A DNA stretch of 64,000 bases. Origin: Vicinamibacteria bacterium (lineage in GTDB: Bacteria > Acidobacteriota > Vicinamibacteria > Marinacidobacterales > Marinacidobacteraceae). The notes below the pieces were generated by a model, which saw nothing but the letters and a program-made list of their open reading frames with translations, was not told the origin of the DNA and ran no database searches. The first letter of the stretch is position 1. Each line of letters starts with the position of its first letter. A program made the position numbers and the translations under genes. The stretch lies in assembly GCA_963422395.1 (NCBI GenBank), contig OY729431.1:1056001-1120000 (forward strand), in the 5' to 3' direction. Positions 1 to 64,000 of this stretch are shown one piece after another.

Positions 1-2402
1 GCTTCCAGTTCGACTCCGGTGTTCCGGGCGCCGAGGGCGTTCGCGTACGAGGTACGGAGCTGTGCGGTCGGCTGCACGATCCGCTCGATGGGGTTCGTGA
101 AGTGCTTGTAGAAAATGCTGGCGGCCAACACTTCGGCGGCGCTGGGAAAGGTTTCGATGCGGAGATCCACATTCCGGATGAGTGCGCGCTCGAGATTCGG
201 ATTCCCGACGACCGCGCGGCCCCCCACCACATCGGTGAACTCGAAGGGCGCCAGCTCGCGGAACTCCGGCCGGTTCACGGTATGGCTGTATCCGCCGCGC
301 AGATTCGTCCGGCCCGAGAGCGCATACACCGCGTTCACTCCCGGCAGCAGATCGGTGTCGGAAAGCTTCGCAGTGACGGTTTCGCCGGCGGTGGAGAACG
401 GATCGAAGGTGTCCACTCGCTGTTCCGAACGCTCGACCCGCGCCCCCCCGATCAGCCGCAGTTCGGTGGTGATCGGGAGGTCCAGCATTCCGTAGAAAGC
501 CGAAACCGTCTGCTCGGCGGCGTAGGTATCGGTGGGTCGGGTCTCCTCGCGCAGTTCGTAGGCGATTCCGATGTTCTGGGGAGTGAAGATCTGTTCCGGC
601 GGAAGGGTGAGATCCACGAATCCGCTGCCCTTCGGCGTCATGCGGAAACGGCGCGAGGCGAAGCCGCGCTCGCGCACGGTGAGCTGCGGGCCGGCCTTGA
701 GCATGGTGGGGAGGCCGCCCCACTGGGTGAAGAAGGAGGTCCAGTCGAGGCCGGCATCGATCACTTCGTCGTCGAGCTCGTTGAACATGCGGAATCCGCT
801 CTGCGACTCGTCCGCGAGCACGAAGGAATCGATGGACGGGTTGAACTCGTAGAGCGTTTCCCGGAGGTCGGGTTCGTCGCGCGCGGCCCGCGACAGGTTG
901 GCTTTCCATTCCACCTGGCTCGAACCCATCGATGCGAATCGGTGTTCTCCCGAAAGCTGCGAAGAGAAGATGGTCTCCTCGACCCAGAAGAGTCGGGTAT
1001 TGCGGATGTTCTCGCCGACATCGTTGTTGTACCCCTCGAAGATCCGCACCTCGTTCTTCGAGTTGTGGGTATAGAAGTTCTCGAGGGCGACGCGGTGGCT
1101 GCCGGAGAACTTGTAGGCGAGGTTTCCGACCATGCCGGTCGAAGTCTTCGAGGTGGTGATATCGAATTCGTAGTCGTTCTGGACCTCGAGATCTCCGCCG
1201 GACACCGCGAAGAAGGTGCGGTCCTCCTGCTGGCTTTGATGGTCCTGGGACCAGGTGGCGCTGAAGATGGCGCCGAGCCGGCCCCAGCTGTTTCCGGCGA
1301 CGAAACTGTAGGACTGGCCCTGCCGCACCGATTCGGTTCGGGGAGACCAGATATTCGAGAAGGACTCTCCCATCGCTTCGAGTTCCGCGGAACGGAAACC
1401 GGCGGTGGTGAACCGGCTGGTGCGCACCACCTTGCTGCTCGGGATCGCTCCAGGAAGGCTGCGGGAACCGTCGTCGAAGCCGAGCCAGTCGCGTCCGCCG
1501 CCGGTATAGGTCAACCCGTCGGCGAAAGTGGTGGCGGTGTTGTAACTCTGGGATATCGAAAGGTTCAGCACCGCTTCGGTCGGGAACGAGAGGGGATCGA
1601 TCTCCACCAGCCCGCCCGAGAAGTCCGCCGGCTTGTCCGGGAGGTACGACTTCACCACAGAAACGCTTTCGATGAGGCCGGTGGGAAAGAGGTCGAGCGG
1701 GACGACCCTTTTGTCGGGCTCCGTCGTCGGGAGCACCGCTCCGTTCAGCGTGGTGTTCGAGTAGCGCTCTCCGAGTCCGCGGACGAAGACATACTGGTTG
1801 TCCACCACCGTGAGTCCGGTGATGCGCTTCATGGCGGCCGCGGCGTTCGAATCCGCGTTCTGCTTCATCTCGTCGGACGCGAGGTTGTCGGTGATGGCCG
1901 CCGCTTTCTGCCGTTCGACGAGCTGGGCTTCCGCGGTGAAGAGTTCGGGTTCCATGACTTCGGCGGTCACCACTACCTCCTCGGCGAAGCGCTCCATCTT
2001 CAGCGCGACATCCAGGCGGGTGGTCGCCCCGGCCTCGACCTCGACCGGAACGACCGCCTCTTCATAACCCGCAAAGCGCACTCGGATCTCCTGCGGGCCG
2101 GCCGGCAGGGTGATCAGGAAGGCTCCGTCGAGTTCGGTGAAGGTCGTCTCGCCGGTTGCGGCGATGGTGATCGGAGCGGCGGGCAGCGTCATCGCGTTGA
2201 ACCCGTCGCGGACCACCCCGGCGATCTGTCCGGTCTCGTCCTGCGCGGCGGCGGGAAGGACGGCGAAGAGGTTGCCGCCGGCTGCGGCGGCCAGCGCGGC
2301 TGCGATGGCCTGCAGGGAGGTCGGCAGGCGCCGGTGGGAGGAACCGGTCGGGTCGGCGGAACGGGGGGGTGCTCCCCGGAGACGGAGATACGGCTTGAAC
2401 AT
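1..2402 (-). CDS. TonB-dependent outer-membrane receptor with N-terminal carboxypeptidase-regulatory-like domain; 3' end runs off the window
   Basis: Absent from the ORF track because it has no stop in the window. Hand translation from ATG 2402: signal-like ...AVLPAAAQ, then GQIAGVVRDG...ELDGAFLITLPAGPQEIRVRFAGY, and plug motifs VFVRGLGERYSNTTLNG and VVPLDLFPTGLIESVSVVKSY. Confidence 0.88.
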   Translation of the reverse strand, partial: MFKPYLRLRGAPPRSADPTGSSHRRLPTSLQAIAAALAAAAGGNLFAVLPAAAQDETGQIAGVVRDGFNAMTLPAAPITIAATGETTFTELDGAFLITLPAGPQEIRVRFAGYEEAVVPVEVEAGATTRLDVALKMERFAEEVVVTAEVMEPELFTAEAQLVERQKAAAITDNLASDEMKQNADSNAAAAMKRITGLTVVDNQYVFVRGLGERYSNTTLNGAVLPTTEPDKRVVPLDLFPTGLIESVSVVKSYLPDKPADFSGGLVEIDPLSFPTEAVLNLSISQSYNTATTFADGLTYTGGGRDWLGFDDGSRSLPGAIPSSKVVRTSRFTTAGFRSAELEAMGESFSNIWSPRTESVRQGQSYSFVAGNSWGRLGAIFSATWSQDHQSQQEDRTFFAVSGGDLEVQNDYEFDITTSKTSTGMVGNLAYKFSGSHRVALENFYTHNSKNEVRIFEGYNNDVGENIRNTRLFWVEETIFSSQLSGEHRFASMGSSQVEWKANLSRAARDEPDLRETLYEFNPSIDSFVLADESQSGFRMFNELDDEVIDAGLDWTSFFTQWGGLPTMLKAGPQLTVRERGFASRRFRMTPKGSGFVDLTLPPEQIFTPQNIGIAYELREETRPTDTYAAEQTVSAFYGMLDLPITTELRLIGGARVERSEQRVDTFDPFSTAGETVTAKLSDTDLLPGVNAVYALSGRTNLRGGYSHTVNRPEFRELAPFEFTDVVGGRAVVGNPNLERALIRNVDLRIETFPSAAEVLAASIFYKHFTNPIERIVQPTAQLRTSYANALGARNTGVELE

Positions 2403-2612
2403 CGGCGCGGATTGTGGGTTCTCGTCGTTGCGCCTCCTTGAAGGACGCAAGACATTCCGCCCAAAACTCGACGAAGTTCCGTGAATCCGGATCGACCTGG
2501 CGCGGCATGGGTCGACCCGGCGCGTCCTGATCTTCTTCGGGCATCGACCCTTCGGAAATTTCCGCAGGGAACGGGCGGCCCCCCCTGTCCCCGGGGTATC
2601 CACAGACTGTTA

Positions 2613-2801
2613 GCAGCCTGTGGACGAAGTCACACGGCCAAAGGCCGGCGATGCCCAGTTCTCCCGGTGGGGCCCCCGGCTGAACGCTTCGCTCGGCGTT
2701 GCGATTCGGTCGGAATACACCCGGTATGCCTCCCGAATCGCGCCTTGTCAGCCGGGCGCCTCCCCGATCTTGGGGCTCGCGTCACTTCATCCACAGGCTG
2801 C
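2613..2801 (+). mobile_element. MITE family A, copy 1 (189 bp)
   Basis: TIRs GCAGCCTGTGGACGAAG / CTTCATCCACAGGCTGC, flanked by TA (2611-12 and 2802-03). Near-identical to copies at 5585, 20881, 58257 and 61543. Confidence 0.9.
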
Positions 2802-2807
2802 TAGCAT
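2799..2807 (+). promoter_or_regulatory. Extended -10 (TGCTAGCAT) for phoB, formed at the MITE/target junction
   Basis: Fits TGnTAnnnT, 18 nt upstream of the phoB GTG. Confidence 0.55.
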
Positions 2808-2825
2808 TCGCCGGCGCGACGGACC

Positions 2826-3530
2826 GTGAAGCGAATCCTGGTCATCGAAGACGACCCCGACATCGTCGAACTGTTGCGCTACAACCTGGAGCGCGAGTCG
2901 TACACGGTGACCTCCGCCTACACCGGCGCCGAGGGGCTGGCCCGGCTGCGCCGGGAGCACCCGGATCTCTTGATCCTCGACCTGATGCTGCCCGAGGTCA
3001 GCGGGTTCGAGCTGTGCCGGCAAGTGCGGCGCGATCCCGAGCTCCGCGACCTTCCGGTCATCATGCTGACCGCGCGCAGCGAGGAAGCCGATGTGATCGC
3101 AGGGATCGAACTCGGCGCCGACGACTACCTCACCAAGCCGTTCAGCCCGCGCGAACTCACCGCCCGGGTCGGAGCCGTCCTCCGCCGGATGGGGCGGGCC
3201 GAGCCGCCGAGCGGGGGTGCCGTCGCCGAAACGCTGCAGTTCGGCGAGCTGGAGATCGATCCGGGAGCGCACCGGGTGCTGCGCGCGGGCGCCGACCTGC
3301 CGATCACCCACCTCGAGTTCAAGCTGCTCCACTACCTCGCATCCCGTCCGAAACGGGTCTTTTCGCGGCAGCATCTCCTCGACCGGGTGTGGGGCCGCGA
3401 GAAGTACCTCACCCTCCGAAATGTGGATGTCCATGTGCGGCGGCTGCGCCGGAAAGTGGACCCGCCGGACGGTCCTTCCCTGCTGCAGACGGTTCGGGGG
3501 GCCGGGTACCGCTTCGAACCGCCGCCCTGA
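2826..3530 (+). CDS. phoB: OmpR/PhoB-family response regulator
   Basis: Receiver domain (ILVIEDD, LILDLMLP, DDYLTKPFS) and wHTH (RNVDVHVRRLRRK, TVRGAGYRF); paired with a PhoR-like kinase. Confidence 0.85.
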   Translation: MKRILVIEDDPDIVELLRYNLERESYTVTSAYTGAEGLARLRREHPDLLILDLMLPEVSGFELCRQVRRDPELRDLPVIMLTARSEEADVIAGIELGADDYLTKPFSPRELTARVGAVLRRMGRAEPPSGGAVAETLQFGELEIDPGAHRVLRAGADLPITHLEFKLLHYLASRPKRVFSRQHLLDRVWGREKYLTLRNVDVHVRRLRRKVDPPDGPSLLQTVRGAGYRFEPPP

Positions 3531-5533
3531 CCGGAAGCTCCTCGACCGACAGCCGGACCGGAGGGGACGGGAGACCTTCCGGAAGCGGCTGGCGGCTTCG
3601 CCGGCCCTCCCGCCTTGCGATCCGGCTGGCCGTCGCGAGTCTGGCGATTGCGCTGGCACCGCTCATCGTGGTGCTGCTGACCGCGGCGCAGGCAGTGCGG
3701 GGGAGCGCCGTCGCCTCCACCTTTGCGAGTCTCGACGCCGTGGCCGAAGTCGGGCTCGGCTCCCCTCCGGGAGACGCCTCGTCCGCTGCCCTCGTGGACT
3801 GGGCGATGGCGCTCGCCGCCTTCGAATCGGCGCCGGGAGCGGAGCGGAGCACTCCTCCCGGACGGCAGCGGCGGGTGACGCTGATCGCGCGCGACGGGAG
3901 GGTACTCGCCGATTCCCACGAAGACGCCGAGACGATGGACAATCACGAAGGCCGACCCGAGATCGTGGCGGCCTTCACCTCCGGGTATGGCCGCTCGCAG
4001 CGGTTCAGCGACACCCGCGGCGAGGAGCTGACCTATGTGGCGGTCCGGCCGCCGTGGAACCAGGAGACGGTGCTCCGGCTCTCGGAACCCGTGGTCCGCA
4101 TCGAGGAGACCATCCGGGCCATCCTGACTCCGGTCACGGTGGTGGCGCTGCTCGCGGCGGGCGGCGCCGCCGCGCTCTCCTTCTGGTACTCCGCCCGGTT
4201 CGGCGACCGGGTGGCCCGGCTCTGTCGGTTTTCCGAGCGGGTGGCGCAGGGGGATTTCACCCCGGAGACCGCGCCGCTCCGGATGGACGAGCTGGACGAA
4301 CTCCTCGCGTCGCTGAACCGGACGGCGAAGGCGCTCGAGACGAGCTTTCGATCCCTGACTGCGGAGAAGAACCAGGGGGCGACGATCCTCTCCAGCATGG
4401 TGGAAGGCGTTGCGGTGCTCGACCGGGATCTGCGGATCCAGTATCTGAACGGTGCGTTCCGCGAGGCGCTGTCGCTGCCCGGAGAGTCCTGGCGGGAGTA
4501 CCGCGGCCGCGACGCCCACCAGGTCCTCGAAGAAAAGCGCCTGCTGAAAATGGTCAAGGCCGCGATGCGAGGCAAGTCCCGCGAGCGCCAGATCTCGCTG
4601 AAAGGGCGCGAAGTGCTCGCCCGCGGGGCCCCGGTCGTGTCCTCCGAGGCCGAAGGCCGCGCGGGCGGAGGGACCCGGGGCGAAGAAGCTCGAGGCAGCG
4701 AGCCCGCAGGAGCGGTACTCGTCCTGATGGATGTCACCCGCCTCCACGCACTGGAGCGGGTCCGTCAGGACTTCGTGGCCAATCTGTCCCACGAGTTGAA
4801 AACTCCGCTGACTGCGATCCGCGGTTTCGCGGAAACGCTGCTGGACGGCGATCTCGACGGCCCGCCGGAGCGGCGGCGATTCTTGGGGATCATCCGGGAA
4901 CACGCTGTCCGGCTCTCCCGGCTCACCGACGATCTGCTGAAACTGGCGCGTATCGAAGCCGGCAAGCTGGATGCCGATTTCGTTCCGGTCCGGATCCACC
5001 GGGTCGTGGCGCCCATCGTGGAATCGGCGCAGGTGAAAGCGGGGGGCCGCACCGTGATCGCCCGGGATTCGAAGGGGGGACCGCTCGTCGAAACCGATCC
5101 CACCCTGCTGACCGAGATCTTGCAGAACCTGGTGGACAATGCCATCCAGTATTCCGGCGACGACGGCCGGATCGAGGTCGTGACGAAGCGAACCGACGGC
5201 GAAGTGCGGATCGCGGTGCACGACAACGGGGTCGGCATCCCCGAGCGCCATCACGCCCGGATCTTCGAGCGCTTCTACCGCGTGGACGCCGCGCGCTCCC
5301 GTACGGTGGGGGGTACCGGGCTCGGTCTCGCCATCTCGCGGCACCTGGCGGAAATGCTCGGTGGACGGATCGAGGTCGAGAGCGCGCCGCGCCGGGGCTC
5401 GCGGTTCACCGTCGTCTTGCCGGCGCGGCGATCCGCGCTTCGCTCGCTCGATCGGGAGGAAGCCGGCGAACCGGCTGGGCTCGGCAGTCCGGGCTGGATA
5501 GCGGAACCGGCAGCGAAAGCCGGCGGTTGCTGA
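3527..5533 (+). CDS. phoR: PhoR-like sensor histidine kinase (TM-Cache-TM-HAMP-PAS-HisKA-HATPase); probable CTG start
   Basis: MDNHEGRPEI periplasmic motif, DFVANLSHELKTPLTAIRGFAETL, RIFERFYRVD...GGTGLGLAI. In-frame CTG overlaps the phoB TGA. Confidence 0.85.
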   Translation: MTGSSSTDSRTGGDGRPSGSGWRLRRPSRLAIRLAVASLAIALAPLIVVLLTAAQAVRGSAVASTFASLDAVAEVGLGSPPGDASSAALVDWAMALAAFESAPGAERSTPPGRQRRVTLIARDGRVLADSHEDAETMDNHEGRPEIVAAFTSGYGRSQRFSDTRGEELTYVAVRPPWNQETVLRLSEPVVRIEETIRAILTPVTVVALLAAGGAAALSFWYSARFGDRVARLCRFSERVAQGDFTPETAPLRMDELDELLASLNRTAKALETSFRSLTAEKNQGATILSSMVEGVAVLDRDLRIQYLNGAFREALSLPGESWREYRGRDAHQVLEEKRLLKMVKAAMRGKSRERQISLKGREVLARGAPVVSSEAEGRAGGGTRGEEARGSEPAGAVLVLMDVTRLHALERVRQDFVANLSHELKTPLTAIRGFAETLLDGDLDGPPERRRFLGIIREHAVRLSRLTDDLLKLARIEAGKLDADFVPVRIHRVVAPIVESAQVKAGGRTVIARDSKGGPLVETDPTLLTEILQNLVDNAIQYSGDDGRIEVVTKRTDGEVRIAVHDNGVGIPERHHARIFERFYRVDAARSRTVGGTGLGLAISRHLAEMLGGRIEVESAPRRGSRFTVVLPARRSALRSLDREEAGEPAGLGSPGWIAEPAAKAGGC

Positions 5534-5584
5534 CTGTCGGCGCTCGGCTCGCCGAGGCGCGGTTCAGCAGGCCTCGAATCACTA

Positions 5585-5774
5585 GCAGTCTGTGGATGAA
5601 GTGGCGCGAGCCCCAAGGTTGGGGAGGCGCCCGGCTGACGAGGCGCGATTCGGGAGGCATACCGGGAGTATTCCGACGGAATCGCAACGCCGAGCGAAGC
5701 GGTTCAGGCGGGGCCCCCACCGGGAGGACTGGGCATCGCCGATCGACAGCCGTGTGACTTTGTCCACGGGCTGC
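5585..5774 (-). mobile_element. MITE family A, copy 2 (190 bp), inserted in the rnr stop codon
   Basis: TA 5583-84, GCAGTCTGTGGATGAAG...TTTGTCCACGGGCTGC, TA 5775-76. Confidence 0.9.
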
Positions 5775-7726
5775 TAGGGGGCGAACTCGAGGTCGCCGCG
5801 GAGCCGGTCCACACGGACCAGCTGCGCTTCGAGCGCGCCTCCGATGCGGTAGCGGCGGCCCGTCGCCCGGTGCCGGAGCGCGTAGTCGCGCCGGTCGAAC
5901 CGGAAACCGGCGTCCAGGAGCGAAAGGGGCACCGCACCCCGTGCGGGGATTTCGTCGAGCGTGATCTCGAGGCCGAAGCGCCCGATCTCGGCGATGTGCG
6001 CGGCGAAGACCTCCCCGAGCCTGCCGGCGAGCATTCGGGCGATCCGGCGCTTCACGAGAGTGCGCTCGGCTGCCTCGGCGCGCCGCTCGGCTGCGGAGCT
6101 GGCGGCTGCGAGCTCGGCCAGCGTTTCGGAAGCAGGGCCGGAAGCAGCTTCGGGATCCGCCGCCGGGTCTTCGCGCAGGGCGGCGGCCAGCGCCCGATGG
6201 ACGACGAGGTCCGGATAGCGGCGAATCGGCGAGGTGAAGTGGGTGTAGTCGGGAAGCGCAAGCGCGAAGTGCCCCTCGCCGCGCGGGGAATATTCCGCCT
6301 TCCGCATCGCCCGGAGCAGGCGCCTGCGGAGGAAGGGTGCTTCGGGGCGGGATTCGATGCGGGCCAGCAGACGGGCGCAGTGGGCCGGTCGAAGCGGCTC
6401 GGACGGAGAGCGCAGCCTTTCGCCGAAGGCGGTCAGCAGGTCTTCGAAACGCCCTATCCGGACTTCGTCGGGCGCGGCGTGGATTCGGTGGAGCGCTGGA
6501 GCCCCCGCAGTTCGGAGCCTCTCGGCGACCGCCTGGTTGGCGAGCAGCATGAACTCCTCCACCAGGCGATGCGCGTCGTTTCTTTCTGCGTAACGCGCGT
6601 CGAGCAGGTTGCCGTTCGGGTCGGTGGTGACCGCCGGCTCGGGCAGGTCGAGATCCACCGCGCCCCGGTCCCGCCGCGCCCCGGACAGGACTGCCGCGGC
6701 GCGGCCCATCACGCGAACCGCTTCGGGGATGACACCGCGGTCCGCGCCTGCGAGCAGCCGAGCGCCCTCCTCGTAGGTCAGGCGCGCCGCGCTGCGGATC
6801 ACGCTGCGGTAGCAGCGGGCCTCCCGGAGCCGGCCGTCGGGGGCGATGGAGAGCGTCACCGAGCGGGTCAGCCGATCCTCTCCGGGAACGAGGGAACAGA
6901 TGCCCGAGGAGAGTGCTCGGGGCAGCATGGGAACCGCGCGCTCCGGGAAATAGACGGAGATGCCGCGGCGCTCGGCCTCCCGGTCCAGTGGGCTTCCGGG
7001 TGGGACATGGTGGCTCACATCGGCGATGTGGACGCCGATCCGATACCCCCCTCCCGGGAGTCGGGCCGCCTCGATCGCGTCGTCGTGGTCACGGGCGTCT
7101 GCGGGATCCATCGTGAGGATCGGGCGCCCGCGGAGGTCTTGCCGGCCCGCGAGGTCGCCGGCGCCGACCGAGCGCGGCACGCTGTCGGCCTGTGCCAGCG
7201 CCTCCGGCGGAAATTCTTCCCGAATGTCGAAGCGGGCGAGTACCGCACGGAGTTCGGCGCGCGGGTCTTCCGATCCGCCGAAGAGAGACTGCACGGTGCC
7301 GAGCAGTGGGCGCCCCGGAGCTGCGGGCGGCCGGACGCGAACCTCCACCAGGTCTCCGGGGCGGGCGTTTCCCGAAGAGCCGGACGGCACCACGATCTCC
7401 CGCGCCCACTGCTCGTCCCATACCGCGACCGTCCGTTCCGCGGTGAACTGCCCGACGACCCGTTTTCCACTTCGGGCCAGCACCCGGACGACGGTGCCTT
7501 CCAGCCGGCCCCGCCGAGTCCGGAAGGCGATCTCGGCTTCCACCGAATCTCCCGGAAGAGCCCTCCCGAGGCGGCCCTGAGTGATGTGGAGGTCCTCGGC
7601 CGCGTCCTGTCCTTCGGGGATCACCCAGCCGTCGCCGTCTCGTCGGCCTTCGAAACGGCCGCGGATCAGCCGACGGGCGGAGGCCCCCTCCTCCGTCCGG
7701 TCCCGGCCGCGCGTCGCTCTGCCCAC
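5774..7726 (-). CDS. rnr: Ribonuclease R (RNB family)
   Basis: TMDPADARDHDDAI catalytic motif, YTHFTSPIRRYPDLVVHR, cold-shock-like N-terminus, S1 C-terminus. Confidence 0.9.
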   Translation of the reverse strand: MGRATRGRDRTEEGASARRLIRGRFEGRRDGDGWVIPEGQDAAEDLHITQGRLGRALPGDSVEAEIAFRTRRGRLEGTVVRVLARSGKRVVGQFTAERTVAVWDEQWAREIVVPSGSSGNARPGDLVEVRVRPPAAPGRPLLGTVQSLFGGSEDPRAELRAVLARFDIREEFPPEALAQADSVPRSVGAGDLAGRQDLRGRPILTMDPADARDHDDAIEAARLPGGGYRIGVHIADVSHHVPPGSPLDREAERRGISVYFPERAVPMLPRALSSGICSLVPGEDRLTRSVTLSIAPDGRLREARCYRSVIRSAARLTYEEGARLLAGADRGVIPEAVRVMGRAAAVLSGARRDRGAVDLDLPEPAVTTDPNGNLLDARYAERNDAHRLVEEFMLLANQAVAERLRTAGAPALHRIHAAPDEVRIGRFEDLLTAFGERLRSPSEPLRPAHCARLLARIESRPEAPFLRRRLLRAMRKAEYSPRGEGHFALALPDYTHFTSPIRRYPDLVVHRALAAALREDPAADPEAASGPASETLAELAAASSAAERRAEAAERTLVKRRIARMLAGRLGEVFAAHIAEIGRFGLEITLDEIPARGAVPLSLLDAGFRFDRRDYALRHRATGRRYRIGGALEAQLVRVDRLRGDLEFAP

Positions 7727-7751
7727 AGGCGCTAGACTCGGGCTAACGCGG

Positions 7752-7838
7752 GCCGAAGTGGCGGAACGGCAGACGCGCTGCGTTCAGGGCGCAGTACTCC
7801 TCGCGAGTGTCAGGGTTCAAATCCCTGCTTCGGCACCA
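7752..7838 (+). tRNA. tRNA-Leu(CAG)
   Basis: GCCGAAG/CTTCGGC acceptor stem plus ACCA, anticodon arm CTGCG-TTCAGGG-CGCAG, long variable arm, GGTTCAAATCC T-arm. Confidence 0.96.
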
Positions 7839-7851
7839 GCGGATCGACGGG

Positions 7852-8106
7852 CTGAGCGCTCCGAGAGCGGGGCGTCAGGGATGGCATCGGGCATTCTCGT
7901 GGGAAGAGCGGGATGCCCCGCTCCCGAACCGCCCGGCGCTGCGCGCCGGGAATCCGAACTGCTGCCGGAGGCAGCGATTTCGGATTCTGGGTCACGATTC
8001 TGTGAAAGGGGGTGGACCCCCTTTCACACATACCCCCGCTGCGCCGCGCCCGAGGCAGAGCCTCGGTCGCAACAGGTGTTTTTTCGGCCGCGGACTGGGG
8101 TCGAGG
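7852..8106 (-). repeat. Structured dispersed repeat family B, copy A
   Basis: Reverse complement aligns with 18259-18509 and 28137-28432 (AAAACACC.G.TGCG, GCAGCGGGGG..GTGTGAAAGGGGG-n4-CCCC.TTCAC, terminal ACGCCCCG(C/T)TC stem). Confidence 0.85.
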
Positions 8107-8201
8107 TTTTCGAGCGGGGCGTGATGTGGGGTTGCGTTTCGCACTCCCGCGGGAAGAGCGGGACGCCCCGCTCCCGAACCGCCCGGCGCTGCGCGAAAGG
8201 G
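8103..8201 (-). repeat. Partial tandem copy of the family B 3' stem-loop
   Basis: GAGCGGGGCGT...GGGAAGAGCGGGACGCCCCGCTCCCGAACCGCCCGGCGCTGCGCG repeats about 7865-7945. Confidence 0.75.
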
Positions 8202-8252
8202 GGGCAGATCCTGCTTTCGCGGGCCGGGCGGTTTGCGGCTGCTGGCGGCGAA

Positions 8253-9893
8253 TCAGTGCCGCGACTCTTCCGCTGCCGAGTCCGGATTGGGGTCCGGATC
8301 AGGGCGCACCGTCGGGTACTCGATTCCGAGTTGCTCCAGGTAACTGTCGTAGCGGTTGGGGTCGTAGTAGAACGGGCGCATCTCCTCCCGGAAGGCGTCC
8401 ATGCGGTCCTCGTTGCGATGGATCGCCGGCGGGTCGTCGGGGCCGATCAGCGGGGTGTACTGGTGCTCGCTGGTCTGCTCGGCGAAGTATTCCTTCGCGG
8501 CCGGCACCAGTTCCGGGTCGAGGAACAGGTCCATGAGTGTCATGGCGATCACCCGCGCTCCGGCGACCGCGCCCTTGTGGGCGATCGGGGTCGCCATCGC
8601 CACCGCGTTCGCCCAGTGGTGGCCGGGGCCGCCGGGGATGTTCGACGGGAAGCGCAAGGTGACCGTCGGAACATTCCAGGAGATGTCCCCGATGTCGTCC
8701 GATCCGCCTCCTAGCCTCGGCTCCGGCGCCGGGCCGCCGATCTCCCCGAGTTCGGTGGCGAGGCCCTGCTCCTCGACACCGAGTTCTCGCTGGAGCCCAT
8801 GGGCGAGCGCCTGGTCCGCCTCGCTCCATTCCGGAAGCCCTACCCGCTCGATGTTGGCCCAGACCGCCTCCGCGACCGGCTTGTTGAAGTACCGGGGATA
8901 GGCGTGGCCCAGGATGCGCCAGGAGACCTCGGTGTCGGTCATGGCGGCGGCGGCTTCCGCCATCGTGTTGCCGAGGTCGAACAACTCCTGCATTCCCGAC
9001 TGTTCCAGCTCGCGAAAGTAGTACCAGACGGACGCCAGCTGCGGCACCACATTCGGCTGGTCCCCTCCGTTGGTGATCACATAGTGCGAGCGGTGCGGCA
9101 GCCGCAGATGCTCCCGCTTGTAGTTCCAGGCGGTGTTCATGATCTCCACCGCGTCGAGGGCGCTCCGCCCGCGCCAGGGCGCGCCCGCGGAGTGCGCCGA
9201 TTCGCCGCGGAAGGTGTACTCGACGGAAACGAGGCCGTTGCCGCCGCCCTGTCCCCAGCTCACCCCGAAACGCGAGGAGACATGGGTGAAGATGCAGACA
9301 TCCACATTCTCGAAGTAGCCGTCGCGGAGGAACCACGCCTTGCTCCCCACCAGCTCTTCTGCGACTCCGGGCCAGAGGACGATGGTCCCCGGAATGCCCT
9401 CGCGCTCCATCACCTCCTTCGCGGCGAGCGCACCCGCCACGATCACCGCCTGTCCCGAGTTGTGCCCCTCGCCGTGGCCCGGGGCACCCTCGACCAACGG
9501 ATCGTGATACGCCACTCCCGGCTTCTGGGACGCCTTCGGGATCCCATCGATGTCGCTGCCGAGCGCGATCACCGGCGATCCGGAGCCCCAGCGGGCGATC
9601 CACGCTGTCGGTATTCCGGAGATCGCCTCTTCGACTTCGAATCCCTGCTCGCGCAGGATCCCGGTGAGGTAGCGGGAGGTCTCGACTTCCTGAAAACCGA
9701 GCTCTCCGAAGCTGAAGATGGAGTCCACCATAACCTGCACCAGCTTGGCCCGCTCGGACGCCCCCTGTTCTGCCACCGGGCGCAGCGTTTCCAGATCCTG
9801 CGCCGCGAGCGGGGCGGCGAGCAGGGCAGTGACCGGGAAAGCGAACAGGGCGGCCGGCAGCAGCAGCCGGCGCTTCACGAACGGAGTGGGCAT
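8253..9893 (-). CDS. Secreted M20-family amidohydrolase (AbgB-like)
   Basis: Signal peptide; ELGFQEVETS, GHGEGHNSG, VAEELVG, SAHSAGAPWRGRSALDA, GSDDIGDISW. Confidence 0.85.
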   Translation of the reverse strand: MPTPFVKRRLLLPAALFAFPVTALLAAPLAAQDLETLRPVAEQGASERAKLVQVMVDSIFSFGELGFQEVETSRYLTGILREQGFEVEEAISGIPTAWIARWGSGSPVIALGSDIDGIPKASQKPGVAYHDPLVEGAPGHGEGHNSGQAVIVAGALAAKEVMEREGIPGTIVLWPGVAEELVGSKAWFLRDGYFENVDVCIFTHVSSRFGVSWGQGGGNGLVSVEYTFRGESAHSAGAPWRGRSALDAVEIMNTAWNYKREHLRLPHRSHYVITNGGDQPNVVPQLASVWYYFRELEQSGMQELFDLGNTMAEAAAAMTDTEVSWRILGHAYPRYFNKPVAEAVWANIERVGLPEWSEADQALAHGLQRELGVEEQGLATELGEIGGPAPEPRLGGGSDDIGDISWNVPTVTLRFPSNIPGGPGHHWANAVAMATPIAHKGAVAGARVIAMTLMDLFLDPELVPAAKEYFAEQTSEHQYTPLIGPDDPPAIHRNEDRMDAFREEMRPFYYDPNRYDSYLEQLGIEYPTVRPDPDPNPDSAAEESRH

Positions 9894-10169
9894 CGGAACG
9901 AACCTCTCTTGGGCGGTAGCGTATGCCCCCGCGGGGCTCGCCGGAGGCGGCGGAGTGTATCGGCGGCGGATTGCCGCGGACCCGTCGTTTCCGCGGGCTT
10001 CCGGGTGGCGGCGAATAGGACGCGCGGAACCCGGTGCGGCGCGTCGACTGCCGCGGAGGGGGCGGCGAGCCGTGGGCGGAGTGGAGAACGGGGCTCGCCG
10101 GTCGGCGGCCGCATGACTTCGGTAGCGGACTGCTAATCTCCCTCTCGCCAGGAGGCTTTCGGCGCCGCT

Positions 10170-10251
<82 letters not shown>

Positions 10252-10292
10252 TGAGCCCGTCGCCGGACACCAGCGAGTTCGTGGACAAGCAG

Positions 10293-11609
10293 ATGAAGCC
10301 GCCGTCCGATGCGGAGCGCATTCCAGGGCTCGGCTTCCGGCTCGAAACGGAGAGTTCCTCCCGGCGCGCGATCGAGGTAACGGTCCCGGCCGCCGTCTTC
10401 GAGGAAGCGGTGCAGGAGGAGCTGCGCCGGATTCGCCGGCGCGCCCACCTGCGCGGCTTCCGCAAGGGGAAAGCCCCCCTCGAGAGGATCGAGCGGGCCT
10501 ACGGCGACGACGCCAGGGAACGTGCCATCAGCCGTCTGGTGGCCCGCGCCACCCGCGAGAGCCTCCACGAGCTCGGCGTCGCGCCGCTCGATACGCCGGA
10601 GGCACGGATCGAAGGGGCCGAGCGGGGGGGAGCACTGACCGCCCGGCTGACCTTCAGTGTCTGGCCGGACCTCGGAACGGTGGATTTCTCCGGCATCGAG
10701 GTCGAAGACCCGAAGAGCTCGATCACCGAATCCGATATCGGGGAAACGCTGGAGCAGATGCGGATCGAGCGGGCGACCCCCGGACCGATCACCGATCGCG
10801 GCATCCAGGACGACGATTTCGTCGTGGGCGACCTCGAGGAGTCGGACACTGCCGAGGGAAGTGCGTGGTTGCGAAAAACCGAGGGAGTCGCGTTTCGGGT
10901 GGGGACCGGGGCCTACCACCCCGCACTCCACGAAGCGCTCCAGGGCGCCCAGGCCGGCGATACCGTGATCGCCACCGCCCGCTTCGGAGAGGAGTCGCCG
11001 GATCCGGACCGCGCGGGGCGGGCGCTGCGGGCGCAGTTCGAGATCGGGAAAGCGGCCATGCCGGTGCTACCGCCGCTCGACGATGCTTTCGCCCGCAGCG
11101 TGGGTGCGAACTCGCTGCTCGCACTGCGCGGCGACATCCGCGACCGGCTGCGTGAGCGCGCTGCGGCGGACGACCGCCGCGAACTGGCGAACCGGTTGGT
11201 GGCCGCTCTGCTGGAAAAGAATCCCGTGGAGCCTCCGGTGCCGCTCGTGCAGGGGGATCTCGACAATCGGGTGCAGCTCCTCGCCGCGGGCATGGAGGAG
11301 CGCGGAATTCCTCCGGAACAGGTGGAGGCGGAGCTCAGGCGGCGTCTTCCGGAGCTGCGCGCCAACTGTGAGAGCACGGTCGCTTCTGCGATCCTGCTGG
11401 ATGCGCTGGCTGATCAGGAGAACATCGAAGCATCCGAGGAAGTGGTCTCCGAACGCATCGGCGCCCTGGCCGAGCGGCAGAAGAAGACTCCTGCCGCTCT
11501 CCGGGCGGCGATGGAAGGTGACGGGCAGCTCGATCGCCTCCGCACCGGACTTCGGCGGGATGCGGCGATAGAGTTTCTCCGGGAACGGGCGCGGCGGACC
11601 ACGGTCTGA
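10293..11609 (+). CDS. tig: Trigger factor (start uncertain: 10251 or 10293)
   Basis: Ribosome-binding signature LRGFRKGKAP, LPPLDDAFA; tRNA-Leu-tig-clpP-clpX synteny. Confidence 0.9.
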   Translation: MKPPSDAERIPGLGFRLETESSSRRAIEVTVPAAVFEEAVQEELRRIRRRAHLRGFRKGKAPLERIERAYGDDARERAISRLVARATRESLHELGVAPLDTPEARIEGAERGGALTARLTFSVWPDLGTVDFSGIEVEDPKSSITESDIGETLEQMRIERATPGPITDRGIQDDDFVVGDLEESDTAEGSAWLRKTEGVAFRVGTGAYHPALHEALQGAQAGDTVIATARFGEESPDPDRAGRALRAQFEIGKAAMPVLPPLDDAFARSVGANSLLALRGDIRDRLRERAAADDRRELANRLVAALLEKNPVEPPVPLVQGDLDNRVQLLAAGMEERGIPPEQVEAELRRRLPELRANCESTVASAILLDALADQENIEASEEVVSERIGALAERQKKTPAALRAAMEGDGQLDRLRTGLRRDAAIEFLRERARRTTV

Positions 11610-11719
11610 GTGCCTGAGTGAAACCGGAGGAATCCACTTGGGAAGATCCCGGCAGTGACGGTTTTCGTCCCAGTCAGGCGGTAATCTGCTTCCGGGCTCC
11701 GGGAGGAAGGAAGATACTC

Positions 11720-12343
11720 ATGAAACCCGAAATCCGCGATCAGGTGTTGATTCCCCATGTCATCGAGCAGACCGGCCGGGGAGAACGCGCCTATGACATC
11801 TACTCTAGGCTGCTCAAAGACAGCATCGTCTTCATCGGGCAACAGATCACGGATTCTCTCGCCAATACCGTCGTGGCTCAGCTGCTTTTCCTCGAAGCGG
11901 AAGATCCCCAAAAGGAAATTTCCCTGTATATCAACTGTCCGGGCGGTTCGGTGAGCGCGGGGCTCGCGATCTACGACACGCTGCAGTTCATTCGTCCCGA
12001 TGTGACGACGTATTGCCTGGGGCAGGCGTCCAGTATGGGGGCGATCCTGTTGGCGTCGGGGGCGGTCGGCAAGCGCTTCGCTCTGCCCAACTCCACGATC
12101 ATGATCCATCAACCCCTCGGCGGGGTCGAGGGGCAGGCGACCGATATCCAGATCCGGGCCAATGAGATCGTGCGGGTGCGGTCCCGGCTGATCGAGATCC
12201 TCGCCCGGCACACCGGCCGGGATGCCGCGGAGATCGCCCGCGACATCGAGCGGGATCACTTCATGACCGCCCAGGACGCCCGTGAGTACGGAGTGGTGGA
12301 CCAGGTGATCGAACGCCGGGTGACTTCGGAAACCGACAGCTAG
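11720..12343 (+). CDS. clpP: ATP-dependent Clp protease proteolytic subunit
   Basis: [19 protein letters not shown] (catalytic Ser), MIHQP, RDHFM; purine-rich SD upstream. Confidence 0.97.
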
Positions 12344-12373
12344 TCATGACCTTGCGATAGGTTGTTCATGCGA
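12344..12373 (+). mobile_element. Decayed IS481 left-end remnant at the clpP CTAG
   Basis: CTAG-TCATGACCTTGCGATAGGTTGTTCATGCGA versus the IS481 end CTAG-CTGTGACCTTGCGGTAGGTTGTTCACGCGA. Confidence 0.7.
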
Positions 12374-12461
12374 TCCTCAAGACCGGACCAGTTCTTCTGC
12401 TCGGAGTGGTGCTTGGCGCGGTTCTGCCGGGATGCCTCGCCGGTCGGCTGCCGAGTGGCTC

Positions 12462-12481
12462 CATCCACGGGCTGCTAGAAT
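12462..12481 (+). promoter_or_regulatory. Solo MITE-A terminus forming extended -10 TGCTAGAAT for clpX
   Basis: CATCCACGGGCTGCTAG matches the MITE TIR; TAGAAT at 12476-81 lies 10 nt before GTG 12492. Confidence 0.6.
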
Positions 12482-12491
12482 CGAGAGCGCT

Positions 12492-13802
12492 GTGCCAACC
12501 AGGGGGAAGCGGTCGAGCGGCGGACCCACCGACAATCTGACCTGCTCCTTCTGTAACAAGCGGCAGGGATCCGTCGGCAAGCTGATCGCCGGGCCCGATC
12601 GGATCTTCATCTGTGATGAATGCGTCGCCATATGTAACGACATCATCGCGGACAAGGGGAGGGTGCCGTCGCCCGAGACCCGGCGCAAGCAGCCGCTTAC
12701 TCCGGAACAGATCAAGTCGCGTCTCGACGACTATGTGATCGGTCAGGAGGAAGCCAAGAAGAAACTCGCGGTTGCGGTCTATAACCACTACAAACGGGTC
12801 CGGCTCACCCGGCACGGAGGCTCGGGTCAGGAAACCGTGGAGCTGAGCAAGAGCAATGTCCTGCTGCTCGGAGAGACGGGAACCGGAAAGACACTCCTCG
12901 CCCAGACGCTCGCCCGAATCCTCGAAGTTCCGTTCACTATCGTGGACGCCACCACTCTGACCGAAGCCGGCTATGTCGGCGAGGATGTCGAGAACATCAT
13001 CTTGAAACTCCTGCAGGCCGCGGACGGCGATATCGCCCGCGCCCAGGAAGGCATCATCTATGTGGACGAGATCGACAAGGTGTGCCGCAAGGAGGAAAAC
13101 CCTTCGATCACCCGGGATGTCTCGGGCGAGGGAGTGCAGCAGGCGCTGCTCAAGATCGTCGAGGGGACGGTGGCGAGCGTTCCCCCCCAGGGAGGCAGGA
13201 AACACCCGCACCAGGAGTTCCACCAGGTGGACACCACGAACATCCTGTTCCTCTGCGGCGGGGCTTTCGTGGGACTCGAATCCATCATCGAACGCCGCAT
13301 CGGTGAAAAGGCGCTGGGTTTCGGCGCCGCCGTTCCGGAGAGCGCGCGGGCGCGGCGGGACGCTACCCTCGACCAGCAGCAGCCCGCCGACCTGATCCGT
13401 TACGGGCTCATTCCCGAGTTCGTCGGCCGTCTGCCGGTGGTCGCGACTCTTCGGAACCTGGGCGAGCGCGAGCTCATCCGGATCATGACCGAACCCAGGA
13501 ATGCCATCGTGAAGCAGTACCAGGCGCTGCTGCGCGACGAGGGCGTCGAGTGCCGCTTCACCGACGACGCCCTCGAGTCGATCGCGGTCCAGGCCGTCGA
13601 GCGCAACCTCGGGGCCCGCGGACTCCGGATGATCATCGAAGACCTGATGCTCGATCTGATGTATGACCTGCCCTCGCGGAAACAGGTGCGCGAGGTCGTG
13701 GTCACCCGGGAATTCGTTGTCGGACAAGCCGATCCGGTCACCGTGCTTTCCCGAAAAGCAGCCCCCGAAGCCGCCCGAAAAGCTACCCAAAAAGCTGGCT
13801 GA
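12492..13802 (+). CDS. clpX: ClpX ATPase
   Basis: Zinc finger CSFC...ICDECV, Walker [36 protein letters not shown] loop. Confidence 0.97.
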
Positions 13803-13874
13803 CTGCCGAAGCGGCTGCCGGCCTTCGGTCGGGCGTACCGCCCGGCGCGCTGCTCCTTTCTCTACTTCTCTCGA

Positions 13875-14522
13875 ATGACCGCCACCATGCCGCAAAGAAC
13901 GCGGGCGCCCGCCGTCTTCGTGACGAGCGCCGCTGCTGCCGCCGGTTTCCCGCCGCCGGCGATGCCCGAGGTGGCGTTCATCGGACGCTCGAATGTGGGG
14001 AAGTCGAGCCTATTGAACCGGCTCGCCGGAGCGCGGCGCCTCGCGCAGGTGTCGAAGACGCCCGGTCGCACCCGGACCGTCAATTTCTTCGATGTCGGGG
14101 GGAACCACCGGTTGGTGGACCTTCCGGGGTACGGGTTCGCGAGGATTCCGGATGCGGTGCGAGCCGGATGGGAAGACCTCGTCCTCGCCTATCTCACCGA
14201 CCGCGAAAGTCTGGTACTGCATCTGCTGCTCGTGGACTCGCGGCGCGACCCGCTCGCAAGCGACCGCGAGGCGTTCGCCCTGCTTCGCGGCACCGGGCGG
14301 GCGGTTGCAGTGGTCGCCACCAAGGTGGACCGGATGCGGCGCGGTGAGACGCGCTTGCGGCTGCGGCTGCTCGAAGAGGCGTACGGCGAAGGCGGGGCGA
14401 TTCCGGTGATCGCCTGTTCGACGGTCACCCTCCTCCCGCGGGCCGGAGTTCCGTCGGGTGCGCTCTCGGGGATCTCCGAGGTTCGGCGGCTCATCGCCGA
14501 GAAGGTAGAGGCATGGCGCTGA
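13875..14522 (+). CDS. engB: Ribosome-biogenesis GTPase YihA/YsxC
   Basis: PEVAFIGRSNVGKSS, SKTPGRT, DLPGYG, TKVD. Confidence 0.95.
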   Translation: MTATMPQRTRAPAVFVTSAAAAAGFPPPAMPEVAFIGRSNVGKSSLLNRLAGARRLAQVSKTPGRTRTVNFFDVGGNHRLVDLPGYGFARIPDAVRAGWEDLVLAYLTDRESLVLHLLLVDSRRDPLASDREAFALLRGTGRAVAVVATKVDRMRRGETRLRLRLLEEAYGEGGAIPVIACSTVTLLPRAGVPSGALSGISEVRRLIAEKVEAWR

Positions 14523-15874
14523 GTTTCGGCACCGGCGGCGCCCGCCATCGGTCCCGCCGGAGCTTTCGGGCGGGGTCCCGGATTCCGGGGAAGGCCGCGC
14601 CTGGTGTCGTTCGGGTGTTCCGGACTGCAGAACTCGCGCGGATGCGCCCGGGCGAGCTGCAGGAAGTGGCCGAGTCCCTCGGCATCGAGACTCCCGACGC
14701 TCTCCCCCGGAAGGATCTGCTCTATCGGATCGTCGACGCCCAGACGGCACGCGGAGGTCGGGTCATCGCCCAGGGAACGCTGCATCGCCTCGTGGAGGGC
14801 TTCGGCTTCCTCCGTTCTCCGATCAACTCCTACCTGCCGGGGCCGAACGATGTCTATGTCTCGCCGATGCAGGTGCGCCACTTCAATCTCAGGAACGGCG
14901 ACCTGTTGCTCGGCGACATCCGCCGGCCGCGGGGGGGCGAGCGTTACTTCGGCCTGAAGAATCTGGAGCTGGTCAACGGCGAACCGGCGGCCGAAAGGCC
15001 CGAGCGGCCCGAGTTCGAAGCGCTGACCCCGCTGCACCCCGACCGGAGGATTCGGTTGGAGAACGGCTCGGCGGATCTGGCTTCGCGGATCGTGGATCTC
15101 GTGGCACCGATCGGGGCCGGCCAGCGGGGTCTCATCGTGGCGCCGCCCCGCGCGGGCAAGACGGTTCTGCTGCAATCCTTCGCGAACGCCATCCAGCGGA
15201 ACCATCCGGAGATCGATCTTTTCGTGCTGCTGGTGGACGAACGACCGGAAGAGGTTTCGGACATGCTCCGGAATGTTCGGGGAGAAATCCTGAGTTCCAC
15301 CTTCGACGAGCGCTCCATCCGGCACATCCAGGTCGCCGAAATGGCGATCGACCGGGCGAAACGGCTCGTGGAGATCGGACGGGATGTGGTGATCCTGCTC
15401 GATTCGCTGACCCGGCTGGCGCGTGCCTACAACCACACGAAAGCGGCGGCGCGGGGGCGACTGCTTTCCGGGGGCATGGACGCGAGTGCGATCCAGTATC
15501 CGAAGAAATTCTTCGGCGCTGCGAGGAACATCGAGGGCGGCGGATCCCTGACCATCCTGGCCACCGCGCTGGTGGATACCGGCAGCCGGCTCGACGATGT
15601 GGTGTACGAGGAGTTCAAGGGCACCGGGAACCTGGAGATCCACCTCGATCGGCATCTGCTCGAACAGCGGCTGTTCCCCGCCATCGATCTCCACCAGAGC
15701 GGCACGCGCCGGGAGGAGCTGCTCCTTTCCGATGAAGAGCTCCAGCGCATGTCGGTGCTCCGCCGGGTGCTCGCCCCGCTCGAACCACTGGAAGCGATGG
15801 CGCTCATGATCGGCAAGATGCAAGAGACCCGGACGAATGCCGATTTCCTGAGCGCGATGACATCGTCCGATTGA
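14513..15874 (+). CDS. rho: Transcription termination factor Rho (start may be up to ~130 nt downstream)
   Basis: [57 protein letters not shown]. Confidence 0.96.
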
Positions 15875-15915
15875 GTCTCCCCCTCGAGTTCTCATGCTAC
15901 GATCCCGGCCCTCTC

Positions 15916-16164
15916 GTGCGCGCCGGCATCCATCCTCCGTACCAGGAAATCAAGGTGGCCTGCGCCTGCGGCGCGAGTTTCTCGACTCGCTCCACCCGGA
16001 AGACCGACCTCCGTCTCGAGATCTGTTCCGCCTGCCACCCGTTCTTCACCGGAAAGCAGCGGATCATCGACTCCACCGGACGGGTCGAGCGGTTCCGCCA
16101 GAAGTTCGGCCAGGTCCAGTCGAAGCGTCTGGCGAAACAGCAGTCGCCGCAAGCGGCTTCCTGA
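15916..16164 (+). CDS. rpmE: 50S ribosomal protein L31 (zinc-binding type)
   Basis: [36 protein letters not shown]; TGCTACGAT -10 at 15895-15903. Confidence 0.96.
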
Positions 16165-16237
16165 TCCTGCCGGCGAGCCGCTCGCCGGCCCCTCGCCGGC
16201 GGTGGCAGTGGCAGGAGCGACCCCGGGTATTTGCTCC

Positions 16238-17335
16238 ATGAACCCGAAAGGCGACTTCGCCCCCGGCCTAGCGGCCTCGCTGGCAGCCGCGGAAAAGCGC
16301 TACCTCGAGGTGACCGAGCGCCTCGCCGATCCGGCAGTTCTCGCTGATCCGGCCAGGCTTCGCCAGCTGTCCTCAGCCCACGGCGAACTCCAGCCGCTCG
16401 TCGAAGCGGGCGAGTGGATGCGCACTCTCCGGGCCCGGCTCGCAGACGCGCTCGCGCTCGAGGACGACCCGGACGAGGAGATAGCCCGGCTCGCCGCCGA
16501 GGAAGCCTTGGCGGCCCGCGGCGCGCTCGCCGACGCCGCCGCTGCGATCCGTCGGCTGCTGCTGCCGAAGGACCCGAACGACGATCGGAATGTCCTCCTC
16601 GAGGTCCGGGCAGGAACTGGCGGCGAGGAAGCGGCGCTCTTCGCCCGCGAAATCTTCCGGATGTACGAGCAGTACAGCCGGTCGCGGGGATTCGGAGTGG
16701 ATGTCGTTTCGCAGCAGGAATCTGCGGTCGGCGGGCTCCGCGAGATCGTTGCGGTGATCGAAGGTCGGGGCGCCTTCAGCAGGCTGAAGTTCGAGAGCGG
16801 TGTGCACCGGGTGCAGCGGGTCCCGGCGACCGAGGCCTCCGGCCGTATCCACACTTCGACGGTGACCGTCGCCGTGCTTCCCGAAGCCGAGGAGGTCGAG
16901 GTCCGGCTGGATCCGAAGGAGCTTCGAGTGGACACCTTCTGCTCTTCGGGGCCGGGCGGACAGAGCGTGAACACGACCTACTCGGCGGTGCGGATCACCC
17001 ATCTGCCATCGGGAGTCGTGGTGAGTTGCCAGGATGAAAAGTCCCAGGTCAAGAACAAGGCGAAGGCGCTCCGGGTGCTTCGCTCCCGCCTGCTCGATCT
17101 CGCCCGTGCCGAGGAACGCGAGCGGGTGGCGCAGGAGCGGCGCGGACAGGTCGGGCGCGGAGACCGCAGCGAGAAGATCCGTACCTACAACTTCAAGGAG
17201 AACCGGATCACCGACCATCGCATCGGCCTGACCCTCCACGCGCTTCCCGCAGTGCTCGGCGGGGAGCTCGACGCCCTCATCGAGCCATTGCAGGCCAGCG
17301 AACAGTCCGAGCGGCTCCAGGCGCTCGAGCTCTGA
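16238..17335 (+). CDS. prfA: Peptide chain release factor 1
   Basis: GGQ motif (GPGGQSVN), PxT motif (RVPATE), RSEKIRTYN. Confidence 0.97.
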
Positions 17336-17338
17336 GCG

Positions 17339-18337
17339 GTGGGCGCTGCGCCCACCGCCCGGGAAGCGAACCGCAGTGGGGCTCGGCGCCTCGCCGCCGC
17401 TGGGGTCTCCTCTCCGGCCTTCGATGCGGGGCTGCTGCTTCGCACCGCGGCGGGGTGGTCCGCGGCCGACCTCGCCGCCCGGCCGGAAGAGCGCCTGTCT
17501 CCGGCGGCGAGCGCCAGGTTCGACCGCCTGATCGGCGCCCGCGCCGCCCGCCGCCCCCTCCAGCACCTCACCGGAAGCGTCGAATTCTTCGGAGTCCCGC
17601 TCGCGGTCGGCCCCGAAGCGCTCGTTCCCCGACCGGACACCGAGACCCTCGTGGAAGCGGTGCTCGCCCGGCTCGCTTCGAAATCGGCGGCTCCGCTCCG
17701 GATCGCCGATGTCGGGTGCGGTTCGGGCGCGGTTGCGCTCGCGCTCGCCTCGCGCCTCCCGGGGTCCCGGCTCTTTGCGCTCGACTGCTCGGCGCCCGCG
17801 CTGGGCCTCGCGGCGCGGAATGTCCGGGACACCGGTTTCGGCGGGAGGGTCCGGATCGCTCGCTGCGACCTTTTGCGCGGGATTCGGAGCGGAGTGTTCG
17901 ACGCAGTGGCGGCGAATCTGCCGTACGTCCCCGATGCCGAAATCTCCCGCCTCCCGCCCGAAGTGCGGGATCACGAGCCGCGCCTCGCGCTCGCGGGCGG
18001 GTTCGACGGCCTCGAGCCGTTGCGCCGGTTCGCGCCCGAGGCGGCGCGGGCGCTCCGACCGGAGGGGGAGCTCTTCGTCGAGATCGGGGCCGGGCAGCGT
18101 CCCGCCGCGCAGGCGATCCTGGAGGCCGCCGGCTTCGGACCGGTCACGGCCTTTTCCGACCTCGCCGGGATCCCCCGCGTCCTCGCCGCCCCGCGCGCTC
18201 CAGAACCGAGCGGTGCCCCGAATTCTGAACCGCCGCCCTCCCAGCGGATATATCGTGACCTTCGACCGCGGCCAGGAAAAACACCTGCTGCGAGCAGTCC
18301 CGCAGGACTGATCGCGGCGCAGCGGGGGAAAGTGTGA
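17339..18337 (+). CDS. prmC: Release factor glutamine methyltransferase; C-terminus reads into a family B repeat
   Basis: LVPRPDTETLVE, DVGCGSGAV, NLPY (NPPY variant), HEPRLALAGG; follows prfA. Confidence 0.92.
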   Translation: MGAAPTAREANRSGARRLAAAGVSSPAFDAGLLLRTAAGWSAADLAARPEERLSPAASARFDRLIGARAARRPLQHLTGSVEFFGVPLAVGPEALVPRPDTETLVEAVLARLASKSAAPLRIADVGCGSGAVALALASRLPGSRLFALDCSAPALGLAARNVRDTGFGGRVRIARCDLLRGIRSGVFDAVAANLPYVPDAEISRLPPEVRDHEPRLALAGGFDGLEPLRRFAPEAARALRPEGELFVEIGAGQRPAAQAILEAAGFGPVTAFSDLAGIPRVLAAPRAPEPSGAPNSEPPPSQRIYRDLRPRPGKTPAASSPAGLIAAQRGKV

Positions 18338-18509
18338 AAGGGGGTCTACCCCCGTTCACGAATTTGGTAACTCGGAAGCCGAACTCGCTGCCTCCGGCGG
18401 CAGTTCGGCTTCCCGGCGCGAGGCGCCGGGCGCTTCGGGAGCGGGGCTCCCTCCCTCTTCCCCGAGAACGCCCGACGCCATCCCGACGCCCCGTTCCCGG
18501 ACCGCTCGG
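18259..18509 (+). repeat. Structured dispersed repeat family B, copy B
   Basis: Colinear with the reverse complement of 7852-8106 over ~250 nt. Confidence 0.85.
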
Positions 18510-18526
18510 GCGGATAGGATCGGGGC

Positions 18527-20026
18527 GTGCTCTATATCGCAGTAGTCACCGGGTATCTCGGACTGCTGGTGTTCCTCGCGCTCCGCCGCGCCCGGACCGC
18601 GGCCACCCAGGACGACTTCATGGTCGCGGGCCGTTCGGTCCCGTGGCAGGTGCTCGTCGGCACGCTGGTCTGCACCTGGATCGGCTCCGGGAGTCTGTTC
18701 GGCGGTGCGGGTCGGGCGTTTCGCGAAGGCTTCTCCGCGCTCTGGATGAGTGCCGGCGCCTGGGTCGGCATCGCGGTGGTGTTCTTCCTCGCCGCCCGGG
18801 TGCGCCGCATCGCCGAATACACGGTGCCCGACCTGCTCGAACGGCGCTACCACCCGGCCGCTCGCCTCCTCGGTACCGCCGCCATCGCGATCGCCTACCT
18901 GACGATCGCCGGCTACCAGTTCATGGGCGGGGGGCGCCTCCTCGCCATCCTCTTTCCCGGCCTCGATCCGACCGCGGGGATGGTCATCGTGGCGGTCCTG
19001 GTGACCGTGTTCGCAGTGAGCGCCGGGATGATCTCGGTGATCCGCCTCGATGTGGTGAACGGGATCGTCATCATCGTCAGCATCCTGATCGCCGCCCCGC
19101 TCGCTTTCTTCGGCGCGGGCGGCACCGCCGGGCTCACCGCGGTGCTCCCGGAGACCCACTTCACCCTCACGGGCCGTCTCGGGCTTTCGGCAGCCATCGG
19201 CCTCTTCCTGCCCACCATGCTGCTGCTGCTCGGGGAGAGCGGCATGTACCAGAAGTTCTACGCCGCCCGGTCGGAATCGGCGGCGCAAAAGGCCGCCTTC
19301 GGGATGATCGCGGGAGTCGTCCTGATCGAAGTGCTGATCGACGCCACCGCGGTGTTCGCTGCGGCCGGCTATTGGAACGACCCCGCCTTTCGAAGCGCCG
19401 GCGGGTTCGACATCGGCGCCACCGAGACCGTCCTGCTCGAGTTCGCGTACCGCGGATTGCCGGTGTTCGCGGGATGTCTGCTGCTCGCGGGCGCGGTGGC
19501 GATCATCTTTTCCACCGCCACCACCTTCCTGCTGGTTCCCTCGACCGGCCTGGCCCGTGATGTCTATCAGCGGTTCTGGCGGCCCGAGGCCGGCTCGTCC
19601 GCGGTGATCCGGTTCCAGCGTCTCTCCATGGTCGGGCTTTCGGGCCTCGCGCTCCTGATCACGACCCGGTTCGAGAGCATCCTCGACATGGCGCTCTACG
19701 CCTACACGATGGTGGGAGCCGCCGTTACTCCGGCGCTGCTCGCGGCGTTCCTCTGGCGGCGGGCTACCCCGACCGGTGGAGTGGTCTCGATCGCCGCCGG
19801 CATCGTGACCACGATCCTCTTCGGAGTCTTGCATGCCGCGGGGGTGGAGCGGGTGCTGTTCTTGCCGACCGACTACGACTATGGGATCTATCCGGCGGCG
19901 GCCGCTTCGATCGCCGGGCTGATCGCGGTGAGCCTCCTCGGCGCACCGCCGCGCCCGGAACAGGTCGAGCCGTTCATCGCTGCCCGGATCGATCAGGACT
20001 GGGCCGGAGATGTTCGGAATGACTGA
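18527..20026 (+). CDS. Sodium:solute symporter family transporter
   Basis: DFMVAGRS, TVPDLLERRY, YQKFYAARS, many TM helices; TAGGAT 6 nt before GTG. Confidence 0.9.
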   Translation: MLYIAVVTGYLGLLVFLALRRARTAATQDDFMVAGRSVPWQVLVGTLVCTWIGSGSLFGGAGRAFREGFSALWMSAGAWVGIAVVFFLAARVRRIAEYTVPDLLERRYHPAARLLGTAAIAIAYLTIAGYQFMGGGRLLAILFPGLDPTAGMVIVAVLVTVFAVSAGMISVIRLDVVNGIVIIVSILIAAPLAFFGAGGTAGLTAVLPETHFTLTGRLGLSAAIGLFLPTMLLLLGESGMYQKFYAARSESAAQKAAFGMIAGVVLIEVLIDATAVFAAAGYWNDPAFRSAGGFDIGATETVLLEFAYRGLPVFAGCLLLAGAVAIIFSTATTFLLVPSTGLARDVYQRFWRPEAGSSAVIRFQRLSMVGLSGLALLITTRFESILDMALYAYTMVGAAVTPALLAAFLWRRATPTGGVVSIAAGIVTTILFGVLHAAGVERVLFLPTDYDYGIYPAAAASIAGLIAVSLLGAPPRPEQVEPFIAARIDQDWAGDVRND

Positions 20027-20843
20027 AGCGGAAGTTCGCATCGTCGCTCAGGGGCCGGCCGCGCGGGTGGAGATGCATTGGCCGAAAAAGCGCAACGCGC
20101 TCTCGGTGGCCATGATGAACCGGCTGACCCGCGCCCTCCGGGAAGCGGGTGAAGCCGAAGCGACCCGCGCCGTCGTGCTCGCAGGCGCCGGGCCGGCGTT
20201 CTCCGCCGGCCACTATCTGCCCGAAATGGTTGGAAAGGACCGCGCCGAGCAGTGCCGGGTCTTCGCTGCCTGCTCCGAACTGATGACGGTCGTCCACGAG
20301 CTGCCCCAGCCGGTGATCGCGGAGGTGCGCGGCATCGCCACCGCCGCTGGCTGCCAGCTGGTCGCCGCCTGTGATCTGGCGGTCGCCGCCGACACCGCCC
20401 GCTTCGCTACTCCGGGCGTACGGATCGGACTCTTCTGTTCGACCCCGATGGTGCCGCTCAGCCGGGTGGTGGGCCGCAAGCGGGCGATGGAGATGCTTCT
20501 CACCGGAGACTTCGTGGATGCGAAGACCGCGTTGGCGTGGGGTCTCGTGAACCGAGTGGTTTCCGAGCCCGCCCTCGAGGCGGCCAGCCTGGCGTTCGCT
20601 CGCCGCATCGCGGAGGCGAGCCCCTTCGTGGTGGCCCTCGGCAAGCGCGCCTTTCTCCGCCAGGCGGAACTCTCCCTCGAGGACGCCTACCGGGAGATGT
20701 CCGAGGTCATGTGCAGCAATGCGGTCGAACCCGACGCCCAGGAGGGGATGCGCGCCTTCCTCGAAAAGCGTCCCGCCCGCTGGACCCAGACGACTCTCGA
20801 TTCGGATCCGGACGCTGGCGGTCCGGCTTCCGATCCGAGCTGA
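20019..20843 (+). CDS. Enoyl-CoA hydratase/isomerase (ECHDC3-like)
   Basis: AFSAGH, IATAAGCQLVAACDL, FATPGVRIGLFCSTP, EGMRAFLEKR. Confidence 0.9.
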   Translation: MTEAEVRIVAQGPAARVEMHWPKKRNALSVAMMNRLTRALREAGEAEATRAVVLAGAGPAFSAGHYLPEMVGKDRAEQCRVFAACSELMTVVHELPQPVIAEVRGIATAAGCQLVAACDLAVAADTARFATPGVRIGLFCSTPMVPLSRVVGRKRAMEMLLTGDFVDAKTALAWGLVNRVVSEPALEAASLAFARRIAEASPFVVALGKRAFLRQAELSLEDAYREMSEVMCSNAVEPDAQEGMRAFLEKRPARWTQTTLDSDPDAGGPASDPS

Positions 20844-20880
20844 CGAGGGCCAGCCGCCAGCCAGAGCCAGCCGCCGGCTA

Positions 20881-21097
20881 ACAGCCTGTGGATGAAGTGG
20901 CGCGAGCCCAAAGAGCGGTCCAGTTCTCCCGGTGGGGGCGGCGCCCGGCTGGCAAGGCGCGTGAGGGAGGAATACCGGGAGTATTTCGACCGAAACGCAA
21001 CGATGAGCGCCGTGAAACGGGGCGGTTCAGCCGGGGCCCCCACCGGGAGAACTGGGCATCGCCGGCCTTTGGCCGTGTGACTTTGTCCACCGGCTGC
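20881..21097 (-). mobile_element. MITE family A, copy 3 (217-bp variant with extra internal inverted repeat)
   Basis: TA 20879-80 and 21098-99; same TIRs; lies between convergent genes. Confidence 0.88.
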
Positions 21098-21116
21098 TAA
21101 GGCTGGCTGCCGAAGC

Positions 21117-21929
21117 TCAGTCGGCGAGGTGCAGCCGATAGGCCGCTTCGCGTCCGCCGCGGTGGAAGCCGCGGACCTGGTAACCGCGGGCGAAGAGATC
21201 GGTGAGCGCCGCCCGGCTCTTCAGCCGCCAGTCCAGCGCGAGTCCGAGGTCTCCGCGCAGGATCGTGCCGAGATCCTCGGGGATGTAGAGAAGGACTTCG
21301 GGGTCTCCCGGCGGCTCGGGATCGGTGCTCTCCGGCAGGCCGCCGCCGCGGAACGAGATCCGGTTGATCGCGGGCAGTCCCGGAATCCCCGGCGGGGGAA
21401 CCAGCCCTCCCCGCCGCGCTCGTGCCACCCGTTCCGAACCGAGCCGCCATTCCGGCTCCAGTCGGTCGGTCGGGAGGCCGCCGTGCAGCGGGCTCTGGCT
21501 CTCGCCGTACACATTCAGGCGGTACACCGAGGAAACCGCGCCGAGGTGGTTGATGTTGAGGTTGGCGTTCCGCGCCTGCAGGGGGTCGAAGGTCCAGTTC
21601 ACCCGTAGGAGGCCCTGCGCGAGCACCCGGTCGGCCTGGGCCCATTTGAGGGTGAGCCCGATTCCATGTCCCTGGAACTCGGGCCGCACCGCGAGCATGT
21701 GGGAGTGGTGGAACGCCTCCCCGTCCGCGAATCCGGGAAAGCCGCTAACGAAGCCGGCCAGCCGCTCGCCGACGAACGCACCCACCGAGACGGCGCCGTA
21801 GTGGACCATGACCGCGAACAGGCCGGCGGGCACCACATCGAGTTCGAAGAAGCCCCAGACTTCTTGCTGGACCGCTTCGCACTCCTGCATGTCCGCCATT
21901 CCGGCGAGGTCGCGCATTTGGAAATCCAT
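21117..21929 (-). CDS. GNAT acyltransferase, COG3375-like (candidate D-amino-acid N-succinyltransferase)
   Basis: HHSHMLAVRPEFQGHGIGLTLKWAQ, WTFDPLQARNANLN, LPTDRL, ALDWRL. Confidence 0.8.
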   Translation of the reverse strand: MDFQMRDLAGMADMQECEAVQQEVWGFFELDVVPAGLFAVMVHYGAVSVGAFVGERLAGFVSGFPGFADGEAFHHSHMLAVRPEFQGHGIGLTLKWAQADRVLAQGLLRVNWTFDPLQARNANLNINHLGAVSSVYRLNVYGESQSPLHGGLPTDRLEPEWRLGSERVARARRGGLVPPPGIPGLPAINRISFRGGGLPESTDPEPPGDPEVLLYIPEDLGTILRGDLGLALDWRLKSRAALTDLFARGYQVRGFHRGGREAAYRLHLAD

Positions 21930-21995
21930 GACAGCGGATCGGGGCGGGCGGCAGAGTGTAAGGACAAATCGCCGAGCCACCGTTAGGATTCCTGG

Positions 21996-22535
21996 GTGCC
22001 CTCCGAGCTCGCCGTGCTGCGTGGCCGCCTGCTGGCCGCGGTGTTCGCCGGAATCTTCGGCGCCGACCGGATCACCAAGATCCTGGCCGAACGCTGGCTG
22101 GAAATGGGCGACCCGGTGGCGGTGGTCCCGGGATTGTTCCAGCTCAGCCTCGTCCACAACACGGGAATGGCGTTCGGGCTGCTGCACGAGGTGTCGTTCG
22201 CGGGAAAGGCGTGGGTTCTGACGGCGGGTTCCGCCGCTCTCCTCGCGGTGATCGTCTGGTTCGCGATCCGCTCCGGCCCTCTCCCCGCGCTGACCGCTCT
22301 CGGGATCACCTCGATGCTGGCCGGAGCGGTGGGCAATATCGGTGATCGAATCCTCTACGGCCATGTCGTGGACTTCGCCGACTTCTATCTCGGTTCGGCG
22401 CACTGGCCGGCCTTCAATGTCGCCGACGCGGCGATCTGCGTCGGCGTCGGCCTGCTGTTCCTCGAGAGCGTCCGCGAGTTCCGGCGTGCGCGCGCCGGCG
22501 GCGCGGACCTCGGCCGGGCCGGAGCGGCTCGCTGA
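21996..22535 (+). CDS. lspA: Lipoprotein signal peptidase II
   Basis: NTGMAFG, GAVGNIGDR, GHVVDF, WPAFNVADAAI. Confidence 0.96.
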   Translation: MPSELAVLRGRLLAAVFAGIFGADRITKILAERWLEMGDPVAVVPGLFQLSLVHNTGMAFGLLHEVSFAGKAWVLTAGSAALLAVIVWFAIRSGPLPALTALGITSMLAGAVGNIGDRILYGHVVDFADFYLGSAHWPAFNVADAAICVGVGLLFLESVREFRRARAGGADLGRAGAAR

Positions 22536-23326
22536 TGTTTCCGCGCCTCCTGGACTTCGGTCCGCTGGAGTTCGCCTCCCGGACCTTCCACCCCGTTCTC
22601 CATACCTACGGACTGTTGTTGTTCGCCGGCTTCGTGATCGGCATCTGGACCGCCGCCCGGCGCGCCCCGCAACACGGAATCGCCTCCCGTCACATCTACG
22701 ATCTGGCCCCCTACCTGTTTCTCGGAGCGTTGATCGGAGCGAAGGTCCTCCTGATCCTGCTCGACCCGGTGCGCTTCTGGGACAACCCCTGGGGCTTCAT
22801 CAGCGCGGGGGGGGTCTTCTTCGGGGGCCTGCTCGGGGCGGTGGGGGCGACCGTGTGGTTCTTCCGCTCGCGGGGGATCGAGGTCTGGAACGGGGGCGAT
22901 CTCATGGCGCCGTCCATCGCCCTCGGACACGGGATCGGCCGGCTCGGCTGTTTCGCCGCCGGCTGTTGCTATGGAATTCCCGCGGAAGGCCTGACCGCCG
23001 TCACTTTCACCGACGTCTACGCGAACTCGTTCACCGGCGTTCCTCTCGGAATTCCCCTCCACCCCACCCAGCTCTACGAAGCGGGCCTCGAATTCGGTCT
23101 TTTCCTGTTCCTCCTCGTGCTGGCCCGCCGCCGTCGGTTCCAGGGCCAGATCTTTCTGGTCTGGGCCGTCGTCTATGGGGTCTCCCGGTTCGTCATCGAG
23201 TTCTACCGGGGTGATCCGCGCGGCTTCATGCTCGACGGGCTGCTTTCCACTTCGCAGTTCCTCGGGATCGGGATCGTTCTTTCCGCCGCCGCCGCGTTGC
23301 TTGTCCTCCGAAAGCGCCCCGCCTGA
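22535..23326 (+). CDS. lgt: Prolipoprotein diacylglyceryl transferase
   Basis: YGLL, GRLGCFAAGCCYG, LHPTQLYE, RFVIEFYRGD. Confidence 0.96.
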   Translation: MFPRLLDFGPLEFASRTFHPVLHTYGLLLFAGFVIGIWTAARRAPQHGIASRHIYDLAPYLFLGALIGAKVLLILLDPVRFWDNPWGFISAGGVFFGGLLGAVGATVWFFRSRGIEVWNGGDLMAPSIALGHGIGRLGCFAAGCCYGIPAEGLTAVTFTDVYANSFTGVPLGIPLHPTQLYEAGLEFGLFLFLLVLARRRRFQGQIFLVWAVVYGVSRFVIEFYRGDPRGFMLDGLLSTSQFLGIGIVLSAAAALLVLRKRPA

Positions 23327-24410
23327 CCCGATCGGCACCGCGCCTCCGAGCTTCGGATCCGGGGCTCCCGAGTTCACGATCTCCTTCGAGGTCGCCTCCG
23401 AGGACGGTGGCCGCCGGCTCGATTCCACCGCAGCGAAGCGCCTCCCGCGGCTCAGCCGGACGGAGGTCGCGCGCTGGGTCGAGGCGGGCTTCGTTCTCAT
23501 CGATGGCCGGGTGCGGCGCCCGGGCTATCGCTGCCGCGCCGGGCAAACCGTGCGCATCGCCGGCCCCGCTGCCGGCGCTCCGCGCTTCCGACCGCCCGGC
23601 GAGCGGGAACCGCTCGACCCGGAGCCGGTTCCGCTGAAGATCCTCCATGAGGACGAGCACCTGGTGGTGCTCGACAAGCCCCCCGGGATCGTGGTCCATC
23701 CGGGGCCGGGACATCCCGGAGGTTCCCTCGCGAACGGCCTCCTCCATCGGTATCCCGAAATGAGCGCCGTCGGTCCTCCCGGACGTCCCGGGCTCGTTCA
23801 CCGGCTCGACCGGGGCACGAGCGGGGTGCTGGTGGCTGCCCGCACCGAAACGGCGCGGCGGCGGCTCGCCGAGAGCTTCGCCCGCCGTCAGGTGGAAAAA
23901 CGGTATCTGGCGCTGGTCCTCGGACGGTTCCCGGGCCTCCGGCGGATGGCCGAGCCCATCGGGCGCGACCCGCGGAACTCGCAGCGATACCGCATCCGCG
24001 GCAAGAACGCCCGGGAGGCCCTGTCGGAGGCCCGGCCCCTCGAGGAGCTCCCCCTTTCGACGCTGGTCGCCCTGTCCCTCGGAACCGGCCGCACGCACCA
24101 GGCCCGGGTCCATCTCGCGGGTGCGGGCTTCCCGATCGCTGGCGACGCGATGTACGGCCCGAGTGCCCCCCGCCGGGGCGGAGGCCGCGCCGGCGCCGCG
24201 CTGCGCCGGCTCGAGCGCCCGGCGCTCCACGCCGCCGAAATCGGGTTCCTCCACCCGGCGAGCGGGGAGACCGTGCGCTTCGCCGCCCCCCTCTTCGAAG
24301 ATCTCGATCGGACCCTCGCCGCGCTCCGGCAAGCGTCCACCGTGGAAGAGGGCTCGACCCTCCGCGCGGCCGGGGCTCGCATAGGATTCGCGCGCGGCAG
24401 GAGTCGGTGA
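23301..24410 (+). CDS. rluD: RluA/RluD-family pseudouridine synthase with S4 domain (start uncertain)
   Basis: RRLD S4 domain, KPPGIVVHPG, VHRLDRGTSG, TGRTHQARVH, ALHA. Confidence 0.88.
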   Translation: MSSESAPPDPIGTAPPSFGSGAPEFTISFEVASEDGGRRLDSTAAKRLPRLSRTEVARWVEAGFVLIDGRVRRPGYRCRAGQTVRIAGPAAGAPRFRPPGEREPLDPEPVPLKILHEDEHLVVLDKPPGIVVHPGPGHPGGSLANGLLHRYPEMSAVGPPGRPGLVHRLDRGTSGVLVAARTETARRRLAESFARRQVEKRYLALVLGRFPGLRRMAEPIGRDPRNSQRYRIRGKNAREALSEARPLEELPLSTLVALSLGTGRTHQARVHLAGAGFPIAGDAMYGPSAPRRGGGRAGAALRRLERPALHAAEIGFLHPASGETVRFAAPLFEDLDRTLAALRQASTVEEGSTLRAAGARIGFARGRSR

Positions 24411-24445
24411 TCCCGCAACGCTCTTCCTGCCCGAAATCCTGGCAC

Positions 24446-24994
24446 ATGCCTGACAGCCGCTCGAAGACGGTTCTCGGCGGGGAGGAATTCCGGAAGGCGT
24501 TTTCGAGGCTCGGGGATCTGGTGAACGCGGAGATGCCGGACCCTCTCGCCATCCTCGGGATCCGGCGGCGGGGAGTGCCGCTCGCCATGCGGCTGCAAGG
24601 CCATCTCGAACGCGCGGGCCGCCGGGATGTCCCCATCGGGGAACTCGACATCAACCTCTATCGGGACGATGTCCACGACCGCGGCCTGCCCCGGGTGCGA
24701 GAGACCCGCATTCCCTTCCCCCTCGAAGCGCGGCACATCCTGCTCGTGGACGATGTGTTGTACACCGGGCGGACGATCCGGGCGGCGCTGACGGCGCTGA
24801 GCAACTTCGGCCGCCCCCGGAGCGTCCGCCTCGCGGTGCTAGTGGACCGTGGAGGGCGCGAACTGCCCATCGCCGCGGACTTCGTGGGCCTCGACCTCGC
24901 GGCCGGCGCCGATCGGCTGGTGCGGGTCCGAGTGATGGAGGAGGACGGGCAAGACGGCGTCTTCACGATCGCCGCCGGAGCTGAAGGACGGTGA
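24446..24994 (+). CDS. pyrR: PyrR bifunctional regulator / uracil phosphoribosyltransferase
   Basis: LDINLYRDD, LLVDDVLYTGRTIRAAL, VDRGGRELPI. Confidence 0.95.
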   Translation: MPDSRSKTVLGGEEFRKAFSRLGDLVNAEMPDPLAILGIRRRGVPLAMRLQGHLERAGRRDVPIGELDINLYRDDVHDRGLPRVRETRIPFPLEARHILLVDDVLYTGRTIRAALTALSNFGRPRSVRLAVLVDRGGRELPIAADFVGLDLAAGADRLVRVRVMEEDGQDGVFTIAAGAEGR

Positions 24995-25920
24995 GGCAGC
25001 TGCTGGGGATTCGCGGGCTCTCCGCGCCGGAGGCCCTCGCGATCCTGGACGAGGCCCCCCGGTACCAGGATGTGGCCGAACAGCCGGTCCCCCGGGTCCC
25101 CATCCTGCTCGGCCGTACCGTGACCCACCTGTTCCTCGAGCCTTCGACCCGCACCCACGCGTCCTTCCAGCTGGCCACCCGGCGGCTCTCGGCCGAGCCG
25201 CTCTCCTTCGCGCCCGGAACCTCCTCGCTCACGAAGCGCGAGACCTTTCTCGACACCGCCCGCACCCTCGCCTCGATGGCCCCCGACATCATCGTGGTGC
25301 GCAGCCGCGAAACCGGTGCGCCGGCAGTGCTCGCCCGCGAGATTCCGGACGCCTCGGTGGTGAACGCCGGCGACGGCATGAACGAACATCCGACCCAGGC
25401 ACTCCTCGACGCCTTCACGATCCGGGAGCGCCGGGGGCGGATCGAGGGCCTGCGGGTGGCCATCGTCGGCGACCTGCTCCACAGCCGGGTGTTTCGCTCG
25501 AACGCCCGGCTACTGACCCTGCTGGGCGCAGAAGTGCGGTGCTCCGGCCCCCCGACCCTGATCCCTCCCGGCCTCGAACGGCTGGGCGTCCGCCCGTTCC
25601 TGCGGCCGGAAGAGGCCCTCGCGGACGCCGATGCGGTCATGGTGCTGCGGATCCAGATCGAGCGGATGCACGGCCCCTCGATCCCCTCCGAGCGGGAGTA
25701 CTACGAGGAGTTCGGATTGACCAGTGAGCGCCTCGCGCTTACCCGGGACGCCATCGTGCTCCACCCGGGGCCGTTGAACCGCGGCGTGGAGATCTCCTCC
25801 GCCGTTGCCGACGGGCCGCAGTCGGTCATTCTCGACCAGGTGCGGAACGGCGTCGCAGTGCGCATGGCGGTGCTCGCCGAGATCGCACGCAGCCGGCCGC
25901 GGCGAACCGGCGATGGCTGA
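24991..25920 (+). CDS. pyrB: Aspartate carbamoyltransferase
   Basis: EPSTRT, NAGDG, HPTQALLD, HPGPLNRGVEI. Confidence 0.97.
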   Translation: MRQLLGIRGLSAPEALAILDEAPRYQDVAEQPVPRVPILLGRTVTHLFLEPSTRTHASFQLATRRLSAEPLSFAPGTSSLTKRETFLDTARTLASMAPDIIVVRSRETGAPAVLAREIPDASVVNAGDGMNEHPTQALLDAFTIRERRGRIEGLRVAIVGDLLHSRVFRSNARLLTLLGAEVRCSGPPTLIPPGLERLGVRPFLRPEEALADADAVMVLRIQIERMHGPSIPSEREYYEEFGLTSERLALTRDAIVLHPGPLNRGVEISSAVADGPQSVILDQVRNGVAVRMAVLAEIARSRPRRTGDG

Positions 25921-27196
25921 GCCCCCGGTCCTGATCCGCGGCGCCCGGGTGGTGGACCCGGCAGCCGGCCTCGACGGGATCCGGGATCTACGGCTCGCGG
26001 AGGGGAAGGTCGCTGCGGTCGGACTCGGCCTCGTCGAGCCCGGAGATGTGGTCTTCGAAGCCGCCGGCCTCGTCGCGGCCCCCGGTTTCTGCGACATGCA
26101 TGTCCATTTTCGCGAGCCCGGCTTCGAGTACCAGGAAACGGTGGCGAGCGGAGCGGCGGCGGCGGTCGCCGGAGGGTTCACCGCAGTGGCCTGCATGGCG
26201 AACACCGATCCGGTGAACGACAACCCCTCGATCACTGCCCATATCCGGCAGCTCGCTGCCGATGCCGGTCTCGCGCGGGTCTGGCCCATCGGGGCGACGA
26301 CCCGGGGGATGCGGGGAGAGCGGATCACCGAATTCGGCTGCCTTCGGCGCGCCGGGGCGGTCGCGGTCTCCGACGACGGACTCCCGGTGCGCGATCCGGC
26401 GGTGATGCGCCGCGCTCTCGAATACGCCCGTCTCTTCGATCTCCCGGTGATCGAACACTGCGAGACCCTCGAGCTGACCGGCGATGGCGCGATGCGGGAG
26501 GGCGCGGTCGCTACCGAGGCCGGGCTGCCGGGGATTCCGGCAGCTTCCGAGTTCATCGCGGTGGAGCGGAACATCGCCCTCGCCGAGGTCACCGGCTCCC
26601 GCCTCCACATCGCGCACCTCGGCACCGCGCGTTCGGCGGCCGCAGTGCGCCGGGCCAAGGCGGCGGGGCTCCGGGTGACCGCCGAAGTGACCCCGCACCA
26701 CCTGCTCCTCAACGAAGAGGCGGCCGGTGGCTGCGATACCGCCGCCAAGATGAAGCCTCCGCTCGCTTCCGAGGCGGACCGCGCGGCGTTGGTCGAGGCG
26801 ACCGCCGACGGAACGGTGGATGCCATCGCCACCGACCACGCCCCCCATCACGAGGACGAGAAGAAACTCTGTTTCCAGAGCGCGCCATTCGGGATCGTCG
26901 GGCTCGAAACCGCGGTTCCCCTCGTCCTCGATCGGCTCGTGATGCCGGGGACGATCTCCCTGGCCGACGCGGTGCGGCTGCTCTCCGTCGGTCCGCTGCG
27001 GATCCTGGGAAGGCCGGGCGGGGATCTGAAGCCCGGGAGCCCGGCGGACATCACCCTGCTCGATCTGGAATCCAGCACCACGGTACGCCCCGAGTCGTTC
27101 CGCAGCCGAGGCCGCAGCACGCCGTTCGCCGGCCTCGAACTGCGCGGCCAGGTCGCCGCCACCTGGGTGGGTGGGCGGCTGGTCTTTTCGCGTTAG
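25913..27196 (+). CDS. pyrC: Dihydroorotase
   Basis: DMHVHFREPG, EVTPHH, ATDHAPH, FGIVGLET. Confidence 0.96.
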   Translation: MAEPPVLIRGARVVDPAAGLDGIRDLRLAEGKVAAVGLGLVEPGDVVFEAAGLVAAPGFCDMHVHFREPGFEYQETVASGAAAAVAGGFTAVACMANTDPVNDNPSITAHIRQLAADAGLARVWPIGATTRGMRGERITEFGCLRRAGAVAVSDDGLPVRDPAVMRRALEYARLFDLPVIEHCETLELTGDGAMREGAVATEAGLPGIPAASEFIAVERNIALAEVTGSRLHIAHLGTARSAAAVRRAKAAGLRVTAEVTPHHLLLNEEAAGGCDTAAKMKPPLASEADRAALVEATADGTVDAIATDHAPHHEDEKKLCFQSAPFGIVGLETAVPLVLDRLVMPGTISLADAVRLLSVGPLRILGRPGGDLKPGSPADITLLDLESSTTVRPESFRSRGRSTPFAGLELRGQVAATWVGGRLVFSR

Positions 27197-27211
27197 CAGT
27201 CTTTGTGCCCG

Positions 27212-28108
27212 ATGTCGCAGCGCGGCTTTCGGAAGGTGGCGGAGCAGGTCTTCCTCCGGCATGGTCCGGGGAAGGACGCCGCGCTCGCTTCCGATCCACT
27301 CGAATTCCCGCGTCGCTTCACAACCTCCGAGGATCGCGAGGCCGCGGCTTTTCTCGCTGCTTCGCTCGCTTACGGCAACGCCGTCACCGTGCGCTCGTCG
27401 TTGTCCCGAATCTTCGCCTGGACCGGCCCCCGCCCAGCGGATTTCCTCCGGACGCTGACCCGGGGCCGCGGGCTCGCCGGACTCCGGGGTTTCCGGCACC
27501 GCCGGAGTAGCGCAGAGGATGTGGTCGGTCTCGGCCTCGTCCTGCGCGGTCTGCTCGAAGTGCACGGGACGCTCGAAGCGGCCTTCCAGCGCGGGATCGT
27601 CCCGGGAGACCACGCCAGGGCGGATCTCGGCGCCAGCATCGTGCGGTTTCGTGAGGAAGCGCTTCGTTTCCAGCCGAAAGCCGCGGTAGCCGGTCCCGGC
27701 GTCCGCTTCTTCTTCCCGAGCCCCCGGACTTCCGCGGCCAAGCGGATGGCCATGTTCCTCCGCTGGGTCGTTCGCGAAGACGATGGGCTGGATCTCGGGC
27801 TCTGGCGCTGCCTCGACCCGCGCGACCTGGTGGTGCCGCTGGACACCCACATGTTCCGCATCGCGCGCAGGCTGCGCCTCACCGCCCGAAAAACTCCGGG
27901 CTGGCCGGCGGCGCTGGATCTGACCCGGGCGCTCGCACAGCTCGATCCTGCGGATCCGACGAAATACGACTTCGCCCTCAGCCGCCTCGGCATCGTCGAG
28001 GGTTGTCCCCGCCACCCCCGGAGCGACCCCTGTGAGCTCTGCCGGTTGTTCCACCGTCCTCGCCTCCGTTCCCGAGGGGACACTCCGCCGAGACCGCTCA
28101 CGCGATAA
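27212..28108 (+). CDS. TIGR02757/DUF2400 family protein
   Basis: DPLEFP, LAYGN, SAAKRMAMFLRWVVR, DLGLW, PLDTH, DPTKYDFAL. Confidence 0.85.
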   Translation: MSQRGFRKVAEQVFLRHGPGKDAALASDPLEFPRRFTTSEDREAAAFLAASLAYGNAVTVRSSLSRIFAWTGPRPADFLRTLTRGRGLAGLRGFRHRRSSAEDVVGLGLVLRGLLEVHGTLEAAFQRGIVPGDHARADLGASIVRFREEALRFQPKAAVAGPGVRFFFPSPRTSAAKRMAMFLRWVVREDDGLDLGLWRCLDPRDLVVPLDTHMFRIARRLRLTARKTPGWPAALDLTRALAQLDPADPTKYDFALSRLGIVEGCPRHPRSDPCELCRLFHRPRLRSRGDTPPRPLTR

Positions 28109-28136
28109 CGCTGCCGCTCCGCTCGGTCCGAGAGGG

Positions 28137-28432
28137 CTTGGACCCGTCCCGTGGCTGGAAAACACCGGTTGCGCCCGAAGCGGAGCTTCGGGAGCGTCGC
28201 AGCGGGGGAAAGTGTGAAAGGGGGTTCACCCCCGTTCACAGCATGGTGATTTCGAATCGGACTCGCTGCCGCCGGTTCCAGCCTGACGGCGAATCGAGAC
28301 TGGGGAGGGATCGAGCGGCAGGAGTGCGATTCGCGGCGCGGAGCGCCGGGCGGTCCGGGAACGGGGCGTTGTCTCTTCTCGCGAGGGAGCGGGACGCAGT
28401 ATCACCTCACGCCCCGTTCCCGGACCGCTCAG
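28137..28432 (+). repeat. Structured dispersed repeat family B, copy C (divergent, with insertion)
   Basis: Same conserved blocks; 22-bp terminal stem 28348-28369 / 28409-28430. Confidence 0.8.
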
Positions 28433-28440
28433 ACGCAGAC

Positions 28441-30048
28441 TCAGCGGACCGTTACGCGAGAGCGGTCGGTGAGGGTGCCCTGGGCGCGTTCGACGGCGAC
28501 GATCGCCTTGTTGTAGTCGATGATCGCCTGAAGTTCGTTGGCGCGCGCCTGGGCGAGGTCGCGCTGAGACTGCACGATGAAGTAACTGGTCGTCATCCCG
28601 ACCTCGAACTTCTTCTGTTCCGCATCGAGCCGCTGTTCTTCCAGCTCGCGCGCGACCCGGCTGGCATCGATCCGGCGCCGATTCGTCTGGACCTGCCGCA
28701 CCGCGCTGCGGACTTCCTGGGCGATCTGGACTTCCTGTTGCCGGATCGCTTCGCGCTGACGATTGAGGTCGGTCTGTGCCTGGGCGTGGCTGGCGTGGGC
28801 CTGGTTCGGGCCGATCGGGTAGGAGAAAGAGAGCCCGAGCTGCCAATCGCGGTAGTCGAGCCCTCCCATCTGCGAGAGGGCGTCGGCGTAGCCGCCGGGA
28901 ATCGTCTGGACCGCCTGGCCGAAGAACCCCTCGCGGACGAGTTCCGTCCCTCCGACACCGGTGAGCTGAATGAGGCCCACCAGGTCCACTTGCGGCAGCG
29001 TCTGGTTCCGGAAGAAGCGGACATCGTATTCTTCGGTGTCCAGCTGGGCCCGCTGCGAACGCAGCTCTGGGCGGCGGTCGAGCGCGATGCGGATCGCCTC
29101 GATGTGCTCCACCGCGTAGTCCTCCACGGTGGGGGCGTCGGCGGGCTGGATGGCACCGTCCCAGAACCCCGGAGCGTCCGGATCCCGGATGAGAGCCTTC
29201 ACTGCGTCCTCGGTCTGGCGGATCTGATTCTCGGCGAGGATGAGTGCTTCTTCCCGGGCAGCGACTTCGGCCTCGGCCTGCAGGACATCGATCGGCGCCA
29301 TCGTTCCGACTTCCACCTGCACCTGGTTGTTCCGCAGCAGGTCGCGGGCGAGTTCGAGCGACTGGACGGCCACTTCGTGGCTGCGGATCGCGAACACCAG
29401 ATCCCAGTATGCGTTTTCCACATCCCGCAGTACATCGAGCACGCTGCGCTCGAAATCGTGGCCAGCCTGCCGCTCGCCGTTTTGAGAGACCACGATCTGG
29501 CGGCGCTCGGGGTCAGCCCGGAAGTTCTGGAGCAGCGGCTGGGTCACCTGCGCGTTGAGTGCGCTGCGGTAACGGGGATTGAAGTTGGAGAAGGCGCTGT
29601 TGGTGGCGAAGCGGTTGTTGTTGAACTGGACCGAGTAGCGAGCGCCGAAGGGGAGCTGCTGTTCGAATCGCAGGTTGTAGTTCATGGTGTCACGCTCGTT
29701 CAGGTCCGCGCCGTCGAGCTGGGTCTCCGCAGGAGACAGGCTCTCTTGCAGGTTCGTATCGAGGACCAGATTCGGCGTGAACACCCGGCGCGCCGCCGAG
29801 AGGGCGAGCCCGAAGGACTGCCGGTTCAACCGGGAGATCCGGACGCTCAGGTTGTTTTCCAGCGCCTGCTGGATCGCTTCCTCGAGGCTGAGAACCGCCG
29901 GCGCCGGCTGCGTGGGCGAATCCTCCTCCGCTCGGGACGCTGACGCCGCTCCGGATCCGAACGGAGCCGCGAGGGAGTGGGCCGCGAAAAAAGAGGGGGC
30001 CACGAGGGCCATCGTCACGAGGGCCGGGATCGCGGTGGGGCTTCGCAT
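28441..30048 (-). CDS. TolC-family outer-membrane efflux protein
   Basis: Signal peptide, LSLEEAIQQALENN, TQPLL, VENAYWDL, EQKKFEVG, two OEP repeats; AGGAGA SD. Confidence 0.9.
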   Translation of the reverse strand: MRSPTAIPALVTMALVAPSFFAAHSLAAPFGSGAASASRAEEDSPTQPAPAVLSLEEAIQQALENNLSVRISRLNRQSFGLALSAARRVFTPNLVLDTNLQESLSPAETQLDGADLNERDTMNYNLRFEQQLPFGARYSVQFNNNRFATNSAFSNFNPRYRSALNAQVTQPLLQNFRADPERRQIVVSQNGERQAGHDFERSVLDVLRDVENAYWDLVFAIRSHEVAVQSLELARDLLRNNQVQVEVGTMAPIDVLQAEAEVAAREEALILAENQIRQTEDAVKALIRDPDAPGFWDGAIQPADAPTVEDYAVEHIEAIRIALDRRPELRSQRAQLDTEEYDVRFFRNQTLPQVDLVGLIQLTGVGGTELVREGFFGQAVQTIPGGYADALSQMGGLDYRDWQLGLSFSYPIGPNQAHASHAQAQTDLNRQREAIRQQEVQIAQEVRSAVRQVQTNRRRIDASRVARELEEQRLDAEQKKFEVGMTTSYFIVQSQRDLAQARANELQAIIDYNKAIVAVERAQGTLTDRSRVTVR

Positions 30049-30257
30049 GGGGTTTCTCCTGCAGATGGGACAGAGGGGCGGCCGCCGATGACGGCGACCC
30101 CGAGCAAGACGCGCTCGGGCCGAATTTTCTACGCCCGTCCTCCGAATACGAACCCTGCCGGGCTTCGGGTTCCCTTCCGGGCGCGCTGTGCCGCCTGATA
30201 CCGTGAGCCGGAACCTGTGGATAGTGTCGCGGGAGCCTTCTCCACGGGCTGCGAACC

Positions 30258-31043
30258 GTGAGGCTGCGGCTGGATCTCGCCTACGACGGGACCGGGTTCG
30301 CGGGTTGGCAGCTCCAGCCCGGAAGGGACACCATCCAGGGCCGGGTGGAGGAGGCCCTCCGCCGTCTCTACCGCCTTCCTCGGGGAGCCCGGCTCGCAGT
30401 CGTCGGCGCCGGAAGGACCGATGCCGGAGTGCATGCCGAACAGCAGGTGGCGCACTTCGATGCTCCCCACCGGATCCCCCCCGCGGGAGTCCGTGCCGGG
30501 GTGAACGGACTGTTGCCTGGAGCCATCCGGGTATCGAGCGCACACGAGGTTCCGGACGGATTTCACGCGCGGTACGACGCCGTGGAGAAGACCTACCGGT
30601 ATCACTTGCTCCCCACCGCTTCGGTTTCGCCGCTGCGTGCCCGGTACGCCTGGCCGGTCGGAGACGGACTTCTCCGGGCGCCCATGGAAGAAGCTGCCCG
30701 GGCCTTCGTGGGCCGCCACGACTTCCGCGCTTTCTTCGCCGCGCCGCCGGGCGATCCGCCTTCGAGCCCGTTTCGCGTGGTGACCACAGCCCGCTGGCTC
30801 GACGATGAGGGGTTCCGGATCTTCGAGGTGAGCGCCGATGGGTTCCGGCGTTACCTGGTGCGCCGGATGGTGGGAACGCTGGTCGCAGTGGGTCGGGGAC
30901 AGCTCCCCCCCGGGCGCGTGGGCGAGATGCTTCGCGACCCCGCGATCGCCGGGCCGCGGTTTCGGGCGCCGGCGGCCGGTCTCAGGCTTCACCGCGTGGA
31001 CTACCGCGGCGAGGGGCTCTCGCCCGCTCTGCCTCCGGGGTGA
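30258..31043 (+). CDS. truA: tRNA pseudouridine(38-40) synthase
   Basis: YDGTGFAGWQ, GAGRTDAGVHA, FHARYDA, APAAGL. Confidence 0.96.
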   Translation: MRLRLDLAYDGTGFAGWQLQPGRDTIQGRVEEALRRLYRLPRGARLAVVGAGRTDAGVHAEQQVAHFDAPHRIPPAGVRAGVNGLLPGAIRVSSAHEVPDGFHARYDAVEKTYRYHLLPTASVSPLRARYAWPVGDGLLRAPMEEAARAFVGRHDFRAFFAAPPGDPPSSPFRVVTTARWLDDEGFRIFEVSADGFRRYLVRRMVGTLVAVGRGQLPPGRVGEMLRDPAIAGPRFRAPAAGLRLHRVDYRGEGLSPALPPG

Positions 31044-31069
31044 ATCGCTGCTGCTAAATTTCTGCCTTC

Positions 31070-31909
31070 GTGCCTGCGCTCGTCGAATTCGCGCCCCGGA
31101 CGGAGACGGCCGGACTCTTGCAGCAAATCGACCGCACCCGGCTCCCGCGCCATGTGGCGGCGATCATGGACGGCAACGGCCGCTGGGCGGCGCGGAAGGG
31201 CCTGGAGCGGGTGCAGGGGCACAGCGCCGGGGTGGGCGCAGTGCGGGATACCGTCGAAGGGGCTGCCGGTCTCGGGCTCGACACGCTCACTCTCTTCGCT
31301 TTCTCGATCGAGAACTGGAGTCGTCCCCGCGACGAGATCGAAGTTCTGATGGATCTCGTGAAGCACTACCTGGCGGTCGAGACCGCGAACCTGATCGAGA
31401 ACGACATCTGCTTCCGGGCGATCGGCCGTCTCGGCGGCCTGCCCCTCGATGTGCAGCGGATAGTTTCGGAGACCACCGAGGCAACGGCCGGCTGTCGGGG
31501 ACTTCGGCTGAACATAGCCCTGAACTACAGCGGCCGGGCTGAGATCGTGGATGCGGCCCGGCGGATCGCCGTCCGAGCCGCCCGGGAGGGGCGCGTTCCG
31601 GACTTCGACGAGGACGGCTTTGCCGCGGAGCTCGATACGAAGGGTTCGCCCGAGCTCGACCTGCTCATTCGCACGAGCGGGGAGAGGCGGGTCTCCAACT
31701 TCCTGCTGTTCCAGATGGCCTACGCCGAGTTCTGGACCACCGAGACTCTCTGGCCGGATTTCCGTCGGGAGGATCTCTACCGGGCGATCCTTTGGTTCCA
31801 GAACCGGAGCCGCCGCTACGGCGGCGTCCCTGCGGCCGGACCGGGCGAAACCGCCCCGCTGGCCGATGCGTCTTCGGGGGTCCGCCAGATGCGGGCCATC
31901 CGGGGGTAG
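31070..31909 (+). CDS. uppS: Undecaprenyl/isoprenyl diphosphate synthase
   Basis: HVAAIMDGNGRWA, FSIENWSRP, IRTSGERRVSNFLL; TGCTAAATT -10 at 31052-60. Confidence 0.96.
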   Translation: MPALVEFAPRTETAGLLQQIDRTRLPRHVAAIMDGNGRWAARKGLERVQGHSAGVGAVRDTVEGAAGLGLDTLTLFAFSIENWSRPRDEIEVLMDLVKHYLAVETANLIENDICFRAIGRLGGLPLDVQRIVSETTEATAGCRGLRLNIALNYSGRAEIVDAARRIAVRAAREGRVPDFDEDGFAAELDTKGSPELDLLIRTSGERRVSNFLLFQMAYAEFWTTETLWPDFRREDLYRAILWFQNRSRRYGGVPAAGPGETAPLADASSGVRQMRAIRG

Positions 31910-31962
31910 CACTTCTTCTCTCCGGAGGTCGGGCTGCGTTTTCTGGGCCTCAGCCGGGTACG

Positions 31963-32808
31963 GTGAAGCGCCTCCTGAGCGGGGCGACGGTGGCCGCCGC
32001 CGCCGCGATCCTCTGCTTCGCCGCTCCGGCACCCGCCCGTCATGCGGCCCTGCTGCTCGCCGCACTCTATGCCTGCCGCGAAGCGGTACGGCTGGCCGGC
32101 GCCGCATTCGTGGACCGTGCGGAGACAGGCAGCCGGCCGCCGAACCTCTTCTTTCCCGACTTCGTCTTCACGGCGGCTCTGGTCCTGCTCGCCGCTTCGC
32201 TCGGCGCCACCGCCTCCTTTCTCCCCCTGCGTCCGGAATCGCCGGAATCGGTCGCTGCGATCGCGCTGGTTCTGGTAGGGCTCCTCGCGCTCACCCTCCC
32301 CCGGACCCCGGCCGGTTTCTCGCGCCTCGGAGCCGTGGTTCTCGCCGGCTGCTGGATCGGTCTTCCCACGGCGGCGATCCTCGCGCTGAGCGCCGGGGAA
32401 ACCGGAGGCCGAACTCTCTTCTTCCTGTTCGCCACGGTGATGAGTGGAGAAGCCGGCGCTTTCGCCGTCGGGAAGCTGGTGGGCGGGCCGCTGCTCGCTC
32501 CCCGACTCAGTCCGGGAAAGACCTGGGTCGGATTCGCCGCGCAGCTGATCGTCTCCGCCGCGGTCGCCGGGCTTGCGGCGCCGCTCCTCGATCCCCGCCC
32601 GCCGGGTTTGGCCGCGGCGACCGCCGGCGCCTGTCTGGCCGCGGCCGCGGCGCTCGGAGATCTGTTCGAGTCCTATTGGAAACGGGCTTCCGGACTGAAG
32701 GACAGCGGGCGGCTCCTGCCCGGGCACGGCGGGATGCTGGACCGGGTGGACGGGATGCTCTTCGCCGCCGTCGCCTTCGAGGCGGTCCGGGGTTTCCTGC
32801 CCGGCTGA
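31963..32808 (+). CDS. cdsA: Phosphatidate cytidylyltransferase
   Basis: SPGKTW, GDLFESYWKRASGLKDSG, PGHGGMLDRVD. Confidence 0.92.
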   Translation: MKRLLSGATVAAAAAILCFAAPAPARHAALLLAALYACREAVRLAGAAFVDRAETGSRPPNLFFPDFVFTAALVLLAASLGATASFLPLRPESPESVAAIALVLVGLLALTLPRTPAGFSRLGAVVLAGCWIGLPTAAILALSAGETGGRTLFFLFATVMSGEAGAFAVGKLVGGPLLAPRLSPGKTWVGFAAQLIVSAAVAGLAAPLLDPRPPGLAAATAGACLAAAAALGDLFESYWKRASGLKDSGRLLPGHGGMLDRVDGMLFAAVAFEAVRGFLPG

Positions 32809-32809
32809 A

Positions 32810-34138
32810 TCAATCGAGGAACCCGCGCAGGATTCCGCTCTTCGACAGGTCCAGGAAGATCACCAACACGAACACCAGGAGCAGGAACGCCGCTCCAGCG
32901 AACATCAGAGCCTTCCGCAGGCGAAGGCTCAGATCGCGCCGCGCGGCCGACTCCACGAGCAGCACCGCGATCTGGCCGCCGTCCAGCACCGGAATCGGCA
33001 ACAGGTTCAGGACGCCGAGGCTGAGGCTGAGGATGGCCATCAGCATCAGGACCTCCGTCGGACCCCGGCGGAGGGCTTCCCCCGAGGCCTGCGCGATCCC
33101 GATGGGTCCGGAGAACTGGCGTGCCGACGCCGACCCGGACGCCACCCGGGTGAGCTGGCGCACGGTGAGGCTTCCCCAGCGCGTAGTCTCCGCCACCGCC
33201 TCGCGGATTGCCTCCGGCACCGAACCCACCTGGACCCGGCGGTACGGAGGCCGGAAGATCACGCCGATCCGCGGCCAGGCCTGTCCGGTCTCCGGATCCT
33301 CGTAGGCTTCCGGAGTGACCGGGACGCTGAGGCGGCGGCCGTCCCGCTCGACGCCGAAGGTGATCTCGCGGACTCCAGTGGAGCGCACGATGCCGGCGAC
33401 CTCCTGCCGGCTGCCGACCGGCGTACCGTCCACGCTCACCAGGAGATCGCCCGCCGCGATCCCAGCACCCGCCGCCGGTGTTTCCGGAATCACTTCCCCG
33501 ATGATCGGCGGCGCCGGCGGATAGATTCCGGCATCGCCTACCGCGTCCCGTCCCTCGGAACCTATCGCGACCGCGAATTCGCGCGGCCCTCCGTTCCGTT
33601 CGACGGCGAAGACGACTTCCTGATCGGGTCGGGTGAAGATCTCCTCGATCGTCGACCTCCAATCGGTCACCGGTTCGCCGGCGATCTCCTTGATCCGGTC
33701 CCCGGGGAGAAGCCCGCCGTCGGCCGCCGGCGAATCGGCCGCCAGGTACGAGATCACCGGCGGGTCGGAAAGCCCCACCCGCCGATCGATCCCGAAGTAG
33801 AAGAGTCCGGAGAGAATCGCCACCGCGACGAGGAAGTTCATCGCCGGGCCGGCGAACAGGATGGCGAGGCGCTCGCCGCGGGTGCGGTTCTGGAGTTCGC
33901 CGGGGTCGCTGCTGCGCGTCCCGGGAAGGTCGCCGGCCATCTTCACATAGCCGCCGATGGGAAGCAGGCCGATCGTCCACTCGGTCCCGCGGATCTTGCG
34001 CCGGAAGATGTTCGGGGGAAAGCCGATGGCGAAGGTCTCCACCCGGACGCCGAGGAAGCGCGCGGTGAGGAAGTGGCCCAGTTCGTGGAGGATCACCAGC
34101 GTGCCGACCACGAGCACGAACGCGATCAGGGTGAGCAC
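32810..34138 (-). CDS. rseP: RIP metalloprotease RseP (two PDZ domains)
   Basis: HELGH, FAGPAMN, NLLPIPVLDGG. Confidence 0.95.
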   Translation of the reverse strand: MLTLIAFVLVVGTLVILHELGHFLTARFLGVRVETFAIGFPPNIFRRKIRGTEWTIGLLPIGGYVKMAGDLPGTRSSDPGELQNRTRGERLAILFAGPAMNFLVAVAILSGLFYFGIDRRVGLSDPPVISYLAADSPAADGGLLPGDRIKEIAGEPVTDWRSTIEEIFTRPDQEVVFAVERNGGPREFAVAIGSEGRDAVGDAGIYPPAPPIIGEVIPETPAAGAGIAAGDLLVSVDGTPVGSRQEVAGIVRSTGVREITFGVERDGRRLSVPVTPEAYEDPETGQAWPRIGVIFRPPYRRVQVGSVPEAIREAVAETTRWGSLTVRQLTRVASGSASARQFSGPIGIAQASGEALRRGPTEVLMLMAILSLSLGVLNLLPIPVLDGGQIAVLLVESAARRDLSLRLRKALMFAGAAFLLLVFVLVIFLDLSKSGILRGFLD

Positions 34139-34145
34139 GAGAGAG

Positions 34146-35339
34146 TCAGCAGCCGGCGGGTGCCGGGGTACGCCGATGGACGAGGGTGAGGGCGTGGTCG
34201 CGGGCCCATCGGTCCGCGCGGATCACCGCCGCGAGGCCGGTCGGCTCGACCGGCGAGTGTTCGCCGAGCGTTTCCTCGATGACGGCCGGGATATCGGGGA
34301 AACGGATCCGGCCATCGAGGAACGCGGCTACCGCCACTTCGTTCGCGGCGTTCAGGACCGCAGGCGTATCCCCGCCTGCGTCCAGGGCTTCGGCGGCGAG
34401 GCGCAGGCAGGGGAACCGTCCCGAGTCGGGCGGAGTGAACCGAAGCGAGAACGGCTCGTCGAGAGCCAACGGCGGAAGTCCGGTGGGGAGCCGCTCCGGC
34501 CAGGTGAGCGCGTGCTGGACCGGTGCCCTCATGTGAGGCGCTCCCAGCTGGGCGAGCAGGGACCCGTCCTCGAACTCCACCATCGAGTGGACGATCGATT
34601 CCGGATGGACCACCACCCGGATGGAGTCCGCCGGGGCATCGAAGAGCCACCGGGCTTCGATCCGCTCGAGGCCCTTGTTCATCATGGTTGCGGAATCGAT
34701 CGTGATCTTGCGGCCCATCCTCCAGGTGGGGTGGCGCAGTGCGGTTTCGGGGGTCGCCGAGGCGATCTCCTCGCTGGAAGCAGTGCGGAACGGGCCCCCG
34801 GAGGCCGTCAGCCACAGGCGCCGCACCGGCTCCCGCCGCCCGGCGAGGCACTGGTGGATGGCGGCGTGTTCGCTGTCCACCGGGATGAGCGCCGCGCCCG
34901 CGGCGGCGGCGGCGCTCGCCATGACCGCACCTGCCGCGACCAGGGACTCCTTGTTCGCGAGGCCTACGGTGAGCCCCTGGCGAAGCGCCGCCAGGGTCGG
35001 CCGCAGCCCGGCGATTCCGACGATCGCGGAGAGGACTCCCTCGACGCCGGGCCAGGTCGCCGCCCGCTCCAGCCCGGCGGCGCCCGAGGCGATCTCGACT
35101 TCGGGGAGCCGTCGGGCGAAGTCCCTCTCGAACTTCTCCGCTTCCACGGGGTTTCCGATCGCGACCACTTCTGGACGGTAGCGCTCGACGAGCGAGGCGA
35201 GGCGGGTGGTGGAACGGCCGGCCGCGAGCGCCGCGACCCGGAGACGCTCCGAAAGGCGGTCCACGACCTCGAGCGCGGTCTTGCCGACGGAACCCGTGGC
35301 CCCCAGGATGGAGAGGGCGCGGATCCTCGGTTTCGTCAC
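34146..35339 (-). CDS. dxr: 1-deoxy-D-xylulose 5-phosphate reductoisomerase
   Basis: GATGSVG, LANKESLV, PVDSEH, HPTWRMGRKITIDSATMMNKGLE, NAANE; TACAAT upstream. Confidence 0.97.
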   Translation of the reverse strand: MTKPRIRALSILGATGSVGKTALEVVDRLSERLRVAALAAGRSTTRLASLVERYRPEVVAIGNPVEAEKFERDFARRLPEVEIASGAAGLERAATWPGVEGVLSAIVGIAGLRPTLAALRQGLTVGLANKESLVAAGAVMASAAAAAGAALIPVDSEHAAIHQCLAGRREPVRRLWLTASGGPFRTASSEEIASATPETALRHPTWRMGRKITIDSATMMNKGLERIEARWLFDAPADSIRVVVHPESIVHSMVEFEDGSLLAQLGAPHMRAPVQHALTWPERLPTGLPPLALDEPFSLRFTPPDSGRFPCLRLAAEALDAGGDTPAVLNAANEVAVAAFLDGRIRFPDIPAVIEETLGEHSPVEPTGLAAVIRADRWARDHALTLVHRRTPAPAGC

Positions 35340-35469
35340 TCGACCCGCCCAGTGCGCCTCGTCGGGACGCCTGCGCGGAGCCAGGATTGTAGAGGCGGGC
35401 GGCGGGCCCCTCCGCCGAGAGGTTCCAGCGCGTAAGATGGTTCGTCTTCCGCCCCGGCGCGAATCCCTT

Positions 35470-36579
35470 TTGAAGATCGAACAGCTCGTCCTCCGGGAGA
35501 TCCGACTGGATCTGAAATCCCCGTTCGAAACCAGTTTCGCGCGGGTCACGAACCAGCAGTTCCTGCTTCTCGAAGCCCGGGTGGACGGGATCTCCGGCTA
35601 TTCCGAGTGCGTCGCCGACCTCGCCCCGGGGTATTCGTACGAAACCGTCCGCACTGCCCGGCACCTCATCGAGGACTTCCTCTGGCCGCTGGCGGCGGCG
35701 GCCGAATATGCCCATCCCGACGAGGTGCTCCCCTCGTTCGCCGTGATCCGCGGGCACAACATGGCGAAGGCGGCGATCGAGATGGCGGTCTGGGACGCTT
35801 ACGCCCGCCACAACCGGCAGCCGCTCGCCGCCGCCCTCGGCGGCGTCCGCCGGCGTATCACCTCCGGGGTCTCGATCGGCATCCAGGACACCGTGGAAGA
35901 GCTGCTCGACCGGATCGGGGGCGAACTTTCCCGCGGCTACCGACGGATCAAGATCAAGATCAAACCCGGGTGGGATCTCGAAGTGGTACGGCGGGTCCGG
36001 GAGCGCTACCCGCAGATCCCGTTGATGGTGGACGCGAACAGCGCCTACTCGCTCGACGACGCGCCGCTCTTCGCCGCCCTCGACGGTTTCGATCTGATGA
36101 TGATCGAACAACCGCTGGCCCACGACGACATGTGGGATCACGCGGCCTTGCAACGGCGCCTCCGGACCCCGATCTGCCTCGACGAATCGGTCCATTCCGC
36201 TGCCGACGCCCGCCGCGCGATCGAGATGGGGGCCTGCCGGATCATCAACGTCAAGGCGGGCCGGGTCGGCGGGCTCTCTTCGGCGCGCGCCATCGCCGAC
36301 CTCGCCGAGCGCGCCGGGATCCCCGTCTGGTGCGGCGGGATGCTCGAGAGCGGGGTCGGACGGGCCCACAACATCCATCTCTCCTCGCTCTCCGGTTTTT
36401 CGATGCCCGGCGATGTGGCGGCTTCGGAGCGCTATTTCCAGGAAGAGATCATCTCCCCGCCCGTCACCGTGGATCCGGACGGCTCGCTCCCGATCCCCGA
36501 AGGGGAGGGCATCGGGTTCACCCTGCTGGACGATGTCATCCGGCGCCACACCCTTTGCGAGACCACGCTTTCGCCCTGA
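35470..36579 (+). CDS. menC: o-succinylbenzoate synthase / N-succinylamino-acid racemase (NSAR/OSBS subfamily)
   Basis: PFETSF, KIKIKPGWD, VDANSAY, IEQPL, CLDES, WCGGMLESGVGR, PGD; TAAGAT -10 at 35433 supports the TTG start. Confidence 0.88.
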   Translation: MKIEQLVLREIRLDLKSPFETSFARVTNQQFLLLEARVDGISGYSECVADLAPGYSYETVRTARHLIEDFLWPLAAAAEYAHPDEVLPSFAVIRGHNMAKAAIEMAVWDAYARHNRQPLAAALGGVRRRITSGVSIGIQDTVEELLDRIGGELSRGYRRIKIKIKPGWDLEVVRRVRERYPQIPLMVDANSAYSLDDAPLFAALDGFDLMMIEQPLAHDDMWDHAALQRRLRTPICLDESVHSAADARRAIEMGACRIINVKAGRVGGLSSARAIADLAERAGIPVWCGGMLESGVGRAHNIHLSSLSGFSMPGDVAASERYFQEEIISPPVTVDPDGSLPIPEGEGIGFTLLDDVIRRHTLCETTLSP

Positions 36580-38693
36580 GCGCGCTTCCTCTGGGCGGAG
36601 TTGCGCTGCTGCTCGCCGCCATGTCGTCCGCGGCCGGCGCGCCGGCCGCACCGGTTCCGCAGACTTCGGGAGAAGCCCCGCTGCCAACCGTCCGCGAGCG
36701 GCTCGCGCGGGTAGTCGCCCTCGAGGATGCGCGGTCCTTCGGCGATGGATGGCTGCGCGCCCGGGTCCTCGATCCCGATCCGGAAGTGCGGCGCCAGACG
36801 GTGCTGGCTCTCGGCCGCATCGGCCGCCCCGAAGCGGTCGAGCCGCTCTTGCGGGCGCTCGGCGGCGACAAGGCGGGTGCGGTGCGTTCCGCGGCGGCGT
36901 TCGCACTCGGGATCCTCGAAGACCCGCTGTCTGCCGAGGCGGAGGCGGCTCTCGAGGCGTCGCTTTCCGATCCTTCGGAAAGGGTGCGGGAAAAGGCGGT
37001 CGAGGCGCTCGGGCGCCGGGGTGGAGAGCGTGCCGGCGAGATCGTGCGGGGCCGGCTCGCCGAACTCGTCGAGGCCGAGGGGTTCGCCGACCGGCGCGAA
37101 GATGTGGAGGTCTCGCTGCGCCGTTCTTCCTGGGACGAGGCGCGCCTTTCCCTCTTCGCGCTCGCCCGGATTCGGGACGACGGCGGAGACCCCGGCGACT
37201 CGCGGACGCTGCTCGTCCGGGACGGATCCCCCCGCACCGATTGGTGGGCAGCGGCGTGGACCGCCGCCCGGCTGCGGGATCCCACCCTCTCGGATCTCTA
37301 TCGTGCCTATGCCGCTTCTCCGGACCCGGTGGTGCGGGCGCTCGGGGTCCGCGGATTCGGCGGCGCGGGGCTCCCCGTCGTCGGCGAGCTGACCGCCCCC
37401 TTGGACGATCCGAGCGACATCGTGCGCATCGAGGCGATCCGCGCGGCCGCGGCGCTCGCTGAAGCCGGAGCAGCGCCGGCGGCGGCGGGCTCCCTGCTGC
37501 TCGCGGCGCTCGACGATGCGGTCCCCGGAATCCGCAGCGAAGCGATCGCGGCCCTCGGCTCCGTGCTGCATCCGGCCGCGGTACCGGCCCTCATCGATCG
37601 GATGCAGTCGCCGGATCCCGAAACCCGCGCCGCCGCGCTCGGTGCCGTCCACCGTCAGGACCCGGAGGGTTTCTGGCTGCTGCTGTCCGGCTGGTCCGAC
37701 CGCGACCCTCTCGGCAGGATCGCCATGGCGCGGCGGCTGTCCGCGATCCAGGATCCGCGCATTCGCGGGTTTCTGCTCGAAAACCTCCTCGCCGACGAGG
37801 ACCCGCGGGTTCGAGCCGCGGCGTTGACCGGACTCGGAGCTCTCGAAGCCGAGCTGTCGGCCGCGGGGCAGGGGAGCCCCGAGCTGGCAGTAGCCTCGAT
37901 TCGAGCGCTGGATGCCCCCGACCTCTACGAACGGGCTGCTGCCGCGGGAGCGCTTTCCCGGCTCGGCTCCGGACTCCTCGAACACCGGATCGAGGCCATC
38001 GAGCGCGCTTACCGCGGCGACAACGCGCCCCGCCCCGACTTCCGGCTGGCAGCACTCCGCGCCCGCCTCGCCCACGGTGCCGGAGAAGCCCGCATCCGGT
38101 TCGCCGGAGAAGCCCTCGCCGACGCCGCCTGGCCCGTCCGCCGGGAAGCGCATCAGTTCTTGCGCCGGAGCAGCGCTCCCCCCGGGGAAGCCCCGGCGCC
38201 AGCGCCGGAACTCGCTGCGGCGGAGTACGACGCCATGCTCCACGCGCCTTTCACCCCGGTGGCGTGGATCGAGACGGCCGGCGGCGAGATCGAGATCGAA
38301 CTCTTCATCGCCGACGCGCCGCGAACGGTGACGAACTTCATCCGGCTCTCCCGGGAGGGTTTCTACGACGGGCTCCGCTTCCACCGGGTGGTGCCGAACT
38401 TCGTGGTGCAGACGGGGGACCCGCGGGGCGACTCGTCCGGCGGACCGGGATACACGATCCGCTGTGAGGTCAACGAACGCTTCTACATGCGCGGAAGCGT
38501 CGGCATGGCGCTCGATGGCAAGGACACCGGGGGCAGCCAGTTCTTCATCACCCTGCTGCCGCAGCCGCACCTCAACGGCCGCTTCACGCTGTTCGGGCAG
38601 GTGCGCTCCGGTTTCGATGTCCTCGACCGCATCCGGCCGGGGGAGCGCATCCGGCGCATCCGGATCTGGGACGGCATCACTCCGCCGTATTGA
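36576..38693 (+). CDS. Secreted HEAT-repeat protein with C-terminal cyclophilin PPIase; probable CTG start
   Basis: HEAT repeats (DPDPEVRRQTVLALGRIG, VRSAAAFALG); FYDGLRFHRVVPNFVVQTGDP, DTGGSQFFI, FGQV. Confidence 0.85.
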   Translation: MSALPLGGVALLLAAMSSAAGAPAAPVPQTSGEAPLPTVRERLARVVALEDARSFGDGWLRARVLDPDPEVRRQTVLALGRIGRPEAVEPLLRALGGDKAGAVRSAAAFALGILEDPLSAEAEAALEASLSDPSERVREKAVEALGRRGGERAGEIVRGRLAELVEAEGFADRREDVEVSLRRSSWDEARLSLFALARIRDDGGDPGDSRTLLVRDGSPRTDWWAAAWTAARLRDPTLSDLYRAYAASPDPVVRALGVRGFGGAGLPVVGELTAPLDDPSDIVRIEAIRAAAALAEAGAAPAAAGSLLLAALDDAVPGIRSEAIAALGSVLHPAAVPALIDRMQSPDPETRAAALGAVHRQDPEGFWLLLSGWSDRDPLGRIAMARRLSAIQDPRIRGFLLENLLADEDPRVRAAALTGLGALEAELSAAGQGSPELAVASIRALDAPDLYERAAAAGALSRLGSGLLEHRIEAIERAYRGDNAPRPDFRLAALRARLAHGAGEARIRFAGEALADAAWPVRREAHQFLRRSSAPPGEAPAPAPELAAAEYDAMLHAPFTPVAWIETAGGEIEIELFIADAPRTVTNFIRLSREGFYDGLRFHRVVPNFVVQTGDPRGDSSGGPGYTIRCEVNERFYMRGSVGMALDGKDTGGSQFFITLLPQPHLNGRFTLFGQVRSGFDVLDRIRPGERIRRIRIWDGITPPY

Positions 38694-38697
38694 TCGG

Positions 38698-39567
38698 GTG
38701 GGCGGCAGCAGTTCGGGCGCGGCAGCGTCCGCTTCCGGGCCCCGTTTCGGCCTCGCGGCCTTCGATCTCGACGGCACCCTGCTCGACTCGAACAAACGGA
38801 TCTCCGACCGCAACCGGGAGGCGCTTTTCCGTGCGGAGCGGGCGGGGGTCCGGCTCGCGGTGATCTCCGGACGCCGCTTCGCCGAACTCGAGTCGCTGAC
38901 CGTCGGGCTGCCGGCGGGCCTGTTCCGCGCCGGGCACGGAGGAGCGCTGATCCGACAGGAGCGCCGCGCGATCTCCGAAATCCCGGTGCCGCGGGCGGCG
39001 GCGCTCGAGGCGTGCCGGATCGCGCTCACCCCCGGGCTCATCCCCGGACTCATCCTCCTCATCAGCGACCGGGACGGCGGAGTGCGGATCACCGCCCGGG
39101 AAGCTGCTTCGGAACGGGTCGCGCGCTATCTCGCGACGGTGCGGCCCCGGCCCCGTTTCGAATCGTTCCCGCGGTTCGTAGAAGACCCGCTGCATGTGGT
39201 GCTCGCGGGAAGGCCCGCCGCCTGCCGGGCGGCCGAAGCGGCGCTCGGCGAGGCGCTCGGAGAGACCGTGACCCTGGAGCGGACCGAGTACCCGGCTACC
39301 GACCTGGGCCTGCTGGATGTGCTCGGGGCCGGGGCGAACAAGGGGGCAGCGCTCGCGCGGATCGCGGAGGACGCCGGCGTTCCGCTCGAGGCGACCCTCG
39401 CGTTCGGCGACAACTGGAATGATGTGGGCATGCTCGAGGCGGCGGGCCTGGGCTTCCTGATGGAGAACGCCGAACCCGAACTCAAGGCGCTGGGCTTCCC
39501 GCTCACCGGATCCCACGACGCCCACGGGGTGGCTTCGGCGCTCGATCGTCTGATCCCCGCTTCTTGA
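38698..39567 (+). CDS. Cof-type HAD-IIB hydrolase
   Basis: FDLDGTLL, ISGR, NKG, AFGDNWNDVGML. Confidence 0.9.
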   Translation: MGGSSSGAAASASGPRFGLAAFDLDGTLLDSNKRISDRNREALFRAERAGVRLAVISGRRFAELESLTVGLPAGLFRAGHGGALIRQERRAISEIPVPRAAALEACRIALTPGLIPGLILLISDRDGGVRITAREAASERVARYLATVRPRPRFESFPRFVEDPLHVVLAGRPAACRAAEAALGEALGETVTLERTEYPATDLGLLDVLGAGANKGAALARIAEDAGVPLEATLAFGDNWNDVGMLEAAGLGFLMENAEPELKALGFPLTGSHDAHGVASALDRLIPAS

Positions 39568-40691
39568 TCTTCGAGGTCACCGCGACGAGCGGGCCGGCTC
39601 GCCTCGGCCGCCTCCTCACTGCGCATGGCCCGGTGGAAACCCCGGCCTTCATGCCGGTCGCCACCGGCGGCGCGATCCGCGGCCTGACGAGCGCCGGGAC
39701 CGCGGCCACCGGTTCCCCCATGCTGCTGAGCAATGCGTGGCACCTCATGCTGCAGCCGGGGGACGAGCGGATCGCCCGGCTCGGCGGCCTGCACCGTCTC
39801 ATGGCGTGGGACCGGCCGATCCTCACCGACAGCGGCGGATACCAACTAGCGAGCCTGAAGCAGCTCGCCAAGGTGTCGGAAGCCGGCGTGCGGGTGCGTT
39901 CTTACCGCGATGGATCGATGCACGAACTGACTCCCGAGCGGGCTATCGGGATTCAGCGGAACCTGGGATCCGATATCGCCATGGTCCTCGACGAATGCCT
40001 GGCGCTGCCGGCGGCCGAAGCTGCGGTTCGGCAGGCGGCGCACCGCAGCCTACGCTGGGCCGAACGGTCGCTCGTGCCGCCGCGCCCCCCCGGACAGTTG
40101 CTCTTCGGGATCGTGCAGGGAGGTGTTTCGGCAGCTCTGCGGCGCGAAAACGCCCGGGAGCTGGCGGCCTTCGGGCCCGCGGGCGAAGGTTTCGACGGTT
40201 TCGGCGTCGGCGGTCTGTTCATGGGGGAAGCCCGGGAGGAGACGCGGCGTATGACCCGGGTCGCCGCCGAGGCGCTCGGCGAGGAGCGCCCGCGCTATCT
40301 CATGGGCGCGGGGCTGCCGGCCGATCTCATCGAGTCGGCAGGACTCGGGGTGGATCTCTTCGACAGCGTGGTGCCGACCCGGCTCGCGCGGCGCGGGATC
40401 GTGTTCACTGCGGCGGGCCGCATGAATCTCTCCCGCGCCCCGTACCGGGACGACGGCGCCCGCCTCGACGAGGCGTGCCCCTGTCCCGCTTGCCGGGAAT
40501 CCTGCCGCGCCTGGCTCCACCACCTGCTGCGCGCGGGGGAGCGGATCGCCGCGACCCTCCTGACGGCGCACAACCTGACCTTCTACGCCGGACTCACCGC
40601 GCGGATGCGGGAGGCGATCCGGGAGGATCGTTACGCCTCTTTCGAGGAGGAACAGCGGAACCGGTGGGCCTCGACCGCTCCGCACCGCTGA
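39564..40691 (+). CDS. tgt: tRNA-guanine transglycosylase
   Basis: TPAFMPVAT, TDSGGYQ, LDEC, GIVQGG, YLMG, FDSVVPTR, CPCPAC...HN; tgt-yajC-secDF synteny. Confidence 0.95.
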   Translation: MIFEVTATSGPARLGRLLTAHGPVETPAFMPVATGGAIRGLTSAGTAATGSPMLLSNAWHLMLQPGDERIARLGGLHRLMAWDRPILTDSGGYQLASLKQLAKVSEAGVRVRSYRDGSMHELTPERAIGIQRNLGSDIAMVLDECLALPAAEAAVRQAAHRSLRWAERSLVPPRPPGQLLFGIVQGGVSAALRRENARELAAFGPAGEGFDGFGVGGLFMGEAREETRRMTRVAAEALGEERPRYLMGAGLPADLIESAGLGVDLFDSVVPTRLARRGIVFTAAGRMNLSRAPYRDDGARLDEACPCPACRESCRAWLHHLLRAGERIAATLLTAHNLTFYAGLTARMREAIREDRYASFEEEQRNRWASTAPHR

Positions 40692-40708
40692 GTCGGTACC
40701 GGGGCTGG

Positions 40709-40749
40709 TGTGACCTGCGGCAGGTCGTTCATGCGAGCCCGATGCCCGA
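40709..40749 (+). mobile_element. IS481 left-end remnant
   Basis: TGTGACCTGCGGCAGGTCGTTCATGCGAGCCCGATGCCCGA versus TGTGACCTTGCGGTAGGTTGTTCACGCGAGCCCGATGCCCGA (reverse complement of 61497-61538). Confidence 0.8.
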
Positions 40750-40920
40750 GGGCGGTCCCCTCGCGGGGATGGAGAACCCCCTCCCGCCGCCGTGTCTCGG
40801 TACGCCCTCGAAGCCGTGGTATCCTGTCCGGCCTTCGGCGCCCGGTCCTGCTCCACCGAGGGGGTCCGGGCTTTTTCGCGTTCCCATCGTTCGCGTTTCC
40901 TCATCGCCGGGATCCCGACC

Positions 40921-41223
40921 ATGCTCCCTCCTCTGCTTCAGGCCGACGCCGGCGGCGGCGCCTTCGGCATGCAGATCTTCCTGTTCGCCGTCATCTTCGG
41001 CATCTTCTATCTCATCGTGTTCCGCCCCATGCGGAAGCGGCAGCGGGACACCGAGCGAATGCTGAAAAGCCTCGATCGCGGCGCGCGGGTCGTCACGAGC
41101 GGCGGCATCCACGGCACGATCATCGGGATCCAGGGGGAGGTGGTGCAGCTCAAGGTGGCCGACAACCTCAAGCTCCAGATCTCGAAGAGCGCCGTCGCCA
41201 GCGTGATCGACAAGAAGGCCTGA
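40921..41223 (+). CDS. yajC: Preprotein translocase subunit YajC
   Basis: FYLIVFRP, VVTSGGIHG; TGGTATCCT -10 at 40817. Confidence 0.95.
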   Translation: MLPPLLQADAGGGAFGMQIFLFAVIFGIFYLIVFRPMRKRQRDTERMLKSLDRGARVVTSGGIHGTIIGIQGEVVQLKVADNLKLQISKSAVASVIDKKA

Positions 41224-41260
41224 CCGTCCTCGCCGCGAGGAGGGTTTCCTCGACTTCACC

Positions 41261-42799
41261 GTGAAGAAGAATCTTCGCGTCAAGGGAGTTCTGCTCCTTG
41301 CGCTGTTGGCGGGGCTCGCCTGGCTGGTCCATCCGCCGCGGGAGACCATCGTTTTGGGGCTCGACCTCCAGGGCGGTATCCATCTGGTCCTGCGGGTCCA
41401 CACCGAGGACGCGGTCCGGGTGCTCACCGACGAGACCGCGGAACAGTTCGCCGAACGGCTCGACGACGAGGACATCGACTTCGCCGATATCGAGGCTGTG
41501 GAGCTCGGACGGCTGACCTTGCGCAGTCTCGATGCGTCCCGTTTGCGCGAGGTACGCGACATCCTCGAATTCAGCTGGCCGGGTTGGGACCTGCGGAGCC
41601 TCGGCGGCGGTGACTGGTCGCTCACGCTGCGCCCTGCCGAGGAGATCGTGGTCCGCGAGCAGACCGTCACCCAGGCGATGGAGACCATCCGTCGGCGGGT
41701 GGACGAGCTGGGGGTGGCCGAACCGGTCATCACCACTCACGGCAACACCGGAGATCAGATCCTGGTCCAGTTGCCCGGCTACGAGGATGTGGCGCGCGCC
41801 AAGGAGATCATCCAGGCTACCGCCCAGCTCGAACTCCGGCTCGTCCAGGCCGGACCTGCGTTCGACGAAGCGGCGCTGCCTCCCCGGAACAGTTCGCTCG
41901 AAAACCTCGCAACGGAGCTGCCGACCGGCGGCACGGGCTTCTATCAGGTGAACCGGGTGGCGGCGATCACCGGGCGCGACCTCCGGAATGCGCGGCAGGG
42001 CATCGATTTCCAGACGAACACCCCGAATGTGGAGTTCAGTCTGCACGCCGAGGGCGCGTCCCGGTTCCGGGACTTCACCGGGGCCAATGTGGGGCGGCAG
42101 ATGGCGATCGTGCTCGACGGGGAGGTCGTTTCCGCGCCGGTCATCGAGAGCCCGATCTACGACCAGGGACAGATCGTCGGGAACTTCACCGTGGAGGAGG
42201 CGCTCGACCTCGCGCTGGTCCTGCGCGCGGGAGCGCTGCCGGCGTCGCTCGAGTACCAGGAGGAGCGCACCGTCGGACCTTCGCTCGGAGCGGACTCGAT
42301 CCGCAGCGGGGTCACTGCCTCGCTCGCCGGACTCGCCGGGGTTCTGCTGTTCCTCATCTTCTATTACCGGCTCTCCGGGGTGAACGCCATCGTCGCGCTG
42401 CTCCTCAACCTGCTGATCCTGGTCGGGGCGATGGCCTACTTCGCGGCGACCCTGACGCTCCCCGGTATCGCGGGCGTGATCCTGACGATCGGCATGGGCG
42501 TGGACGCCAATGTGCTGATCTTCGAGCGGATCAAGGAAGAGATGCGTTCCGGCAAGGCCCCGCGGACCGCGATTTCCGTCGGGTTCTCCCGCGTTTTCTG
42601 GACGATCGTGGACGCGAACATGACGAGTCTGGTGGCGGCTGCGATCCTCTTCCAGTTCGGCACCGGGCCGGTCCAGGGGTTCGCGGTGACCCTCAGCATC
42701 GGCCTCGTGAGCAATGTGTTCACCGCGATGTTCGTGTCCCGATATCTCTTCGACCTCGTGCTTTCGGGCCGGCGCCAGGTCGCCGCTCTCAGCATCTGA
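41261..42799 (+). CDS. secD: Protein translocase subunit SecD
   Basis: LGLDLQGG, RRVDELGVAEP, RTVGPSLG, VDANVLIFERIKEE. Confidence 0.97.
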   Translation: MKKNLRVKGVLLLALLAGLAWLVHPPRETIVLGLDLQGGIHLVLRVHTEDAVRVLTDETAEQFAERLDDEDIDFADIEAVELGRLTLRSLDASRLREVRDILEFSWPGWDLRSLGGGDWSLTLRPAEEIVVREQTVTQAMETIRRRVDELGVAEPVITTHGNTGDQILVQLPGYEDVARAKEIIQATAQLELRLVQAGPAFDEAALPPRNSSLENLATELPTGGTGFYQVNRVAAITGRDLRNARQGIDFQTNTPNVEFSLHAEGASRFRDFTGANVGRQMAIVLDGEVVSAPVIESPIYDQGQIVGNFTVEEALDLALVLRAGALPASLEYQEERTVGPSLGADSIRSGVTASLAGLAGVLLFLIFYYRLSGVNAIVALLLNLLILVGAMAYFAATLTLPGIAGVILTIGMGVDANVLIFERIKEEMRSGKAPRTAISVGFSRVFWTIVDANMTSLVAAAILFQFGTGPVQGFAVTLSIGLVSNVFTAMFVSRYLFDLVLSGRRQVAALSI

Positions 42800-42870
42800 C
42801 CGCCGTGGCGGAAGCGCTCCCTCTCCGAAGCAGCGCGGGCGCCCTGCAGTTCTTCGACGCCTGAATCGGC

Positions 42871-43878
42871 ATGGACATCCTCAAAGACACCCGGATCGAC
42901 TGGCTGCGGTACCGCTGGTGGTTCGCCGCGGTTTCGCTCGCGGTCCTGGTCCTCGGGTCGTTCGATGTCCTCCGGAAGGGCGGCTTCCTGTATGGCATCG
43001 ACTTCTCCGAGGGAACCATGGTGGTCGCCAAGTTCGCCGAACCTCCGGAGATAGATGCGGTTCGGGATGCGGTCTCCGCCCTCGGATACGGGAACGCGGT
43101 GATCCAGAGCTACGACCGCCCCGAGATGAACCAGGTGATGATCCGCATCGAAAAGGCGGCTGCTGCATCCGGGACTCCGGTTTCGGGCGGTGGCGCCGGC
43201 GCGGAACCGTCGGCCGGCGCTGGAATAGACGAGGCCGCGAACCGCATTCTGGGAGCGCTCCGCAACGGAGTGGCGGGCAACGAGATGGTGTCGGCGAGCA
43301 CCGAGATCGTGGGTCCCGTGGTCGGCGAAGAGCTGCGCCGCCGGGCGCGGAACGCGACCCTCCTCGCGCTCTTCGCCATGCTGCTCTACATCGGTTTCCG
43401 CTTCGAGCCGGTGTACGGAGTCGGGGCCACCGTTGCGGTCGTCCACGATGTGCTGGTGACCCTGGCGCTGGTCTCCCTGTTCGACTACGAGATCAGTCTG
43501 AATGTGATCGCCGCCTTCATGACTCTCGTCGGGTACTCGGTGAACGACACGATCGTCATCTTCGATCGGGTGCGGGAAAACCGGCACCTCCACCGCCGCC
43601 TGAGCCTGCCTGCGATCGTCAACCTGGCGATCAACCAGACTCTCCGCCGGACGATCCTGACTTCCGGACTCACCCTGCTTGCCGTCGGCGCGCTGCTGGT
43701 CTGGGGCGGCGAGGTCCTCCGCGCTTTCTCGTTCGTGCTGGTGGTCGGCGTGGTCGTGGGGACCTATTCCTCGATCGCCGTCGCCTCGCCGATCGTCCTC
43801 TGGTGGCGATCCTTCCGCCGAGGATCCGCGGCGAGCGCCGAAGAACAGCGGCCGCAAGCGAAACCGGCCCGCGTCTGA
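42871..43878 (+). CDS. secF: Protein translocase subunit SecF
   Basis: GIDFSEG, VGPVVGEEL, GYSVNDTIVIFDRVRE, GTYSS. Confidence 0.97.
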   Translation: MDILKDTRIDWLRYRWWFAAVSLAVLVLGSFDVLRKGGFLYGIDFSEGTMVVAKFAEPPEIDAVRDAVSALGYGNAVIQSYDRPEMNQVMIRIEKAAAASGTPVSGGGAGAEPSAGAGIDEAANRILGALRNGVAGNEMVSASTEIVGPVVGEELRRRARNATLLALFAMLLYIGFRFEPVYGVGATVAVVHDVLVTLALVSLFDYEISLNVIAAFMTLVGYSVNDTIVIFDRVRENRHLHRRLSLPAIVNLAINQTLRRTILTSGLTLLAVGALLVWGGEVLRAFSFVLVVGVVVGTYSSIAVASPIVLWWRSFRRGSAASAEEQRPQAKPARV

Positions 43879-43951
43879 CCGGCGCCCCGGCGCTTTCGGC
43901 CCGGGCGCCGGGACTCTTCCCGCTACACTCGCTCACGGAGGTTCGACCTTC

Positions 43952-44728
43952 GTGCAAGCCGGAGTTGCGGGACGACGCGAGTCGTTGTCGCCGACCGTCA
44001 CCGGCGGAGGTTCCGTCGGGCTCCGCACTTCGCTGCCGATCGGAGTCCTGCTCCACGCTGCCCTGGTCTGGCTCTTCCTCCATTCGTCCCTCGCGTTTCG
44101 CGCCGACCGGCTGCCGTCCATCGAGTTCCACCGCGTCCGCCTGTTCGCACCTCCGGCGGCGGCCCGGCGCCTCGGAGATCCGACGATCCGGCCCGAACCC
44201 GAAGATCTGGCGCGCCCGCCCGGGGCCGCGTCCCGGCGGGCGAAGCTTCTGCCCCTCCTGATCGCCGATCTGTCCGCCATGCTGGATTCGGTTTCTCGGC
44301 CGTCCGCCAGCTTCGGCGCCGAAACCGGTGTCCCCGATGGAGTGTGGGATGGATTGGAGTTCGGCAGACCGGACGGGGTCGTCGGCGGGCTTGCCGAAGG
44401 CATTCCGGGAGGTCGGATCGGAGCTCTTCCGGGGCGGGCCGATCCTGTCCTTTCGCCTCCCGACGAACCGCCGGCTCCGATCGCGATGCCCCGACCGCGG
44501 TTTCCGCGCGAGGCGCTCCGAGACGGAATTCGTGGTCGGGTGGTTCTGCGCGCGCTGATCGATCCGCGGGGAACCGTGGAAGTGCTGCGGATCTTGCGTT
44601 CCGTTCCGGGGCTCGACGCCGAGGCGGTTCGAGTCGTCGAATCGGAGTGGAGGTTCCGACCCGCGCGCCGGGACGGCAGGCCGGTTCCGGCGCTCAGCGA
44701 TCTGGTGGTTCGATTCTCCCTTCGTTAG
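43952..44728 (+). CDS. TonB-family energy transducer (divergent paralog)
   Basis: TM anchor with His (VLLHAALV), Gly-rich linker, PRFPREA...GRVVLRALID...WRFRPA; GGAGG SD. Confidence 0.85.
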   Translation: MQAGVAGRRESLSPTVTGGGSVGLRTSLPIGVLLHAALVWLFLHSSLAFRADRLPSIEFHRVRLFAPPAAARRLGDPTIRPEPEDLARPPGAASRRAKLLPLLIADLSAMLDSVSRPSASFGAETGVPDGVWDGLEFGRPDGVVGGLAEGIPGGRIGALPGRADPVLSPPDEPPAPIAMPRPRFPREALRDGIRGRVVLRALIDPRGTVEVLRILRSVPGLDAEAVRVVESEWRFRPARRDGRPVPALSDLVVRFSLR

Positions 44729-44814
44729 TCTGAATTTTCATGGATTTACGACGCATGCGGGGCAACCCTTCGAGCCGCTCGAATCCCCCCCGGGCGGTCC
44801 GAGGGTCGGGGCTG

Positions 44815-44858
44815 ACGGTTGACATACGGTTGACATCCCGAGGGGGCGATGGTAGTTT
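44815..44858 (+). promoter_or_regulatory. Sigma70 promoter (TTGACA-17-TAGTTT, TGn extension) overlapped by tandem ACGGTTGACAT x2
   Basis: TTGACA 44830-35, TAGTTT 44853-58, perfect 11-bp direct repeat 44815-44836. Confidence 0.75.
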
Positions 44859-44981
44859 CTCCATCCCTTCGATGCAGCCCGGGGATGCGCCTGTCGCGCT
44901 CCCGAATGTGGGGAACCGGTGGCTCCCGGGCTGTTGTTCTTCACCCAGAAGGGCATCCAGTTGGAGGAAAAGGAGCCTAGC

Positions 44982-45689
<708 letters not shown>

Positions 45690-45846
45690 CTTCCCTCGCT
45701 CCCAGAAATTCAGTCCGAGAGAAGATTCAGCAAGATTCGGCAATTCGGATCGAGCCCAATACCGGTATCGTTCATTTTTCGGATTCGGAAGATCGGCGCC
45801 CGGCGAAACCCTTACTCGTTTCCAGGACCCCAGGAGGATTACGGAA

Positions 45847-46518
45847 ATGTCTTTTGACCTACTCGAGATCTGGTCCCACATGGGGCCGGCAGCGAAGCTC
45901 ATCAACGGAGTGATGGCCATCATGTCGGTGTACTCGCTCTCGATCATGATCGAGCGCTGGTTGACCTATCGGAAAGCCAAGGGGCAATCCCGCGGATACT
46001 CGACCAAGATCGCCAGAGAACTGAAAGGCGGAGACCTCGAAAAGGCCATCAAGGTCAGCAAGGACAAGGGCGTGAAGAACAGCCACCTCGCCAAGGTGCT
46101 TCTCGCCGGGCTTCAGGAAGTGCAGTACCACTCCGAGGAAGGCGGGGCGTCGAACACCGAAGCAACGATGGAAGCCGCTCACCGAGCGATCCAGCGAGCC
46201 ACCGCCATCTGCATGATGGACCTGCGCCGGAATCTCTCCGGGCTCGCCACCGTAGGCGCGACGGCGCCCTTCGTGGGACTGTTGGGAACCGTGCTCGGCA
46301 TCATCACCGCTTTCCGCGGCATGGCGCTCACCGGATCCGGCGGGATCGGCGCCGTTTCGGCCGGAATCGCAGAGGCGCTCATCGCTACCGCGTTCGGGCT
46401 CTTCGTCGCCATTCCCGCAGTCTGGGCCTTCAACTACCTGACGAATCGAGCGGATGGTTTCGGTGTCGAGATGGACAACGGAGCCTCTGAGCTGATCGAC
46501 TTCATGGCGCGGCGCTGA
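45847..46518 (+). CDS. exbB: MotA/TolQ/ExbB proton-channel protein
   Basis: LATVGATAPFVGLLGTV, GIAEALIATAFGLFVAIPA. Confidence 0.93.
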   Translation: MSFDLLEIWSHMGPAAKLINGVMAIMSVYSLSIMIERWLTYRKAKGQSRGYSTKIARELKGGDLEKAIKVSKDKGVKNSHLAKVLLAGLQEVQYHSEEGGASNTEATMEAAHRAIQRATAICMMDLRRNLSGLATVGATAPFVGLLGTVLGIITAFRGMALTGSGGIGAVSAGIAEALIATAFGLFVAIPAVWAFNYLTNRADGFGVEMDNGASELIDFMARR

Positions 46519-46632
46519 ACTCGCCGTAGTCAAGCCACCAAAGTTCTCTCAACCGCGCTGTTCGCCGGCGCCGGTCTCTGTTCAGAGCACCGCGCCGGTG
46601 AGCGGGGCAACCCCTCGAAGGAGTAACGAGTC

Positions 46633-47049
46633 ATGGGAATGGCTGGCATTGGTAGCAAGGATGTCAATGCAAACATCAATGTGACGCCGCTCGCCGATGT
46701 CATGCTGGTGCTGCTCATCATCTTCATGGTCGTGACGCCACTTCTGCAGAAGGGAGTGGATGTCAAGCTTCCGGTCGCCGAGTACGGCGCGGACCACCCC
46801 GACAGCGACGATGTCGTGAATGTGGCCGTCCGGGAGAATGGCGCGATCTATCTGGATCTGCTTCCGACCACCCAGCAGGACCTCCCGACCGCTCTCGCTG
46901 CCAAGTTCGAGGGCAAGACGGAGAAAGTTCTGTTTCTGAAGGCCGACGAGCGTCTCGAATACCACGAGGTGCTCCGGATCATGTCGATCTGCCGCGACGG
47001 CGGAGCCGATGAGATCGGCCTCATCACCGATCGAGCCGACGGCGAATAG
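46633..47049 (+). CDS. exbD: ExbD/TolR protein 1
   Basis: INVTPLADVMLVLLIIFMV, LKAD. Confidence 0.93.
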   Translation: MGMAGIGSKDVNANINVTPLADVMLVLLIIFMVVTPLLQKGVDVKLPVAEYGADHPDSDDVVNVAVRENGAIYLDLLPTTQQDLPTALAAKFEGKTEKVLFLKADERLEYHEVLRIMSICRDGGADEIGLITDRADGE

Positions 47050-47103
47050 CCCCGGCCGGGATCTCCTCGTCCAGCGAGGGGACCCCTTCCAGGAGGAATC
47101 ATC

Positions 47104-47508
47104 ATGGGAATGTCAGGATTCGCCAAAGGCGGCGTTACTTCGGACATCAACATCACCCCGCTGATCGATGTGTTGCTGGTGCTTCTCATCATCTTCATGG
47201 TCGTGACCCCGCTGACCCAGCAAGGGCACGATGTGGAGATGCCCGACAACCAGGATCAGGTCATCAATGCCGAACCCGATCCGAATCAGCTGGTGTTGAC
47301 GATCGATCGGGACAACCAGGTGACGATCAACAAGCAGGTCGTTCCGAGCGAGGAGCTGCCCCTGCGTATCCGAGACATCTTCGAAACCAGAGCCGACAAG
47401 ACGATCTTCCTCAAGGCTGACGCGTTTCTCACCTATGGACAGGTGGTTGCCGTCCTCGATGTGGCCAAGGGGAACGGCGTCGAGCGCGTCGGGATCGTGG
47501 CCGAATAA
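47104..47508 (+). CDS. exbD: ExbD/TolR protein 2
   Basis: INITPLIDVLLVLLIIFMV, LKAD. Confidence 0.93.
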   Translation: MGMSGFAKGGVTSDINITPLIDVLLVLLIIFMVVTPLTQQGHDVEMPDNQDQVINAEPDPNQLVLTIDRDNQVTINKQVVPSEELPLRIRDIFETRADKTIFLKADAFLTYGQVVAVLDVAKGNGVERVGIVAE

Positions 47509-47547
47509 CGGCCAAGGCCACAGAGCCATCCAGGAGGACAACGCACC

Positions 47548-48633
47548 GTGGACAGAAAGACGAGAATTCGCGCTGGGATCGCGGCTGGAGTCGCGCTGGT
47601 CGTCGTGGTCGGAATTGCGATTTCGCCGCTTCCGGCTTTCCTCAGCAACTATGTGGACATGCTGCAGTCGATGCGATCTTTCCAGAAGGCCAACGAAGCC
47701 TACGGGAAGAAGGAGTACGAGGAGGCGATCGAGCATTATGTCGATGCGACCGAGAACGCTCCGGCGGACCACGCGATCATGCAGACCACTCTTCGCTTCT
47801 TCAGCGCCAGCAGTCACCATCTTCTCTACCGCCCGAACAATTTCGACGATCCGGCGAACGAGGCTTATCTGGATGCGGCGCTCGATGGATACGAAGACAC
47901 TCTCGATGTGGTCGAGGCAGCTCTCCAGAATCCCGATCTCGATGAAGGGACGAAAGAAACCGTCGCTCTTTATGAACGCTACGCATCGGAACAGCTCGCC
48001 GGAATCCATCGGGATCACCTCGACGATCTGGAGGGTGCGGAGCACTATTTCAACCGCCTGATCGAACTGGATCCAGATACCCCGCAGCGTTACTACGGGC
48101 TCGCGGATGTGTACGAGCGGTTTCACGATCCCGAAGAGAACCCGCTGCTGGACAAGGCGATCGCCGCATACGAGGTCCCGGTCCAGATGAATCCGGAGGA
48201 TCCGATCGGCTACCGGCAGGTAGCCAACCTGCTCAACAAGTACGGCCGCTTCGAGGAGACGATGGATTGGTTGGCCAGGGCCCGTGATGTCAATGCGGAA
48301 AACCCCGAGGGCTACTACCTCATCGCTACTTACTACTGGGACAAGGTCTATCGAGATCCCGATCTCGGCCAGCGTGAACGGCAGCAATACATCGATCTCG
48401 GGCTCGAGCAACTCGATGAGGCGCTGGTCCTCGAAGACGAGTATGTGGATGCTCTGGTTTACAAGAACCTCCTCCTCCGGGAGAAAGCGAAGGTGGATCC
48501 CCGGAACCAGGAAGCTCTGATCGCCGAGGCCGACGAGTACCGTGCTCGGGCACTCGAGATCCGGGATGCGCAGCAGGAGGCTGCGAGAGCAGCTGCTGCG
48601 GAAGCCGCGGAAGCCGCCGCCAAGGAGCGCTGA
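47548..48633 (+). CDS. Membrane-anchored/exported TPR protein
   Basis: N-terminal hydrophobic helix, TPR-like repeats (YEEAIEHY, YYGLADVY, YVDALVYKNLLLREKA); CCAGGAGGA SD. Confidence 0.8.
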   Translation: MDRKTRIRAGIAAGVALVVVVGIAISPLPAFLSNYVDMLQSMRSFQKANEAYGKKEYEEAIEHYVDATENAPADHAIMQTTLRFFSASSHHLLYRPNNFDDPANEAYLDAALDGYEDTLDVVEAALQNPDLDEGTKETVALYERYASEQLAGIHRDHLDDLEGAEHYFNRLIELDPDTPQRYYGLADVYERFHDPEENPLLDKAIAAYEVPVQMNPEDPIGYRQVANLLNKYGRFEETMDWLARARDVNAENPEGYYLIATYYWDKVYRDPDLGQRERQQYIDLGLEQLDEALVLEDEYVDALVYKNLLLREKAKVDPRNQEALIAEADEYRARALEIRDAQQEAARAAAAEAAEAAAKER

Positions 48634-48824
48634 CGAAAGGGATCCGTACAGAACTTCATCAGTTCCTCCGTCAGCAGCGGAGGGCGGCCGTGCGGCGGGT
48701 GGGAAGCGCCCTGGGTCGGGAGAGGGTATTCCGGTACACGAGACGCGCGTGTCCCCGGCATCCGCCGAGGATGCGCGCCGTTGGGTTCGTTCGGGCATGT
48801 CCGTTCGGGGACAGGTGACGAGTG

Positions 48825-51005
48825 ATGATCCGGTTCGAGGCGATTCGAGACAGAGTCCGCGCCTATCAGCCGGACGCTGACTTCGATCTTTTGCGTCGAG
48901 CCTATGTCGTGGCGGCGCAGGCGCACGGCGGACAGGTGCGCCGGTCGGGTGAGCCCTATTTGAGCCATCCTCTCGAGGTCGCGGGAATCCTCGCCGACCT
49001 GAAACTGGACATCGTGTCCGTCGCCTGCGGGTTTCTCCACGATGTGGTCGAGGACACCGAGGTCACGATCGACGAGATCGAAACCCGTTTCGGGCGCGAT
49101 GTGAAGCGCGTCATCGCCGGGTTGACCAAGTTGAGCCGAGTGGATTTCAGCTCTGCCGAGGCCAACCAGGCGGAAAATGTCCGCAAGATGATCATCGCGA
49201 TGACCGATGACACTCGAGTCATTCTGATCAAGCTCGCCGACCGCTTGCACAACATGCGGACGCTCGACTATCTGCGGGCGGAGAAGCGCCAGCGGATCGC
49301 CAAGGAAACCCTCGAGGTGTACGCACCGATCTCTGGCCGCCTGGGAATGGGGCGTATCGAAGCCGAGCTGCAGGACCTTTCGCTTCGTCATCTCGAGCCC
49401 CAGACCTACCGTGTTCTCGAAACCAGGGTAAATGCCAAGAAACGCTGGGCAGAGGACTTCATTCGCGACATCAGCCGCACGCTCAGGAAGCAGCTTCAAG
49501 CGGAAGAAATTCCGGGAGAACTTTCGGGCCGCACGAAGAGCATCTACTCCATCCACGAGAAAATGCATCGCCAGGACATCGAGCTGGACCAGATGTACGA
49601 CTTCATCGCTCTTCGACTCGTCACCGACACGGTGCCCCACTGCTATGCCGCACTCGGAGTGGTTCACAACTCGTGGAAACCCATCCCGGGACGGATCAAG
49701 GACTTCATCGCCATGCCGCGGGAGAACGGATACCAGTCGTTGCACACCAGCCTACTGGCCGATTCCGGCACCCATTTCGAGGTCCAGATCCGCACTGCGG
49801 ACATGCATCGGGTGGCCGAGGAGGGCATCGCAGCTCATTGGGGTTACAAGTCGTCGGCGACGTATGGCGAACAGGATGTCAAGCGTTTCGCCTGGCTGCG
49901 CCAGGTACTCGAATGGCAGAAGGAAGTCGAGGATCCTCACGAGTTCCTGAGCAGCCTGAAGATCGACCTGTACCCGGAAGAAGTCCATTGCTTCACCCCG
50001 CGGGGTGAAGTCAAGTCGCTGCCGCGGGGTGCCACGCTGATCGATTTCGCTTACGCCATACACACCGAGGTCGGTCACGGTTGTGTCGGTGCTCGGGTCA
50101 ACGGTGCGATGGCACCGCTCCGCTACGAACTCCGAAACGGCGACATATGCGAAATCCTGACCCGCAAGAATCACCTGCCGAGTGAAAATTGGCTGAAGAT
50201 CGTCAAGACGAACCGCGCCCGGGGCAAGATCCGAGCGCGTCTGAACGCTGAAGCGAAGCGGGAGAGCATCGAGATCGGAAGAAAACTGATCGAGAAGGAA
50301 GCGCGCGCGCACGGTCTGAGCCTGCGTCGGGTCTTCTCCGCGGAAGGGCTGCCCGAGGCGCTGAAACGCAACGGCGCAGCGAACCCCGACGACCTCTTCG
50401 CGGCCATCGGATACGGGAAACTCTCCCCTTCGCGTGCGCTCGCCGACTGCTTCCCGCTACAGAAGATCGACTTCGGAACTCCCCCGATGGGAGCAGGCGC
50501 CGGAATCGCTCGCGCGGTACGACGGATCATCGGCCGCGAGCGGGGGCAAATCCTGGTCAGCGGACAGAACGACATTCTCGTGCATCGGGCGAACTGCTGT
50601 TCGCCCCTGCCTGGTGAAGCGATCTCCGGCTATATCACGAAAGGAAAGGGGGTTGCCGTCCATACCGCGAAGTGTTCGCAGCTAGCCGAACTGGTGCGCG
50701 ACCCAGAGCGGCAGGTGCCGGTCTCCTGGAAATCCACCACCGGAGCGCGGTACGAGGCTGGATTCCTCGTCCGGGTCGAAAACCGCAAGGGAATGCTCGC
50801 CGATATAACCAAGGTCATCGCCGAGGCCGATACCGATATTCGCGCCTTCGAGGGCTCTGCCGATGACGCCGAGCGGGGGGCCATCCGGGTGCGGGTTGCG
50901 GTCCAGAATGCGAAGGAGGTCGGTGCTATCGCGCGCCTGATCCAGGATGTGCCTGGAGTCATCGAGGTCCATCGAGGCAGCCCTCCCCGTTCCAGCGCGG
51001 CCTAA
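48825..51005 (+). CDS. spoT: Bifunctional (p)ppGpp synthetase/hydrolase (long RSH)
   Basis: HD domain (GEPYLSHP, LHDVVEDT, KLADRLHNMRTL), synthetase (NGYQSLHT, EVQIRT), TGS, CC and ACT domains. Confidence 0.95.
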   Translation: MIRFEAIRDRVRAYQPDADFDLLRRAYVVAAQAHGGQVRRSGEPYLSHPLEVAGILADLKLDIVSVACGFLHDVVEDTEVTIDEIETRFGRDVKRVIAGLTKLSRVDFSSAEANQAENVRKMIIAMTDDTRVILIKLADRLHNMRTLDYLRAEKRQRIAKETLEVYAPISGRLGMGRIEAELQDLSLRHLEPQTYRVLETRVNAKKRWAEDFIRDISRTLRKQLQAEEIPGELSGRTKSIYSIHEKMHRQDIELDQMYDFIALRLVTDTVPHCYAALGVVHNSWKPIPGRIKDFIAMPRENGYQSLHTSLLADSGTHFEVQIRTADMHRVAEEGIAAHWGYKSSATYGEQDVKRFAWLRQVLEWQKEVEDPHEFLSSLKIDLYPEEVHCFTPRGEVKSLPRGATLIDFAYAIHTEVGHGCVGARVNGAMAPLRYELRNGDICEILTRKNHLPSENWLKIVKTNRARGKIRARLNAEAKRESIEIGRKLIEKEARAHGLSLRRVFSAEGLPEALKRNGAANPDDLFAAIGYGKLSPSRALADCFPLQKIDFGTPPMGAGAGIARAVRRIIGRERGQILVSGQNDILVHRANCCSPLPGEAISGYITKGKGVAVHTAKCSQLAELVRDPERQVPVSWKSTTGARYEAGFLVRVENRKGMLADITKVIAEADTDIRAFEGSADDAERGAIRVRVAVQNAKEVGAIARLIQDVPGVIEVHRGSPPRSSAA

Positions 51006-51102
51006 ACAGCCTGTGGAAAAAGTCACACGGCCGTCGACTGGCGATGCCCGCAGTTCTCCCGGTGGGGGCGCGGCGAAGTCCCGACCGGGAGAACGGGGCT
51101 GA
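51006..51102 (+). mobile_element. Internally deleted MITE-A derivative between convergent stop codons
   Basis: ACAGCCTGTGGAAAAAGTCACACGGCC...GCGATGCCC matches the MITE left arm; hairpin GTTCTCCCGGT / ACCGGGAGAAC; ends GGGGCTGA-CTA. Confidence 0.8.
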
Positions 51103-52524
51103 CTACGCCGGTGCCCCCGCCGGCCTCTGCTCCTGCTGTCGTGCGAGCCGGCGGAGTAGCTGATGACTGTAGATTCCGGTCTCGTGCCCGTCGCTCCAAT
51201 GGATCTGGACCCCGTAGTTTCCGATCGGGACGAGCTGCTTCGGAGCGAAGGCGCTGGGTAGTAGCAGGGTGAGAGACCGGCGATGGCCACTCCACTCATC
51301 CACACAGGTCGCGCAAGGGCAGTGATTCCGCAAGTATTCGAAATCCAGCCGATCCTGCCGGCCATCGTTCCAGCGGACCACGATCCTGTCGTCTTCAACG
51401 CGAATCGACTCCGCCGCCCCGACCCGTTCCCCGTGGTTCGAACGGGCGACTTCGAGGGAAACGCGGCGAGCGATCTCCCGGTATGCCGCCGCTGCCGGAC
51501 TGTCGGGATCCCGGAGCACCGTGGGCTTGCCGCTGTCTCCCGCGGCGACTACCCGGGGATCGAGCGGCACGCTGCCGAGAAACGGGAGTTCCAGGTCCCG
51601 AGCCACCTCTGTTCCGCCGCCGCTCGAGAAGATGTCGGTCGTCTGGCCGCAATGGGGGCAGGCGAAAGAACTCATGTTCTCGATCACGCCGAGGACCGGC
51701 ACTCCGACGGGTTGGAACATGCGGAGACCCTTCTCCGCGATGATTCTCGCCACTGCCTGGGGGGTCGTGACGATCACCGCTCCGGCGAGCGCGGCCGTCT
51801 GGGCGATCGTGAGCTGGACATCTCCGGTGCCGGGCGGGAGATCCACCAGGAGGTAGTCGAGATCGCCCCACACCACTCCGGAGAAGAACTGCTGCACCAG
51901 ACGAGACGCCATGGGGCCCCTCCAGATCACCGGCGTTTCCTTCGAAGAGAGCATTCCCATCGAAATGAAACGAACTCCGTAGACTTCGAGGGGAAGTAAT
52001 CGGCGGTGTTCGTCGGTGGCCGGCCGGTCATCCTTTCCGAACATCGTGGTCTGCGACGGCCCGTACACATCGGCGTCGAGGAGACCCACCCGGACGCCCT
52101 CGGCCGCCAAGGCTGCCGCGAGGTTGGCGGACACCGTGCTCTTCCCCACTCCGCCCTTTCCGGAGGCGATGGCGACCACATTCCGGACTCCCTCCGGTTT
52201 CGTGGGGGAAGTCTTCGGCCCGCGCCGCGCTGTCTCGTGCTCTTCCCCGACTTCGGGGAGGCTGGAGGCCGTCACCTGGGTCCGGACGACGATCTCGGCT
52301 CGGGTGATCCCCGGCAGGGCGAGCAGGGCTCTTTGCGCCTGCTCCCGAATCATCTCGGCGGCGGCACTGCCCACATTGGGCAGAACGACTGCGGCGCTTA
52401 CTGCCGGAGCGCAAATCCGGAGATCACTCACTTGTCCCAGTTCCACGATGTTCGCGCCGGAGAACTCGGGATTCCCGACAGCGCTGAGCGCCTCGATGAG
52501 CTGTTGGCGGCTGGGTGAGGGCAT
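51103..52524 (-). CDS. mrp: Mrp/ApbC Fe-S carrier ATPase with N-terminal DUF59 and C-terminal DUF971 (HCF101-like)
   Basis: GKGGVGKST, DADVYGPS, WRGPM, DLPPGTGD, CPHC; C-terminal LRNHCPCATC...GNYG...HETGIYS. Confidence 0.9.
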   Translation of the reverse strand: MPSPSRQQLIEALSAVGNPEFSGANIVELGQVSDLRICAPAVSAAVVLPNVGSAAAEMIREQAQRALLALPGITRAEIVVRTQVTASSLPEVGEEHETARRGPKTSPTKPEGVRNVVAIASGKGGVGKSTVSANLAAALAAEGVRVGLLDADVYGPSQTTMFGKDDRPATDEHRRLLPLEVYGVRFISMGMLSSKETPVIWRGPMASRLVQQFFSGVVWGDLDYLLVDLPPGTGDVQLTIAQTAALAGAVIVTTPQAVARIIAEKGLRMFQPVGVPVLGVIENMSSFACPHCGQTTDIFSSGGGTEVARDLELPFLGSVPLDPRVVAAGDSGKPTVLRDPDSPAAAAYREIARRVSLEVARSNHGERVGAAESIRVEDDRIVVRWNDGRQDRLDFEYLRNHCPCATCVDEWSGHRRSLTLLLPSAFAPKQLVPIGNYGVQIHWSDGHETGIYSHQLLRRLARQQEQRPAGAPA

Positions 52525-52644
52525 GGATTCGACTCGAGAGAGGATGGCGGCGGTTCTTCTGCGCCGTTGGTCAGGAAGTGGCTGCCGTTTAGGATACTCG
52601 GAGGGCAGTGTCTTTGTGCTGTTCGCAAGAAAAAGGAGTCGCCC

Positions 52645-55008
52645 GTGAGTCCAGACCGACCGATCCGCCATGAGATCGAACTGCCGGGGATCGCCCTTCG
52701 AATAGCTGCCTCGGCGGTGCTGGTTCTGCTTTCTGTAGCTGTCGGGAACGCGGCGCGCGCCGAAGCGCAGGAAGCCGGGGAGGAGACAGAAGGACAGGCC
52801 GGCGCGCAGGCGGAGGAGGAGGCAGAAGCGGCTGAAGAGCCGCTCCGCTACTCCGAAACAGTGGTGGTTTCCGCTTCACGCGTCGAACAGGAGCTGGTGA
52901 ACGCTCCGGCCACCGTCACCGTCATCGACTCCGAACTCATCGAAACCCAGGCGTCGAGTAACTTCGGCGATCTGATCCGGCAGGCTCCGGGCGTCAATGT
53001 GACCCAGTTGTCGAACCGGGACTTCAATGTCACGAGCCGCGCCAACTCCGGCACTCTCGCCACTTCTCAGCTGGTACTGGTGGACGGCCGCTCCGTATAT
53101 CAGGACTTCTTCGGTTTCGTCGCCTGGGACCTCATTCCGGTCGGCGTCGAAGATCTCGACCGAATCGAGGTGGTCAACGGCCCCGCTTCCGCGGTCTGGG
53201 GCGCCAATGCGATGAGTGGAGTGGTGAACTTGATCACCAAGGCGCCGCGCGACACCGAGGGGTTCACCCTCGATCTTCGCATGGGAACCTTCGACCGCAA
53301 TGTCACCGGACGCGAAATGGACCCCGGAAGCCTCCTTTCCGGGACTCTCACCCACGCCCGGGCAGTGAGCGATCAGCTGGCCTATCGGGTCAGCCTCGGT
53401 TTCACTCGCCAGGGCGCATTCGCCCGGCCCTTCGGCGAGATTCCCAATGACACGGGGACCGTGTATCCGCCGATCGAGGGCGTCGACGCCCAAATGCCGA
53501 AGCTGGATTTCCGGGTGGACTGGGATGCCCCCGACCGCTCAGCCGGCTTCAGGGTTTCCGGAGGCTATGCGGGAACCCAGGGGATGATGCATTCCGGGCT
53601 CGGGCCGTTCCAGATCCGTCCCGGCTCCCGCATGGCGTACGGGAGAGTGCAATATCTGCGCGGCTCTCTGGAAGTGGGTGCCTTCGTGAATTCGACGGCT
53701 TCAGAGTTCGACGCCATCCTCGTCCAGGATCCCGCCGGAGCCACGATCGAGTCCCATGTGCGCTCGAACACCTACGACCTGAGCCTCAAGGACAGCCGCT
53801 TGCTCGGTAGTCGGCACATCGTCAGCTACGGCGCCAGCTTCCGTTTCGTCACGCTGGACATGAGCATCGCCCCGCGCGGTGACGGGCGCAACGAGCAGGG
53901 CTTCTATCTGAACGACGAGATCTTCCTGGGAAACCGATTCCGCTGGATCATCGGCGCCCGCGCCGACCGGATCAGCGTTCTCGACGAGTTCGCGATTTCT
54001 CCCCGCACGACGCTCATCTTCAAGCCCGCGCCCGAACACGCCCTCCGCATCTCATACAGCCAGGCGTTTCGTGCCCCCTCGCTGGTCAACAACTTCATGG
54101 AAGTGGATATCTCACAGCCAGCCGAGTTCGATCTGCGGCCCGCCATCCGCGGCTTCTTCCCCGGACTCGGTATTCCTGACAGTGCGCTTCCCCAGCCGGT
54201 CCTCTATCGCGTCCCCTTCGTGGCGACAGGATCCTCCGGCCTGTTGCCGGAAACCCTGACCGCCTGGGAGATCGGTTGGTCGGGCGCCCTCTCCACGAGA
54301 GTCGGTGCCACCGCGGCGTTCTACATCAACCGCACCCGGGACACGATCGATTTCACCGATAGCGAGTTCTGGTCCGGGGCGAACCCTCCTGCCGGCTGGA
54401 ACGAAGCCTTTGCCGCAACGAGTGACTTCTTCAAGGGCGTCTCGGCAGCGCTCCCTCCGGGTACATTGCCGCCGTCGGTGGCGGCGGTCGGCGAAAACCC
54501 TGCGGCCCTCATCGACCTGCTGGGCAGTTTGGCGGATGTGCGGCTCCCGGCAGTCTTCACTTATGTGAATCGGGATTCCCTCACGAACCGCGGCCTCGAG
54601 CTCGGCCTGCACGCCCACCTCGCCTCCAACCTGGGCGGCTATCTCAACTATTCGTGGCAGGGCACCCCCCAAGTGACCGGTTACGCCGAGGACGAACTCG
54701 CCGAAGTCAGCAGGCCGCCGAAACACCGTTGGAACGCAGGCCTCGACGCGTCGTTCGGGCGGATGCGGTTGGGCGCCTCCGTGAACTACGCGGACCGTGC
54801 CCGCTGGACCGATGTGTTGACTGCCGAGTACCACGGCTGGACCGAGTCGTACACCATGGTGAATACCACCGTCGGGGTGAACCTGCTCGAAGGGCGATTC
54901 CGGCCGTCGATCCGGATCATCAATCTGCTGAACCAGGAGATCCAGCAGCACATCTTCGGCGATGTCCTGAGACGCCAGGTCATCGGACAGCTGCGCTATC
55001 AGTTCTGA
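52645..55008 (+). CDS. TonB-dependent receptor
   Basis: Signal peptide, TonB box ETVVVSASR, LVDGR, RIEVVNGPASAVWGANAMSGVVNLITK, terminal LRYQF. Confidence 0.93.
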   Translation: MSPDRPIRHEIELPGIALRIAASAVLVLLSVAVGNAARAEAQEAGEETEGQAGAQAEEEAEAAEEPLRYSETVVVSASRVEQELVNAPATVTVIDSELIETQASSNFGDLIRQAPGVNVTQLSNRDFNVTSRANSGTLATSQLVLVDGRSVYQDFFGFVAWDLIPVGVEDLDRIEVVNGPASAVWGANAMSGVVNLITKAPRDTEGFTLDLRMGTFDRNVTGREMDPGSLLSGTLTHARAVSDQLAYRVSLGFTRQGAFARPFGEIPNDTGTVYPPIEGVDAQMPKLDFRVDWDAPDRSAGFRVSGGYAGTQGMMHSGLGPFQIRPGSRMAYGRVQYLRGSLEVGAFVNSTASEFDAILVQDPAGATIESHVRSNTYDLSLKDSRLLGSRHIVSYGASFRFVTLDMSIAPRGDGRNEQGFYLNDEIFLGNRFRWIIGARADRISVLDEFAISPRTTLIFKPAPEHALRISYSQAFRAPSLVNNFMEVDISQPAEFDLRPAIRGFFPGLGIPDSALPQPVLYRVPFVATGSSGLLPETLTAWEIGWSGALSTRVGATAAFYINRTRDTIDFTDSEFWSGANPPAGWNEAFAATSDFFKGVSAALPPGTLPPSVAAVGENPAALIDLLGSLADVRLPAVFTYVNRDSLTNRGLELGLHAHLASNLGGYLNYSWQGTPQVTGYAEDELAEVSRPPKHRWNAGLDASFGRMRLGASVNYADRARWTDVLTAEYHGWTESYTMVNTTVGVNLLEGRFRPSIRIINLLNQEIQQHIFGDVLRRQVIGQLRYQF

Positions 55009-55062
55009 CAGAGTCCGCGCCGTGCGGGCCCCCGCCCGCCTGCCCGAAAGCGCGCGCTACCG

Positions 55063-57096
55063 CTAGTTCTCGTCGGCAGCGCCCTTCGGCGGCTTCAGGT
55101 AGCGATCGAACCAATCGAGGTACCGCTCGTAACGGTCCTTCACGAACGATGGCAGCCGGATGCCGTGGCTCTGTCCGGGATAGATGATGAGGCGGGTGGG
55201 CACCCCGAGCCGTCTCAGGCTCTGGTAGAGGTTCTCCGACTGGCTCAGCGGGACATTCCAGTCCTGCTCACCGCAGAGCACGAGGGTGGGGGTGGTTACC
55301 TGGTGCACGCTGGAGATGGGGGACAGGCGGTTGTAGAGATCGGGGCTTTCCCAAGGCAGCCCGAGTTCCATCTCCCATTCGAGCTGGTAGTGATCGTTGC
55401 CGTAGGCCGCCCGGTAATCGGTTTCGCTGGCGCCGGTCACGGCTGCCCGGAAACGGTTGGTCTTGGTGATCACATAGTTGGTGAGGATGCCTCCGTAGCT
55501 CCAGCCCCCCACTCCCAGCCGATCCGGATCCGCATAGCCGAGCCCGATCAGGTGGTCTATCGCCGCATTCACATCCTCGTAGTCGAGGTTGCCCCAGTCG
55601 GCCCAGATCGCGTGGGAGAACGCCTCGCCCCTCCCCGAGGATCCTCGGGGGTTCGCGGCGACCACCAGATAGCCGCTCGCGGCGAACACCTGCCAGATGG
55701 ACTGAAACGCCGTCGAGAACTGCGACACCGGCCCGCCGTGGATCCAGAGGATCGTGGGGTAGCGTTTTCCAGCCTCGAAGTCGGGCGGCTTGGTAACGAA
55801 ACCCTGGATCTCGGTTCCGTCCGAACTGGGGAAAGTGATTCGCTCCACCTCGGAAAGCCGCACCTCGGCGAGCAGGGCGTCGTTTTCCCGGGTCAGCCGG
55901 CGCGGCTCGCTACCTCGCGTCCAGCCGATCACTTCGGGCGGTCGATGCGGGGTGGCAGCGACTGCTACCGCCCGCTCCCCCACGACTTCCAGATCCCGGA
56001 CATCCCGCTCTCCGGCGAGGACCCGGTCGAAGGCAGCATCCGGTGCCAGGGAAAACGAAGCGAGGTGACGGTTGCCGGCGTCCTCGAGGAGGGCGAAGAC
56101 CGAGCCGGAGTCGGTGCCGAAACGCGGGCTCGAGAGGTTGCGGTCCAGCGCCGCGGCGAGATGGATCACCTCGTCGGTCGCCCGGTCGAGGGCGAACAGG
56201 TGCTCGGTGGCGTACCAGATTCGTTCGGGTTTGCGGTTGCCGGTGTGGACGACGAAGCGTCCATCGGGGCTGAAGACGGGAGACCGGTCCGGCCCGGGGT
56301 TGCTGGTGAGCCGCACCGGTCCGGTCGTCTCGCCGCCGTTCCGCGGAATCAGGAAGATGTCGGAGTTGTCGGTGGCGTCCGGATCCCCTTCCAGTGGGCG
56401 GACGCTCACGAAGGCGATCTCCGAACCGTCTGGAGAAAAGACCGGCGAGACATCGTCATAGGGTCCGAAGGTCCGTTGCTCGTGTGACCCGTCGCTGCTG
56501 TCCACGAGATAGAGATGGCGGCGGCGGTCGTCGAGATATCCCCGTCCGTCGCGCTTGAACTGCAGGCGATCGATCACCAGCGGCGCTGGCTCGGGTTCGC
56601 TCCCCTCGGCCGGCTGGTTCGGGTCCGGGTCCATGGAAACGACGACCAGCGCCGTTCCGTCTGGAGCCCAGGAGAAGGAGGAAACCCCTCCGGGCAGGTC
56701 GCTCAGGGCTCGTGCCTCGCCGCCGGCGAGCGGCAACAGCCAGACCTGAGTCTTCCCGCGGTCGCCGGAACTCAGGAAGGCGAGCTGCGAGCCGTCGGGA
56801 CGGAACCGAGGGTGGGAAACCGAGCGGTCCGCCCGGGTCAGCGCCCTCGAATCGCCTCCGGCGAAGGGCACGAGGTGGATTCGGCTCGCCGACTCGTTCT
56901 CCTCGAGGTCGATCCGGGAGACCACATAGACGACCTGCTCCCCGTCCGGCGACAGTTGCGGGTCGGAAACCGAGGCGATCCCGAGAGCGTCCCCGACGGT
57001 GAAGTTCCGGTGCTGTCCGGCCGCCGGAGAGGCCAGCAGGACCGCGAATCCGAGAACCGCGAAGGGACCTCGCAAGTTGAGGATGGAATCCGTCAT
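55063..57096 (-). CDS. Secreted S9 (prolyl oligopeptidase / acylaminoacyl peptidase) family peptidase
   Basis: PD40 propeller repeats, IHGGP, GGWSYGG, GEQDWNVP, YPGQSH. Confidence 0.92.
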   Translation of the reverse strand: MTDSILNLRGPFAVLGFAVLLASPAAGQHRNFTVGDALGIASVSDPQLSPDGEQVVYVVSRIDLEENESASRIHLVPFAGGDSRALTRADRSVSHPRFRPDGSQLAFLSSGDRGKTQVWLLPLAGGEARALSDLPGGVSSFSWAPDGTALVVVSMDPDPNQPAEGSEPEPAPLVIDRLQFKRDGRGYLDDRRRHLYLVDSSDGSHEQRTFGPYDDVSPVFSPDGSEIAFVSVRPLEGDPDATDNSDIFLIPRNGGETTGPVRLTSNPGPDRSPVFSPDGRFVVHTGNRKPERIWYATEHLFALDRATDEVIHLAAALDRNLSSPRFGTDSGSVFALLEDAGNRHLASFSLAPDAAFDRVLAGERDVRDLEVVGERAVAVAATPHRPPEVIGWTRGSEPRRLTRENDALLAEVRLSEVERITFPSSDGTEIQGFVTKPPDFEAGKRYPTILWIHGGPVSQFSTAFQSIWQVFAASGYLVVAANPRGSSGRGEAFSHAIWADWGNLDYEDVNAAIDHLIGLGYADPDRLGVGGWSYGGILTNYVITKTNRFRAAVTGASETDYRAAYGNDHYQLEWEMELGLPWESPDLYNRLSPISSVHQVTTPTLVLCGEQDWNVPLSQSENLYQSLRRLGVPTRLIIYPGQSHGIRLPSFVKDRYERYLDWFDRYLKPPKGAADEN

Positions 57097-57157
57097 TGCC
57101 GGACCTCCCGTGACTTCGTCCGCATGACCGGAAGTGGTGATCTCCCGCCGCGGCGGC

Positions 57158-58216
57158 TCAGCGATAGGAAGCGACGGCCTCGTCGAGGACCTCCGGCGGC
57201 GGGCGGAGCTGTTCCTCGCCCAAGAGTGCGAGCGGCTCGTCCGTGAGTTCCAGAGTATCGAGGAGGGTGCGCTTCTCCGTGTTCAGGTAGAGGAGTCCGG
57301 TCAGGAAGAGGTCCTTCTCGTTGGCTTCCAGCATGAGTTCTCGGACCGCGCGCCGGTTCGTGGGGTCGTAGTCACGCTCCAGTTTGCCGAGCCGGACCCG
57401 GGACCCGTCGTGGAGCTGGACTTCCTGCACCGTGCCTTCGGCATACTCGACTTCGATCTGCTCGAACGAAGGGACGAAGTCCACCATGTGGATGGGCTCT
57501 TCGTTGTCCTTGCCCCAGGTGTAGCTCTTCGTCGAGCCGGCGTGGTTGTTGAAGGTGACGCAAGGGCTCAGGATGTCGAGGACCGCGGTGCCGTTGTGGG
57601 CGAGAGCGCCGCGCAGCAGTGCCACGAGCTGCTTCGGATCCCCCGCGAACGACCGGGCTACATAGGTCGCGCCGAGTTCGACCGCCATCCCGCAAAGGTC
57701 GATGTTCGGCAATCGGTTCACCTCGCCCGAGCGGAGCGCGGCGTTTTCGTCGGCGGTGGCCGAAAACTGTCCCTTGGTCAATCCGTACACCCCGTTGTTC
57801 TCCACGATGTACAGGAGCGGCAAATTGCGCCGCACCAGGTGGACGAACTGGCCGATGCCGATGGAAGCGGTGTCCCCGTCACCGGAAACTCCCACCGCGA
57901 TCAGCCGGCGGTTGGCGAGCACGGCGCCGGTGGCCACCGAGGGCATGCGGCCGTGGACTGCGTTGAAGCCGTGACTATGGTTCAGGAAGTAGGCCGGAGT
58001 CTTGGAAGAACAGCCGATTCCGGAGAGCTTGGCCACTTCGTGGGGTCGCACCTCGGACTCGAAGAAGGCGCGGATGAGCTGGTTCGAGATCGCGTCGTGC
58101 CCGCACCCCTTGCAGAGGGTGGACGGCTTGCCTTTGTAGTCGCTCGCGGTCAGCCCGAGCCGGTTGGTCCGGCGGGGCCCTCGGCGCGCTCCGGCGGCGG
58201 TCGCTTCGTCAGTCAT
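57158..58216 (-). CDS. korB: 2-oxoacid:ferredoxin oxidoreductase beta subunit
   Basis: LCKGCGH, SGIGCSSK, HGR, GDGD, NNGVYGLTKGQ, SPCVTFN. Confidence 0.92.
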   Translation of the reverse strand: MTDEATAAGARRGPRRTNRLGLTASDYKGKPSTLCKGCGHDAISNQLIRAFFESEVRPHEVAKLSGIGCSSKTPAYFLNHSHGFNAVHGRMPSVATGAVLANRRLIAVGVSGDGDTASIGIGQFVHLVRRNLPLLYIVENNGVYGLTKGQFSATADENAALRSGEVNRLPNIDLCGMAVELGATYVARSFAGDPKQLVALLRGALAHNGTAVLDILSPCVTFNNHAGSTKSYTWGKDNEEPIHMVDFVPSFEQIEVEYAEGTVQEVQLHDGSRVRLGKLERDYDPTNRRAVRELMLEANEKDLFLTGLLYLNTEKRTLLDTLELTDEPLALLGEEQLRPPPEVLDEAVASYR

Positions 58217-58256
58217 GGTCTCGCATGGTTTCGCTCCCTAAAGTTCTCGATGCCTA

Positions 58257-58446
58257 GCAGCCTGTGGATGAAGTGGCGCGAGCCCCAAGGTCGGGGAGGC
58301 GCCCGGCGGACAAGGCGCGATTCGGGAGGCATACCGGGTGTATTCCGACGGAATCGCAACGCCGAGCGAAGCGGTTCAGCCGGGGCCCCCACCGGGAGAA
58401 CTGGGCATCGCCGGCCTTTGGCCGTGTGACTTTGTCCACAGGCTGC
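58257..58446 (-). mobile_element. MITE family A, copy 4 (190 bp), inserted in the korA stop codon
   Basis: TA 58255-56 and 58447-48; TIRs GCAGCCTGTGGA / TCCACAGGCTGC. Confidence 0.92.
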
Positions 58447-60299
58447 TATATCGCCGCGATTTCGATCTCGCTCAGATAGTCCATGACGGTCCGGGCGTCT
58501 ATCGGGTGTCCGCTGAAGTGACGGAGGCTCCGCAGGACACCCTCGGGAATCCGGTCCCCGTATTCGGCCCGAAGCAGCTGGAGCAGTTGGCCGTCGCGGT
58601 TCTGATCGAGGACCACGACCTGGCGCCGCTGGATGATGAACTCCAGCACCGAGGGGGTGAGCGGCAGGGCCCGCAGGCGGAGATAGTCCACTTCGATAGC
58701 GGCCTCCTCCCGGAGGCGGGCCCGTGCCTCCTCGATCGCCGGGTCCGACGAACCGAAACCGATGATCCCCAACGGGCTCGGTGGATCGGTCTCGTCCACT
58801 AGCGGGCGAGGCACCATTCCGCGGGCGGTCTCGAACTTCCGGTCGAGCCGTTTCATCACCCGGACATACGCCTCCTCGCTCTCGGTGTATTCGGCGTTTT
58901 CGTCATGTCCGCTTCCGCGGGTGAAGTACGCCGCCGCCGGGTGGTTCGTGCCGGGAAGCGTTCGATAGGGGATCGCGTCGCCGTCCACATCTCCGTAGCG
59001 CTGGAACGACCCGAGCCGTTCGAGGTCCTCCCGAGTCAGGACCTTCCCGCGATCCATGGGTCGGTCGGGGTAATCGAAGGGTTCGGTGGCCCAGATGTTC
59101 ATCCCGAGGTCGAGGTCGGAGAGAACGAAGATCGGGGTCTGGAGGCGTTCCGCGAAATCGAAGGCCCGCCAGCCGAATTCGAAGCACTCGCGCGTGGAAG
59201 CGGGCAGCAGGCAGACATGCTTCGTGTCCCCGTGGGAGAGCGTGTAGGTGGAGAGGATGTCGCCCTGAGCGGTGCGGGTCGGAAGTCCAGTCGAGGGGCC
59301 AACGCGTTGGATGTCCCAGATCACCACTGGAATCTCGGCGTAATAGCCGAGCCCCACGAACTCGGACATCAGGGAGATTCCCGGTCCTGAAGTGGCGGTC
59401 ATCGCCCGCGCCCCGGCCCAGCCAGCGGCCAGTGCCATCCCGACTGCCGCCAGCTCGTCCTCGGCCTGCACCACCGCGTAGGTGGCCTTGCCCTCGGCAT
59501 TCTTCCGGTAACGGTCGAGGAAGCCGGTGAGCTGCTCCACGACGCTCGAAGAGGGAGTGATCGGGTACCAGGTCGCGACGCTCACCCCGCCGAACATGGC
59601 GCCGAGCGCCGCCGCCGCATTTCCGTCGATGAGGATCTTCCCGCGGTTCTCGTCCATCCGGGCCAACTGGAACGGGTCCCGTTTCTCCAGGTTTTCGCGC
59701 GCGTGGCGGAAGCCGATGTCCACCGCTCGACGGTTCAGCTCCACTGCGGTCTTCTTGCGCTTGAACTGCGTTTCGATGGAGCCGTAGATCTCTTCGATCT
59801 CGATCCCGAGCAGGGCGCCGAGCACGCCGACATAGATCATGTTGGCCAGCAGTTTCCGCAACCGGACTTCACGGGAAACCTCGGCGGCCAGCTCCTGGAA
59901 GGGCGCCGGATAGAAGATCAGGTCCTTCCGCACCCGATCCAACCGCAGCCCCTCCTCATAGACCACCGCGCTGCCCGGCTGGAGTGCCTCGACATCCCGT
60001 CTCGCCGTCTGGGGATTCAGTGCCACCAGGAAGTCCACATTCCGTTTGCGGGCCACCCAGCCGTTCCGGTTGGCGCGGATGGTGAACCAGGTCGGCAGGC
60101 CGGCGATGTTCGAGGGAAACAGGTTCTTTCCCCCCACCGGAATCCCCATTCGAAAGAGCGCCCGGAGCAGGACGAGGTTCGAAGACTGGCTCCCCGAACC
60201 GTTCACCGTAGCCACCTGGATGGCCAGGTCGTTCAAGACGGAACGGGATTCGAGTTCTAAGGGGACGGCTTCCTCGACGAGAGCCGCTTTGTCGGACAT
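58446..60299 (-). CDS. korA: 2-oxoacid:acceptor oxidoreductase alpha subunit (gamma-alpha fusion)
   Basis: NGSGS, YPITPSS, QAEDE, TATSGPG, QRVGPSTGLPT. Confidence 0.92.
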   Translation of the reverse strand: MSDKAALVEEAVPLELESRSVLNDLAIQVATVNGSGSQSSNLVLLRALFRMGIPVGGKNLFPSNIAGLPTWFTIRANRNGWVARKRNVDFLVALNPQTARRDVEALQPGSAVVYEEGLRLDRVRKDLIFYPAPFQELAAEVSREVRLRKLLANMIYVGVLGALLGIEIEEIYGSIETQFKRKKTAVELNRRAVDIGFRHARENLEKRDPFQLARMDENRGKILIDGNAAAALGAMFGGVSVATWYPITPSSSVVEQLTGFLDRYRKNAEGKATYAVVQAEDELAAVGMALAAGWAGARAMTATSGPGISLMSEFVGLGYYAEIPVVIWDIQRVGPSTGLPTRTAQGDILSTYTLSHGDTKHVCLLPASTRECFEFGWRAFDFAERLQTPIFVLSDLDLGMNIWATEPFDYPDRPMDRGKVLTREDLERLGSFQRYGDVDGDAIPYRTLPGTNHPAAAYFTRGSGHDENAEYTESEEAYVRVMKRLDRKFETARGMVPRPLVDETDPPSPLGIIGFGSSDPAIEEARARLREEAAIEVDYLRLRALPLTPSVLEFIIQRRQVVVLDQNRDGQLLQLLRAEYGDRIPEGVLRSLRHFSGHPIDARTVMDYLSEIEIAAI

Positions 60300-60501
60300 C
60301 AGCAAGGTTTGCGGGACAGGATTTGCATTACCGGCGCCGCTTACGGGTTCGGATCAGGGGGTGGCCGGACTGCATCGCCGGACTTCACTGTCTGACTCTA
60401 CTCTGGGCGGCCCCGCGAAGATCTGTCGCCCGAGCGAAACCACCTTCGAGTGACGCCCCAACGGGGAGCAGTGTACCCCAACCGGGGATGGAATCAGGCT
60501 G

Positions 60502-61452
60502 CTAGGTGTGCAAGCTCACCAGGTTGTTGAGGGGGAAGTCGAGCGCCTGGATGGGGGGTCGGTGATGGAGGCTGGTGTGAGGCCGGTGCCAGTTGTATCG
60601 GTGGAGCCAGGCGGGCAGTTGGGCGGCGCGCGGTTCGGAGCTCTGGTAGGTGTGTGCGTAGGCCCATTCTCTGAGAACGGTTTGGATGAAGCGTTCGGCT
60701 TTTCCGTTGGTTCGGGGGGTGAAGGGACGGGTGTAGAGGTGTCGGATGCCTGCCTGTTGGCATCGTGCGTTGAAGGCACGGGAGCGGTAGCAGCCGCCAT
60801 TGTCGGTGAGGAGGCGTTGCACGGGGATAGCGAGGCTTTGGAAGTAGGCGAGTGCGTCGGTGAGGAAGGCGGCGGCGCTATGGGCGGATTCGTCGGGGAG
60901 GATTTTGGAGAAAGCGAGGCGGGAGTGGTCGTCCACGCAGACATGGACGAACTCCCAGCCGGCGCGGGGGCTGGTCGAGCGGCGGTTTCCGGTGGCGCGG
61001 TGTCCGGGGCGCCGGAAGCGCCCGAGTTTCTCGATGTCGAGGTGGAGGAGGCCCCCGGGATCTGGATAGACATAGCGGTTGGGGGGAGGGGGTGGTTCGA
61101 GCTGGGAGAGGCGGTTGACGCCGGCGCGCTGGGCGATTCGCCCCACGGTGCTGGGGGAGATGCCGAGCTGCTGGCTGATGTCGTGGTAGGTGCGGCGCTC
61201 GCGCCGCAGTTCGACGACTCGGGTGCGCCGCGCCTCGCTGGTGCGGTGCGGGCAGCGATGCGGGCGCGAGGAGCGGTCCCCGAGGCCCGGCAGGCCCTCC
61301 TCGCGCCAGCGGGCGAGCCACTTGTATGCAGTGCGCACGCTCACCCCCGAGGCCTGGGCCGCCGCCTCGACGCGGAGGCCTTCCTCGGTGATGCGGCGAA
61401 CCAGGATCTCTCGACCGAGCGGGGTCAGTTTGGCCGACTCGTGGATGCTCAT
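60502..61452 (-). CDS. IS481-family DDE transposase
   Basis: HTH N-terminus (GVSVRTAYKWLARW), DRSSRP, LHLD, LLTDNG, NGKAERF, YNWHRPH; stop TAG supplied by the target CTAG. Confidence 0.95.
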   Translation of the reverse strand: MSIHESAKLTPLGREILVRRITEEGLRVEAAAQASGVSVRTAYKWLARWREEGLPGLGDRSSRPHRCPHRTSEARRTRVVELRRERRTYHDISQQLGISPSTVGRIAQRAGVNRLSQLEPPPPPNRYVYPDPGGLLHLDIEKLGRFRRPGHRATGNRRSTSPRAGWEFVHVCVDDHSRLAFSKILPDESAHSAAAFLTDALAYFQSLAIPVQRLLTDNGGCYRSRAFNARCQQAGIRHLYTRPFTPRTNGKAERFIQTVLREWAYAHTYQSSEPRAAQLPAWLHRYNWHRPHTSLHHRPPIQALDFPLNNLVSLHT

Positions 61453-61538
61453 GCGGGTTCCTCCTCATGCTGAGAGATCGTGGATGCCCATGAGCTTCGG
61501 GCATCGGGCTCGCGTGAACAACCTACCGCAAGGTCACA
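60507..61538 (-). mobile_element. IS481-family insertion sequence, intact
   Basis: TGT...ACA ends sharing TGTG-n10-AGGTTGTT; CTAG on both sides (60502-05, 61540-43); full transposase. Confidence 0.93.
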
Positions 61539-61542
61539 GCTA

Positions 61543-61731
61543 GCAGCCCGTGGACGAAGTCACACGGCCAAAGGTCGGCGATGGCTAGTCCTCCCGGTGG
61601 GGCCCCTGGCTGAACCGCTTCGCTCTTCGTTGCAAATCAGTCGGAATACGCCCGGTATGCCCCCGAATCGCGCCTTGTCCGCCGGGCGCCTCCCCGATCT
61701 TGGGGCTCGCGTCACTTCATCTACAGGCTGC
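61543..61731 (+). mobile_element. MITE family A, copy 5 (189 bp)
   Basis: TA 61541-42 and 61732-33; TIRs GCAGCCCGTGGA / CTACAGGCTGC; junction reads TGCTAACCT upstream of ku. Confidence 0.9.
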
Positions 61732-61793
61732 TAACCTTCGCTCTTCGCGGAGACCCGGCCCGCGCCTCGGCCGTTCCCCGCGGCCCGCTCCCG

Positions 61794-62633
61794 ATGCGAC
61801 CCACTTGGCAGGGCAACCTGAAGTTGGCGCTGGTGCTCGTGCCCGTCCGAGCGTACCCGGCGGCGCGGGTCAAGACGGTGGCCATGAACCAGCTCCATGA
61901 GGAATGCAAGGCCCGGATCCGCCAGCAGCGCCGCTGCAGTTCCTGTGATCAGGACCTTGAACGCGACGACATCGTGCGCGGCTACGAGTACAGCAAGGAC
62001 CAGTATGTGCTGATCCGGCAGGAGGATCTGGCCAAGCTGCAGCTGCCCTCGCTCCGCACCCTGGACATTGTCCAATTCGTGCAGGAATCCGAGATCAACC
62101 CGCTCTACTACCACGGGTCCTACTACCTGGCTCCGGCCGGCGCGGTGGCCGCCGGTCCCTTCCACACCATCCTCAAGGCGATGGAGGCATCGAATCGGGT
62201 GGCCATCGCCCAGGTGGTCCTCGGCGGGAAGGAGAAGGTCGTGGCGATCCGCCCCGGCGACGGCGTGTTCCTGATGTCGTTCCTCCACTACGCCGACGAA
62301 GTGCGCGAGGTGTCGGACATCGAAGATCTTCCGGAAGCGGCCGCGCCGAACGCTGCGGAGACCGCGATGGCCCGACAACTCCTCGACTCCTACGCCAAAC
62401 CCTTCGATGTGAGCGCTTTCGAGGACGGCTACCGCAAGCGCTTCTTGGAGATCGTCGAAGCCAAGAGCCGGGGCGAGGAACTGGTCTCTCCCCCCAGCGT
62501 GGAGCCTCGCCGGGTCATCGATCTCATGGACGCCCTGCGGTCGAGCCTCGCCCGCATCGAAGGGGAAGCGGCCGAATCCGGCGAGGGGCTGGATCGGGAG
62601 GGACAGCCCGGCGAGGAGCGGCGGGCGAGCTGA
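61794..62633 (+). CDS. ku: NHEJ DNA end-binding protein Ku
   Basis: MRPTWQG, DIVRGYEYSKDQYV, YYLAP, LHYADEVR, VIDLMDALRSSL. Confidence 0.95.
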   Translation: MRPTWQGNLKLALVLVPVRAYPAARVKTVAMNQLHEECKARIRQQRRCSSCDQDLERDDIVRGYEYSKDQYVLIRQEDLAKLQLPSLRTLDIVQFVQESEINPLYYHGSYYLAPAGAVAAGPFHTILKAMEASNRVAIAQVVLGGKEKVVAIRPGDGVFLMSFLHYADEVREVSDIEDLPEAAAPNAAETAMARQLLDSYAKPFDVSAFEDGYRKRFLEIVEAKSRGEELVSPPSVEPRRVIDLMDALRSSLARIEGEAAESGEGLDREGQPGEERRAS

Positions 62634-63613
62634 GCGCGCCGGAACCGTCGCTCCCGCGGCTGCCCGCCGAGTGGCTCCGCGAGGGTGTGCAGCCGATGCT
62701 CGCCGGGACCGGTCGGCCTTTCGATTCGCCGGACCACCTGTTCGATGCGAAGTGGGACGGGCTGCGCTCCATCGCATTCTTCGGCCCGACCGTTCGGCTG
62801 CAGGCCCGAAGCCAGCGCGATCAGACGCCGCAGTTCCCGGACCTCGCGGCGAAGCTCGGGGCGCTTACCGGATCAGGCGTTCTCGATGGTGAGATCGTGG
62901 TGCTCGAAGGGGATCGACCCAGCTTCCCGCTGGTCATGGAACGGAACCGCCTGCGCGATGCGGACGCCGTCCGGCGTGCCACGGGACACCTGCCGGCATG
63001 GTTCGTCGCATTCGATGTGCTGCACCGAAACGGCCAGCGCCTTACCGCGCGGCCGCTGGTCGAACGGCGCCGCGCGCTCGACGCACTGCTTCCCGGCGAA
63101 CCGGAAGCGCGCCTGTTTGCGAACCCGCGGGTCGTCGGCGCCGGCCGCCGGTTCTTCGCTGCCATGCGCGAACGCAAGATGGAGGGGATGGTCGCCAAGC
63201 GTCTCGGGAGCCCCTACCGGATCGGAGAGCGCAGCGATGACTGGTTGAAGGTGAAGCTACGGCCTCGCCTGAGTTGCGTGGTGTTCGGCACCTTGCACCG
63301 AGACGAGGGGGGGCCGGTGCGCTCGCTGGTGGTTGGGGCGTACGGGCCGGAGGGTCCGGTGTGGTTGGCGAATGTCGGCGGCGGACTCGACGCCCCTACT
63401 CGGGCTCGACTCGGCCCTTCCCTCGAAGGCCTCACATCCTCTCGGCCTCCGGGCTTCGACGCGACCGGAGAGGGGCACATTCGCTTCGTCCGTCCGCTGC
63501 TGGTGGCCTGTGTGGAGTATCTCGAGGTCACGCCGTCGGGCCACCTCCGCCACCCGTCCTTCATCGGTTTCGAGGACCGCGATCCTCGTTCCTGCGCTCT
63601 CCCGCACCGGTAG
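62630..63613 (+). CDS. ligD: ATP-dependent DNA ligase, LigD/LigC ligase domain only (start CTG 62630 or GTG 62687)
   Basis: PMLA, KWDG, VLDGEIV, AFDVL, EGMVAKR, RSDDWLKVK, LRHPSF. Confidence 0.88.
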   Translation: MSAPEPSLPRLPAEWLREGVQPMLAGTGRPFDSPDHLFDAKWDGLRSIAFFGPTVRLQARSQRDQTPQFPDLAAKLGALTGSGVLDGEIVVLEGDRPSFPLVMERNRLRDADAVRRATGHLPAWFVAFDVLHRNGQRLTARPLVERRRALDALLPGEPEARLFANPRVVGAGRRFFAAMRERKMEGMVAKRLGSPYRIGERSDDWLKVKLRPRLSCVVFGTLHRDEGGPVRSLVVGAYGPEGPVWLANVGGGLDAPTRARLGPSLEGLTSSRPPGFDATGEGHIRFVRPLLVACVEYLEVTPSGHLRHPSFIGFEDRDPRSCALPHR

Positions 63614-63829
63614 CGGTTACCCGACATCGAGGAGGTCGCGGAGGATCCTCGCGGTCGAGCTCCAGACCTCTCGTCCGTCGTAGCGGTAGCGAAAGATCCC
63701 CCGCGGCCCGAATCCGCCGGGAGCGCCCCGGACCGCATCGCTCCGTCATTCCGGCGGGGCAACAACCCAAGCGGGGCGGCAACAACCCGTCCCCGGATTC
63801 CGACCGTCGCTCGGCAATAATATTCGGGA

Positions 63830-64000
63830 ATGTTCCACGGTCTCTCGCACCGGCTGCTCGGCCCGGCAACAGTTTCGGCCGTGCTGATCGCGGGATCCGC
63901 GGCAGCGCAGCCGCTGGTGCAGACGGGTTCGAGCAGCGAGCGGGGCTCCTCCGACAGCCAGTGGAGCCTCGGCGTCGGCTACGAATTCGATTTCCCGATG
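63830..64000 (+). CDS. 5' part of a secreted protein (possible outer-membrane beta-barrel); runs off the window
   Basis: MFHGLSHRLLGPATVSAVLIAGSAAAQP signal peptide, WSLGVGYEFDF; TAATAT 6 nt before ATG. Confidence 0.6.
   Translation, partial: MFHGLSHRLLGPATVSAVLIAGSAAAQPLVQTGSSSERGSSDSQWSLGVGYEFDFPM

Follow-up and report, generated by a model that had tools for sequence, protein, structure and literature searches.

A putatively non-coding, lineage-restricted dispersed repeat of covarying hairpins in Vicinamibacteria

Three structured intergenic segments lie on both strands of the window (the whole stretch of 64,000 nt of DNA that was analysed), and they raise the question of whether such segments are RNAs tied to the genes that they follow or copies of an element that spreads through the genome. 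The original prediction, made from the window alone, had left the choice between a single-stranded DNA element of the REP/HUH type, a retro-mobilised RNA and a structured RNA of 3'-untranslated regions. We compared the copies with one another, with the rest of the genome and with related genomes.

Copies in the window and across the genome

Copies A, B and C were all found where the original prediction had placed them, and they align over 340 columns with a mean column identity of 75%. Both motifs described as common to the three copies, AAAACACC and GGGGG..GTGTGAAAGGGGG, are present, and alignment and folding bear out the parts assigned to the element, namely a hairpin that varies between copies and is enclosed by an outer stem (H1), a GTGAAAGGGGG-n4-CCCCCKTTCAC hairpin (H2), a GCTGCC/GGCAG stem (H3) with a loop insertion of ~42 nt in copy C, and a terminal stem (H5) of ~21 bp. 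The limits of copies A-C are HMM-refined coordinates (Table 1). Chance resemblance is ruled out by nhmmer E-values down to 1e-83 and by covariation that beats 500 of 500 shuffles. The partial unit next to copy A, which had been overlooked, forms with it a two-unit head-to-tail array, and a convergent tRNA-Leu gene has its 3' end 7 nt away from that of copy A.

Table 1. Coordinates of the element copies, their hairpins and neighbouring features in the window
Feature	Position	Strand	Description	Basis of limits
tRNA-Leu(CAG)	7752..7838	+	Context	
Copy A	7845..8109	-	Full unit (HMM positions 9-274)	HMM
Partial unit	8112..8195	-	3' module alone (HMM 173-254), immediately upstream of copy A	
Copy B target-site duplication (TSD), left	18244..18250	.	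GCGGATA, 7 bp	
Copy B	18251..18509	+	Single unit, 259 nt	Empty prmC-SSF spacers of relatives
H1 of copy B	18286..18320	+	G·U-rich outer stem enclosing copy-variable hairpin	
H2 of copy B	18334..18359	+	GTGAAAGGGGG-loop-CCCCCGTTCAC; near-invariant sequence across genera	
H3 of copy B	18374..18412	+	Apex takes ~42-50 nt insertions in other copies	
H4 of copy B	18413..18429	+	CCGGCGC-GNA-GCGCCGG; two covarying pairs	
H5 of copy B	18430..18507	+	~21-bp closing stem, fast-evolving interior of ~45 nt; 14/21 pairs covary	
Copy B TSD, right	18510..18516	.	GCGGATA, 7 bp	
Copy C	28130..28439	+	Long form of unit (HMM 6-274)	
Insertion in H3 loop of copy C	~28272-28316	+	~42 nt	

Three copies proved far too few as an estimate of family size: in a genome-wide nhmmer collection we identified 104 non-redundant matches at 58 intergenic loci, which occupy ~26.5 kb of the 2.9-Mb genome. 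The unit is a modular row of five hairpins (H1-H5) of ~200-300 nt, typically ~250 nt. Many loci are head-to-tail arrays of 2-5 units each, with periods (TRF) of 248 nt (4.9 repeats, 95% matches) and 294 nt (3.3 repeats, 96% matches), and median identity is 94.5% inside arrays vs. 78.4% between loci; the element has thus multiplied locally into arrays. Many copies are partial or are recombined mosaics of modules, the products of its decay.

According to our own dicodon gene caller, the calls of which are approximate, all but one of the 58 loci (57) are free of overlap with genes. Convergent spacers hold 20 loci and divergent spacers 15, and both classes are over-represented relative to the spacers of the whole genome (298 convergent, 297 divergent and 1669 co-directional), whereas the loci in co-directional spacers are divided equally between sense (11) and antisense (11). 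Within the window, copies A-C do lie on the sense strand 3' of the M20, PrmC and DUF2400 genes, respectively, as had been reported, but as a general rule this arrangement fails genome-wide. The interpretation as a structured RNA of 3'-untranslated regions is unsupported, because the orientation test, which was set beforehand, came out random and another 35 loci are located between convergent or divergent genes. Orientation to the leading strand (33 vs. 25) likewise shows no replication-strand bias across the 58 loci, and the loci are scattered unevenly along the genome.

With a covariance model, the element was detected in the genome under study, in 16/16 genomes of genus g2 and in 3/3 of genus g5, and in none of 8 genomes from other genera of the family or 27 genomes from two other families of the order. 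Among the genomes scanned, it is limited to three genera of one Vicinamibacteria family, all uncultured, in which it reaches well over 40, about 50, copies per genome. Among the species genomes scanned, the exact H2 motif was confined to MAG records of Acidobacteriota or Vicinamibacteria; carriage by phages was rejected, with no match to this motif in viral contigs and one in metagenome contigs. The isolate names of some carrier records resemble those of what are presumably sponge-symbiont bins.

The element could not be assigned to a described family, in agreement with the original prediction. A check against Rfam 15, self-cleaving ribozymes included, gave no match to it at the gathering score, the sole match in the window being a tRNA, and nothing below E = 0.01 in one array or in copy B; literature searches on repeats of Acidobacteria and Vicinamibacteria, on MITEs and REPs, on sponge symbionts and on Marinacidobacterium listed no description of it. 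The Acido-1 RNA (RF01686; Weinberg et al. 2010, PMC2864571) is likewise restricted to Acidobacteria and, again like the present element, has a pair of hairpins connected by a purine-rich linker. Full-length Acido-1 matches were found in 3 units of one array among roughly 60 units with H1-H2, but these are weak (22-25 bits, best 25.1, vs. a gathering score of 50), and we rejected membership in favour of mere resemblance.

Occupied and empty sites

Copies B and C are insertions, as the element is missing from relatives in which the order of genes is the same. For copy B, the prmC-SSF gene order is preserved at 8 loci of relatives, with a spacer of ~50 nt in g2 loci and a longer one in some others, and the element was present in none of 25 prmC loci of relatives. 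The heptamer GCGGATA occurs once in the empty sites and twice, as an exact 7-bp duplication, around copy B. The original prediction had found neither terminal inverted repeats nor target duplications: inspection by eye also disclosed no inverted repeat at the copy B ends or at those of the consensus, but the second half of that statement does not hold for copy B. In 5 syntenic relatives, the DUF2400/OEP site that copy C occupies holds no element. In contigs from four sequencing runs that cover the copy B region, depth over the element was in ~50-fold excess, and no contig joined across an empty site.

Within the sister genus, there are two sites at which 2 species carry the element and 4-5 species, with flanks that are 92-94% identical, do not; a further species (G017) has a mini variant at one of the two. 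Owing to differences between the spacers, the exact limits of these insertions cannot be read. At three compared sites other than that of copy B, the old spacer was seemingly replaced rather than split. These comparisons show that the element entered intergenic spacers after the genera diverged. A general target duplication was not evident: direct repeats of at least 7 nt flank 9 of 46 loci, compared with 15% in mismatched pairs. A TSD is demonstrated at copy B alone, and the flanks of the inspected element ends showed no common motif.

At three tRNA genes of the genome, the gene and an element adjoin one another by their 3' ends; the tRNA-Leu(CAG) gene next to copy A is one of them, and the same tRNA-Leu is abutted by a copy in a sister-genus genome (G007). 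The copy at this position could be old, retained and therefore useful.

Conservation of the fold

Covariation was assessed in 36 copies from the genome under study and related MAGs (41 pairs, 1465 stem cells). Of these cells, 98.0% pair, compared with 89.1% in 500 shuffles, and compensatory changes are found at 19 of the 41 pairs; the observed values were reached by none of the shuffles on each of five measures, and a control with slid partners gave 41-56% pairing. The hairpins are thus maintained through compensatory change, and the proposal that structure is kept more than sequence is upheld. G·U (G·T) pairs outnumber A·C in the stems both across genera (68 vs. 10) and within the genome (526 vs. 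194), which identifies the strand given in Table 1 as the folding strand. Some G·U pairs are themselves conserved, at column pair 188-279 in 32/36 copies and at 194-273 in 19/36. Folding energy was rejected as a test of strand, because it does not separate the two (for copy B, z = -4.8 on the given strand and -5.5 on its complement). Architecturally, the unit consists of long, near-perfect hairpins in a row, with no multi-helix junction; H2 is a perfect palindrome with a sequence near-invariant across genera, and the long stems H3 and H5 covary.

Such a record is also what a family of structured non-coding RNA genes would leave, in which the given strand would be transcribed and act as RNA (a protein sponge or scaffold) and dispersal would be secondary. 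The covarying pairs, the G·U pairs conserved on one strand alone, the near-invariance of H2 and the persistence of the element in 3 genera all speak for this explanation. However, neither the copy A region nor an array of five units yielded a sigma-70-type promoter, and we detected no intrinsic terminator (a GC-rich hairpin with a T run behind it) inside their units. In addition, orientation to genes is random, truncated and recombined copies are numerous, occupied sites differ among close species, the hairpin row lacks a multi-helix junction and Rfam returned no match at the gathering score. On balance, we consider an RNA gene family unlikely.

The best reading of these data is that the element behaves as a small genomic parasite rather than as a gene-linked regulatory RNA. 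Specifically, we propose, with a probability of about 0.55, that it is a putatively non-coding, non-autonomous, lineage-restricted dispersed repeat of hairpins H1-H5, similar to BOX and BIME, that depends on an enzyme provided in trans. Several points count against this proposal: strong covariation and conserved G·U pairs are also expected of a functional RNA; no mobilising enzyme was found, and the one IS family examined has unrelated ends; a TSD is shown at one site only, with the old spacer seemingly replaced at three others; and the copy next to tRNA-Leu could be an old, retained one.

The element shares with BOX/BIME-type mosaic repeats its intergenic location, modular hairpins, variable module number and restriction to a lineage, a likeness of functional class and not of homology, since there is no sequence relation to either. 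BOX elements are described as having end modules A and C of inverted-repeat character and a B module that alone is repeated. The present element, in contrast, repeats head to tail as whole units of 248-294 nt without visible inverted ends, and its five hairpins covary across genera. BOX of Streptococcus pneumoniae (Croucher et al. 2011, PMC3049150) and the present element have in common that they are non-coding (putatively so for the latter), modular and rich in structure, vary in the number of internal modules, are each restricted to one species group and have no known transposase of their own. In that study, BOX is regarded as parasitic with slow turnover, and its structures as possibly affecting co-transcribed genes. 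REPs are short single palindromes in alternating orientation that are tied to RAYT, whereas the present units are ~250 nt long, lie head to tail and are accompanied by no RAYT in the genome. The element does share with REP/BIME repeats (Nunvar et al. 2010, PMC2817692) an intergenic location, palindromic structure, abundance and an arrangement in composite arrays.

Possible routes of spread

If the element is indeed such a parasitic repeat, the machinery that spreads it would recognise the given strand in single-stranded form, as RNA or DNA, and the hairpins would be kept for this recognition. The mobilising enzyme would act in trans and may be encoded by the host or already lost, arrays may grow via unequal recombination between units, and effects on neighbouring genes (a read-through barrier or a structure at mRNA ends, for example) would be a by-product and not the reason for which the family exists.

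The ends of the copies are asymmetric. At 26 loci, truncation affects the 5' end only and the 3' end is intact, compared with 6 loci truncated at the 3' end only; element 3' ends are sharp (HMM 265-276), whereas 5' starts are spread over 35-185. In most arrays the truncated unit is the 5'-most one, and at several 3' junctions the last 8-16 nt are tandemly duplicated. Copying that starts at the 3' end, perhaps with an RNA intermediate, would be compatible with this excess of 5' truncation. It is quite unlikely, in our estimate, that the element spreads by 3'-end copying via RNA of the given strand, that is, by a SINE-like or RNA-templated process that would involve an undescribed enzyme or route and use the hairpins and H2 as recognition signals.

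The fixed 3' ends, variable 5' ends and TSD recall SINEs and the target-primed retroposition of non-LTR elements, as well as 5'-truncated fragments of group II introns. A SINE-like copy-and-paste, in which a reverse transcriptase acting in trans would copy a transcript, starting at its 3' end, into a nicked target, would account for this asymmetry, for the position of truncated units in arrays, for the duplication at copy B, for the tandem duplications at 3' junctions and for wobble pairs on one strand only. However, the reverse transcriptase domain RVT_1 (PF00078) is absent from the genome (a single contig, 93.8% complete by marker genes) and was matched in 4/28 genomes of the family and 2/16 of the sister genus, although all 16 of the latter carry the element. 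No A-rich tail was seen at the 3' ends inspected, the units scanned lack a sigma-70-type promoter, a general target duplication was not evident, and neither group II introns nor ribozymes were matched in Rfam. The 5' starts, moreover, cluster at module borders and hairpin loops (12 lie at HMM 160-185), a pattern that could also stem from recombination between modules. The suggestion of a retro-mobilised RNA thus agrees with the excess of 5'-truncated, 3'-intact copies but not with the distribution of RVT_1, and we regard this particular form of copying as decidedly unlikely.

Movement by an HUH tyrosine transposase, as a single-stranded DNA element of the REP/RAYT or IS200/IS605 type, appears very unlikely. 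The hairpins, the lack of visible terminal inverted repeats, the strand-specific structure and the presence of Y1_Tnp (RAYT-like) genes in 13/16 sister-genus genomes are what such a route might produce, but the genome under study contains no Y1_Tnp/RAYT candidate (PF01797), and three sister-genus genomes (G021, G042 and G043) carry the element without the gene. The check that had been suggested, for a RAYT/TnpA(Y1), IS110 or reverse transcriptase gene flanked by the motif, was negative: no such gene was found in this genome, and the element was found within 1.5 kb of none of 12 Y1 loci of relatives. One of these loci (L146) is flanked by four tandem hairpins of ~45 nt that belong to a different repeat, and we rejected a link to RAYT. 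The balanced replication strands and the target duplication of copy B also argue against this route, as does the length of the unit, roughly tenfold that of a REP. REP/RAYT (REPIN) units are single palindromes of about 20-40 nt, often in inverted pairs; units of 248-294 nt with five hairpins, head to tail, in a genome without RAYT, do not belong with them. PATEs derived from IS200/IS605 lack a TSD, insert beside a fixed short target and are biased with respect to replication strand. We rejected this origin given the 7-bp duplication at copy B, the lack of an apparent common flank motif, the absence from the genome of both PF01797 and the TnpB zinc-ribbon domain (PF07282), and the 33 vs. 25 strand split.

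Just as unlikely is an array of double-stranded sites for a nucleoid- or topoisomerase-type protein, of the kind proposed for BIMEs, that would be kept for chromosome organisation with H2 as an operator-like site, which would explain a perfect, sequence-invariant palindrome, arrays within intergenic DNA and indifference to gene orientation, but not the conserved G·T pairs (A·C mismatches on the other strand, meaningless in a duplex), the stems H3 and H5 that offer a duplex-binding protein no conserved sequence, or loci that are unevenly scattered and differ between species.

Known insertion sequences were also considered as sources. MITEs carry terminal inverted repeats that match those of a parent IS, and a TSD of fixed length at most copies. 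The present element resembles them in being small, non-autonomous and intergenic, with a TSD at one copy, and differs in that no inverted repeat was seen, no parent IS was found and a general target duplication was not evident. An IS5/IS1182-like element of 1.7 kb abuts one copy, but its ends are unrelated (one IS family examined), and IS110 with a bridge RNA was rejected because the genome contains no gene with the DEDD recombinase domain (PF01548).

Structured intergenic repeats are common and the mobility of most is unexplained, a question to which this family is well suited, as it combines a fold proven by covariation, a strand signature and demonstrable insertion differences between close species with one fixed and one ragged end and the absence of the usual enzymes. 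If 3'-anchored copying were true, it would point to a way of moving that has not been described in bacteria; otherwise, the family would still serve as a marker for strain typing. Annotation of neighbouring genes calls for caution because open reading frames run into the element: the one that passes through prmC extends into copy B and ends at a TGA inside H2.

Copy number, unit structure and fold

The three look-alike stretches of the original prediction are present in the window, aligning over 340 columns at 75% mean column identity, and all the motifs and stems named for them were found in the three copies. They represent a real, large and structured element, which is a dispersed repeat family rather than a gene-linked RNA. 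The window takes up positions 1,056,001–1,120,000 of its own genome, a single contig of 2,908,270 bp (68.4% G+C), in which an HMM seeded with the three window copies gave 103 matches, and 155 after one iteration (26,562 bases in all); 53 matches cover more than 200 model positions, and 104 matches at 58 loci were left once weaker overlapping ones were dropped. In the consensus unit, hairpins stand in a row: a weak leader hairpin is followed by H1 to H5, and the optional insertion at the apex of H3 makes the difference between a short form of 248 nt and a long one of 294 nt. Many loci hold head-to-tail arrays: near-full units number zero at 25 loci, one at 20, two at 8, three at 4 and five at 1, and TRF reported one array of 4.9 copies (95% matches) and another of 3.3 copies (96% matches). 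Median unit identity was 94.5% within arrays vs. 78.4% between loci (range 66–98%). Arrays typically start at the 5′ side with a partial unit, mostly the H4–H5 module alone, and finish with a complete 3′ end; module mosaics were found as well, for example, the leader or H1 fused straight to H5.

Features of the element, its hairpins and associated sequences (window coordinates unless a contig or locus is named; G000:C1, the window's own genome contig; L163, a locus of the relative G007)
Feature	Position	Strand	Description
Copy A	7845-8109	-	
Extra partial unit	8112-8195		immediately upstream of copy A
Copy B	18251-18509	+	
Copy C	28130-28439	+	
H1			outer stem with three conserved T·G pairs; variable hairpin inside
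H2			GTGAAAGGGGG-loop-CCCCCKTTCAC
H3			~17 bp; optional ~42-50 nt insertion at apex
H4			7 bp, triloop
H5			~21 bp around ~45-nt interior
ORF through prmC	17339-18337		extends ~90 nt into copy B, ends at TGA within H2
tRNA-Gly call (ARAGORN)	G000:C1:802506-802584	-	HMM scores a lone H5-module fragment here (model positions 182-252)
Tripled 3′ terminus	G000:C1:1335996-1336091		element's last 16 nt (GACCGCTCAGCCCGAG) three times in tandem, end of four-unit array
Enlarged element copy	L163:1191-1495		~105-nt insertion between H3 and H4; duplication within H2 loop
IS5/IS1182-like IS	G000:C1:2137471-2139161		1.7 kb; 467-aa DDE transposase (DDE_Tnp_1, DUF772, DDE_Tnp_1_6); ~20-bp inverted ends
Further IS copies	~1969160-1970863, ~1786186-1787713 (G000:C1)		three copies in all, 99% identity
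~55-85 nt repeat	2611-2684, 20886-20939		TAGCAGCCTGTGGA...CCAGTTCTCCCGGTGGGG; also genome-wide
204-nt repeat	60992-61195		five further copies, 95-98% identity, four full-length

Covariation was assessed in 36 core copies (H2–H5; 10 from the own genome and 26 from relatives' loci), chosen for their near-complete span of the core model and aligned with MAFFT without structure fitting. RNAalifold predicted 41 pairs, with compensatory double changes in 19; covarying pairs make up 14 of 21 in H5, 2 of 5 in H4 and 3 of 6 at the base of H3, and H2 does not vary at all in this alignment. On the predicted structure, 98.0% of the 1465 cells pair, vs. 89.1% in shuffles, and for every one of five measures the observed value was matched by 0 of 500 shuffles, a count that is not a probability because the copies are kin. 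When partners were slid by 1–3 columns, pairing fell to 41–56%. This control, together with the many differing H5 sequences that all still pair, makes the fold convincing.

Stem G·T pairs outnumber A·C pairs in the 36-copy alignment (68 vs. 10) and over all own-genome copies (526 vs. 194; in H1, 163 vs. 8), and one G·U pair is retained in 32 of the 36 copies. Since such pairs are mismatches on the opposite strand and meaningless in duplex DNA, the strand on which the unit is drawn folds as a single strand, either RNA or DNA; folding energies did not discriminate between the strands. The best-supported reading, to which we assign a probability of roughly 0.55, is a non-autonomous mosaic of the BOX/BIME kind, whose hairpins would be maintained through recognition of one strand, in single-stranded form, by putative trans-acting machinery, and whose arrays would grow through recombination.

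Position relative to genes

The neighbours originally named were confirmed by Pfam (an M20-type peptidase, PrmC and DUF2400); RNase R, an SSF transporter and an OEP protein also adjoin the window copies. According to approximate gene calls from a purpose-written dicodon caller (2265 genes, 90% of the genome), no called gene is overlapped at 57 of the 58 loci. The setting is convergent at 20 loci, divergent at 15 and co-directional at 22 (11 sense and 11 antisense), compared with 298 convergent, 297 divergent and 1669 co-directional spacers genome-wide under the same approximate calls. Judged by these counts, the element is without a preferred gene orientation and builds up where insertions are tolerated; with 11 sense vs. 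11 antisense loci, orientation to genes is random, the very outcome that the original prediction named as refuting it, and the proposed gene-linked RNA does not hold. The 3′ end is mostly no more than a few tens of bases away from the next gene boundary, and three elements meet a convergent tRNA gene (two Leu, one Ser) 3′ end to 3′ end. At copy B, the ORF through prmC runs into the element; relatives' prmC stops earlier, at a TGA equivalent to ~18226–18228 of the window, and automatic annotation would make prmC too long here.

A true multi-copy ncRNA would share the single-stranded fold and is the leading alternative, although an unlikely one. Neither a sigma-70-like promoter nor an intrinsic terminator was found within the units examined. 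At the gathering score, tRNA was the sole Rfam match in the window, and no Rfam family of ribozymes or group II introns matched the element. Acido-1, the best Rfam match in E-value mode (3 units of one array), was rejected at 22–25 bits vs. a gathering score of 50.

Insertion, truncation and candidate enzymes

The gene order upstream gene–prmC–SSF is conserved in 8 relatives' loci, with a prmC–SSF spacer of ~50 nt in the sister genus and longer ones in some other relatives, and the element HMM matched 0 of 25 relatives' prmC loci (0 of 24 without the unpublished genome G033). Alignment of occupied and empty sites fixes the limits of copy B at 18251–18509, and the 7-bp GCGGATA stands on both sides of this copy and is single in the relatives' empty sites. 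The copy C site (DUF2400/OEP) is empty in 5 syntenic relatives. At the copy A site, the element is absent in two genomes of another genus, and G007, from the sister genus, also holds a copy adjoining the same tRNA-Leu; either this copy is ancient and has been kept, or tRNA ends have been hit more than once. Two more sister-genus sites are each occupied in two species and element-free in four or five, with flanks 92–94% identical in the element-free species; G017 carries a mini variant at the first. No duplication is readable at these two sites because the spacer of the empty alleles is a different one, short and rich in hairpins. When direct repeats of at least 7 nt were sought in the flanks by a floating search, 9 of 46 loci had them vs. 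15% in mismatched pairs, with no general signal. Three paralogous segments of the own contig (~156.7 kb, 1284 kb and 2855 kb) hold element fragments at matching relative places and share flanks 75–98% identical; some copies thus spread by segmental duplication.

The 3′ end is intact at 46 of 58 loci (model position ≥262, clustered at 265–276) and the 5′ end at 26 (model position ≤25); truncation affects the 5′ end alone at 26 loci, the 3′ end alone at 6 and both ends at another 6, and the remaining 20 loci are untruncated. The 5′ starts spread over model positions 35–185, with 12 at 160–185. This asymmetry is expected from 3′-end copying and partly expected from module recombination too. 3′-primed, RNA-templated copying is improbable overall; RVT_1 occurs in 4 of 28 genomes of the family and had no match in the own genome, in a search that did recover it from control genomes. 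Short tandem duplications of the last 8–16 nt occur at several 3′ junctions; besides the tripled terminus, shorter ones were seen at four other 3′ ends.

We assign still lower probability to an HUH-type ssDNA element. Of the family's 28 genomes, 15 carry Y1_Tnp, among them 13 of the 16 from the sister genus, and these proteins have HVHVL and C-terminal YI.NPVKAGL motifs, by which we take them to be RAYT-like. The element was found within 1.5 kb of the relatives' Y1 genes at 0 of 12 loci fetched, and Y1_Tnp, the TnpB zinc-ribbon domain and the IS110 DEDD domain are all unmatched in the own genome, in searches that recovered the same families from control genomes. Upstream of one Y1_Tnp gene of G007 (L146:519-821) stand four tandem ~45-nt hairpins (GGAGGAAGGGAGCGCCGGTCT / AGACCGGCACC..CCTCC), a repeat unlike the element; with the gene, which is absent from the window's own genome, they look like a classical REP/RAYT pair. 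With respect to the direction of replication, the loci split 33 vs. 25, without bias. A duplex-DNA binding array, to which the G·T excess would mean nothing, is just as improbable. The IS5/IS1182-like IS was rejected as a parent: one copy adjoins an element 3′ end, yet the IS ends are unrelated.

Distribution and other repeats

BLAST matched the element core in every one of 13 sister-genus genomes, at ~70% identity. A covariance model built on 204 core positions and 41 pairs, run with stricter filters and at most 44 candidates scored per genome, matched the own genome, 16 of 16 sister-genus genomes and 3 of 3 of a third genus, whose copies are divergent; it matched 0 of 8 genomes from the family's four other genera and 0 of 27 from two further families within the order, the negatives including G033. 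In the species-genome collection, H2 has exact matches at 38 loci, every one in a MAG titled Acidobacteria, Acidobacteriota, Vicinamibacteria or 'Candidatus Marinacidobacterium'; the motif was also matched in 1 metagenome contig and in 0 viral contigs. Relatives' copies, some also in tandem, have another hairpin where H1 stands. The enlarged copy of G007 has a G019 orthologue that lacks both the H3–H4 insertion and the H2-loop duplication. No account of an element of this kind came up in a search of the literature on Acidobacteria/Vicinamibacteria repeats and 'Marinacidobacterium'.

With the flanks of three elements as queries, BLAST returned 40–89 matches to the ~55–85 nt repeat, which is probably the 'first dispersed element' of the original prediction; a related CTAGCAG..GTGG motif recurs in relatives just 5′ of genes and beside tRNA-Leu. 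One copy of the 204-nt repeat directly adjoins a 5′-truncated element at G000:C1:1883020.
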